The notes: generated by a model not told the origin, from the sequence alone. A stretch of 64,000 nt of DNA from Raillietiella orientalis (GCA_036172245.1 JAYWIR010000036.1:1488001-1552000), one strand, 5' to 3'. Counted from the stretch's first letter, positions 1 to 64,000 are shown. Program-made: numbers and translations.

Positions 1-3000
1 AAGGAAACAAATCTTCAGCCAGTATGTGGCTCCTGCTTTCGAATCTCAGTCGTCGTGCCTTTGGATCTGACTCCAAGGACACCGAGTATTTTTTGCAAGT
101 ATTCTCATGAAATTGCTCGTATGTACAACCTGCCGTACAGCCATCACAGCTTTGCCTCGTATCCTAAAGAAACCAAAGAAATTGCACAAAAGTGTCCTGT
201 CTTGTCCTCGTTCTTTCACTTTCTCGAAAATTCTCTCGCTTCCAGATATTCCCTCGTAACTTTTGATTTTTATTTGATCTGCCACTTCCTCGATTTGTTT
301 AGCTGTTGGGACCGCTCATCATCGTCCCATCTCTTGCCGGAATGCTTAGGTGCGGTCGGTCACACTTGAAACACATAAACTCAAAGGGGAAGAGAACGAT
401 GAGAAAACTCTTCATGAGTGCAGCATATGGAATTCGCCCATCGAGTCTTAATTTTCCGAGACATTTCCATCCATTCGCTCCATTGGAAACTGACTTCTTG
501 AAATACAGGAATCTTCTGTAATCGCGGTGTATCATTAGGTGCCCCACGCTCGCTTCCTCTGAAAACTATCGGGCTATCAGCATTAAGTATACCGATGTTC
601 ATCCACACTTCCTGCGATCCTGAGAACAAATCGTCACACTAAAGTAATAGGAGGTGATGATGATAATTCCTCAAGAAAACAGTATTCTGAGTGTTGTAGC
701 TGTTATATTCCTCAGCCTAGAATCTCCATGAGAGAGTCCTCTTTTGTTTGCGCTCACGTGCAACTTGAAAGTCATCCCTCTGAGAACTTTGCAGTTTTCA
801 ACAGGCAAATTTCCGAGTCAGTTCTTGGAATCTGATCAAAACTTGGAAAGGTGCATCTTCACATAGGTGAAGAAGTTCAGTTGAGATTAGATCACTGTTC
901 TGGAGGAGACGAATCTCTCGTGTGTTCAAGAGACATGTCTAAAACAGCACAAGCAAGGGAATAGCTTGTACCAATCCTCTTATCGTTGCACCGTTATATA
1001 TCTGTTTAGCTAATACCCAGCTTACATTACTGAGGGCTGGGGACTCATTCTTCACAAGCAGAGTACGAAAGTCATTCTACAGTCAGTGACGGCGATGAGA
1101 AAAAGGTCTCTGCAAAGCCAAGCACGTGCGCTGTTATTCCGAAATGAGCCATTTGAATAAAATAAATTTTAAATTGAAAACATGAGTTTGGGTAGCCCAC
1201 TGGCGTCCAAAAGACTTAGTGCAGCATGCCAACGTCCACAGTCCTAATGGAACAATAATTTGCATTTATCATTCAGAATGATCATGCTATTTAATTTCAG
1301 GTTAGTTGAATGCTAGCAAATGTTTGAAACCATCGCAATTCGTTAAGTATATTTGAAATTGTCATCACTTTTGCAAAAGAAAATTCAGCATACACACGAA
1401 CACATCATTATCACTTATGCCACCAGCACTTAGAAGGTCTCCTCACTTGCAAAAATAATAATAGCTCTATGCAGACATTAAGATCCCTGATTCCAGAGAT
1501 AACTTATGGAGAGATGATCTGCTGAAGACATGCCCCAAGATGAATTTCAGTTTTGCATTTCTCAAACAGATTGATACTGTAGATGATGATGCAATGAAAA
1601 GCAAAAATGAACGAGAAACAATTTCCTAGGCTTCCCAGAATTTGAAGCAAGAGTTTACAAAGAAAATCATAGCATCATTATTTGGCAATAGACGAGGATT
1701 ACTTTGGATAGATATTATAGAGCGCGGGAGAGATTAATGGAAGAAGTGGAAGACTAAGGGACTTAAGAGTCACCAAGAAGAAAAAGACATAACCAATGAA
1801 TACAGATGTCGGATTATGGCATGAAAGTGCCTGGCATGAAATATTCCCAGCAAAACGATTCTCCATAGTTGTTCTCAGGTGTACTGACGTACCCTCGTTC
1901 CATTTGCTTTTGATTAATGTGCCTTTTTTGTTAGGAAAGATTTAAAATATAGAAAAGTGGACAAAACTGAGAAGCTCCAACTATAACGAAAACTGAAAAA
2001 TTCCCAACAGCATTCCCGAAAGTGCCAACGATTTCTAATCTGAGATAAGAACTCCACCAATGAAAAAGTTAAATTTATCCTGATATTTTGCAAACATTAT
2101 ATCTCCATATGCCAACGGTAAATTTAATTATTATCTGTGGTTTCGCTTTGAAAGAATAATTGTGGAAACTGCACACCCTTTACATGTGAAGTCTTTCCGA
2201 AAGCATTTAGAAAACAGAATTCTAAAGATTCACATAAATTGGAAAGCCTTCGATACCTGATTCATAATGTATACTTACTAAATCTCAATTACAACGGAAA
2301 CTATAAGCGACAAAAAGGCATAAAAGATCAAATCAGAGCAAGTCATCTCAAAAGCAGCTATCAGTAACTTCATTTGGAGTAAAAAAAAATTCGGAAAACA
2401 GTGGCATCTAGTGAAGAAGAAGAGGAAAATATTTGAAATAACAAATAAGCTTTATCGAAACACGAAGAATCTGCGTTGGATTTTGACTTTCTTTTGTGAA
2501 AATCAAAATGAAACTTTCGAATTTTAAACTGTTTTCACTTCTATTATCTGAAGTAAAAAACAGATCCTTCTGCATATTTCTCTAAGGAGTAATCTTAGGA
2601 GAGTTTTATTGGCAATGCAAATACCATATGTTTTCTCGTTATATGTTGAATCTCATGGCATAGATTCCGATGCTGTTGATTTAACACGCAATGCAAATGC
2701 AAACGGAAGTGTACACATTGCTCAGATGACAATGTGTGGATACAAGGAAGGATGACCACTCCTGACAACAGACTGCGCGAAACATGAAATATTGGCCCCA
2801 TGATGTGAGAACAGAATATGAACTCTTAAATATTAAAAATAAAAAAAATTACTTGTCATCCAAATTGCCTTCCAGTCTCTCTCTCCATAATGTTCCTCAC
2901 TGACATATTCATGCTAAAAAGCTTAGATGAAAATTTAACCGATGGAAAAAATCATCTGGTCCGTCTGAGTGGTTGCATTTTAGATGTAAACCAGATCTTT

Positions 3001-4384
3001 TAACCAGGACACTAAGAACTTTGGGTTCATCCAATATTTACAAGTATTCCGAGTACTGAACCATCTATGTAATCCTGGAGAAAGTTGGTGCTAAACTGTC
3101 TCTTCAGAACTATGGTTACATCCCCTTTCCTAGCATTTTTCTAGAAACAAAGGAGAATGGTTTCGGCAAGTTCTTTTTCAAGTTTTGGCTCAGTCTCGGC
3201 TTCCGAGTGAAATCCTCCGGATGTTTGCTGGAGACACCCTCCGGAGAAAATCCTGAGGTGCATAGAAAAGAGATTGCTTGGGAGTTTATTGGTAGCTCGC
3301 AAGCGAGGGACCTTCATTTCAGGAAAAGTTTGCATGCAAACCAGGCTTTCGTATGGAATCATTAACCATCATCATGAATAAATTTCGGCACCGTGGGCAG
3401 CAACCAGTTTTTGCTTTTTGCAAAACGATATAGTTCCAGGACCTATTGCACTTTGTTAACCTACTCCTTGGCCTACACCTTTGTGTTGCAGTATGCACAC
3501 GTGCATGCAATAGATGGTGCAGAAACACGGCGAGCACAAAATAAATGGTTTCATTTGCATGAGGTTTTTTTTTTTTTTTTTTTTTTTTAATGCATGTACA
3601 GCAAGCTGTGTGTGGTATTCGACGTTGTTTTCGATTTTTCAAAAATCAACTTCCACGTTGATTTTCGAGTGTGGAATGAAAGCTACAAATCTGTTTCAAC
3701 TTTGGCCCCACCACAGATTCTCACGTAGAGCGAGGTCACATGGAATTTTACGTTTGATTTCAGCAGGAACGCATTCTGAAACAATTTCTTTAAGATAATT
3801 TGTCGGTTGCATAACGTTCTTTATCAGATTGATATGCCTAGCAGGTAGCTTCTGGGTACTCGCACAGCTCACCAAAAAGGTCTCCGAAGCAACACTTTAT
3901 GTAAAAGAACCTCAGTTGCTAATGTTTGTTTTAACTGAAGGAGATTTTTGATGTAAGAGTTTGTGCTTTACTTTGCTGCGATTAAAAAGTAATACTTTTA
4001 GATGTTTTTCTACAGAAGTTGACAATTGCATTTTTTTTTTTTGAAAAAAAAAAAAAAACTCACTGGAAATCCGTGAGAAGTCGTTTGTTAATTGAAACTG
4101 ATGTGTGTGCATGATTTGAAACTTGTAACTGAAGTACATGTATTTCTGAATACGAAAACTGAAGCCCCTAAAATTGCAGTAGCATATGATTTTGCTTTTA
4201 GTACCAAAGGGTAGCTATCTCTTACAGGCCCAATCTAGATTCAAATAAAGTGCCCGAAATGAATGCAATCAGGATGAAGTTTTTATAAAATCTAAATACG
4301 TTATTTCATAAGTAGCTAAACAGATTTTTGTATTATTCCTGTTTTAGTGGTGATTGGTATTAGTCTTTCATAAAACATTCCAAA

Positions 4385-11133
<6,749 letters not shown>

Positions 11134-14100
11134 AATACCTAAGAATTGCTGGCAGTTTTTCATGTTTTCAGAAAATGTATTTAGTGATATGTAGCCTAGT
11201 CACATCTTGTCACAATTTTACTGGTACTCAATCCATGAAGTGAACTCTACCGTACAAATAGGGTACTTATTAGAAATATAGTAGATTTGTATTTTCTTTT
11301 GGTATATTTATTTTGCTGTTTGAGCTCTTGATAATTCCTGAAACAGCAATTTAACTCAGGGGGACTAAAGATTGATATAAGAATTTGTATCAAATTTTAT
11401 GGGATTGTTGTACAAAACCAAGGCTTGCAGAAAGTTTATGTGGGTTTCCTGAAAAGTATTGTTTTCTTCTTACATTCCTAGTAGTGTGAATCAAATGGCT
11501 TTATTTATTGGAAATATTTATCTGAAACTGATTCCCAGTGATTTCATCTGTAACTTGTTAATGCCTTGATATTCATCAGAAGTGAAGGATGTTGGTATGA
11601 CGAAGCATATCATATCATAATTTATAATTATAAATTATCTGATATCAAAAGTTCCTCCTTGTACTCATTCTTGGAAAAAATTCTGCTATACTCTTGTATG
11701 GATGTCTGCAAATAATCCTCAGTTGACTTTCACTTACAAAGAAGCCAGTTGGCACAAGAAGAATGGTTATTTCGAATTAGATATTTAGATAATTCAGTCT
11801 GAAAGCAACAGTGAATATCCTTAATACTTTCCCTGTACATCTGATAGTTATTTTGATTCAGTCACATACAGGAACTGATTTGTTTGTGATTTTTACCCTC
11901 AGTGGGCGAGCCGGTAAGTGGTACCTCGACATATATAACGGATTTGTGCTCTTTCAGTTTGACATGCTGGGTGCTTAGTCCCAAAGTCGAGAGTTATCAG
12001 GTTGGTATTGTTAACAAGTGAAGTGTGTTTTAGCGTTATTTGGCATCTCTGAGGAAGGAAATATTTGTTTTCCAGTACATCAGAATATATTATGATTTTT
12101 TTTTGTTTTCCTCGACATATCTGTGATTGGTAAGAATAGTGCAGAAGTGTGGCTCGAAAAAGTGCTGTGGTTTATTTGGATTCACAGACCACCGAATGCA
12201 TTCAAGCAGACGGTGATTTGAAAGGAGAGCAAGAGATTTTTAGTGCCCCAAATATAAGTTTTCGTCAGGATACCGCTTCGGAACCAATATTTTTCAGAAT
12301 GTACAAATTCGAGATGCTTTTATTTCCTTCTATGTGTCCCGTTGCTAAAGAAAATAGGGTACATGCATTCTAACTTATTCGCTTGCTCGTGTCCCAGTTT
12401 CTAAACTGAAAGAGGAACAAAGGAATTGACCCTTATGGAGTTTGTGCTTTGGAGAATTCATGGAAGCTGTTATTGAATTATATCTTGAATTTCATGTATG
12501 GACAATGCTTATGAATCCTTTTTTGAATTGCTTAAGATTCAAAAACACCTCCAAAGAATTTCGGATTCTTTCAGTGGTTCTGTTTTTAAAGGTCAAAACG
12601 GTTCTTAGAAGCTCGTGTGCGCCATTTTGAAGTCTTTTCCGGACTCAACATATGCAAAAATTCCGAAATTCGGTGCTAAAACTTGGGATTCTGTGTTTAT
12701 TGGAGCCACTTACGTGTTTAAAAGAAAGGGTCATCACGAGATTTCATCTTCTTTTGAATGATCTCGTACTGAAATGCAGTAAGGTTCATAATCAGAGTTG
12801 CATTGGAATATTCATGGGAGCATACGGAGCATCGAAGTACTCCAAGACTTTAAGCTACATGATCTTTTTTTTTTTTTGTATGACCTATACCATTAATCAA
12901 CAAATGTGTTTTCTAATAGGTGCGTCTTTAGGTGATTAAATATCTTCGACATTCCAGAAATGTTAAGAACATTTATCTTTTATCATCATGGAAGAAGGAA
13001 TCACCTTTACTTGACGATAGGTAAAGATGCCGACTTTTGGTTATGCAGTCTTAAGCTGAAGAACTGCACTTGGTTAATCACATTTTACACAATTTAGGAT
13101 ATCTTGATACAACTCAGCCGAGATCTTCAAAGCAGCGGTTGTGTGCAGGATTCTGCTTTAACGTCTCTCCTATCGAAAATGCTCGGGTTCGAAAAACGAG
13201 GAGAAGGGGAAACCTCTCAAGGGAGGTCGCGTGCTGTTTGTACACAGACAGTGATTCTCTGTGTCGGAGACGGAAGAGACATTAGCTCAGGAAAGGAATA
13301 TCCTTGGAGGGCTAGTGGTATGAGGTTCTTACGCAGGAACATTCTAGGAACTGAAATTCCTGTTCGAAAAGTAGAGAAAGGCAGTTTTTTGCAACGGAGC
13401 AGGGACTTGCACATCAATCGTTTTGGCTGGATGAGGAGGAGCCGAGGAATTTTCTAAGAAAGAAAGCGTACACCTACGTAAGAATGCTCTCTGCCTCGAA
13501 AGGCGAAATGGAAAGTTGAAAATCTGACTGCAGGACTGAACGCACATGGGCACTGGGCACTGGTCTTTCTTCGCAGATTCACGAACCCACCAGTGCATAC
13601 GCGAAGGAAGCAGCCATCCCCTCAGGCGAACACCTGTTGCAAATGCGAAACTGGGAATCATGATCGGAACAACGAGAGCTCCAGATAAAAACCCACCCCT
13701 ATGTGGAAAGATTTTCCGTTGAAGAACTTGCAGGAACGAAACCCCCCCCTCGGAGCGCGAATAGCCCTCCCTGGATTGAGCACGAAGTTCCTGATGAACG
13801 TTTCTGCTCTACCGAACCATCTGAAGCGGGGGGTGCTCAGGTGGGGGGTGTTTTCTCGTCTGTTGATTTCGGAGACTAGGAAGACCTGTAGTTTCATTCT
13901 GGCATCCGACCCTATAACCCTCACTTCGCACCGTGCATTGCTCTCAAGGCCTTCAACGTGACGGGTTGGTGGCGGTGGTAGTTTAACTTTCGCGCGGAGA
14001 CGGAAGTCGGAGGACCTTCGATGCGTTCTGAGAGCGTGTGGCGGGAACTGAGATTTGATTCTCCTTGGAACGGAGGGATCCCGATGGAGCGTATTGGCGG

Positions 14101-14422
14101 GAACGTGTCGAACGGCTTCTTAGGAAAGGCCATCAAGAATGCAATCTGAAATCGGAACCGAGATCGGTTGCTGAGCTCGCATGCAAGGCTCATGGAACGC
14201 TGCTATGCAAGGAGACCAAAAGTGGTATCTTCCATAGAAACAAGCACCGGAAGAACTTCGAAAGAATTCTCTCCAGATTTGGCTCCGGATGAAGCGAGAT
14301 TCTGGAGAGAGCGGGAGGTGTGCGTTTGAACCGGAAGGGAATGCCAGGTCGGTCCCCTCGTGACCACTAGGTGACCGACGCGACCTAGAAAGGCGAGACC
14401 TTCCCTCCACGGGATTTTCTCA

Positions 14423-14752
14423 CTACGGAAGGAAGGAGATGAGGAACAATGCCCAGCACAACCAGCATCCGAGAACGAAATCCCAGACTCTGCCGGGTCC
14501 AAAGGATGACGCGAAAGCAGCGGCAGCAAACGTGGCGACTTCCTTCCCAGCGCACGAGTCGTTCGCGAGCATGGTCAGCTGCCGCATTCGATACCGTCCC
14601 GGTCAGAATTGCTACATGCCGCGCAGCTCGGGTGGCGGCAACGGGTGACGGCTCACCTGCTCGAGGAGACACTTGTTCTTCTCTTGCTCCTTCCGGATCA
14701 GCGGGTAGTACATCTTCTCGACCTGAAACGCAATGTCCAAGTGATTCTTCGT
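14423..14752 (-). CDS. Probable terminal exons (14657-14752 and 14423-14578) of a coiled-coil protein with a hydrophobic C-terminus; possibly the 3' end of the gene above
   Basis: CAG|GTGAGC donor and GGCAG| acceptor join in phase 0 to give ...YPLIRKEQEKNKCLLEQ|LTMLAND...VWDFVLGCWLCWALFLISFLP*. The link to the upstream exons is not demonstrated. Confidence 0.35.
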
Positions 14753-15713
14753 CTGCGGCAAGGCAGTTGGTCGGAAAGTCCCGCGCTCGACGTCGCTAAG
14801 CACCCCTCGTCCCTCCGCGTTTACCTCTCCCCGTTTGTCCTCTTCCTCGCTTCCCCACTACCTCTGCGCGTGACTCCCGAGAACCCAGCGCTGCTGCAGC
14901 AGATACTCAGCACCAGCAGAGCTACTCGCCATTGCCAGGTCTCGCCCGAAGCACCCCCTCCAGTCTCCGGCGGTAATGAGGGGGCGCTCCTTGAGGGTGG
15001 GTCAAAGGTTGGGCGACCTCCGACCACGAGGACTCCCCCCCTCCGAGGGAGGTGACCACGAGGACACCTCCCTTGCCCGCCCTCAATGCTTGCGCGCGCG
15101 CCTACTTGGAGAGGTTCTCTACGGCGCCCGTGCCTTCCGGTGGAGACCACCTCGACCTCGAAGGCTCCCAAGGACGGCGTTTCCGAACTGGGTGCCCCAA
15201 GGGGGGCTTCGGACCATTGCGAGACACCGTTCCGCGCCTTCTTTCCAGTCTTGCTCTCTTCCATCTGTTTCCCTGGCAACCCTACCCTCTCTCCTCTGCT
15301 TCCTCCGAAGGAAGACCGCCTCCTCCCCTTGAGAGCGGCACCGCACGCGCGCTGGGCGACGAGAATGGCCAAGGGCGCGCCTTCGAAGCCCGGACGCACC
15401 CCAGAGGACTTTCACGCCCACCACGAGTCCGCCAACCTGCCGGCGACGGCGAGCCCCAAGGAAAGGACTCCCGGCTGGTCATTCAGTAGGAACCGTCCGG
15501 TAGGTGGTCGAAAAGGGAGCATAAGAGATAGAGAAAGAAGATGGGTGGCAGAGACCCGTAGGCGAGCAAGGAGACCGCCGTGGGTGAGACTTCGGCCCCG
15601 GGAAGGTCGGAAAAGAGGAGCGGCTTCGGCGAACGATCCTTAGTTCCCCATCCCACCCCACTTTCGCTTTCCCTGAAGGAGCTTGCCAGAAGAATTCCGC
15701 CTGCGCGACCCAC

Positions 15714-18700
15714 CTCCTCTTTTGAGCGGCACAGCTGCCCAGCGATCTGCACCTCCAGATTGTACATCCTATCGCTCCAGAGCTGCGTGGCCTCTAGAAT
15801 GATGTCACGGCTGCGGGCCGATTCCAGGATTCTCTCCTCCGCCTCCGCCACCTCCTCCAGAACGGTCCTGAGGGCACGATCCAGCACTTCCAGCTGACGC
15901 TCGACGCGAGGCTTCTCCAGGGACTCCGGGGTAAGGACAGACGCAGCATGGCAGGAGAGTTTCCGTCTTCCCTTCCCGGAGGTTGGATGTGACCCGTTGG
16001 GACCTCCCCCGCAGACCGCTTCCTCTTCCCGCGACTCCCGGAGAGCGGCCTCCGCGTCCGACAGTTCCTCGTGCTGCTTCCTGACGTTGTCCAGCGCCAG
16101 GCGCAGGTCGCCCAGACGCAGCTCCCCGTCGCACTCCTAGAGGATAAGGCAGGGGAGGGGGAGCGACTTTCGAGGGCTATGGTGCCGGCGCCAGCCGCAC
16201 CTTTCCCTGTCGGACGCGCCCCGAAAATGACGGAAGGCGACCTGGAGGCAGGGGGAATCGCGCGGCTTTCGGGGTCTTCCCGGAGTCCCGCACCCTCCCT
16301 CGGGGGCGCCGCTCCCTACCCCTCCGGAATTCCTCGAGGGTCCCCGGCCGGGCGCCAGCCCTCGGTCCCTCTCCGCTCACCTCCTGCTGCAGCTTCCTCA
16401 GCAGTGCGTGGAGCTCCTGGGACGCCTGCCGGGCAGCATGCGCGACTCTGGAGATCTGTCCCAGGAGCAGTCGCGCCTCATCCCTGCAGCGTCGGGCGGT
16501 TGCGCGCAGGCAGCGCCCGCGGCGCAGCACCCGCTCCGCCCTGAAGGACAGCAGCAGGCTCTCGAGCCGGCGGGAGCGCGCTCGTCCGGAGAGGTCCCTG
16601 GTACGGGCACGGGCGCGATCCAGCTCTTCTGCCAGCAGCTTCGCCTCCTCGCCCCGCTCCTCCGACTCCTCGGCCAGCGCCTCCAGGCGTTCCTTCGCGA
16701 GGCGCACCCGCCGCCTCGCGCACTCCGTTTGCTCCTGAGTCCGATTCCGGGACTCGGTGCTGCGGATCTGAAGAACAGGGGCGGAACCTGCGGGTCAGCA
16801 GGGTCCCAAAAGAGCACCAGGGAGGCAGTGGAGGCGGGGGAGAATCCCTGGACCGCACAAACGGGCGCTGCCTTCCTGGGCGCGCGCGCCGGGTCCGAGG
16901 GCAGGGACAGCCATCGCGATCCGTTCCTCTCCCCTTCTCCCCACCCGCCTCCTCCAGAGCCTCCCCCCACGGGACGGAATGCTTACCAGAGACCTCGAGA
17001 CGGCGTCTTTGAGCGAGAGCAGGTCGTCCCTCGAGGCCCCACCGGTCTCAAGGACCTCCCTTGAGAGGACCAGAGCGCTCTCGCCCGTACTCGCCGCCAG
17101 CACCTTCCTCTCCTTCCGGACGGTCATCCTCTTCTTCCGCAGGAGGGTCGCCTGCTCGCCCAGCGATTCGGCGCGCTTCTTCATGTCGAGCACCTCCGCC
17201 TTACGGCTCCGGATGGCGCAGAGAAGCTCCCTCGCCAGGGTACGCTCCTCCTTGGCAACGTCCCCCAGGGCTGCCACCTTCCGGCGCAGCGCATCTTCTT
17301 CCAGGGCTGCCGAGGAAGTCGCCGAGCACAGAGAGGTCAGCGCCCTCGTCAACAACCCGACCTGAAGAGCATGCAGTGGAAGGAAGGCGCCGCCGTCTCT
17401 TCCAGGAATACTGTGGCCCGGGAAGGAGTTGCCTGCACAAGCGGCCGCGATGCAACAGAGGACGGGCGCTCCAGGGAGCGCCGCACTCTCGAGCCTTCCT
17501 CCTGCCCGGAGGCTACCCTGCTCCGTCTATCCCTTGTCGTGCCGCCTAGGAAGCGGCGCGCTTTCCGAGAGAATGCCCGTTCGGAAACGAGGAGGAAGGG
17601 AAAAGGGAGGAGGAGGAGGGGAAGAGAGCAGGACGAGGAGGAGGAAGGAGAGAAGAAGAAGGGGAGGAACAGGGAAGGAGGAGGAGGAAAGGAGGAGAAC
17701 CAGAACTCGGGAGTATGGGAAAACCTCACTTCCCGCCTCGGCGGCAGAATTCCGTAACCGAGGAGGGGCAGAGGCTCCTTCACCGTGGGATATCCTCTTC
17801 CTTCCTCTCTGGCCGCCTCGGATGCTTTTGAGGGCCTCCCGGAGAGGACGAGACGCCACACGCCAACGCGCAGCCTTCCCGAAAGTACAGCGCCCTTTCT
17901 CCTCGGAAGAGACTCCTAGTAAGAGCGCATTCCCCGTGGGCTCACCCGGTTCCTCAAGGCTCCTGCTGACGCGCCACTCTGCTCCACCTTCGTGCGCATG
18001 GACTCCGCCTCGATCGACGAGGCGAGCTGCTCTGCGCGGGTCATCCGCAGGGTCGCCTCCACGTCTTCCCGGAGCCGCTCGTTCCGTTCCCTTTCCTGCT
18101 CCAGCAGCTGCTGCTGTCCGCGCAGGGTGCTACCCAGGACCGTCTCCTTAGCGACCAGCGCGCACGCCTCGTCCCAGAGCTCGCTAAGGAGCTGCTTCAT
18201 CCTCACGAGGGAAGGATCCGGCACGGTTCTCTGGGACTCCTGCTTCTCCCCCAGCTGCTGCTGCAGATCTGCGAGCCTCTCACGTTGGAATTTGACCTGG
18301 GGAAGAGAGAGAGGGAGGGAGGTGGGAGTGGCATCGATCTCACAGGTGACCCAGACGGGAGTGCGGGCGTTCCTTAGAGGGTTCGAGGAGCAGCAGAAGT
18401 ACCACCGCCAGCGCCGCCACCTGGCTTTCCGTTGCCAGCTGCCTGCTGCTAGTTTCGGCACTTCTGGACAGTCTGAGGCCCTGAAGCCAGGAAACCCGCG
18501 GTCGGTGGCTCCCGGCATTCTTTTTCCCTTGAGGGTGGCACCTCCTCTGTGTCGATCCAGGTCTGTCTCCAGTCGGGTAGGGTCAACCGCATGTATCGTC
18601 TATACCGTCTGGGGGTCCCCGGCCTCCCTGATTTTCTCCTTAGCACTGCTGAAGCAGTGCGCCCTGAGGCGAGATGTTGATGACATCACTGCGCAGCTCT

Positions 18701-20382
18701 CGGAGTGGACGACCGGCCTTTTCCTCGGAAACCTTCTACGTGTTGGCGCAGATGCGCCCGAGGGGGGTCCGCGGCATTAGTGCACCTTTAGCCGTGTGAA
18801 CCCGCGGATAGTGCTCCGCCACACGGAACAGGGACTGAGCCGATGGACGATCTGCCGGCCCAGAACGGCACCTTGGGCGGTCTACGAACTCATCGGGGCC
18901 AGGGTGTTCGTGGCCCGGAGCGCCTCCGGTACCGAGGAGACCTCCTCCTTGCACCCCGGTTCGGTTTCGGAGTTCCCCTGAGGGCGTCTCTGCGCTCTTC
19001 TCAAAGACGAGTGGAGGCGACCTTTCTCCCCGCGTCTCTCGACGGAGAGGAGTGGAACTCCTCCAGGACCATGCTTCCAGGGCGAGGGTGCAGCTTTCCG
19101 GGAATCTGATGTGCCAACGCTCTGAAAGAGCGCCCCGGAAAAAAAAAAAAAAGAGCGTTTTTGGGATCTACGCCGCTGGAGGCTCCCCCTCTGCGCCCTC
19201 GTTGGGGCGACTTGCGTACGAGGGCATCGCGTCTTTCCTTACGAGCACGAGGACGTCTGCGGCGCTGCGAGGGGAAGACGCCCATCGGGATGGGGGTGGG
19301 TAGAAAAGAAGAGCAACCTCTTCGAGGGGTGGTTGGTCGTCCGATGCCCTTGAAGAGGGCGGTATCCAAGAGATACACAGCGGAGCAAGGCCAGGAAAGG
19401 GAGGAAGCAGCCCTGAAAGCTCCCCTGGAGGTAGCGGTCGGTGGGGAGTTCCCGGTCAGCACGAAGCGGGTGCTCAGTGCTGCCCGAGGGCGGATTCCCT
19501 ACAATGGCTCTTCCTGATGGAGCGCTACCCTCCGTCCCTGCTCACCTTCCCGACGAGCTCCTCGAGGTACGCCCGCAGGCTCGACCTGCCCATTCGAGTC
19601 TCCGAGAGCTCCCGGCGGAGCTCCTCGATTTCCCTGGCCAGGTAGAACATCCGTCCGTCCATCCTGTGGGCCTGGTCCAGGGAGCGTTCCAGGGAGTTCC
19701 TCTCCATCGACAGGCTGCTCCTCAGGTAGGAGGGCTCCACGCCCACCTGCGAGCTCCTGACCGCCTCTGCCGCAGAGATGAGGCGCTTCGAGGTGGAGAT
19801 CTCGCTCTGAGCGATCACGTGGTCGTGGCGGATCTCCTTGATCTCCCTTTTGACCACCTGGATCCTGCTGCAGAGGCAGCTCAGCTTCCTGACCAGGGAC
19901 GTGGCGCAGTCCTCGGAGCACTGGAAGAGCGGCAAGTGGGGTCGAGGAGGAGGCGAATTTCACAGGAAGGGAGCCGTCCGGAAATGGAGAGCAAAACAAG
20001 AAAAAGCCCCGCAGCTCCCCGGAGCAAGTAGACACAGCAAGAAGACGGAACTCCAGGAAAGAAGAGCAGAAGGAATGAGGGAAGAGGAGGAGTACGGGAG
20101 GAGGAGAGAAGAGGAAGAAGAAGAGAGGAGTACGGGAGGAGGAGGAGGAAGAGGACAAAAAAGCAAAAAAAAGGGGGGGAGGGGGAGGAACGCCAAAAAG
20201 ATCGCGACGTTCATCCTTCCTTCCCGTTTCTCTTCCTCCTCGTTCCCTTCACCTCGCCGGAAAGGATCCAGGGGGGGAGAGCAACTCACCTCGCTCATGC
20301 TGGCGCGAGTCTCATCGAGGTCCTCGTCGCGGTGGCTCGCCCTTTCGATGGCTTCCACTCTTTCGACTATACTCATCGCCAT
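15714..20382 (-). CDS. Uncharacterised multi-exon coiled-coil protein (partial model). Best-supported exons: 20290-20382, 19546-19920, 17946-18296, 16987-17361, 16381-16767, about 15714-16136
   Basis: A series of open, E/R/K/L/A-rich helical segments (e.g. LAREIEELRRELSETR, RERLADLQQQLGEKQ, LEVLDRALRTVLEEVAEAEERILE). The internal ones are bounded by pyrimidine-AG acceptors and GTGAG/GTAAG donors, all in phase 0. I recognise no family; the 5' end, 3' end and intervening small exons are unresolved. Confidence 0.6.
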
Positions 20383-21394
20383 GCTTCTCCGGGCTACTGC
20401 GTCGGGACTCCTCTGGAAAGCTGGATTTCGGGAATGATGCTGAGTACCAATTGCTTTCCCCCCCCCCCTCCTTCCCCACGCGCGTCCCTTCGCTTCCCGA
20501 GGGAGCGAGAGAGAGAGAAGATAGAAACGCCCAGCGTCCCACCTCATTGCTTCCCCCTTCACTCACTCCCTTTTCCCGAGAGCCCCTTCCCAGACGCGTG
20601 CTGGAGGACCCTCCAGAGAAGGACGGGGTGGGAAGCAGAGTCCGGGCCGCATCCACGGTCCTGAGAGGTGAGGGGAAGAGGAAGGAGGAGTCTCCTGCGA
20701 GCGACCCTGGGATGGGTGCTCGGCGTCATCTGAGCGCGCATGCGCGGACGGGTACGGGAGGTGAGCGCGCGGGAAGCCTTCGCGGACGGCAATTCCTCTC
20801 CCGGGATCACGGATCCTCTCTTGACCCTGTGCACGCGCACGCGTACCTTCTCCCCGCGGCCTCATCCCGTGCGGAACGGCCGGGTGCGCGTTCCCTCCGG
20901 CTGCGGTCGTGTTGGCGCGCGGAGGCCACCCTTTGGGAGGGCGCTCGGCTTCCCTTGCAGGATGGCGTGCGAAGCGGACGGGACGGCGATGCCGCCACTC
21001 CTCCTGAGAGCGGCGAGGCTGAGGACCTCGGGCGCAGGGGAGCGAAGTGCTCCTCGCCCGGAACGGGAGGAGGCTCGTAGGGAGCTCCCCCTTCCTCCTG
21101 CGATGCTTGCGGTCCTCCCACAGCTTCTCAGGGGGGCACGCACGATACTGCTGCTTCTTGTCCCGCACGGCCTCGCCCGACAGCAGCAGACCCTGGGGAG
21201 CGGGTCGGGTAGCGGCTGCAGAAATTCCTACGCCAAGAAGCTACCTCAGGACGGCAGGGGCGGGAGGTGCAGCCCACAGTGGGGCCTCTGTTGCAATCCA
21301 GGAAAGTAGGAGAGGAGGAGAGCGGCGACGACCAAGAAGGAAGGAAGGTGAATGAGAAAGGAGGGGGAACGGGAGGGTGGAGACTAGAGGGCAG

Positions 21395-21543
21395 GAGGAA
21401 TGGGGCAAGAGGAATAGGAGAGGAAAATTGGGGCAGGAGGGATTGGAAAGGAAGAATGGGAGAAAGAATGGGGCAAGAAGAGTAGAACAGGAGGGACGGG
21501 AAAGGAGGAATGGGAGAAGAAGAATGGGGCAGGAGGAATGGGC
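21395..21543. repeat. Degenerate purine-rich minisatellite (GGA(G/A)GAATGGG(G/A)-type units)
   Basis: Recurrent gaggaatggggca / aagaatgggaga / aagaatggggca units. Related GGA/GAA-rich tracts occur at about 17589-17700 and 20070-20190. Confidence 0.7.
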
Positions 21544-22481
21544 CACGATGGCTCCGTGGAGCGTGGTCTCCACGTCCCAACACAGCCGCTGCAGGGAGGA
21601 ACGTCCGCCTAGCCGTGTGGAGCCATAGAAGTCGAGCAGGGAAGGATGACCCGTCCCAAGGGACAAAGCCGAAGATCTCCCCACAGCGAAAACGGAATCC
21701 AACAGGAAGGTGGAACGTGCGGATTCGGTTTCACCCGTTCTCTGTTGGTGAAGGTGTTGAAGCTCTTACGAGGCTCTTCGACATTCGCCACGCAGCAACG
21801 CCGAGCGCGAAGCGACGGGATGCTGCGCGTGTGCTTGGAGGAACATGGTTGGTTACCCAGCCCGCGTACCACACCGTGACGCTATCCCGTCCGCTCTCGG
21901 CAGAGATGGGGAAGGCGCGCGCAGTCGCGACACGGCTGCACGCCACGTTTCTTCTGTTGCTTCTGCGGCGCATGCACGAAAGCAGAGCTGCTGCCACCGC
22001 GCGGGGTACACGGAAATGACATTGGGTCTTCGCCTCGGCGTGGCCCCCTTCCGTAGTGGTCAGCAGGGGAGTTCACTTCCTCTGTCGAGTCTGCTCCACG
22101 TGGCATAGGTGGAGCAGAAAGAGGGAACGGGATTGCGAAACCGCCAACAGATTACTTCATTCGAAAGTGTTGAATTATGGGGGAACAGTAAAAATCAAAC
22201 AAGGACTAACTGAATTGGAAACCTAGTAAAAGCAAAACGGTCGCATTATCCGGGTCAAAAAAAAATAGGGAAGGGAGAGAAAGGCTTACGAGTTACTCGT
22301 GACAGCGTGCGTCTTTCATGATTGCCGTCTTACGACGAAGAGTGTATGTCGGTTGCTCTCCTGAACGAGTTGTTCATCGTAACTGAATAGAATTCTTGGC
22401 AACGTCTTGGAACTGCGGAATTTGGATTTGGATTCAGATGATGAGAATTCTACTATTGTACTGCTTCCATAGAAACAATAA

Positions 22482-22500
22482 TGTGTGTGTGTGTGTGTGT
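22482..22500. repeat. (TG)n microsatellite
   Basis: Directly visible tgtgtgtgtgtgtgtgtgt. Confidence 0.9.
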
Positions 22501-25500
22501 AATACATCGCGGATGCTCCCCAAGGCGAATCAGATCAATGAGATGTTAGTGAGGATTTGAGTAAGTGCACAATGCGCCTTGGTTCTGGTTACCTTTTCCG
22601 TCTCAGAGAAGGAAATTTGTGGAACTCGGAAGTTTTTCTTAATCTGCAGAACATTCCACCGGGGATTCGAAACCCCAGAAACTCTTGCTGGTTCGCCCTA
22701 CCACGTGTCCATTGAATATGCTGACATCCTAGGAATGCCGATTGGTTCCAGGAAGTCTGAAAGGGGTCGAGAACTCGAGGGAACTGCCTCCTCGTAAACC
22801 TGTGGGCCACGAAATGTACCGCAAAAAAAGGATGTTTTCAGTTTTTATACACTCAGCGAGGCTTAAAACGCCGCAAGTTGTCCATTCCATTTCTTAATGC
22901 GCCTCTGACTGTCAGATTGTCTGCAGTTGTTCCAACTTGCTTGATTCTACTGGTTCTGTAAAAAGAAAGAAAATTGTATTTTGCTTCTGCTCCTGTATTT
23001 TGTTCTGACATGCTACTTCCTGTCTTCGACACCAGTTTAGAGGAATGAAGTTGGTATTTCATAAAAGAGTGCATGAAATTCATTCTCACGCATGCATGCA
23101 CAGATACAGAAGAATCGTTCTTCTGCTCTCCTGAGTACGCTAAGGAGTGCTTTGACACTTCAGCTTCATACTTTTATCTCCTTCCTTACCAGCTTTTTTC
23201 GACCCCACTGGCCAGTTCTTCAGGATTCTTTCAGATGATGGCATCTCCATACTGCTTACCTTATCACTGCTCATAAAGAGACAAAATGGAGATGCTGACT
23301 GTTGTGAAGGTCATGGGTCTAATTGGACCGAAAAACAACAAATGCCTAATAGTGCATGAAGTCATTTGTGCAGAGCTTTGTTCCAAAATATCTGCAGGAA
23401 AATGTGTTTCATCGTGCCGTTCACAATAAAGAATCTGATTACAGGATGACTAAATTGTGGCTTCGTTGGTCCTTCACTTGTCCCCCCCCTTGACTCTTTC
23501 CGAGTAGTTCATTTACATTATTCATTTCCAAAGTGGTGGCACTTGTCGCCTTCTCATAACATCAGGATGAAACCTGTATTTCCATTAGTTTTTTGCCCCC
23601 TCCACCCTTTTTTCCCTTTTTTTTTTCCCGAGAAGTCATCCTTTTTGAAAGCAATTGTATTTCATTATAAATAAAAAATTGGCTTGCATCATCATTTAGA
23701 GGCTCATTCACATTCCAAACTTGTGGAATTCCTAAGGCGGAAACGTTACGCCGATTAGAAAGATTACATCAGAACAACGTAAGAGAGAATGAAGCACCAC
23801 CTATTCAGACAGCTTAATGATTTTGTTGATGAAAAATCCAGTGCATGTTATTCCCTTCCCATCGTAAATTCAAAAGTTGAAACAGACCTCCTTGAAATTC
23901 TTTACCTGGCTGCTATTTTTTTTTGGAAGAGGAAGAGGGAGAGAGATTGATAATAAATTAGAAGGCGAACCAGTAATAAATGATTAATAGTAGCTTAATG
24001 TGTATTTTATTCAATCGTAAGTAAGCGATTTTACAGACACCTATTTACCAAACACTACGATTTTACAAAACAGTCTTGACCTATCTTTCCTTAGCCAAAT
24101 GAACTCATAAACGATCTTTCATCTTCGACTTTTCGCAACAGGTCTACCTCTGAAGATTCCCTTCAGTTGGATTTGTGTAGGTATGTGGTTTACGCAAACT
24201 GTGATCAAGAAATTACAATAGTTGAGTGGTGTATTCATGATTGTAACGATGTTTTACTTGTCATTCTTATTACACCTCGTTGTGACTCATCGAATATGGG
24301 TCTCGATGGAATATGGTCCTTCCACAACGCTCTTGGGCTCCTATCGTCAACAAGATCGACAGATACAGCGCGGGAGTCCTACTGCTATACATCATAAGCT
24401 AATGTGATGAAGAAACTTTGATGATACAAACTCGCTTTATCAGATGAGCTCAGTTTTAAATCCTTTTCTAAACTCGACTTCGGAGAAGAGGCACCACCAG
24501 ATGCCACTTTGCAGAAGTAATCCAAAGCATGCTAGCCAGTATACTCCAGTTATGTTTTAGGAAATATTGACCATAGATTGTTTAGGAAATCCAAGTCAAC
24601 CACAAAGCTGCAAATGTTCTAAGTATGATACCCCAAAATCAAAATTTTGGCAATTCTCCTTTAGGAAGAACAACAGGAAAAGAAGAGGCCTCTCTTCCCC
24701 CCTTCCGCTCCGTTTCCTTGGTAGTCAGAAGCTCTTCTGACTGAGCCATTCTTCCTTGACCTCAAGATTGCAATATTTGGGAATATCAAGTTCGTCAACA
24801 CATTTGGAATACTTGAATGCCGTGAAATGCTTTCGTTAGACGGTGAGAATTCTAAGCATTTAAGGACTAAGGTAAGTCTATTCAAACTTTTTATTGCTTA
24901 TGTGTGCATTTACATAACTGGCTGCAGGTGGGCTCTGGACATTCTTTCGCAGTTACTCCTCCGCTTACTTGGGGCACTCTTCGCCCCTCTTCAGAGTGTT
25001 TCATCCACTTCCTGGAAATTTTCTATTAGGCTATTATAAATGATTAAATGATATAGCGATTAAAAGTTTTCAGCGATATTCTTACTTATCTCTGTATTTT
25101 GAGAGCTGAAAAATATTCTGCAGATGGTGGGCACCATGCTCCTGGGACTATCTTTACGAAAATGGTCACGTCCTCTCCAACTCCTCAGTGACCAAGATTC
25201 CAAAAAATTACTCAGAACTGCAGATTGCTATAAGAAATTTAGTTAATTTGTATTCGAAAACACTTGATAGTAGATAATTTGCATTGCAATCGGTATTCTT
25301 TTGCATTATTGTACTAAGAATACCAGTGAAATACCAGTGAAAGATATGAAATAATTGTTTCACTATCTGCAATTAGTACGGAGTAGTTGTTTTTCTAGTA
25401 TGTTTGATCCCTCGATATGCATGACAGCTCGGAACTTTTTTTCTTTGATTCCTGACGAGTGCTATGGTAGGGATCGTATGCTCGGTTTTGTTTGATATTG

Positions 25501-25976
25501 CAGCTGCTCTTCCGGTGTGGTTGGCAACTCTCAGCGTTTCGGTGGGAGTGCCGAGGCTCAGATTCAAATGTGTCAAATGCCGCTGCAGCCACGAAGTAAA
25601 TTGGAATCTCGGCCACCGGGGAGACCCAGTACCTCATCGGTAAAGCAGAACTAGTGGATAATTATGAAACAGGTTCTTCTGCGCGTGTACTTGTAACAAG
25701 TACGTAAACGCAGTGAGTTTTGAATTCGTTTATCAATGCTGTTATCTTTGAAGATAAGGTGGTGATAATGTGGTCTCCCATGGACCCGAGATGGCAGCTT
25801 CTTTAAGCTATGTTGGTGTGCAAAGGCATGGTGGTTTGCGGGTTTTGATTCAATGTGAAAAGCGTCAGTGATTTCTCAACACTGCATTTAAATCATTGTG
25901 TATGTGCAAAAGTTTATAAGGTGAACTCAAGCCCTGTCAGTTTTACATGCTTGAACAATAGGTCAATATTCACAAA

Positions 25977-28900
25977 ATGAGGATAAACATAAATGAGCCC
26001 CGATGGGACCAGAACACCTATATTGGTAGGGCAAAGCATTTTTTCCTTCTTACCAACCCACTGAATATCTTCTGTACCAGTAAAGACTTGGAAAATGCGA
26101 AAAATATAGTCGAAAAATACAGGTAAGTAATTGCAGTTTTCCTGTAAACAGGGTTGTGTATATGATTTGTATGATTCACTTAGCCATGAACAATCCCAAA
26201 TGATGCCTATCTAATATTATGTGTATTAACAAGTGTCATTTGACATTTAACTGATTTTGGCTCTTCTGCATTCAAATATTTGTATGATTGTAAATTTGAG
26301 CATCGATAATTCTAGTAGTTCTCCATTCTGTTGTGTATGCATTTTCGGAGAAGTGCATCAGTTGCATAGTGAGTATTTGTAGCCTTGATTCATGTGTTGT
26401 GAATGGTTTAAAAAAAAAATTGTTTTTTAATCGTTTTTTTTTTCGAGTTTATTGAATTTGACGTCTAATGTTTGATTGATAGTTAACAGAATTTGTAGTA
26501 GTTTTCTTAAATTTCAGTTTGAATTACACATGGATTTTTTTGCTTTTTTTGATATAGCATAACACTATATCTAATACCGTTCTTAAGCAGGGGTTTTTGC
26601 AAAACATTTGCAGACAGTCTTTGCTTCTTGTATGTACATTAACATTAGTTAGTATAAAACTTTGTTTTCCCTTCTTGCTAGTAATGCTGTCCCCAAAATG
26701 GTTCTAGTTGCAAGGAATCAGGTAATTGACTTGCATCCATTGACTGCTTGCATTTTTGATTTTCACTTAGTATCATCAACGTTTTTCTTTAAAAATTTGT
26801 GCCACATAGTGTTGGATTTTGGACCATGCTCCTAATTTCGTCTCAGTTCAATAAAACCAAGCATTTAAAATTTTGATTCTGATGGAAGCTTCTTTAATTC
26901 TTAATTTTTTTCACCAATGGGAATGTTGTTAAGCTCACTAAATAAAGTATTTTAAGTTACAGTTGAAATTACAGACAAATTTTGAAATTGTAATTTTTGC
27001 CCTAATTTTCTAGTAGTACCTGTTATGTGAAGATTTGCAGTTATTTTGCATTGCTTATGTCATTGCGTACTGAATATTAAATTTATTTAAGAAAAGGAGA
27101 AGATATTCCAGGATTAACAGAAAAGCAACTCTGGAAAGCTAAAAACATATATGATTCAGCTTTTCATCCTGATACTGGAGAAAAAATGCTTCTTATTGGA
27201 AGAATGTCTGCACAAGTTCCCATGAATATGGCTATTACTGGAGGCATGCTGGCTTTTTATCGGTATTGTTCTTCACTTTGATCATGAAACATATTTTCAA
27301 ACATATCCTCAAATTTTTTCACACCAAAGATTTAATGATACTTTTATAGATGTTGGTATAACCATTCAAAACAGTTACTAAAACACCTAATTTTGTGCTT
27401 TGATAATAATTTTTTTAAAAAAAAGAAAAATAATTCATGTTTTTTTCGACCGGATTTTTTATTCCATCTAAACAATATAAATTCAATAGTGTAGATCATT
27501 AGAGCATGACTTATTTGCAATACTTTCATTCAGGATAATGACAATCCATTTTTAGAAAAATATTCTTAAATTTTTTGAAGTTTCATGCGATTTTTTTTTC
27601 TTCCCATCAAAAAGAGAAACAATGGGGCTCCGAGTAGAAGAATTAAACAGTCATGTAGCATTAGAAATTTCAGGTTGAAGTTAGATTAGCATAAGATGTA
27701 TTCGTACTAATTTAATTAGAAGTTGCAACCACCATTTTGAAGTGTGGTTTATTTATAATCTAAACCGTCCAACTGATTGCATGCAAAGAATTCATGTTAT
27801 CCACATTACAAATCCTTTTCACGTATCTCTAAGAAGAATATGTCGTAATTAAAATGAGAAAATGAGGCAGAAAATATGACATAGGATCTGTACATTAACA
27901 TTATCCCATAGACATTCATGAAGTCAGCTACAAACTAGAGATTTGCAATGCAGTTTGGATAACAGATTTCTTTGTGTAAGTGTTTATTTTGAAATTTGGA
28001 ATAGCTTCATCAGAACCAAACCAAAAAGCTGTTTTCCTCAAAATACCTTGGGTGGGCAATATTTTCCATAGTTTGTTCTAAATTTGTAAGAAAATTTGAT
28101 TATTATCTTGTCAATAATAAAGACATATAATTTTTGTTAAACATTATTTTGGAAGCACTAGTTATTTCTGCGTAATTGTATATGTCTTATGTGATCACTC
28201 TAATACTATGAAGTGCATAATTTGTCCAATGTTGATTATCATGAAAAGTTGATTTGTTTTGTTTGAGTTGTTTTCTCAGAATTATTTCCTCCTGTGAAAC
28301 AGTGTTTGGTTACTAGACAATTTAATTTGGTCAGTTCTGAATTGGCTTAATTGAAAACGAAACATCATAAAAGTGCTATAAACTCTTGTGTAGCCGAATG
28401 TGTGAATATGTTTCTTTTTAGATCTGCCCCTGCTGTTGTGTTCTGGCAGTGGATAAACCAGTCTTTTAATGCTATCGTGAATTATACCAATAGAAGTGGA
28501 GAGTTTGCAATTTCTACCAAGTAAGCCATTTTCTAATGTGCTAACTAGATGTCTTTTGAATTGTGAAAGTTTGTTTCATAATCATGCCTATATTAGATAA
28601 GGAAAGGATAATAAAAGACTAAAGAAAAATATATAAAAGTCATCATTTTAATGCACTTTGATTGATGTGTGCTTTCACCAAGCTGGAAGCTCCAAGAGGT
28701 TTGCTTAATTATGTATGTTCATCAACTATGATTCAATTTCGGGGTTTAAGGTATTTGCCACAAGAAACATTTCAACTAAAATCACATGCTGTGTATACGA
28801 ATGGTTTCTATGCTTTGGGTGTCGACAGTTTTACATTCTGTTACTTTGGAGGCACTTGAAAGTTGTAACCAGAGGATTATATAGTTTGAGGTTGTAGGTT

Positions 28901-30192
28901 TCTACCCTTAGGTTCCATTTCTTACAGAGGAGCTATATTGGATTGTAAACCTTGAATTTGAGAAACTACTCCTGAATTACTGTCTGCAACATAGCTTTCA
29001 TCATGACTAACTTGAAGATTTTTTGCAATGTCTCAGAATGTTCATTGTGAGACATGTGGTCCCTTTGTCCTGCTGCCATCTCAGTTTTATTACCTTTACA
29101 TCATTTACTATTGGTTTTATGATTTTATTGTATTGCAAGTTGGCTGTTTGAAACTTCCTGCTCCCTTGAATTCATGTGCAATTGAAAAGCAGATGTTTTT
29201 TGCAGAGTAAACAAATAGTACAAAGCTGCTGTTTGAAGAGTTTTCCTTGTATTCTTTTAACTTTTATTTTGCTTATAATATTTTTTGTTGTTAAACTGAT
29301 TGTTCCATGTAATTTTGTTGATATGACAATGCATATTTTCATTACTCAATGCATGCATCGTTGAGCGTTTCTCTTTAATAGGTTTCTTTAATGGTTGTTT
29401 CCAGAATTTTGCCACTTTCCGCCATTCCCAGTAACATGGTTTTTTTATTTTTTTATGCAGTCCGTTGTGTTAATTCCTTGTTTTCGAATAATTATCTTAA
29501 GATTAAGCTGTGTTTGTGTATCTGTTCAGAATTTTTCTGTTCAGAATTGGCTGTTCTCTAATTTGATCAAGGATGTTCCTTGCATGAGACAAGTACTTTG
29601 CTCAGCGTAGGAAGTCATGTGGTGCCATGGTTTTCGGTCGTTTTTACTTCAATAACCAGGAAAAAAGGATTTGGAATTTCGTTTATATTGAGTGGTTTTT
29701 CCACATGCTCTAAGGGTGGGTTGATTTCCTTACCGAACCGTCCAAGTGCGATTCTAGTTCCAGTCAGATTTTTTTTTTTTTTTTTACTCGCCATCGCTGC
29801 TTAGTTTCATCTGAATTATGATCAGAAACATGGGGATGGTCTCTTCTCCTTTTTCATTTCGTAATCATTTCTGGCAGATATTCTTGTGTGCGATTTTGCT
29901 ATTCAAATGAGACGTTGCCGAATTTGAATTTAGGGTGGCGCTCTCGGTTTATCGGAAGTCGCGGGCGCTAAAAACGGAATGGAAATAAAAGGTCTCGATG
30001 CCGGAAACGTGCACTGTGTTTTATCATTATTCGTCTGGATCCGCACTGCTTCCAGTTCCCATCATTCTGAACTTCGACACGTGCCGACTTTGTTCTTGAC
30101 CCCTCGAGGACCTCCTGCCTTGCGTTTGCCAGTGGACGTTTCGATCAGTTTTTCCCTACTGGTTCGTTGGATTACAGTCTCCTGTGCTCCGC

Positions 30193-30223
<31 letters not shown>

Positions 30224-33200
30224 CCTCCCTCCCTCCCTCCCTCCCTCCACTGGTTCGGGATGAGGAAATTTTGGCTTTATTAAATGTCACACGAAGATGG
30301 CTGTGCTCTGTGATTTTGCTCAGCAGCGTCTCTCGGGATTCTGCATGCAAGAAGTACTGCGTATGTGTACTGGCCGATGTCAGTAAGGCGTCTGCAAGAT
30401 TTCATTAGAGAGCACTTGCGCTGATAAAATTCTAACTTTCCGGTTGGCATCCTTGTCAGAGCAATGGAGACTCTCCCTTTGTTTTTGTTAGTAAATGGTG
30501 GATTTTACGTGTTTTTTTTTTTTTCGAATGCTTGACAATATTGTTAAGAAAGGCATTAAGTCCGTCATCCTTGGAAATATTCCGAGATTTTTTGTGTTTG
30601 AGAAAAGTGTGACAGTTGACTTGAAAAATGCTGCTCTAGTAGGTTTGTCATGCAGCAATCCTCAACTGAAGGTGGAACTTAGAAGCCTCCGATGCGGCCC
30701 GCGTGGGAGACCTTGTGGTTGGGTTTCCGCGCGTGGCACCATGCAATCGCGGGTTCGAATACTCCGGCAGAAACTGACGCCACTGCGTCGTTGAGTTCCG
30801 AGTTTCTCCTGCAATGGCGCTGGTTGGCCGAGTCATTCGGGCGTGGCCCCGGCGGTGGTTTAATCCGGAGGCTCCTGATGAAGACCGGAACAGTGGGAGT
30901 CGACCTTCGGGTCCTTCCAGGAATAAAGGAATGGGGAGTTCCCCCTCCTGTCGTGCAACGGAGAGCGGACCCCCGTCACCGGGGGACCGCCTCCGGTTTC
31001 AAGATGGAGCAGGAGCCCTCACGGGCACCTCTCCTTTCTGGTTGTTCAAAGGAGCGGACTCTCCCCGTTGCGGGGGGGACCCTCCGAGTCGTCGCCTCTT
31101 CACAGAGTGTGCACAAGGAAGCAAGCGAGAGCGATTCCCTGCGGGAAGCTGCAGCGCCCCATCTGAGTTTCGGAAGCGTCCCTTCGGGGTTCTCTTCAGA
31201 GGAGGGAACAGGAGCGGTTCCCTTGCGGGTTCCCTTCGGAGAAGATGAAATGGAGAGGACCTCCGGGGGTGTCCCTCCGGAGAGAATGAGAAAGGAGATT
31301 CCCTTCTGGGTTCTTTTTCGGAGACAACCACGCGGAGACCGTAACCACATGGCCTCCGACGCGGTGGCCATGTGGTTACCTGGTTGATCCTGCCAGCCTT
31401 GTCTCAAAGATTAAGCCATGCATGTCTAAATCCATGCCGAAACAAGTCTAAACTGCGAATGGCTCATTAAATCAGTTATGGTTCCCTAGATCGTACAATC
31501 CTACTTGGATAACTGTGGCAATTCTAGAGCTAATGCATGCTTCCAACACTTCGTCCTTGTGGATGGAGGGCTTTTATTAGAACAGGACCAACGGGTTCCC
31601 TTCGCGGAACCAGAAACAAGAGGTTCCCCAGAGCCATTCCAACAATAGCTTTGTAATAACCTAAAATGAATAAATAAAGTTTCCCTCACCCCAGCCCCGC
31701 CCCCTGCCTCCCTTGCGTACGTGTCCGAAATTTTTTTTTGTGCCCACATCCATGGGGAAGAAGTCTGTATGGTTTCGCAGTGCGTGATCCGAACCCGTGT
31801 CGGCCTTTTCCCGCTGCTGCGTCTGCCCTTCTTCACGGTTACTTCCACACTCATTTGTCGACTGGATGTGTTTCATCTCCATAGACGTCGACAAACCGAC
31901 TGACTTTTCTACAGCCGCAGCACTTTCCACATATCCAGGGGAACAGCCAAGTTTCGAGTAACGGAACTCCCCAGTCGGATGAACCGACTTACACCTACCA
32001 CACTTGTTGCATACACAATGTACTTGTGATCGGTCGATCTTGTAAAGTCGTACAAAGCTCCATTTGTAGCTGAAGTGGAAGAATAATCTTGAAAGGCTAT
32101 TTACGAATACCTCGGTGTCGCACCGCAAATCGGGAACATCGAAAAGTACTTTGAGCGTTTCGAAAGTTGTAAATTTCGGTTTCTGTTTGTTTGTTTCTTT
32201 TTTCCAGGGAGCTTTTGACATCGTATGTTTTTGCTACTGGTGCGGCACTGACGACTGCCATTTCTCTGAATTCTCTTGTCAAAGTAAGGTCCATGGGATT
32301 AAAACAGAAATCAAAACTTGATCGCCATGCTAGAGCAAAGCATCTCTCGTGGGCCGGTTTGTTCCATTCGCAGCCGTTGTAGCTGCCAACTGCATCAACA
32401 TCCCGATGATGCGAATAAGGTAAAAATCCATTGCGCTGCGGCTCAAGGAGCAGCCCGTGCGTTAGCGTCCGCTCCGTCTTTCCTCCGGCCCTGGGCCGGG
32501 CACGTCTCCCCAGCTTTCGCTCCGTCGCAGGCCCGTGTCATCCCTCCGGAGCAGCATCCGGTTGCCACGACCCGGACTTTGTGGCGTGGTGCACTTTTGG
32601 TGCCCGCCCAGCCCACCGTGCACAACGTCCTCCTCCGTGGCATCGGCTCGAAGTCGAATCGGGAATTTTCCTTGCTTCCCGGTGCGAGTCCGCCGCACGT
32701 GCGGTCGGTTTCGGGATCCTCGCGATTCCGGATCTCGCACTTTCCCGGTCGCAAGTGGGAAATCCGAGTGGGAAACCGAATTCCGGTGTAGCGAATTGCC
32801 CTGCATGCCCGTCGTCGTCGACTAGCACGAATTCGATACCTCACTGGAATGCCTACCGAACCCTTCCTGAGATCCTCCCCTCATCGATGGAAGGGATGCG
32901 CAGCCCCATCCGTTTATTCGTAGCGGGAAGCGCAGAGCAGCCGACCGAGGGCAGCGCGTGGCGTACAAGTAGTGTTCGGCACCGTACACGGTGTGTGCTG
33001 GAACGCAGGCTGAGCCCTAAGCCCTTCTTCACCTTAGGGCTCATTGTGGGTCAATCGGCTTTAGTAAACCGGGGTTCAATTTCGGGAACGCATGAAGAAT
33101 AAGCCATTCCCACTGTGTTGGTTGGTTGGCGTGGCCTCTCGTTTTGGTGTTGAATTCCGGAAGAGCGGTCGTGTGTTCCGGAAGCAGGTGCGCATCCGTT

Positions 33201-34495
33201 GTTCCATTCCCAGCTTCTACGAGCGATCGAAGTTTCATCTCCACTCGTCCGCCTCGTTTCTTCATGGAACGCGAGGTTCGTGAGTGGAGGACATTAAAAG
33301 GTCCCCGTGCTGTGTGGGGTCTTCGTGATCCTCCGAATTTCGTTCCGATCGACAACTTTGCCTGGGATGGAGGCGCCCACGCACCCTTGCCCACGCACAC
33401 CTTTTTCGTGTTGCCATTCCGGGCCGGGTGGGGTCGTCGTCTTGCCAGTTCACCGGAATCTCCCGGTCGACGTAGCAGCGCTCGTTCGCGTTGCTTCTCG
33501 CTGGCCGTGGGTCGAGCGTGGCAGGCGCGTAGGTTGGGTTCGGTTCGCGAATTTGAGGAGGAAGAGCCGATGCTGCTGACGGCGGGCGAAAAGTCTTCTC
33601 CTTGTCACACCGGAAGCGACGGGGACGTTCCCCCCGTTTTCCTTTTTCGCTGTTGGGCTTTCGGTGACCAGCCGAAGTCGCGCGTGTCGTTTCAAAATCA
33701 GAATAATTCGGATACGCGGTCTTTCGCCGCCGATGACGGAGGTCGCACTCATTTCAGGGAAATTCGGCGCGGAATTCCGGTTCATGATCACCATGGCAAT
33801 CGCCTCGGGAATTCCAGACAGGCAGCCAGAGAAGGGATTTTCATGGTTGTCGTGAGCAGAATTTCCATGGCAGCCCCGGGCATGAGTAAGGACTAACTAT
33901 TGGTTGCAAATAACACATGTGTCATTCGTATGATTGTTGATGATGATTTTTTTTTCTTTTCTCTCGGTCTTTTGCAGTTCTGACTCCCGTGATTATCGAC
34001 GCGCTCTCCCGACGTAAAACGCTGCAAAGGTACCCATGGCTGAACGCTCCTCTGCAGGTACTGCTCTTATGTGGTTTGTTCGCGTTTACCGTGGCCGAAC
34101 GGATTACGTCATCGGATCCGTTGCCTTACATCCCACCCGGAAGCTCCGTCGCGACGATCACCCGTCGTGCGCTCTTGACCGAGCCGTTGTTGCCCTTCTC
34201 AGATCCTGATCTGCGGATTTATCCTGACGTTCACAACCCCGCTGTGCTGTGCGTTGTTCCCGCAAAAGTCTTCTCTTCCCTTAGCCAGAGCGGAAAAAGA
34301 CATCCAGGTTAGTGCGGATGCCAGGGGAAGCGCCGAGTCCACACTTTCGGTGGCTTCCCGGCTTCCAAATCCCGTAAACGGACGTTTTCCGAGGGGCGGT
34401 CGCGAAAACTCGGGATTTCCGTGTGTCCTTTCCAGGAAGCTGCGAAAAACCTGCCTCATCCCGTCACGCACGTCTACTACAACAAGGGGTTGTAG
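25977..34495 (+). CDS. SFXN1: Sideroflexin (SFXN1/3-like mitochondrial inner-membrane carrier), 316 aa. Exons 25977-26122, 27092-27262, 28422-28520, 32208-32283, 32334-32419, 33758-33885, 33978-34057, 34203-34307, 34436-34495
   Basis: The joined exons give 951 nt in frame with GT-AG introns. Family motifs: [95 protein letters not shown] and the C-terminal YYNKGL*. The paralog assignment is approximate. Confidence 0.95.
30192..30247. repeat. (CT)n-(CCCT)n compound microsatellite
   Basis: Directly visible in sideroflexin intron 3. Confidence 0.9.
30688..31376 (+). repeat. Hairpin-rich GC-rich repeat, copy C (candidate rDNA 5'ETS remnant or SINE-like body), abutting the 18S fragment
   Basis: Aligns by eye with the reverse complement of 53576-54050 and of about 62165-62434. 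Contains UUCG-type hairpins (GACC-TTCG-GGTC 30902-30913; CCC-TTCG-GGG 31180-31189) and a B-box-like GGTTCGAATAC at 30752. Confidence 0.7.
31377..31611 (+). pseudogene. 18S rRNA: 18S rRNA 5'-terminal fragment (about 235 nt, truncated and diverged) inside sideroflexin intron 3
   Basis: TACCTGGTTGATCCTGCCAG...TTGTCTCAAAGATTAAGCCATGCATGTCTAA...GCGAATGGCTCATTAAATCAGTTATGGTTC...GGATAACTGTGGCAATTCTAGAGCTAAT matches the conserved eukaryotic SSU 5' end. It lacks about 9 nt of the usual TAGTCATATG and stops within the V2 region. Confidence 0.95.
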
Positions 34496-34695
34496 CCGAT
34501 CCAAGCGACGGGCCGGCGTAGAGTGGGAACCCGTTACCCGGTGGTGTCGAGTAATGCTGGAGTCTGCAGCATGGTCTCCGGATTGGTCGTGGTCACGGGA
34601 ACAAAAACGTCCGCACCCCTTGTGGTACACTTAGACAAATGTAACTGTAACTCTGTTGAAGCTGGATGGTGCTCTCTGTGTGACGTCACTTTGAA

Positions 34696-34701
34696 AATAA
34701 A
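34696..34701 (+). terminator. Probable poly(A) signal of the sideroflexin gene
   Basis: AATAAA about 200 nt downstream of the TAG at 34495. Confidence 0.55.
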
Positions 34702-37688
34702 CCAGGAATGAAAGGGGGAAAAAAGGTGGCGTGACTTTCAAGCGCACTGGCCGAGCGTGTGTGTGAGGGGGGTGGGGGTGGGGGTCGATCTTTCCCCGCA
34801 GATCGAAGTCCTTGTAGTGACGACCAGCTGGCAAGAATTCGGAAAAGAAGGGCGATGGATAACGGCATTCCGACGGTCAAGCCACTCGAGAAAGGAAGAG
34901 TTCCCGAATCCTGGAGGAAATCCATCTTCCGTCTCCTGTCCACGACTTGTCCGTCGGTGGCATCGGCGAGGATGGAGCCTTCGGACAGCAGCAGAATGCT
35001 TTTCCCACCCCCAACTTTCCCGTCTCGCACGCGCGTGCTCTTCGTCCAGCACCCCGGAAGGGATCGTACCCGTGCCAGGTTCGTCGTCCGCGCGCGCGGC
35101 TTTTCCCACCCGCGCCTGCGTTGCCTTCCCAATCGGCCGCCGCGACCCTGTTGCCTTCACGCGGGCCAGGGGGGAGGGAGGGGAGGGACTGCGGGTGGCG
35201 GTTCTCTCTGCACTCCGGGATCGCTTGGCCCGGGGCAACGGTCGCGTCCGCTGGGAGGACGGTGAGGAGGTCGTGTCGGAGGGCGTCCTTGGGCGTCGGC
35301 GAACTTTGCAGGCGCGGAGTCCCCCTGGTTTGATTCCTCGCTCGCCGGCCGGTCGGCGGAAGCCCCCTCAGCCCGCTAGGCTCGTGCTCCGCGGCTCCCA
35401 GGGGCGCAGCTGCTGCGCGCCCCGGAGCTGCACTCCACTCCGGGAGTGACTTTCCGCGGAAGGTGCGCTGCGGAGGTCCGAGGAATGCGCGGAGGCAGCA
35501 GCCCTTCCTCTTTGCCGGAGACAAACGCCGGTTTCCTCAGCACCATAGCGTCACGGGGAGGTGCTGCCGCCCATCGCGTTTCCGTGGCTTCGCGCCCTGT
35601 CTGACCCGCCACGGCGGTGGCGTGGAGCCGTGGTCCGCTTCGCGGTCCGTCACGTCATGGGCATCCACGGTCTGCGTGCTTTGCAGAGCTCTTTGCCTGA
35701 CCGAGTATTGGCGGCGCGGGCAGCCTCCTTGGGATGGGGGGAAGGGAGTGGAATCCTGCGGTGCGGTCATGCTCCCCGACTCGGAGTGTCGATCGGGCCG
35801 GACAGCGGGAAGCGCCCCTCTCCCTGCGGCCGCGTTTCGGGTTTCCAGGACTGCGGTCTGGCCGTTGCTGCAGGAGCGCCTCCGCACCGCCGGGAAGATC
35901 GGGAAGCGGTTTGACCGTGGGACGCTCCTCTAGCCGACCCAGGGGCTGCGGCGGGGTCGCCATGATACTGCGTCCTTTCCCGCATTTTTCCGCGGACTCC
36001 CGGAGCTCAGCAGCCCAGGAGTCCGCGGCAAAAAATTTGTTTCTCTTTCGTCGTCTCTTCCAGATCTTTCACCTCCCCCCCCCTCTCTCTCTCGCGGCCT
36101 GGCTCGAGATAAACATCGGGAAGAAATTTATGGTCGTCGTGGCGCCCGATCCTCCGCCGCGCGGGTCGCTGCCGACGCCCGGCATTCCAAGAGCCGCCCG
36201 CGTCCCCGCCGCCTACGTTTCGCCGCGTTCCGCTTCCGAAAGGGTCGACCTCCCCTCGACGTACGTTCGGGATGCAACGCCCTTTCGGCGGCTACCGCCT
36301 TCCGGAATTTCATTCTTCCGGGAGTGTCCCCATCCTCCGCGCGCACGGAAGATGCACGAAGAGCACCGCCGCTCCAGATGGAAAATCTCGCAAGCTGTAG
36401 TTCTCCTTCCCCCCCACCCCTTTTCCTTTTTCCCCCTTTTCGTGAGTAGGCGCGTTCCTCGATCGAAATGCGCTGTCATGCGCGCCCCAGTCCCCGAGCA
36501 CCGCTGGCCGCCGCCTCCCTTTGCGTTCCTTCCGGTGAGTCTCCGTCGTGGTTCGTCGGCAGCTTGCAGCTGCGACCTGTCCGGACGTGCACGCCAAACA
36601 GGTCGGAGGTTCAGTCGGACGGGAAAGGGGGACTTTCCTACTCAGGGTTGCCAGAACCCTGTCTGGGGAAGACGCAGTGGTAGATGGGACTCTGCCTCAG
36701 CAGCTTGTTCCGGGTCCCCTGGAGGTGCTGCCATTGCACGTTCCACGAAGACCGCGAAAACGAAAAGGCTGTGCGGGGGAGAGGGAGGGGAGGGAAGAGT
36801 GAGGAGGAAGAGGGGCAAGCGCGAGGCTCATCCTTATAATTCCTGCTGCCGCGGCAGCATCCATGTGCGCACGAGGCAGAGGGCTGCGACAGTGGCGCCA
36901 TCGCGCCCTCCTTTCGTGACTGGTCCGATTTTCTCTTTTCGCTGAGCAGTGCTAGATGTCACCCCACCTCTCCCCACTTTCGCGAAAGGGAGGGGTTCCT
37001 GAGGGCCGCTCTCAACATGCGTGGCCTCCTGATCGACAGCAGCAGTTGGTGAGGGAAGGAGGGAGCGTCGAGCCGAATGCACGTGGGCGTGTCTGCCCCG
37101 CCGAGCACCGGTTGCCCCCTCGCAAGTCGGAGGAAACCCCTTGAAAAGAATGGGGGTGCAAAAAAAGAAAAAGAAAGGAAAAGAAGCGCGCGCCTGCGCC
37201 GCTTCTCGTTCGGCGGGAAGGCCCGCACTTCCATTCGCATCAGGGCGCGTGCGTCCTCGCTCGGGCAGCTCGTGCCCAGATGCTAACGGGGACCAAGCCA
37301 ACCCACCAAGGCGCCATGAAGTCTCTTCCGGGTCCGCCGCTGGGCGCTCCTTCCCGCCCCCTGCCCTCCCACCTCTTCCTTTTTTCCGGCCTTTTTTTTC
37401 TTTCCAGTTTCGGTTCCGCGGGGACGAACACTCTTTGAGCTGGTCCCTCTGGCACCCCCGGATGCGCGCAAGAGAGCTTCCGGCAGTCGATCCATCCGGG
37501 GTGACTTCCAAGCTCGCGTTCTTCCGCCGGAGGTCACCGCCCAAGGCAAACCTCTGCTCTCGTGGTCTGCCTGTCTGCAGCCGGGTGCGGACCAGAGAGG
37601 AGGAGGAGGGGGGGGGGGAACAAGGAAAGACTCTAAGGCGCGCTCCCCGCCTCCGCCCCTCGCTACTGGATCCTCCATGGCGATGCTG

Positions 37689-38772
37689 CCATGGAGACGC
37701 CTCTCTTCACTGCTGCCCTCGGGGCATCTCCGGGGAGGAGACAAACTCCTCCCAAACGGGAGCCAGGAGCTTCCCGAACTCGAAAGCAAGGAGACGGTTC
37801 CCGGACGAAAAGGGGCGATCCCTCGACCCAACAGCCCTTTTCCTCCCCTCCCCTCCGGTGTTCCCGTACGGGCAGCTGGGAGGTCAAGTCCGCTTCGACC
37901 TACTCATACCCGTGCTCCCGGCTCCCGGGAGCGGGGAGGAGGAGGCGGGCGCCCGCCATTCCCGATCACCGCTGCGTAGCGTCTCCGGTCTCGGCAGGGC
38001 AGCCGCCCTGGGGCGTGAGACACGGATGCCCGGACGCCCGTAGGGGTGAGGGTTCTTCCCCCCTCCCCCTTCAGGAGGTGGGGCGTGGGCAGCAACATCA
38101 AAAATAAGGCAACTCCTCGGACCAGCAAAAGCGCAACGCGTCGGCAGAGGTTTTTTCCTTCTTATGGGCCGCGCACGCCCGGTCGCGCGAGCAGAGAAAC
38201 TGCCGGAGGCACGAAGCGTCGGCGGTCATGGCCTGAAGATAATGAAACACAGTGATATCTGACCCATCCTATAATTCACGCTGCTGCGGCAGCATCCAGG
38301 AGTCTCTCTCGTAGCGACGGTCGTTAAGCACCGCTCTGCCTACTCGGAGCAGCGTTGCGCCATCGCGCACGAGGGTCGTGAGCTGGCGCAACCCGAGTGC
38401 GCGCGCGCGAGAGAGCATCCCTTGGGGATGACGACGTCTCTGTGTGCGAGACCAGTGCGCGGTGGGGGGAGAGAGAGGGATCTCCCGGGGGATCTCCCAG
38501 CAGCGCTGCTGAGGGACTTCCTGGAGCTTCGAGGCGACGGCGATCACCTGCGGAACGGCAGATCGAGGTGGGCTCGACCTCCCTGCCGCCCGTCCGGGAA
38601 CGCCGGGGGGTAGGGGAGGAAAAGGGCCGTCGGGTCGAGGGATCACCCCTTTTCACCCGGGAACCGTCTCCTTGCTTTCGAGTTCGGGAAGCTCCTGGCT
38701 CCCGTTTGGGAGGAGTTTGTCTCCTCCCCGGAGATGCCCCGAGGGCAGCAGGGAAGAGAGGCGTTTTCATGG
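37689..38772. repeat. Long inverted repeat: arms 37689-37899 and 38562-38772 (about 210 bp each), spacer about 660 bp
   Basis: The reverse complement of the right arm aligns without gaps to the left arm. I count about 19 mismatches and an uninterrupted identical core of about 95 bp (ctgctgccctcgggg...gagacggttcccgg). Confidence 0.92.
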
Positions 38773-40884
38773 AAGCCGCCGAAGAGGGTGGGTCTCCCTG
38801 TCCGGCAGCCGCAGCGGGCGCTCCGGACTGGCGGGCGTTTCCGTCCAGGAGCCACCACCGCAGTCTCTCCCTCCCGCCCTTGCCCTGCAAGATAATGCCT
38901 CAGACAAACCGCGGCGAAGGAGGCTGCTCGCTCTCTCCTCCGGTTGCCTCGGGAGACGGAGTCGCTTTCGCCCCACTCCGCCCTGCCCTTCTCAGCGCCC
39001 CCGTCCGCGGCGTCCCTACCCGTACCGTGGTTGGCGTGCCCGACCACGCCCCGAGCCCACGCGAGGGAGGCCTCCCGCGGCGCTCGTCGCCGGCAAGGCA
39101 GGAGGAACTCAGCTCGGGCTCCTCCTCGTGGCGCGCCGCCACCTCGGACTCGGCCCTCCGCGGTTGCGACGGAGCCGCTCGAACCTGTGGGCGGAAGAGC
39201 GCAACTCTTCCCTGCGGCGAGCGAGAAAGCAGCGGGTTTGTCTCGGAGAAAAGCTACGGGGCAGCACCGGCCCCCTTGAGAGCCCCTCCGTCTCTCGTCG
39301 CTCCCCCATCCTCCGCCGGCTCGCCTCCCTTCCGCGCAACTTTCCCGCGGAAAGGAACGGCGTGCGTGCGTGCCGTGCACCCGCCTGCCGGAGCTCCACA
39401 TTCGCCTGGGGCGAAGGTGGATCCATTCTTGCGTCACTCCGAGCATTCTCTGGCGGCGCGCGCGCAGTTCCACCAGGCTTCCCTTTGGCATGCATGCGAG
39501 GGCGCAGTTGGACTCCTGCGGTGCTGATTAGCCGCAGGACGGCGGTTGATCGAATATCGCCCGGGGTAGGTTATCCCGTTGACTGAGGTGACCTCGGCCA
39601 TTCGCGGCCATCGACAGGGGATCCAGTAGTACCTCAGCTGCGCGGCCTCTCCTTCACTTTCTTTGGTTGAATGCGTTTCGCGCAGTGTGGATGGCATCAC
39701 CCTCCACCCCCTGCCGACTGCCACTCTTCCCGCGTGGTGAACAGTAGATGGACCGATGCGGTCGAGCCTCCCGTGCTACACCCCGACTCGGAATTTCAGT
39801 TCGGCGGGAGCCGTTGGAAAAACCACCTGAAGTTCCGGAAAAAACCGTGGGCTGCCTGTTTGCGCATTGGAGTTTCCGTGAGTCCCTCAGCGGATGCGAC
39901 GACCGCTGTCGAGGCAACAACCGATGACCGCAGCAAAGACGTGAAAGCTCCGGAGCGTTTCAGCAGGTGAAGGGAAGGGATGCAGTTGTGGCTGCCGCTG
40001 CCATCACCGTTGCAGCGAGCGCCACGTGGCACTGCCCCTTGCCCCATCACGTCTGTGCGCGCAGTGGACTGCACAGGTGGTCCCTTAGTCGGAGGTAACA
40101 CTAAAAGCCGGAGCACGAAAAAGGTCACGAAGGATGTGATGGTAGCGGTGGTTATGTGACTCATCGTGAATTGACTGATGGTGACACTGCAAGACTGCCG
40201 AAGAGGGCGCGCCATGAGCGTTGTTTGCTGCGTACTCTCTGCCAAAGACTTCTGCGCATAGAGACCTTCGGGAGGCGCCAACTGTTTGTTCTTCCTCGTT
40301 TCTCGCCTCAGAAAAGATCTGGGACCCGGCGCCACGCAGCAGGGATCGCTACCTTCCGAGCAATTGCAGGATCTGCGACGTACGCAGCCAGCAGTCGCCC
40401 GCAGCCTCCTGCGGACATCATGGCGCCGGATGCACGACAGTCGCAAACGACAGGCTATGCCAAGAGATGAGGCGTTCTTTCATGAAGGAGTGGTGAGTCT
40501 GGATTCGTTGAGGCCGAAGATCGGTTCCCAGAAAAACTGCGCACGCATCTCGCTCAGGGTGTGCGCGTGCCCTCTAGAACTTCTGCCCAGTTTCAACCGC
40601 TCACTCTAAGATTTGATGGTGCACCTCAATCGCCCCGAGAATGGACATTGGGTAAAGGCGAAGACTGCTCTATGGTGATGCCTGCTGTGAAGCTCACACT
40701 TTCAGGAAGTGCTGGAACGATTGAGGCGTCACATGGAGTCAGGACGCTGCGTGCACGTGGCCAACAAGATTGCCTGCGCCATGGCATCGAGAGGGCTACC
40801 CAGCGACGCGCGCTAGAGGGACAATGCATTCAGGTGCAGGGAGCTCCAGTCAACAGCGCCAAAGACCAGTTAAACTTTGCTCCA

Positions 40885-40912
40885 AATAAACTTTTTCGTG
40901 CTTCTGTTTATT
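40885..40912. terminator. Convergent poly(A) signals: AATAAA on + (40885-40890) and AATAAA on - (40907-40912)
   Basis: A short AT-rich island in GC-rich DNA. The - strand signal lies about 1.1 kb downstream of the MRL stop codon. Confidence 0.45.
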
Positions 40913-42004
40913 TGGAATGAGTCCCTTCAGCCACCTCGAAGACTGAACGGATGCAGCACACGTTGACGACAGACGGGCATGTACACTGATTGCACATACA
41001 CAGCTGTGTACGTGCATCGCGGGTAACTTATCTTAGGGCGGCGTCGCAAATATTCGGGGAAGACTCGCCCTTCCGGGGGCGAGTGACAAGTAGACATCCG
41101 ACCAGAAGCTCTACGATGCACAAGAGTGGCCGTCTTCGGGAACTGCGATCGACCGAAAGAGACGCGCACAATCTCCAGCCGCACGGGAGAAGCTCGTGCA
41201 GCCAGAGTCCTGCTTCCGTGGTTCCGGTACAAGCACACCCAATGAATCTCCCGAAAAATGAGGCAGGTCCATCGCAGAGGCGGGTGACCAAAAAGTGGAT
41301 GTGGTTTCGGAGAAGTCGTGGGATCGGACCACGGAAGGAACAAAAGAAAGGCACAGACAGAGTTTTCCGATGGCCCCCGAACCCCTCCTTCCCTCTTTCT
41401 CCCTTTTCTGCTGCTACGGCATACACGCCCGCAAAGTCTTCTCCAGCCGAGGGATGATCCGTTCTATTTCTTCTTCGCTTCTTTGCTCTGGTGAGGGACC
41501 GCGGCCTCTCTACGAGGTGGACAGCTCCATTTCCTCGCCGACAACTCTCGCCCTCTTTCCCCTCCTGAGTAATCATCACCACCACCACCACTATTACTCT
41601 TGGTCGGACATGTGCAAAACTGAACACGCCACCACCTCTTGGGCCGCCGCGCCACTCTTCGTCACGGTGCCGCAATGGCGGGGGAGGGGGGAGGAGAGAG
41701 AGGGGAAGAAAAAAAGGGTGGGCGTGTTGTATCGTGGATCGAAGAGATCAAAACAGGGCGGCGGCAGCAGCAGCCGCTCCGCCACATGGCCAACGACGCC
41801 GAGAAGACGCCCTGGGAGGAGGAGGAGGAGAGGAGGGTGGAGTTGCCTCCCGTTTCCCTGCTTTCCCGAGGCTGGAGGACAGAGCGTCGTTGGTCGTGCG
41901 GCCTCTGACCGAGTGTCATCTCTGTGGGCCTGGATCTCCCCCGCTGCCAGCTCCTTTCTTCCAGCAGCGCGAACCGAGAGGGCTAGCCTTAGGGGAGGAA
42001 GGTA

Positions 42005-45000
42005 TCAGCAGGGGCGCGGTTTGCTCAGCTGTGTGGAATCGTTCCTCCTGGGAGGAGGCGGGGGAGGCAGTTTCTTCGTGGAGGAGCGGCAGGAGTCCAT
42101 CCTGGAGAGGGAGGTAGCCTTCAGCGAGGCGCTGCGTCCGTAGTGCTGCTCCAGCCACTGGTGCACGTTGGAGGAGGAGGTCGTTCCTTTGTCCCCTGCC
42201 GCCGGGGGCGGCGCCTCCGCAACGGCCGCCACGTCCCGGAAGCCGAGGACCTCCTGTGGGTAGGACAGCTCCTCCGCCTTGAGTTTCTGCGCCACCTGCC
42301 ACTTCTTTTGCATCACGCGCTGAAGGTCGTTGAGGAATTGCCTCGGGGGAGCCACGGAAGAGTGCGGGGATCCCAGTCTGCGTGGCTCCTGCACTCCGTG
42401 GGCGCTGAGTCGCCTGAGAGACGTCGACGTCGACGACGGCGGGGGTGGCGGGGGTGGAGGTAAGGTGAAGGCGGCGGCGGCAGCGACAGAGGGATCTTCT
42501 GTCGCTCTGAGAGGCGGGGGAGGGCACGGGGTGGTAGCAAAACCACCGAAGGCGGGGGCAGGGGCAACCGTGATGCCCTCGACGCCGGCGCAAACGCCCT
42601 CGAAACCAGGCGCCCGTGGAAGAGGGCGGGCGTCCTCGGTGAGGAGTTCCGGGGGAGGGGAAGGCAGGGGAACGTGGAGGTCCGGATTTGTGTCCAAGGA
42701 GTCCAGGCTACAGCTGCTGGCATAGACTTCCGGGGGAGGAGGCGGCAGGTCGTCCTCGGGAGGCAGCGGCGGGAAGCCGGGGGTCGCCGGGTCCTCCTCC
42801 CTACGAGCGGCGGCGGCGGCGGCGGCACCTTTCCGCGAGCGGAGGCTGTTGATCTCCTCGGTGAGAGAGCGCCGCAGACCCTGGCGCAGGGACGTGCGGC
42901 ACAGCGTGCCAGACTCGTTCAGGTGACCCTCGATGTGGTCCTCGAGCTCCTGGACGATCATTCGAGTGGTTGGGGTCAGGGGCAGGCGGGCGGTTAGCGA
43001 GGGCTTGCGCTTGATGGTGCCCGTGGGGAAGTCGCTCTCGAAACCGGTGGCGCCGCCGCCGGTGTGCTCGCACACGCTCGACCCGGAGCTCGAAAGGAGG
43101 TTCTCCTGTTCGGAGCACGAGGTGGCTATCGCTGCCGCGGCGGCGGAAGAGGAAGAGGAGGAGGAGGAGGATCTGGGGACCTCCTCGTTCGAGACGAGTG
43201 TGCCGATGCTGCTGGATGAGACGGAGGCCACCGAGAAGCTGCGGATGCTGACCAGCTGGTCGATGTCTTCCTGAGCCAAGTCATCCGTTAGGGTGCGATA
43301 GTTCTCCAGGAGCTGCCTCCCGTGCTGGAAAGGAAGAGGCGGTGGCGGCAGTGCCGAGGGAGAAAAGGGAACCCGGGGGTGGTGCCCTGCCTACCTTCGC
43401 GATGCGGATTCCGGCCACCCATCTCCACAGGGTCTTCTCGTCCTCCGTGCACAGGTACTTGATGCACTTCCCCGATTTGGTCTGGATCTGCGGCTGCTTC
43501 AGCGAGAAGCAGTAGTCCGTGGGGGCCTTGAACTTCTTGCGGCAGCCGACCCCGTAATACACCTGGGTGCTCTCGAAGGTGGTCAGGCAGACGAGGTCCT
43601 TGGAGAGGCGGCTGCGTCCCTTGTGGCAGAAGTACAGCCCAGAAGCTCTCAGCACGAAGTGGCAGCGTTTCCACGCCTTCTTAGCGTCCGCTTTCAGGTA
43701 GAGCATGCCTTCCAGCTCGGGGATCCGAATCCCCGCGCCGCCGAAGCATTCCTGGGGGAGAAGGCAGCGCGGAGGTTGGTGCTTGAAGACGTGGGCGCCA
43801 CGCGCCCGATTGTCCCATGCTTACCTCGATCAGCGCCGCGCGGACCTCGTCTTCCAGGGGCCCACCGGTGTGCAGCGGGGAGAGGTAGTACTCGGGCCGC
43901 AAGAAGAGGTCATACTTGTCGGGCCTAGCCACGAACAAGAGCATGTTCTTGGAGTCGCGGTTCCAAAGCATCAGATTGTCCACAAGAAGCTCGTGGTCCT
44001 CGTAGACGCGCTCTGGGAGGGAAAGAAGCTCCAATCTATTTCCGCGGCCGTCGGCTTACCCATCATCAAGTCCGGCAGATGCTCCACCAAGCTCCAACGG
44101 AGGTCCATCTTCACGTGGTTCTTCTCGCTCAGCAGGCGCGTGACGTAGCCGCACCGCATGTTCTCGTCGACGAGCAGCGACTTGGTGCTGCCGTCGGCCG
44201 AGAAGGTTTTGATGAACAGCCGCTTGATGGTCGCCGAGCGCATCTTCTCCAGAGCCAGGCGTATCTTCTCCGCTTTGATGGCGGCGCTCTGATCGCACTG
44301 AAAGAACGAGATGAAGTCAGCTTAAGGGCTCACAATTCGGACGGGAACTTACTGATGCTCCCGAAGAGCTCGCCTTTCCCGACGACGAGGAGGCGGACGA
44401 CACGCTGATGCCACTGGATTTAGACACGTTGGTGCGATGTCCGCTGGCGCCGCTGGAAGCAGAGCTTTCGCTCGAAAGCATGGACACGTTGTCGGAAAAG
44501 GCAGAATCATTGTCGGGGCTGTCGGTCCTCAACCCTGCAAACACATCCCACGATCACGGGATGGTGGCGCCATCGCGACTCGCAGCTGGTCCACGCCAGT
44601 AGGGACGCTGCATATCCCCAGCCGACCACTCTCCCTGTGCGGGTGCGATCGAGAGGCGGAGGGTTGGCCACAAACACCTTGGGGTCGCCTCGAGCGCACT
44701 ACCTGGCACTGGCCTTTCCCGGCAGCAAAAAACGGTATGCAGGAAATGAGCTCGTACGGTACGCATCGGGCACGAGGTGCCCGTTCGCTCGCACTCGTCC
44801 GCGCTTCTTGTTTAGGGCCGAAGCACGCGCGCGGGCAAAACCTTACGTCAAACGCATCCCCACGCGTCCGGTGAGGCACACCAAGCCAGTCACGAAAGCG
44901 GTCCCAAGGCAAACCCGGAGTTACTGAACTCCTCGAAAGGAGAAAGAGCCAATGCTCCAGGACCGCGCTTCTCGAAATGACAGCGCAGATCGAGGCGGTT

Positions 45001-48000
45001 GAGCGATGCACCGGCTAAGTGATGGCACTCCGTGACGGCCCCGACTCTCGAAGAGGCGGCACCTGGCATTTTTTTTTTCCTGCACAACGCACTCTTCCCG
45101 TTCCTCCTGTTCTGACAGGGGCACAGACTCGGACAACAGCAGAAACCACTCGGCGCCGAAAGCGAGAGCCACCGACCTATGAATCTGATGCTCCTGAACC
45201 TTTCAGCAAAACTGCGAATCCTATACAGGAAACAGTCGGAAGAAAGGAAACTCCCACTGGGAAAAGAAACCATCTTCAGCATCCTTCGCCGCCGTCGCTG
45301 GAACGTTTTTTCCTGGGGATACTTTAAAGAGGCAACCGGCGGGTAACAAGCGATCTGTATCCTGGAATCACCTGTGTACGCTACGCCCGTGTATATCCGA
45401 TAAACCGCGCGCTGTCAAAAGGAGTGTGACCGTGTTTCTTCGATCCATTCTTCCATCCACAATGGCCTTCGTTCAGCCGACTCACCCAACCCCCGCTGAC
45501 AATTCATCTGGAAAAATTCCAGTGCCATGGGTGCACCGGATCTTTTGATCCTCAAACCAGGATTCATGGATTTTTAATTGCTGCTTGAAGAGCTCGTGAA
45601 AGGAAACCCGCTGCTGATGACACCACTCAGACGTTCCATGAAAACAAGGGGTCACAGCAAACACTGGCACTCAGGAGCACAACGCGAAGACATCGTTACG
45701 AGGACAGCAGCCACGCTTTTACTTTGGAAGGAGTACTTGAAGGAGCGCGAACTGGTCCTCTCGTGTTTATACGAAATGCTCGCGTACGGCGAAACAACCT
45801 CGATGGGTTACGCAACGCGTGCTGCATCTGGTTTCATTTAAGAAAGTGTACACCGTTGCGAAATAAACACAGTACGCTGTTGACTTACTTGATCGACATT
45901 TCTGAGATTTTTCTATCTCCTCATCCATTTGATTACCTAATGCCGAGAGCTCTCCTAGAATGGCGTCCAAGTCAACATCCTGCGAATCTGGAAGCAGAAG
46001 AGAAAAAAAAGAAAGGCTTTCAAAATTTTCCCGCATAATTCGTCGAAAATTCAGGCTTCTGTGGAAGCCCAGATAGTTTCGGGAGAAAGAGAGGGAGAGA
46101 CGGGGGGAGGGGAGCTCAATGTGCAGTTTTTGATCAGAGAAATTCAAAGCGACAGTTTTCCATGGATGGAGGCAGTGTGTCCGAAGGAAAAATTGTAAGC
46201 ACGGACGTGTGTACACGCAATGCAACACTTGGAATGTTTCGCGAGAAGCAGCAGCCGATGCAGTTCCTCTGAAAAATTCCTGGGAGTCTTTGACTCGACC
46301 GGTTTACATTACAGCACTCAAGACCGAATGTCTTTTTTTTTTATTATTATTCCGACCGAAAATTGCCAATGGAATCATCGGAAATAATTACTTCGCTGCA
46401 GTTTGCTTTTATGAAGGTAAATGAGTTAACAGGAGCAGCGAGCACCGGATGAGACACGTGCACGTGTTCTCAATTACGGATCAAAACAAAAAGCCTCCAA
46501 AAACACGTGAAGGTAATCGCTGCAATCGGGGAGCACACATTCCTTTGATCATTCGTAATTTGCTTCGAATTTATTCGTGTAAAGATTCACGGTAGGAAAC
46601 ACGCGGTTCCTCTAGCCGCGAAGTGCCTGTGCAGTATGAATTCGCATGGCAGCGTTGGAGATTGTCGCGACTATCGCAAGATGGCAGTGGAATCCTGAAA
46701 TCAGGTTCAGATCAATAGCACAAGAACCTTCCCGGGGGAAGAGCTGTCCCCCTCCCCCCCGCAGCTGGATCGGGAAACCAAAATTCAATCTTTCCCCAGG
46801 ACGTGAACTTGGAAAATCCCGTACACGCTGGAATCTTTCTTTCTTTTGACAAAAAAAAAAAAAAAGGCATGAAAGAAAACGGAACATCACTCTTGTGCGT
46901 TCCTCCTGCCCCTGGGAGAGCTTTCTACGAAACGGTGAAGAGAACCCTTGGCCGCCACTCAAGTCTTTCCAGCTGACTCCTGATGCAGCCAGTTGCTGAA
47001 AACGAGAATTTGGAATACAACAACATATGCTTCAATGGGATCAACTGCTCCGCTCTTGAACGATGCTGTTTACGTGTTTATAGGTTGTTTCAGATGACAT
47101 CTTTTGACAGCCACTTTTCCGCTTTTTTCGTTTTTTCTTTTTTCCTGAAGAAGAACTTGTTTCAGTGCGTTGACCGAAAACCGACTGGAAGTCCAGTTCC
47201 ACTCGTGCAAAAGACTGAAGTCCGTGATTCGTGTGGTGGCATTCCTGCAGTAGTACTTTTTTCGTGTCGAAAAAGGTACACGGTGTGTGGGAACACGCAA
47301 GTTTGGGCAGTGGTGCCGAAATCCCTCACCGTCCAGCCTTCATGGACCGGAAGAAGGAAGAAAAAAAAGAAAGGATAAAACAATTACGCCAGTAAAGTAA
47401 AGGAAGTAAGGAAACCACACAACCGAAGGAGGATCCTGTGTTTGTTTGGGTTTCTTCCTGACTTTTCACTGGCCGAGTTTACCAAACCACACAAAGTCAG
47501 TAACGAGCAATCGCGCTGAAGTCATCATTAAAGAGTTCCGGAGGAATTCTCCGCGGATGTCGCAACCGGCCGAGGGGCCCAAAGCAATCTGTGCGATGAA
47601 CGAGAGCAAGATGGGCCGAAAACAAACCGGAGATTACATGAAAACGGCGGAATTTCCAAAGAGCAACACGAATACTACCCCCGGGGCATTTTCCGAATCA
47701 CGGAGGAAATCTCCGAATTCGTACGGAACCGTCTTCAGCGCGGCGTGTGCAGCGAGCGCCGAAGAGATGGCAGCCCCCTAAACAAAGGGGCTAAGGGCGT
47801 TGGGTGCAAGCCCGGGGGGGTTCCCTCTGCACGCCACTCGGATCACCAGAGGGGGGAGGGGAAGAGGGAGGGGGGAGAAAAAAAAAAAAAAAAGACTGTC
47901 ACACACACGAGAACCATAAAATGCTTTCTTCATCACGGGGACTTAAGCCCGATCATTACCTTCCAGATTGGCCTGTGAAAATCGATAACTATCAATTCTC

Positions 48001-48920
48001 TGTGCACCGAGTCCTGCGGATGAAGGGCGGTGTGTGACACTACCACCGTTACCCAGACCCTGAAAACACAAGGATGGCAGATGAATGATTACATCAGGAT
48101 AAAAACGTGCGAAACGCAAACGGAAAACCGTCCGACACACACACACACACACACACACACGTCCCTTAACGAGCTGCTAATAAAAACACTATTGATCGCG
48201 ATGTTCCTCACGCACACACATCCGTCCAAGGGGCAGTGCACGCTGCAGCGGGAGGAGAGCAGCGGGATGGGGTGGATGCTCAGAGTGCACCCACTGGACG
48301 CGGAGGATGGAGAAGGAAAAGAGAAAGGACGGTTCCCATTTGCACCTTTAGGTACTTTTAGGGCCCCGAGTGCGCCGGAACCCCCCACCCACCCACCCAC
48401 GGGCAAAAAGTGGCAGACCTACCAGGCGTTTAGCAAATTTCGTCGGGATGCTGGATGTACGCTAGCAAAAACACAAAGCACCAAATCAACTTTTTTTCTT
48501 TTTTGCTGCTTTCAAGGAAGGAAACATGCGTCTAAAGCATTACTGCGGTCGTACTTTCCGAGAACTCATTACAATTATGTAATTTGCAATCTGGTGGAGA
48601 CCTGTCTCGATCGAAACTTCAAAAAATAAGATGCCATTTCTTGCACAAACACAGTTGCAGCAAAATCACAAGAGCCGAACGGAGTTGAATTCTGCGCAGG
48701 ATTAGATTGATCTCCATGGAAACGGAAACGTGCCGCTTCCCCCATACTCCTACCCTTTCGCTCGGAAAATTAAAACCCAACAGCAAGGAGACATTGAACC
48801 ATCGAAAAAACACGATCTTCGCTCCTTTCCTCAGCTTTGGCATTGGAAATTTTCCACCTACACGATTTTTAACTTTTACACACAAAAATCAGCACACACC
48901 CGTCAAGGGACTTTTTCTTT

Positions 48921-48952
<32 letters not shown>

Positions 48953-49732
48953 CACTATAAAATAGGATTTGCTAATGCGAATCGCCACTTGCGAGAACGG
49001 CACGATCGGTTTTGACTGCTGATTTCAACTTTTCCGATGCCACAAAAATGCAAGAAACCGTAAAAGGGAGAAAGAAAGAAAGAGAAGAAGGGAGGAAGGA
49101 AAAAAAAGAAAAATGAAATGGCCGCGGAGCATTGCACAAGCACGTACGTACGTGTTTCCAAGAAAGCTGAACACTTTTCCCACCTCGCCCCAAATCCTAC
49201 GTGCACACCTTCCCCCCCCCCCCGAAAGGAAAAAAAAAAAAAAACGTTGCAAACCCACGAATTTCGTGAAACTAAAAAGGGAATTCAGGAGGCTCGAGAC
49301 ACCATCCTGGCACATCCCTTTGGAACACGCTGCTACTGCAGATTATGGAGAGAGCGGAACACGTTGACACACATGAACGTATGTGTGCCGACAGTGCACA
49401 CCGTGGACACCTCGCAACTACACGCTTGCGATCCACTCGGAGCCTGGAAACGATTCCGGAGGAGATGCTTCGAGATTTCTTTCGGCAGATGTGCCTTAAA
49501 AAATGCAAGCTCGGCACCCTCGATCTCGAAGCGATCCCAGGAAACCAGTGCACAGAAATCCTGCATTTTTTTTCCTTTTTTTTTTTTTTTTTCTGAATGC
49601 ACTCCCGATACCATGACAAAGCAATCTATGTACCTCCGGGTCGTCAAATCCTTCATCTCTGTCAGAATGTCCGTCATCCGATTCAATCTCTTCATTCTGA
49701 ATAACAGGGCAATGGTTGAGGAGCGTTGCCAT
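42005..49732 (-). CDS. pico: MRL-family adaptor (Pico/MIG-10/RIAM/lamellipodin; RA + PH domains, proline-rich tail), about 860 aa. Exons 49634-49732, 47960-48059, 45889-45987, 44353-44534, 44060-44297, 43825-44012, 43395-43751, 42005-43324
   Basis: The joined exons give 2583 nt in frame with GT-AG introns. Motifs: RIDSYRFSQANLEDSQDVDLDAILGELSAL, RTDSPDNDSAFSD, KAEKIRLALEKMR, RA domain (SADGSTKSLLVDE...ERVYEDHELLV), PH domain (ELEGMLYLK...WKRCHFVLRASGLY...WVAGIRIAK) and FPPLPP/LPPPPP EVH1-type ligands. The first exon and start codon are less certain than the rest. Confidence 0.92.
48135..48160. repeat. (AC)n microsatellite in an MRL intron
   Basis: Directly visible acacac... tract. Confidence 0.9.
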
Positions 49733-49970
49733 AGATAACGTACTCTGACAAATCAAATGGTAAAAGCGTTGCACTCCACGAAACAAATGCAGTCCAACCA
49801 GTTAAGCTGTTCATAACAAAAACAACACGGGAAAACTGTCGGAAAATTTTTGTTCAAACTTCTCCAAACAAACTTCCGAGAACAATGGAGCACTTCACAT
49901 TTACGTGCATGAACAAGCCATCAGCCATTCCGCTTTGCATCACGTTGCGCTTAGAGTCTCGTCTAGGGCG

Positions 49971-50602
49971 TGACGTCACTGCATCACGTGACGTCAACTC
50001 CCGGCTCTCTCCCGGCTGCGGGAAAAAAAAAAAAAAAAAAAAACGGGGGGGGGGGGGGGCGGACTTTACAGCTCCATAGGCAAACAAAATTTTGGAACAG
50101 GTGAGGAGGCGCGCGTGCCTCTAACTAATTCTTCTACACAAAAAGAGTGGCACTGTGCTTCAGTGCCTGGAGACTTATCGTGCGTTGTAAGCGTCGACGA
50201 CAGATTGTTTCCCCGTCAATAGCTCAAAGAGAAAAAAAAAAAAAAAAAAAAAAATTCGGAGCGGTGGCTCGAAAATGCTGGAACTGCATCAGGAAGAGGA
50301 TAAATGACAATGGACAAGAAACAGTCCGAGTAAAGAGAGCGGTTGCATGTTGCGGGAAAAGCTTAGCGACATACGTAGTTCAGGATGAGGACGTACATAT
50401 GTTCTCCTTTCAAGAAAGACTCGGCATCCAAAAGCGAAATCCCGTTTCCCAAGCAAAGAAAAGTTTCGATTCCGTGGTATGGGAGAGGTCGGTGGTTACT
50501 AATCATCCGTGTGAACTGTTTTCACGCCTGACAACGAGATGAACGTGTTAACAGTCACAGGCTCAGGTGCCCGCACCTCCTTTGTCCAGGTGTGTGACGT
50601 CA
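49971..50602. promoter_or_regulatory. Candidate MRL promoter/enhancer with three full CRE palindromes and a GC box
   Basis: TGACGTCA at 49971, 49989 and 50595; an A-tract/G-tract ending in GGGGCGGACT at about 50023-50065. The region lies 240-870 nt upstream of the putative ATG at 49732. Confidence 0.45.
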
Positions 50603-53562
50603 CATGAGTTTTCTAATGTGCTCAAAGGCTGATTTGCATTCCCGAACGCACACTTAATTACAAAGCTAACCTGCCCAACGCTGCCGACACCATCAGCGAA
50701 ATATCCGATCAGTTAGTTGTTCCTGACAACTGGAAATGAACGATCATCCTGAGCCGAGTTTCCCGTCACCGCAAAAAAAAGAAAAAGAAAAAGAAAGAAG
50801 AAAAAATCCCTGTGCGACGCTGGATGGTACAGATAACTTGATAATTACCTATTGTTTGATAAATCGACACCGCAAAGAGTGCAACAGCAGCATTGCCGGC
50901 CCCTGCCACGAGTGGGGCACACGAAACTTCGCCACCGTTCTCGCGCTTGCAGCCCTGGCCCCGCCGACGTCACGAGAAGACGAAAGCTTCTGCAGCAAAC
51001 TGGCGGAAGCTGCGGACCGCTCGCAGTGGATGCTGCACCACTGCGAGCGAGGAGCAGCCCATTTCTGCCAGGCACGGCAGCAGCACCGCGCCTTATCAGT
51101 TGCAGTCAGACGGCGGAAGGCAAGTGTGTCGCGCCTTCTGGCGCACTTGCGAGGAAGCCTTCCATGCAAAGGAAGACGTTTTCGAATCGCAAAACACATC
51201 GACTGACTTCGGATGTCGCGGAGATGAAGCATCAAGAACACGCGCGCGCGCTCCAAAGCAGCACACACGGAGAGGAAAACCCGCCCAGAAAATCAACGCC
51301 ACACGTAGGATAGGAGCGCGTGTTTGTCGAGTCTTCCGGAATTCTCCCACGCGCAGGTCCATCCGTGGTGCAGTGAGCGCATTATCCGATCCGCACGTGG
51401 AGAAGGCAGTAATGGATAGGTGGTGTATCGGATGGCGGAGCCACACACTGTGTGACCGCCATCTCGCATCGAATACTTCCGAGTGCGGACGGTGCGCCGA
51501 TGTCATGGAGACGCGAAGCACCAAGCGACTCCATGAACCCATGCGTTCGTGGAATCGCCCTGAGCCACGAAGCCACTGCACCATGCTGCTGCTGCTGCGC
51601 TTTCCAGCGTCCGCGGTATGCAGTGCACAGAATAAATCAGATTTATGCCTCTTGCGCACGCCCGCGAACGCGGTCTTCACCGTGGAAACGACGGTGCGGA
51701 TAATGGCATTTCATCACCGTTGTCACGAATCCCCCCGGAACACATGCGCTCCTCCTGCCTTGCGCGCTTCGCCCGGTTGTCCGGTCGCGAGATGCGTCTC
51801 GAAGGGCAACGGCAACCTGGGAGCATGGTTCCCAATCTTAGCGATGCCGTAGCAGCTCACCCGAAAGCACCACCTAAGAAAACTCCTCGCGGCCCAAACG
51901 CGCCCTCAGCTGCGTTTCCCCATGGATACCACCAACACCTGACCACCCTCGACTTGGAGAGTGCTTTTTTTTTTTTTCTCTCCAGCTGGGAACGGTCATG
52001 CAACTCATTCCGTAATCCACCAAAAGCTGACTGGGGACCCGCCAGAAAGCTCCGGGCGTCCCGACACAGCAACGACAGCCGCCCTCCCTGGCAGCCGACG
52101 AGCACCACGTGCTCGTCAGGCACGATAGACCAAGGGTTGCGCGGCGTGCATTCCAGTCACCCTCACGCTGGCACACACGGAGGGGGGGAGGCTGCAGCGG
52201 GTTGCCCACCAGCGCGGTCGCCGGGTTCAACTCGGAAAGCCGCCGCGCGTGCCGCTGCGAGCAGGGCGGCCAAGCGCGCCCGGAAATGGTCCTCCGCCTC
52301 CCCTGAACCAACAGTCAAACCGGAAAACGCGCGCCCTCTTGCGCGAAACCTATCGATTGGCCTGCATTTGGTTAGATGTGGAACCTCGTTCGCTCCCAGA
52401 AACCATTTCGAAGTTGCCATTCTGAAACCTCCCCCACGGACAGCACTCCCATGACTCATCTTCATTACGGCAGCCCTATTGATCCTCGGCGCGACCGGTT
52501 CCAGGAGCAGGAGCGGTCGCAACGCTGCCGCGCGACAGCGGTTCCACCTTCCGAGTTCGACTGCAGCCTTTCCGTGCACTGTGCTTGGAAAAGGATGCCT
52601 CGAAGACCACCCAACATCCGTCCCCGTGGCAACTCCCTGCCCCCCCCCCTTCCCCGCGTCCACCCCAACCCCATGTTTCCCATCCTTTTTTTTTTTTTTT
52701 TTTTGCCTGCCGCCGAAGTCCGTGCTGCGAGCAACACGAGCCCGGGTGTTCCGTCTTCTGCGCCTTCCGGTCCCCGTCGAATGCAAAGTGCGGGCGCCAT
52801 TCGCTAACCCTTGCGAAGCGGGCACAGCAGTCTCGAAGGGTCAGCGAAAAGCCTCACAGGAGGACGACTTTTTGCGACGAACGCGAGGATTCCGCGCGCG
52901 CCGAGTATCGCGACGGCCCTCCGGGACCAACGGCATCCCGGAGGGCTGTTGCCAAGCAGCACCGCGCGTGGCATCCCCGCCTTCATCTTCACGGCAGGGT
53001 CTTCACCGGTGGAGGAGAAGCCGCTCCGTGCTTTGCCGGGAGCGGTCCTCCCAGGCCTGTCTTCAACAAGCGTGGAGGAGACAATGCAGCAGCGGACAGA
53101 GGGGCTGATGAACCGAACGTTTCCCTGGACGACCCCGCTTAAGACGTTCGCACTCGACGTCTCGGCGACAGCGCCGGCGATACGATACGAAAGAGCGGCG
53201 GCCTCCCGGCTCTCCTGAGAGAAATTCCCGAAGATGTCTGCTGCTAGAACCACGGCCAAACGGTCCCGCTGACAGATGGTTTCACTTCCTCAGAAACCGC
53301 GCGTACCGTACGAAACGGATTTCCGCTGGAAGCTGGTTCTGTACTTTGCACCAGTTACCGTATCATTCCGGATGATAGGGAATTTAGGGTTCCTCTGTGC
53401 CGCAGTTCCTCTGTTCCCTTCGAGTTCTTTTTTTTTCTCGGGTTTTTCCTTTCTCTGGTTCTCAGCGAGTGCTGAAGAACCGTTCGCCTACCTGCGGGGG
53501 GCTAACGAAGCTCTTCAATAATGTTCCACTCCGCCCGGGGTGCGTGTTAAATCTTCAGGTCA

Positions 53563-54050
53563 GGGGGGGGGGGGGTACTCCGGGCCACTCCATGAATCCA
53601 GGAAGGCCTCTGCAAGAAGTCCGTCCCGTTCTTGCTCTTCGGAGGGAACCTTTTCCTCATTTTCACCCTCCCGGTTTGTGGAAGGCAAGGGGGATCGCTT
53701 TTCATTTCTTCTCTGGAGGGAAGCGCTCCTGGTTTCCTCCTCTGAAGGGCGCTCCTCGAAGCGTACTTCTCGCACTCTGGAGAGGCAGCTCCCGAGGAGG
53801 GTACCAACCAATTCCATCGTGCGCGATGAATGGGGAACCCCCAAGAGCTCCTTGATTCCTTGAAGGGGCCCAGAAGGGTCAACTTCCAATTCCGGCCAGT
53901 CCATGAGGGCATCCGAGGTTTCCGTCTTCCACCAGCGCCGCACCCGAATAGGCGCATCAGCGCTATCCTGGAGGGGATGACTCGGTATCCACGGCGCACC
54001 CCCCATTTCTTGGTGTCGATTCTTTCCCGGGCGCGATTTAAACCCGCGAC
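53563..54050 (-). repeat. Dispersed repeat, copy A (homologous to 30750-31305), ending in TA + C13
   Basis: Shared blocks with copy C include cttcagaggagg(a/g)aa(c)caggagcg(c/g)ttccct, gcctct..cagagtg and gg(a/g)agt(t/c)gacc...ccttc(a/c)aggaat(c/a)aagga. Confidence 0.75.
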
Positions 54051-57000
54051 CCGTTCCTAAAGCCTTACTGCGCAGATGAGGTTGCGGAAGCCTGCGAGAG
54101 CATGCACTCGGTGACCCATGAGTGCCGGCACAAGGAAGCGAAGAAGCAAAGGGGGGCAGCTGCACAGCCACCATCTCTTGTGGCCTTGTCTCTCTCCCCC
54201 CCCCCCTCGTTTGATTCGAGCGAAGACGTCTGGAGGCGACGGAAGAGTCGAGTCCGCTTGAGGAGGAGAGAGAGCAACCCACAGAGGGAGGGAAAGAGGC
54301 AGGGAATGAGCCTGCAATGGGGACACCGGGGGACCACCTGAGGGTGAGGTCCACCCACCCTGTGGACAAAAGAGAAGGGTGTATAGTGGAATGCTCAATG
54401 GGTTTTCGCCACTCACTTGAGCGAACTGACCTTCTAAAAAGAAAGAAAACAGCAGCCCTCGGAACGCGCGTTCGCGCAGGCGTCCAGAGTGGTTTGGTGC
54501 TACGGATGCAGTTCGATTCGGTCCCTGTGACTAGCACCCCACGCCTCCTGCAAAGTGGAAGCACGGAAGCAGCAACTGTACTGAATTATTGATTGTACGA
54601 TAATTGGGTACGATTGCAAATGCTAATTGGTTTCATGTAGCAGTCAGCTGTTCGCTCCGACGGGGCAGCAGGGACGAAATGAGCCCAACTGGCCGTCCAA
54701 CGCTGCTGGAGGGAAGGAAGAGCAGCAGTCAGGCGGCGGTCCGGACTCCACCTCCTCTGCCAGAGATCCACGGAGCAGCTCAGGTTGAGGCTTGGCGTTA
54801 CTTTCTGCGACCCAAGCATCGTGGCAGAGGCTCTCGAGCCGCTGTTCCTCGATTCCCGCAGCTCAAGAAGGCAGGTCCACCTCCCTCACACAGGCAAACC
54901 TATGGGAACCGAAGTGAACCCTCGTCTCCAGCTGCCTTCCTGCGTCCCCTGGCGCCAAAAAGAGCCTGCTTTGTGCTCCAGAGAGGTGTAGCATCCGCCT
55001 TGCTCCAGAGCACTCACTCAAGATAAAGGTCACACACGCGCGCGTGCACCACAGCAACGCACACACACATACGTGCCACAGCAACACATACGCGCGCACA
55101 AGTGCCATAGCGGCCCACTGCCTCGAAAGGTGGATGATTACAAAACGGGTGATCACACAATTTGAGCAGAGAGATGAAAGGAAAATGTGTTTATGCAATA
55201 TGGAGATCGAGCAGCTACAGTTAGATGAACAGGCTGATGGTATAATATCTGCAATTTTTCTTTCGTTTCTTTTTTTCAGGTGGAGGGGGGGATATGCATT
55301 TCCCCTTTCTTTGCCGGGAAAAAGTTCGGTTCCAGAGGAACTCAGCATTTTCCCATTAGATCTCCCGCGCTTTCACTTTTCCCGTCTGGAGCATGGCCGA
55401 GCGCAACCAAATGGTTCCAATCAACGCGCTTTTCGCGCTCTTTTCCTCCGCTTCTCACATGGCATCCATCCTCTCTCGGAAAATTTCCTCAGAGTTCTGG
55501 AATCCTGCTGCCCGTGGAGCCGGACGAGGCCGACATCGGCACAAACTCAAAAAAGAACTTTTCCCAGCCTGCGTCCAAGGAAAGCGCGTGGCAGGCAATG
55601 CACGTCCCGCGCCTGGAACAGTGCAGCTCCCTCGTTGCGTGGCCTTCTCGTCTCCTTCTTCAAGTCCACCACCGCACCCACCGGCAATGCACAGCTCCCT
55701 CGCCATGGCTTCCACGTTCATCCACGTTCGCGGAGGCTGCCTGCGTTATCGCGAGTCGCAAAGCAGCAGAATCTCGAGGAGCACCGAGTCTTACCCTTTA
55801 CGAGGTCCCCACTCTGTTTAAGAGCAGGAAACGGACCATCCTCATAGGTCACTTGCGCACGCGTTCTCAAGATAGAGCAGCCCTGTTTCCCAGGTGAAGC
55901 CCAACGCAACCATGCATGGACACGTGAGAACGCGAGATTTTTTCCCTTGGCTACCTTTTCCAAGACGGACAGCTGCTCCAAAGTCCTCTGCAGTTCATTG
56001 AAATGTTGCTTCACCCACTCATTCCCAGGAGCACCTCCAAGGCGTGCGTTGCAGAACTGCGAAGGATGGAAGTCTCGGCAGTACACGCAGGGCCTGCAAT
56101 GGCAACAGAATGAAAGGGAAAAACTCGTGCTGGCAAAAACACACAAAGGAAGCAAGATTTGGGGGGTCAAAGCTCCCCCATCCTGGCGGATGCATTTCTT
56201 TTCCGGACCACCGCTCCTCGAGCAATGAAGGAAAATGTCAACCCTACAGGCGTCGGAGGGAGGAAGAGCACTTCAGACTGCTTTGAGTTTCATTCAAACT
56301 AATTAATATTAAACTTAACATTAATGAAGAGACGGTGCCCAAGAGTCCACCCATAGCGAAAGAACACGAAGCGCAAAGCCCCTGAGTACATCCTTTGTGG
56401 GCCGGAGATCCGTTCTCATAGCTACGAAAGAATTTGCTTTTTTCCCGAAGGAAAGCACGCGCGCAGATCACTCGATAGGTGGTCATTCGGAAATCAAGTC
56501 ACACAGGCAATTTTTTTTTTTTTTTTCCTTGCTCACGGGTAATACTGCTGCTAGGCCATGGGAACCTGAGCGGTGGACCAATTTTATTCAGGCAGAACTC
56601 ATGACTCTGGGGGTTCACAAAGGCGCTACGTCACCTTCAAGCCGAAAGCTGCTCCGCAAACCCGTGCGGCGGGCAGCCTGGTCGATCCCTGGTGTGCCCC
56701 ACACTCCAGGCCACCGCGACGGGTGCGCTGCTGCACTCGAGATGCGGATCCCCCCGATGCTGGTCCAGCGAGGGCCTTTCGCACATCTTTCTCGTCATCG
56801 AGTGTGCGCCATCGGATGTCCAGTCGCCACGCTCTCGGATTCGCGGCGAGCCCAGCCCTGCTGCTGCGGCTCCCGTGCCCCTGCGGGTTGCAGGATGATG
56901 TTTTATCGCATCCCGGGCTCAGCTGCCCAGGCTCCGCGTGTGTGACCTTGGGAGTCGGATCCCAACTTTTTCGACCAAACGGTGCCCCTCCAGCTACGTG

Positions 57001-60000
57001 TCCCCAACAACACACGCGTTTCATGCTCAGTAAGCCCAAAAGCCCGTTCACTCCTCAGCGCACTTTCCCGTGGGATGCGTCCTAAGCACATCCAGAGCAA
57101 GTGAAACATGCGATCCGAATCATTCAAAGGGGGAGGGGGGGGGGGTGTTTTCCGAACACCTAGATGCACTTTCGGGCCAACAGGAAGCGTAACACATGCC
57201 ACCACATGCTCTTCGCATACTCCGATTTTACACACACGTCAGAATTTGGCGTGGGAATGAAAAAAAAAAAAAAAACAAGGCGTTCGATGCGTCGGGATGA
57301 AATCGAACGCTGCTCGGCTTCACGAACGCTTAAAAAAGGTCATGAAAACAGAGATGCCAAGTGCTTCCCATTCTCCCCTCCCCCCCAGGTATCATTAGGC
57401 GCCCGTTATCAATCGAAATGTGCCACACACACGTACACACGCGAGCGAGCGCGCAGGTCAAGTTTGTGAAAAAATAAAAATAAAAATAAAAATAAAAACA
57501 TCGAATTTTTCTCTCATTCCCGGACAACTCTTTCTTTGCTTGCTCAGGTAGGCAGCACGCGAGATCGGTTCGGGCGCAAAGGCTTACACTCCGGATTGCG
57601 ACATCAGAGATGCGCAAATGCCAAAAACCCATCCCTTTTCAACCTTACCCCGGTCTAATCCTCCCCATGAAGCAGGCCATCTGGACGCACTTGCACGAAA
57701 ATTTCAAGAGCTCGCACGTCTGCGGAGATCCATCACGGAACACGTGAAGACCAAAACGCTCAAGACTGACAAAAGACCAGCCTGCATCATGACCCGATAA
57801 GCTGCGACCATATCACTTTCGCCGCACAATTAATTTGCTTTTATACGATCAAATGGCAGCAGTGACGTCACGACTCCTAATAACACGCTTGTTCCCAGCA
57901 GCACTCTGGCGGGAAGCGATTTCTCACAGAACCAAAATGTCTGCCGGAGGAAAGGGTGGACGCGTATTTATCTTGCTCGAGTGGACGAGGATTCCTCGTC
58001 GACAGGAGGAGTCTTTGGGAACCGGGGATCTCCATCTCCCGGTCTCGCCCGTCGGTTTGCAGGCTACTCCTAGACGGGATTTCCCCTGGAAAATCACGGG
58101 TGCCTTCTGCCGCCGCATATAGCCTTCCTTATCTTTGCATGTTGGGATAGGACGGTGTTAAGAAACTTGGATGAATGAATCATCTCCGGTGGAAGGAGCA
58201 CGCATTGAGCGCTTCGAACGAAACAAAGCTGTGCGACTCCTGCAAAAGACAAATGGGAATGCAAATAAATGCAAAAATTTTCCTTAGTCCTCTGTTTGTT
58301 GCCTCGGCTGGGATTTATGGTTTACTATCGCTTCCCCGAAACGCTATGTCATTCAAGCACGTGGGTGAAGTATCGCCCAGAAGTGCCAGAGCTACCCAGA
58401 AGCTGTTCCCTTCTATCTTTTTCCTACATTCAGCTCCTGCCGCCACCCCCTCCCCCCTTCCCCGCCGCTTAGAATGGCGACTCCCGTTTTCATGTATGGG
58501 AGACTTGTATAACAACAGTTCACATCTTCGTGGGAATTGCAGCCCAACGCGTGCCGATCCTGGTAAACAAATGCACGACTAGGAATGCGTTCCCAGCAGC
58601 GGGCGAGCAATCCCTGGCGTCGCGTGCCGCGCTCCCCCTCCGTGCCGTGGATCTCCGTCGTCATCATCATCATCATCGGAAGGCTGGCGAAGAGCACACA
58701 TCCCGCCCGCTTTCGAAAAGTCGACTTTCCGCCGCTCGCCGATCGAGAGTGCCCAGTCGAGCCCCGGTTTTGCCCGGTCCTGGAAGCCGAGTGCGGGACA
58801 GATTGTGTTACAAGAAGCGACGCCTGTCCTTTGAGCGCTCACGGCTCTGTCACTGAGATGGCGAAAACGCTCAACTCTTAATTCCGTCACGTTGAGCAGA
58901 AAGCGTAGCTCGTCCCCCCCCCCCTCTCCTCCTCCTCCTCTCTTTTTTTTTTTTTTTTTTTCCCCCGTTCCAGCACGAGATTCGATGTTTCGACACACAC
59001 GTGCCTCCCATGACATATGGGTGCATTCGAGTTATTTCCGATGAGCTCGTTATCAGCAGTGCGCTACACTCAGAACATTAAAATCCTCAGTAGCAAAATC
59101 TCTGGCTGAAAGGTGGAAAAATCCGTTTCTCCTTCCCCCTCCCTCACAATTCTGTTCTTTTCTTCTTCTTTTTCCACCTGTCCACAAACACGTGGTTGCC
59201 ATGGTATTTTGAGCGCAGGGATTGTTGCCGGGCGGCGTAACAATGGGGCACTCGGTTGCGCACCGCCAATCACTTCTCGCGGTCGAATTATATGATGAGC
59301 ACTTTCAAAGACGGACAGTTGGGCTTCCGTTCCCTTCGACCAGCGCGGGTATCCCCGTTCTCTCGGCCTCGTGACACCTGTCAGCGATTCCCAGGTTCGG
59401 ATTTGTTTTCCTTTTTTTCTTTCACCTGTGATGTGTGTTCGATCAGAGGAGAGAAAGGAGAGTCTCATCCAAGTTTTGAGCCGTCGCATCGCATGTGTGT
59501 GCGCGTGCGTATGTTTTTTTTTTTTTGGAGGAGGAGGGGTTCTCCCCCCCCTCCCCCTTCCTGTTTTTGCCGCCGCTGCTCTCTCAAAGTTACTCTCCCG
59601 TCCTTCTCCCGTCGGGGACATTCAGGGTCCATCCAGCACTCGAGATGTGTGACCCGGCTACGCTTTGCGCAAAGCGAGACGCATTCTGCTGGTCCTCTCC
59701 CCCTCCCAGAGAAACGTGGCGCGAACGCGAGCGCGCTTCTCCCCAGGAGAGCGGTCGCCGCGCTACCGGAAAGCGGGATCCGCTCCGGGCACCGCCAATC
59801 CGAGCGCCTCCGGCCTTTCGTACCTCGTGCGCCGCTGCCCCCGCCTCGCGGTTCCGGAAACAGCTCTCGGTGTGTCGCGCTTTCCGGAGCCGGAGCGCTG
59901 CTCCATGTGAACGGTGCGACTAAGCAACGCCGCCTGGATGTGCACGGCTCCAAGAAGGGAAACAGACAGACAGGGAGGGAAGGGGAGAGGGGGAAAGTCG

Positions 60001-61841
60001 ACATTCTGTCGCGCGCAGTTCTGTTATCCTGCCGCGCTCTTCGCCCCCTCGCCGTCGTCTTCGACTCTAGCAGATCTCTCCGCTCTCTTTCCCTCTCTCG
60101 GTGGTTGACTAGTGCACGTGCTGAGGGGACAAGAAAGAGGGGAAGGGGAGGGGGAGACAGGCACGCACGCGTGTTGCGTTAAGGGCGATTTGCTTTTGCT
60201 CTTTTCGGGGAAGCAAGCTCTCCTGGGACCAGGAGGCAGATGACGGATGACCTGGCCCCTTCTCTTGCCGGCATTGCCTGCGTCTATCTCCCTCCCCACC
60301 TCGCCCCCCCCCCTCCTCCACTTTCTCTGTCTCCTCCGTCTCTGTGTGCATGTGCGTGCGTGTGTGGCTCGACCCACGTGATGCGGCCGCTGCGCTCGGG
60401 ACCGCAACGCACACGGACAGGTGGTGCGACGACGATACCAGCAGGACGTTACGCGAGACGGACGCAAAGAAAGATGAAGTCCCTCTCTGCCTCCAGGGAA
60501 GCTGCGTTCACGAGCCATGAAGCCGGCAGCAATTTCTTCCCGACATTCGGAAACGAGGTGGAGGGGAACTCCGTTCCCAATAAGGAGGAGATAAGGGACC
60601 TGGGAGGAGAACGGAGGGAGGGGAGAGGAATCTGCCCTCCAGAGGCAGATAACCCCTGTCTCCCACCGAGGCTGCCCAGTCGTGAAGAAACCGTCCCCGG
60701 GCGCGCCCTGGGCAGACAAGGGGAACATCCGCCGTTCGAGATAGCAGGCGAGGCGTGTCGCTCTAGCCGTCACCCGCGTGTCGGAAGTTCCCAGGATCCC
60801 TGGAAGGAGTGCTGGCTGAGCAGAGCCGCTTGTCAGCGGAAAGCTCGTCGCCCGTGGCGGAGGATCATGAGGACTCCATCGCCGCCGATCCTGCCCTCCG
60901 CTCTTTGTCTTCGGGAAAGTTGGCGATGTCGTCTGAGAGGCCCGCCCGTTGCCATGCTGCTGCTCGTGAGCGACGGAAGCGGTCGGTGCTCCTCGCCCGC
61001 GTGGAGACCGCTCGGTGACCGCCGGGCGCCCCAGGTCGGAGTTTCCGAGGCAAAGCTCGCTGTCGCGCCCCGCTGCTTCCTGCCACCTCAACGCTTCCGA
61101 AGCTTCCCACTGCGGTCACGGTATCTCGCCGACCCTCGCGCGCGAGGACGTGGGTAGAAGAATCGCGCGCCGGGGTGTTCGAAGTGGACTACTCGACCGG
61201 CAGTAGGGTGCAGAGGGAGCCGACTTGGCATCAGCTCACGATGGTCAGGGAGGCGAAGAAGGATCGGTCCCTGGCGCCAGTTGTGTTGCCTCGCTGACTG
61301 AAGGCGTCCCTCGCTTCCGTCGCTGGACGGTCCCTACGGGGTCATACTTGGCGCACGTCTTCCGCAACTGTTAACTGGTTTCCTCCGGGTCAGTATCGGG
61401 TTTTTCGATCTGTCCGTCTGCTGTCGTCAGGGTGCGCTCCAAGGCTGTAGCACCACTGCTCGAGTCGCACCAGGCGCCGATTCGTGGGGGGAGGCCCAAG
61501 TGATTTCGCTCCGCCGGCGGCGATGGGAGGCGACTCGCGCGTCTCCGCCACGAGCCACGCCCGCGCCCCCCAGAAGGAAGCGGCGGAAAGCGAAAATGAA
61601 AAAAAAAAAAAAAAAAGACCTTCTGATGTGGTTTACGATCCTTCTCTTTGCGTGGCTTCTTATCTGCTGCGGGATCTGCGTTGCCTGCTGGTTCCTCGGC
61701 CGATGGCAACCGGCCGGGGTGATTGATTGGGTTGCTACCTGAGGGAGCAGCCCTTAGAAACGAGTGGCGGCACAGATAGGCAGCATCAATCGATGACGAG
61801 TTGCGCAACTTTCCCATGTCTCCGCGAGTCTAACCTCTTCG

Positions 61842-62434
61842 TTTTTTTTTTTTTTTTGACTTCTGGGTTTGCGGGGGAGGGGGGGGGGTATCAATCGGTC
61901 CTCACGCGCACATCCCGGCAATCCGTTGCGCGTGCTCGCCCAGCCTCCGGGCTTCCCACCCTTGGCGGCGGCGGCGCGTTTCCGCCGGGATCCCAGGAAA
62001 CGGACGCGCGTTGTCTTGGAAAACGATCGCACCGGTGCTCGGAAGCGGCGGAGGCGTGAGCTGAGGGCGAGCGAGGCGGCCGAGGTCACGTCCTTCCGCA
62101 CCCTCAAGCCGTTCGTAAGGGGACAGATGCCAGCGCGACTCTTCCCGTTCTTCACGAGAGTGACTCGTGCCCGTTGGACCCCACTCCATCCTGCTCGGGG
62201 ATTTTTACAACCGGAGGGAAAGAATCCCGAAGGACTCCTTGGTTTCTGGAAGGGATCCCGGAGGGTCGACTTCCAATTCCAGCCAGTACCACAACCGAAT
62301 AGGCCAACCGGCGCCATCCTGCAGGGGTTACTCGAAACCCACGACGCATCCTTCATTCCTCAGCGTCGGCCCTTGCCCGGGCGGGATTCTAACCATCGAC
62401 GTTCGGTACCAGCCAGGGGCCAGGCGGCGTCGGA
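61842..62434 (-). repeat. Dispersed repeat, copy B (clear homology 62165-62434, weaker towards 61890), followed by TA + C10 and then A16
   Basis: Shared with copy C: tgcgtcgt(g/t)g(g/a)gtt(t/c)cgagt, cctgca..atggcgc(c/t)ggttggcc, ca(g/a)gatggag...acgggcac. It has a 36-nt deletion relative to copy A. Confidence 0.7.
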
Positions 62435-64000
62435 CAGGGACATGATCCCCTCGGACCGGTGTGCTTTCGGGCCCCCCAGTGCGGACGGCATGGGCTGGGA
62501 AATGCACGAATGCCGTAGGCGCCCGCTCAAAGGCCACCTCGATCCTTTCTTTGTCCCCTACGACGAGACTCCCACGGATCCTCCCGACCGGAAAGCAGGG
62601 ATCGTCCGGAACGGGGAGGGAGGGAGGGGGGAGGGTGAACACCGTTGTCAGGTACCCGCCTTCTGGCTGCTGCAGCACCGGTCAGATCTCCAGAAGGCGA
62701 GGCAGATGAGCGGCGCAGAGTCGTCTCCGGAATTCTAGGAGCAGATCCGGAACCTCCGCTAGAGGCGCCCGCGGCTCAGAGACCGAGCCAGCCCTATGGG
62801 TTGCATAAAGTGCTGCTGCTGCTGAGTGTGCTATAAATGGACCTGACTGCCCACTCGGGATGGAATTTCCTCAAAGCAGGTGGGCGTGGTCCGAGGATTC
62901 CTGGCATTCAGCACTTTGTTTCACTTGTGGGTTGTTCGCGCCAAGCCGCAACCTGAGATGATCGTCCCCCGGGAGACCCGTCACCCCAAGCCTGGAAGCT
63001 GCTATTTCCCCGGCCGCGCTTCCGGAAGGAGCCGGCCGCCATCTAGTCGGACGGGCAGCGAGGGACGCGTCTCCACGGCCGGACGACTCCCGAAGGAGCG
63101 CAGGGAAGAGCACGGAGGCTCAGACGGGGCAGACGCTGAGGCGCACTGCCAAGAGGATCCTGCACACCGATGCGGTCCTGATGCGCGGTGCTCGGCCGCA
63201 CGCACCCCGGGAGGAAGCGCGTGCACCACCAAGCCATGTTAGCGGATATGGCGTTACCTAAGGATGGCGCGTAGGGGCGCCACGACTCCGACCACTGTGC
63301 CAGCTTCGCTCTTTCCGCCCGCCCGGCTGATGAGAAGGGCGCGCGCCCATGCACAGGTGCGCGTGCGTCCCGAAGGGCGGAGAGCCAAAGCCGCGGAGGT
63401 CATGGGGTGCAGCGCGACGCTCGAAGCTGTCAGATCGCCCGGGGTTCCCCGCGCGCGCGCACGAGGGAGCGAGGCTCATTTAAGCCTCCTTCCATTTCTC
63501 TCCCCTCCCCATGGCAACGCGTCCTGCCTGCTGTAGAAAACCCTTCGGCGGTGCCGCCAGTAACTTTTCTCGCGCAGCTGGCGGCGCCGCAGCGTCACCC
63601 GCGCCTCTCCTCGTGGGCCGGGCACTCCTTCAGTAGCTTCCCACGGGAAGTGGGGACGGCGCCCCGCCCTCGGGGTCCGGGCCGTCGTTCGGAGGGGGAC
63701 CACCGAGTTCATGTCACTTGGGAGACTTGGGGCACTCCTGCCCCTCCGCGCGTGATCCGCGGGGCAGAGTAGCGACCCTTTCCAGAGGGAAAGAGGGCGA
63801 GAAGCGGGAGAGACGAACCAAGGGGGCACGCGGCTCTCCCTTCCTCCTGACCCTGCGTGTGCTCGGAAGAAGCCCCTCTTCCTCCTGCGGCCCGGGTACT
63901 TCAAGAAGTCTCCGGAGGCTCGGGGCTCCTCTCGGTTTCCCCTCTCATCCTTCCAAGGAAGACTTGCAAGGGACAGAAGGGGGAGGCAAAACTGGGAGCG

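What the first reader, a model, noticed from the sequence alone, without database searches (positions are those of the whole stretch)
30688..62434. Three-copy dispersed repeat family whose 3' end coincides with the 5' end of 18S rRNA (candidate rDNA-ETS-derived mobile repeat)
Seen: the sequence immediately upstream of the intronic 18S fragment (copy C, 30688-31376, +) recurs, diverged and with indels, at 53576-54050 (copy A, -) and about 61890-62434 (copy B, -). In element orientation C ends ...GTGGT-TACCTGG (18S start), A ends ...GGAG-TACCCCCCCCCCCCC and B ends ...TTGA-TACCCCCCCCCC followed shortly by A16. Neither A nor B contains 18S. Copy C has many short GC hairpins, several with TTCG loops, and all three copies share a degenerate B-box-like word (GGTTCGAATAC / GGTTTAAATCG / GGTTAGAATCC). 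Established: the 5'ETS is cleaved from pre-rRNA at the mature 18S 5' end, and SINEs usually derive from tRNA, 5S or 7SL RNA. Inference: either (i) the excised 5'ETS RNA has been retro-copied and amplified as a SINE-like family, or (ii) a tRNA-headed element is associated with the ETS/18S junction. Three copies in 64 kb hint at a high genomic copy number. The shared TACC terminus is tentative because C/G runs are common in this region.
Basis: partly seen in the sequence, partly recalled or inferred. Interest (0 to 1): 0.78.

Follow-up and report, generated by a model that had tools for sequence, protein, structure and literature searches.

The report
SINE-like repeat interrupted by 18S scrap
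Three worn copies of a non-coding, hairpin-rich jumping element lie in this animal DNA, and in one copy a 300-base scrap of 18S ribosomal RNA sits between the element's body and its tail, so this looks like an ordinary retro-copying accident and not a new element born from the ribosomal spacer.

Summary
An 18S 5' fragment lies at about 31377-31683 (+), in an intron of a sideroflexin gene.

About 220 nt upstream of it (30741-30960) is significantly similar to 54050-53830 (-) and 62400-62215 (-). Copy A also shares a second, colinear block with C. Copy B shares only the core. No fourth copy was found in the window.

The shared 5' edge is a tRNA-like T-arm. A and B run into TA + C13 or C10, and B then has A16. 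In C, the 18S piece sits between TAC and a 30-nt C-rich tract. That is where A and B have their C-run.

I read the three as SINE-like retroposon copies. C carries a reverse-transcribed 18S 5' piece, either captured inside it or fused to it by template switching, with up to 4 nt (TACC) of ambiguous overlap.

The idea that the 690 nt is the 5' ETS, and that the family derives from the ETS, gets no positive support. It cannot be excluded, because no genome, rDNA unit or sequencing run was reachable.

Earlier notes of this scan, which are unchecked, describe the same kind of hairpin-rich SINE-like family and other 18S chimeras elsewhere in this genome.

Interest is low to moderate.

The parts
30688..30740 (+). 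Copy C, GC-rich 5' segment not shared with A or B. Positions 30696-30737 are an inverted repeat of 31328-31369.
   Evidence: Heads are unrelated between copies (654/1000, 343/1000 and 681/1000 shuffles score as well). The inverted similarity between the 5' and 3' ends of C has z 7.2, 0/1000.
30741..30960 (+). Copy C, core shared with A and B. It starts with a tRNA-like T-arm and B-box-like word (GGTTCGAATAC at 30750-30760).
   Evidence: SW z 17.5 against A and 13.3 against B, 0/300 shuffles. nhmmer C-A E 2.4e-7. Alignments.
30961..31340 (+). Copy C, body of short GC hairpins with purine-rich linkers. Block 31145-31304 is colinear with A 53792-53643.
   Evidence: nhmmer E 1.1e-3. SW z 7.8. One module pair lies 40 nt apart, 31179 and 31219. 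Fold z -4.47.
31341..31379 (+). Copy C, terminal hairpin with 18-nt arms (94% complementary) and a 3-nt loop. Its last 3 nt (TAC, 31377-31379) are also the first 3 nt of the 18S reading.
   Evidence: the repeat finder pair I2. Fold of 31300-31385 gives z -4.5, 0/200 shuffles.
31377..31683 (+). 5'-terminal fragment of 18S rRNA. It starts within 0-4 nt of the mature 5' end, has a 9-nt deletion after CCAG, and its end is uncertain between about 31658 and 31683. It ends in an A-rich stretch, about 31659-31676.
   Evidence: Rfam SSU_rRNA_eukarya: from model position 4 at 31380; to model position 307 at 31683.
31682..31713 (+). C-rich tract directly after the 18S piece. It is a candidate for the element's C-run tail resuming.
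   Evidence: It is one of only 8 tracts with >=21 C in 30 nt on the + strand of the 64-kb window. My arithmetic gives about 0.005 for one starting within +/-20 nt of a given point; this is post hoc. Alignment to the tails of A and B is not significant (74/500 and 51/500).
53821..54050 (-). Copy A, core.
53578..53820 (-). Copy A, body. Block 53792-53643 is colinear with C. A lacks about 190 nt that C has.
   Evidence: Global alignment of the tails gives z 2.1, 4/300.
53563..53577 (-). Copy A, TA followed by C13.
62181..62400 (-). Copy B, core.
   Evidence: nhmmer A-B E 1.6e-21. blastn 73% over 119 nt and 80% over 66 nt.
61891..62180 (-). Copy B, 3' part. It contains hairpins but does not align to A or C.
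   Evidence: 94/300 and 209/300 shuffles as good. One search lists hairpins.
61842..61890 (-). Copy B, tail: TA + C10 (61890-61879), about 21 nt, then A16 (61857-61842).

Best explanation
C, A and B are three diverged copies of one non-coding, SINE-like retroposon family. The family has a tRNA-like T-arm at its shared 5' edge, a variable body of short GC hairpins, and then TA, a C-run and an A-rich tail.

The roughly 690 nt before the 18S fragment is a copy of this element. It has not been shown to be ribosomal spacer.

In copy C, a reverse-transcribed 5'-terminal piece of 18S rRNA (about 280-305 nt, run off at or within 4 nt of the RNA's 5' end) was captured inside the element. It sits between the last body hairpin and the C-rich tail. 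Most likely this happened at a break or nick, with TAC(C) microhomology, and without the usual target-site duplication or long poly(A).

Shown: the homology, its limits, the T-arm, the tails of A and B, and the C-rich tract after the 18S piece.

Inferred: that the element is a retroposon, that the C-rich tract is its tail, and that the 18S piece came in as cDNA.
For: 1. Core homology is significant in all three pairs, and there is a second colinear block for C-A.
2. The majority consensus of the shared 5' edge reads as variable-loop end, T-stem GCGGG, loop TTnGAAT, T-stem CnCGC, then CCGGGCA. That is the 3' third of a tRNA (alignments).
3. A and B both have TA + C-run on the element strand, 473 and 510 nt after the core start. 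Only 5 runs of C>=8 exist on that strand in 64 kb. By my arithmetic each has about a 0.006 chance of falling in an 80-nt span. B then has A16.
4. In C the 18S piece starts where the C-A alignment places A's TA + C-run: 72 nt (C) against 66 nt (A) after the last aligned block.
5. A C-rich tract, one of 8 on that strand, begins directly after the 18S piece.
6. The 18S piece begins at a natural RNA end and stops at an A-rich stretch about 300 nt in, as a run-off cDNA would.
7. TAC at the junction belongs equally to the element's terminal hairpin and to 18S. This is microhomology.
8. Leads only, not evidence: earlier notes of this scan describe a 0.75-0.9 kb hairpin-module SINE-like family, and 18S-SINE, U2-U6 and U6 chimeras, elsewhere in this genome.
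Against: - No tRNA is detected in any head. ARAGORN at default settings finds 0 in the window. Rfam finds no tRNA at E<=10 in three 141-nt searches. Hits at relaxed ARAGORN thresholds are noise: 134 and 373 hits in the window.
- The 65 nt upstream of the T-arm are unrelated between copies, so a full Pol III head is not shown.
- No target-site duplication of 8 nt or more was found for A or B. The candidate for C does not exceed background.
- The C-rich tract after the 18S piece does not align significantly to the tails of A or B, and its rarity estimate is post hoc.
- B shares only the core.
- C keeps a strong fold (z -4.47) while A and B do not. That would also fit a fresh copy of a structured spacer.
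- Copy number and a consensus for the family could not be obtained here.
Confidence: 0.5

Rival explanations
1. One-event chimera. A LINE reverse transcriptase started on an 18S rRNA fragment near nt 300, ran to the RNA's 5' end, jumped to the element's RNA at its UACC, and copied the body. Element and 18S piece would then have arrived together.
For: - The junction is at the exact 18S 5' end, in the same orientation, with up to 4 nt of overlap.
- C's element part looks as little decayed as the 18S part: fold z -4.47 against -0.20 and +0.54 for A and B.
- LINE-made chimeras with rRNA fragments are described in mammals (bioRxiv 10.1101/2025.02.02.635956; passages read).
- As a lead only: other chimeras were noted in this genome.
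Against: - There is no poly(A) and no significant duplication around 30688-31683.
- It leaves the C-rich tract right after the 18S piece to chance, about 0.005 by my post hoc arithmetic.
- The jump would have to land inside the element RNA, upstream of its tail, and not at its 3' end.
Confidence: 0.2
2. The 690 nt is the real 5' ETS, C is a recent copy of the ETS-18S junction, and A and B are old copies of an ETS-derived mobile RNA.
For: - There is direct continuity into 18S nt 1.
- The length and GC-hairpin build are compatible with a spacer, and the fold is strong.
- A and B share a common 5' edge, which could be a processing site.
- The 18S V2 insert shares a 13-nt word with C's body: z 2.3, 29/1000.
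- No ETS- or 18S-derived SINE is listed in Table 2 of the 2024 review PMC10946416 (section 11 read), so the reading would be new.
Against: - A tRNA-like T-arm lies at the shared edge.
- A and B include TA plus a C-run, and B an A16 tail, beyond the supposed cleavage site.
- The 18S is cut at about nt 300 and followed by a C-rich tract like the tails of A and B.
- Only 1 of 3 copies has 18S.
Confidence: 0.12
3. DNA-level patch. A piece of rDNA itself, not cDNA, was used as filler when a break next to the element's terminal palindrome or C-run was repaired.
For: - There is no duplication and no long poly(A).
- A strong 18-nt-arm palindrome lies at the junction.
- As a lead only: a similar reading was given for another 18S 5' piece in this genome (note e1-7590621).
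Against: A random rDNA fragment would not be expected to start at the mature 18S 5' end. No spacer sequence distinct from the element precedes it.
Confidence: 0.08

Closest known systems
tRNA-related SINEs (head, body, tail; the SINEBase definition, recalled and not read here)
   Same: Non-coding and dispersed. A tRNA-like T-arm or B-box word lies near the 5' edge. The body is of unknown origin. One of the 3 copies has an A-rich tail. The copies are diverged and lie in introns or non-coding DNA.
   Different: No A box or full cloverleaf is detectable. The region 5' of the T-arm is not shared between copies. At 0.5-0.7 kb the element is unusually long. There is a C-run before the tail. No duplications were found.
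Endonuclease-independent (non-classical) LINE-mediated insertions at DNA breaks (Sen et al. 2007, PMC1920257; passages read)
   Same: The inserted retro-sequence has no target-site duplication, no proper poly(A) and a 3' truncation, and shows microhomology at a junction.
   Different: Here the inserted RNA is 18S rRNA and not a LINE, and the host site is inside another repeat. No pre-insertion allele is available to prove the event.
Chimeric retrocopies made by LINE RT template switching, such as U6/L1 and 28S/L1 (bioRxiv 10.1101/2025.02.02.635956; passages read)
   Same: Two unrelated RNAs are joined head to tail in the same orientation, with one junction at a natural RNA end.
   Different: The described chimeras carry the LINE or poly(A) part at the 3' side and are flanked by duplications. 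Here the 3' part is an rRNA fragment, with no significant duplication.
rRNA-derived SINEs: 5S-derived SINE3 and relatives, and SINE28 from 28S (review PMC10946416, section 11 and Table 2 read)
   Same: An rRNA-derived module lies inside a SINE-like unit in copy C.
   Different: In those families the rRNA module is present in all copies and defines the family. Here it is present in 1 of 3 copies.

Membership tests
tRNA-derived SINE | tRNA-like head with Pol III A and B boxes | tested here: inconclusive
   The consensus of the three copies gives a canonical T-arm and B-box word. However, ARAGORN at default settings finds 0 tRNAs. Rfam finds no tRNA at E<=10 in 3 of 3 head searches. The 65 nt upstream are unrelated between copies.
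tRNA-derived SINE | A-rich or LINE-related 3' tail | tested here: inconclusive
   B has A16 33 nt after TA. A has only A9 about 140 nt downstream. C has none. TA + C-run is shared by A and B.
tRNA-derived SINE | Target-site duplications flanking copies | tested here: not met
   No exact repeat of 8 nt or more for B, or 9 nt or more for A. The candidate for C, at 30581 and 31724, is not above background: 82/1000 shuffles and 19/54 real-sequence controls score as well. Decay of old copies could hide duplications.
tRNA-derived SINE | High copy number, dispersed | not testable with these tools
   There are three copies in this window and no fourth by nhmmer. No genome is held. Earlier unchecked notes report such a family in other windows.
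rDNA 5' external transcribed spacer | Lies directly upstream of 18S in functional rDNA units | not testable with these tools
   No genome, no sequencing runs listed, and two metagenome scans were empty.
rDNA 5' external transcribed spacer | Continues into a complete 18S gene at this locus | tested here: not met
   The 18S stops at about model position 263-307 of 1831. The locus is an intron of a sideroflexin gene.
rRNA-derived SINE (SINE3 or SINE28 type) | The rRNA-derived module is shared by the family's copies | tested here: not met
   1 of 3 copies carries 18S. A and B downstream regions against C's 18S: 65/300 and 115/300 shuffles score as well. Rfam finds 18S only at C.
LINE RT template-switch chimera | Whole chimera flanked by one duplication and ending in poly(A) | tested here: not met
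   There is no long poly(A) after the 18S piece, only an A-rich 18-nt stretch. No significant duplication.
Endonuclease-independent cDNA capture at a break | No duplication, no poly(A), 3'-truncated insert, junction microhomology, host sequence continuous across the insert | tested here: inconclusive
   The first four features are met. Continuity of the host element is suggested only by the C-rich tract after the insert. It is not supported by alignment, and no empty site is available.

The most novel reading that the evidence does not exclude
The 690 nt really is the species' 5' ETS. The abundant hairpin-rich SINE-like family of this genome would then have taken its body from pre-rRNA spacer, which would make it the first ETS-derived retroposon family. 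C would be a fresh ETS-18S retrocopy that still shows the parent structure.
Probability: 0.1. Interest if true: 0.75.

Novelty: new member of a known kind. Interest (0 to 1): 0.3.

Why it matters
If my reading holds, this is one more example of reverse transcriptase scattering rRNA pieces into an invertebrate genome, here into a copy of a resident SINE-like repeat. It is useful mainly for annotation: the 18S scrap and its upstream sequence should not be taken for an rDNA unit or for spacer.

It would matter more if the spacer reading proved right. No SINE derived from the ETS or from 18S appears in the 2024 review table I read (PMC10946416, Table 2). Such an origin would also explain where the odd hairpin-module body of this abundant family came from.

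Tried and rejected
NO OUTSIDE SEQUENCE COULD BE REACHED
- Whole genome: none is held.
- Sequencing runs: none was listed for 29800-32600, so read laying could not be used.
- Two metagenome pattern scans, one on the junction and one on an 18S-specific word: 0 matches each.
- Earlier-findings look-up by sequence for C and for the junction: nothing.
- The search for homologous proteins with the sideroflexin exon peptide: no hit.

18S IN A AND B
- By eye I thought the regions downstream of A and B held decayed 18S. Alignment against shuffles rejected this: 65/300 and 115/300 shuffles score as well.

CODING READING
- The open frames over C (234 codons) and A (341 codons) have no Pfam family and are not similar as proteins, best E 0.15.
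- 150 of the 194 frames of 62 codons or more in 44-64 kb were scanned: 0 families.

tRNA HEAD
- ARAGORN at default settings finds 0.
- Relaxed thresholds give in-register hits at C 30688-30772 and B 62444-62371, but also 134 (75% threshold) and 373 (65% threshold) hits in the window, so these are noise.
- Rfam finds no tRNA in any head.

OTHER CHECKS
- Tandem Repeats Finder on C: 0 rows.
- My perfect-stem hairpin count did not separate the copies from shuffles.
- Target-site duplications: none for A or B. The C candidate, TCCGAGATTTTTTGTG against TCCGAAATTTTTTTTTGTG, is not above background.
- The tail after C's 18S piece against the tails of A and B: not significant.
- A cheap-gap alignment was too permissive to use as evidence.
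None of the listed titles or read passages describes an ETS- or 18S-derived SINE.


Full report
WHAT IS THERE

The window is eukaryotic, with an animal-type 18S. I could not determine the species. No whole genome is held, no sequencing run was listed, and two pattern scans of metagenome contigs were empty. Everything below therefore rests on the 64-kb window, a few papers, and unchecked leads from earlier notes of this scan.

THE 18S FRAGMENT IS REAL

- In a 3-kb search the Rfam eukaryotic SSU model matches from 31380 (model position 4), at 49.9 bits against a gathering score of 50, E 9.3e-12. The alignment of the first ~220 nt is near-perfect apart from a 9-nt deletion after CCAG.
- In the whole-window search the match is 31475-31683, reaching model position 307.
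- At gathering score nothing is reported.
- TAC at 31377-31379 fits the usual animal 18S start (recalled), so the piece begins within 0-4 nt of the mature 5' end.
- It ends between about 31658 and 31683, in an A-rich stretch.
- It lies in sense orientation in an intron of a + strand sideroflexin gene. Exon matches to PF03820 flank it at 28381-28518 and 32206-32313.

THE REPEAT FAMILY IS REAL BUT NARROWER THAN DESCRIBED

- blastn finds only the A-B pair.
- Smith-Waterman against 300 dinucleotide shuffles gives, for the core (C 30741-30960, A 54050-53830, B 62400-62215), z 17.5 (C-A), 13.3 (C-B) and 30.1 (A-B). No shuffle reaches the observed score.
- nhmmer adds a second block colinear between C and A, 31145-31304 ~ 53792-53643, E 1.1e-3. 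A therefore lacks about 190 nt of C's body.
- B's 3' 290 nt match neither A nor C.
- The flanks, and the 65 nt upstream of the core, are unrelated in every pair.
- A profile of the core finds no fourth copy in the window.
- The open reading frames over C and A are a composition effect. They have no Pfam family and no protein similarity.

WHAT THE SHARED PART LOOKS LIKE

- The common 5' edge, taken as the majority of the three copies, reads GTC-GCGGG-TTnGAAT-CnCGC-CCGGGCA. That is the variable-loop end, T-arm and acceptor strand of a tRNA (alignments).
- This is the hallmark of Pol III-type SINE heads, and it is hard to place in a Pol I spacer.
- The rest of a tRNA is not detectable. ARAGORN at default settings finds 0 in the window. 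Three Rfam searches of 141 nt each find no tRNA at E<=10. Hits at relaxed ARAGORN thresholds are at noise level.
- C's body is a chain of short GC hairpins with purine-rich linkers. One module pair repeats at 40 nt.
- C folds far better than shuffles, z -4.47. A and B do not, z -0.20 and +0.54. C is thus much less decayed, or closer to its source.

THE 3' ENDS

- A and B both run into TA plus a C-run (C13 and C10) on the element strand, 473 and 510 nt after the core start.
- The window has only 15 runs of C>=8 on both strands, and 5 on that strand. Two such runs at matching positions are unlikely to be chance.
- B then has about 21 nt and A16, which looks like a retroposon tail.
- For C against A, the last aligned block ends 72 and 66 nt before TAC and TA respectively. 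A global alignment of the last ~150 nt is marginal, z 2.1, 4/300. The 18S piece in C therefore starts where A has its TA + C-run.
- The new point is a 30-nt C-rich tract (31682-31713) that begins directly after C's 18S piece. It is one of only 8 such tracts on that strand in 64 kb. By my post hoc arithmetic the chance is about 0.005.
- The simplest reading is that the element's C-rich tail resumes after the 18S piece, so the 18S is an insert inside the element and not what the element runs into. This is weakened because the tract does not align significantly to the tails of A or B.

THE JUNCTION

- C ends in a strong hairpin with 18-nt arms (94% complementary) at 31341-31379. Folding 31300-31385 gives z -4.5.
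- The hairpin's last three bases are the TAC that also starts 18S. Up to 4 nt (TACC) are therefore ambiguous between the two partners, as at microhomology-mediated joins.
- No target-site duplication was found for A or B. C's candidate (30581 and 31724) is not above background: 82/1000 shuffles and 19/54 real-sequence controls score as well.
- There is no long poly(A).

MECHANISM

My best reading (0.5) has two steps.
1. A SINE-like copy sat in the intron.
2. A run-off cDNA of the first ~300 nt of 18S rRNA was captured between its body and its tail, at a break or nick.

The scar has no duplication, no poly(A), a 3'-truncated insert and junction microhomology. This matches what Sen et al. 2007 set as criteria for endonuclease-independent L1 insertions (PMC1920257; passages read).

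The rivals are these:
- A single-event template-switch chimera (0.2). It fits the equal freshness of both parts. It also resembles the LINE-1 chimeras with 28S and 5S fragments described in bioRxiv 10.1101/2025.02.02.635956 (passages read). It leaves the C-rich tract to chance.
- A DNA-level rDNA filler (0.08).

THE ETS HYPOTHESIS

For it:
- exact continuity into 18S nt 1;
- a plausible length and a strong fold;
- a common 5' edge in A and B that could be a processing site;
- a 13-nt word shared between the 18S V2 insert and C's body (z 2.3, 29/1000).

Against it:
- the tRNA-like T-arm at the shared edge;
- TA, a C-run and an A16 tail lying beyond the supposed cleavage site in A and B;
- 18S present in only 1 of 3 copies;
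- the C-rich tract after the 18S piece.

The decisive comparison with the true rDNA unit could not be made.

EARLIER NOTES OF THIS SCAN (UNCHECKED LEADS)

- Eight notes describe, on other DNA of the same genome, a 0.75-0.9 kb tRNA-headed SINE-like family with about 40-nt UUCG-type hairpin modules and purine-rich linkers, at 3-5 copies per window.
- Other notes describe an 18S-SINE chimeric retrocopy, an 18S 5' domain inside an inverted repeat, U2-U6 and U6 chimeras, and Tx1-like LINEs that land at one site in that SINE.
- These notes moved me towards the SINE-like reading.
- What I could test here fits it: the hairpin build, one 40-nt module spacing, the T-arm, and the tail in B.
- What I could not test: the full head, the duplications and the copy number.
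- The look-up by sequence found no near-identical stretch.

NOVELTY

The 2024 review of rDNA and transposable elements lists 5S-derived SINEs, SINE28 from 28S and the IGS repeats of Pokey. It lists no ETS- or 18S-derived SINE (PMC10946416, section 11 and Table 2 read).

On my reading the finding is a new member of known kinds: a SINE-like family plus an rRNA retro-scrap. It would be new only if the spacer reading proved true.

UNEXPLAINED

- C's first ~50 nt are absent from A and B, and they are an inverted repeat of C's last ~42 nt (z 7.2, 0/1000).
- The three copies share no sequence 5' of the T-arm.
- B's 3' part is not alignable, although it ends in the same TA + C-run.

Noticed in passing
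window 30696-30737 and 31328-31369: The 5' end of copy C is a roughly 42-nt inverted repeat of its 3' end (z 7.2, 0/1000 shuffles). A and B lack this 5' segment. It could be a panhandle in the RNA, a terminal inverted repeat, or a rearrangement scar.
   Followed up: partly
window 31592-31604 and 31226-31238: The 13-nt word CGGGTTCCCTTCG occurs both in the variable V2 insert of the 18S fragment and in a hairpin module of C's body. The local alignment is only marginal (z 2.3, 29/1000).
   Followed up: partly
window 25986-34346 (+): A sideroflexin gene with at least seven small exons matching PF03820. One exon, for profile positions about 171-196, was not found.
   Followed up: partly
window 37685-37901 and 38776-38560: A 217-nt inverted repeat pair at 91% identity, about 660 nt apart. 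This is possibly a foldback or an element with terminal inverted repeats.
   Followed up: no
window 14000-22000 and 34000-46000: Long blocks of 60-67% GC, open in many frames. Frames of 180 codons or more in both blocks, and + strand frames of 33 codons or more up to 37 kb, gave no Pfam family apart from the sideroflexin exon at 34179-34631. The neighbouring DNA is 30-35% GC.
   Followed up: partly
window 21300-21551: A diverged tandem repeat with a unit of about 55 nt, 65% identity over 200 nt.
   Followed up: no
window 30192-30248: A (CCTC)14 microsatellite 440 nt upstream of copy C.
   Followed up: no
window 30581-30596 and 31724-31742: TCCGAGATTTTTTGTG and TCCGAAATTTTTTTTTGTG are the only two matches to that word pattern in the window, and they bracket a 1.1-kb block holding C, the 18S piece and the C-rich tract. 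As a target-site duplication this is not above background.
   Followed up: yes
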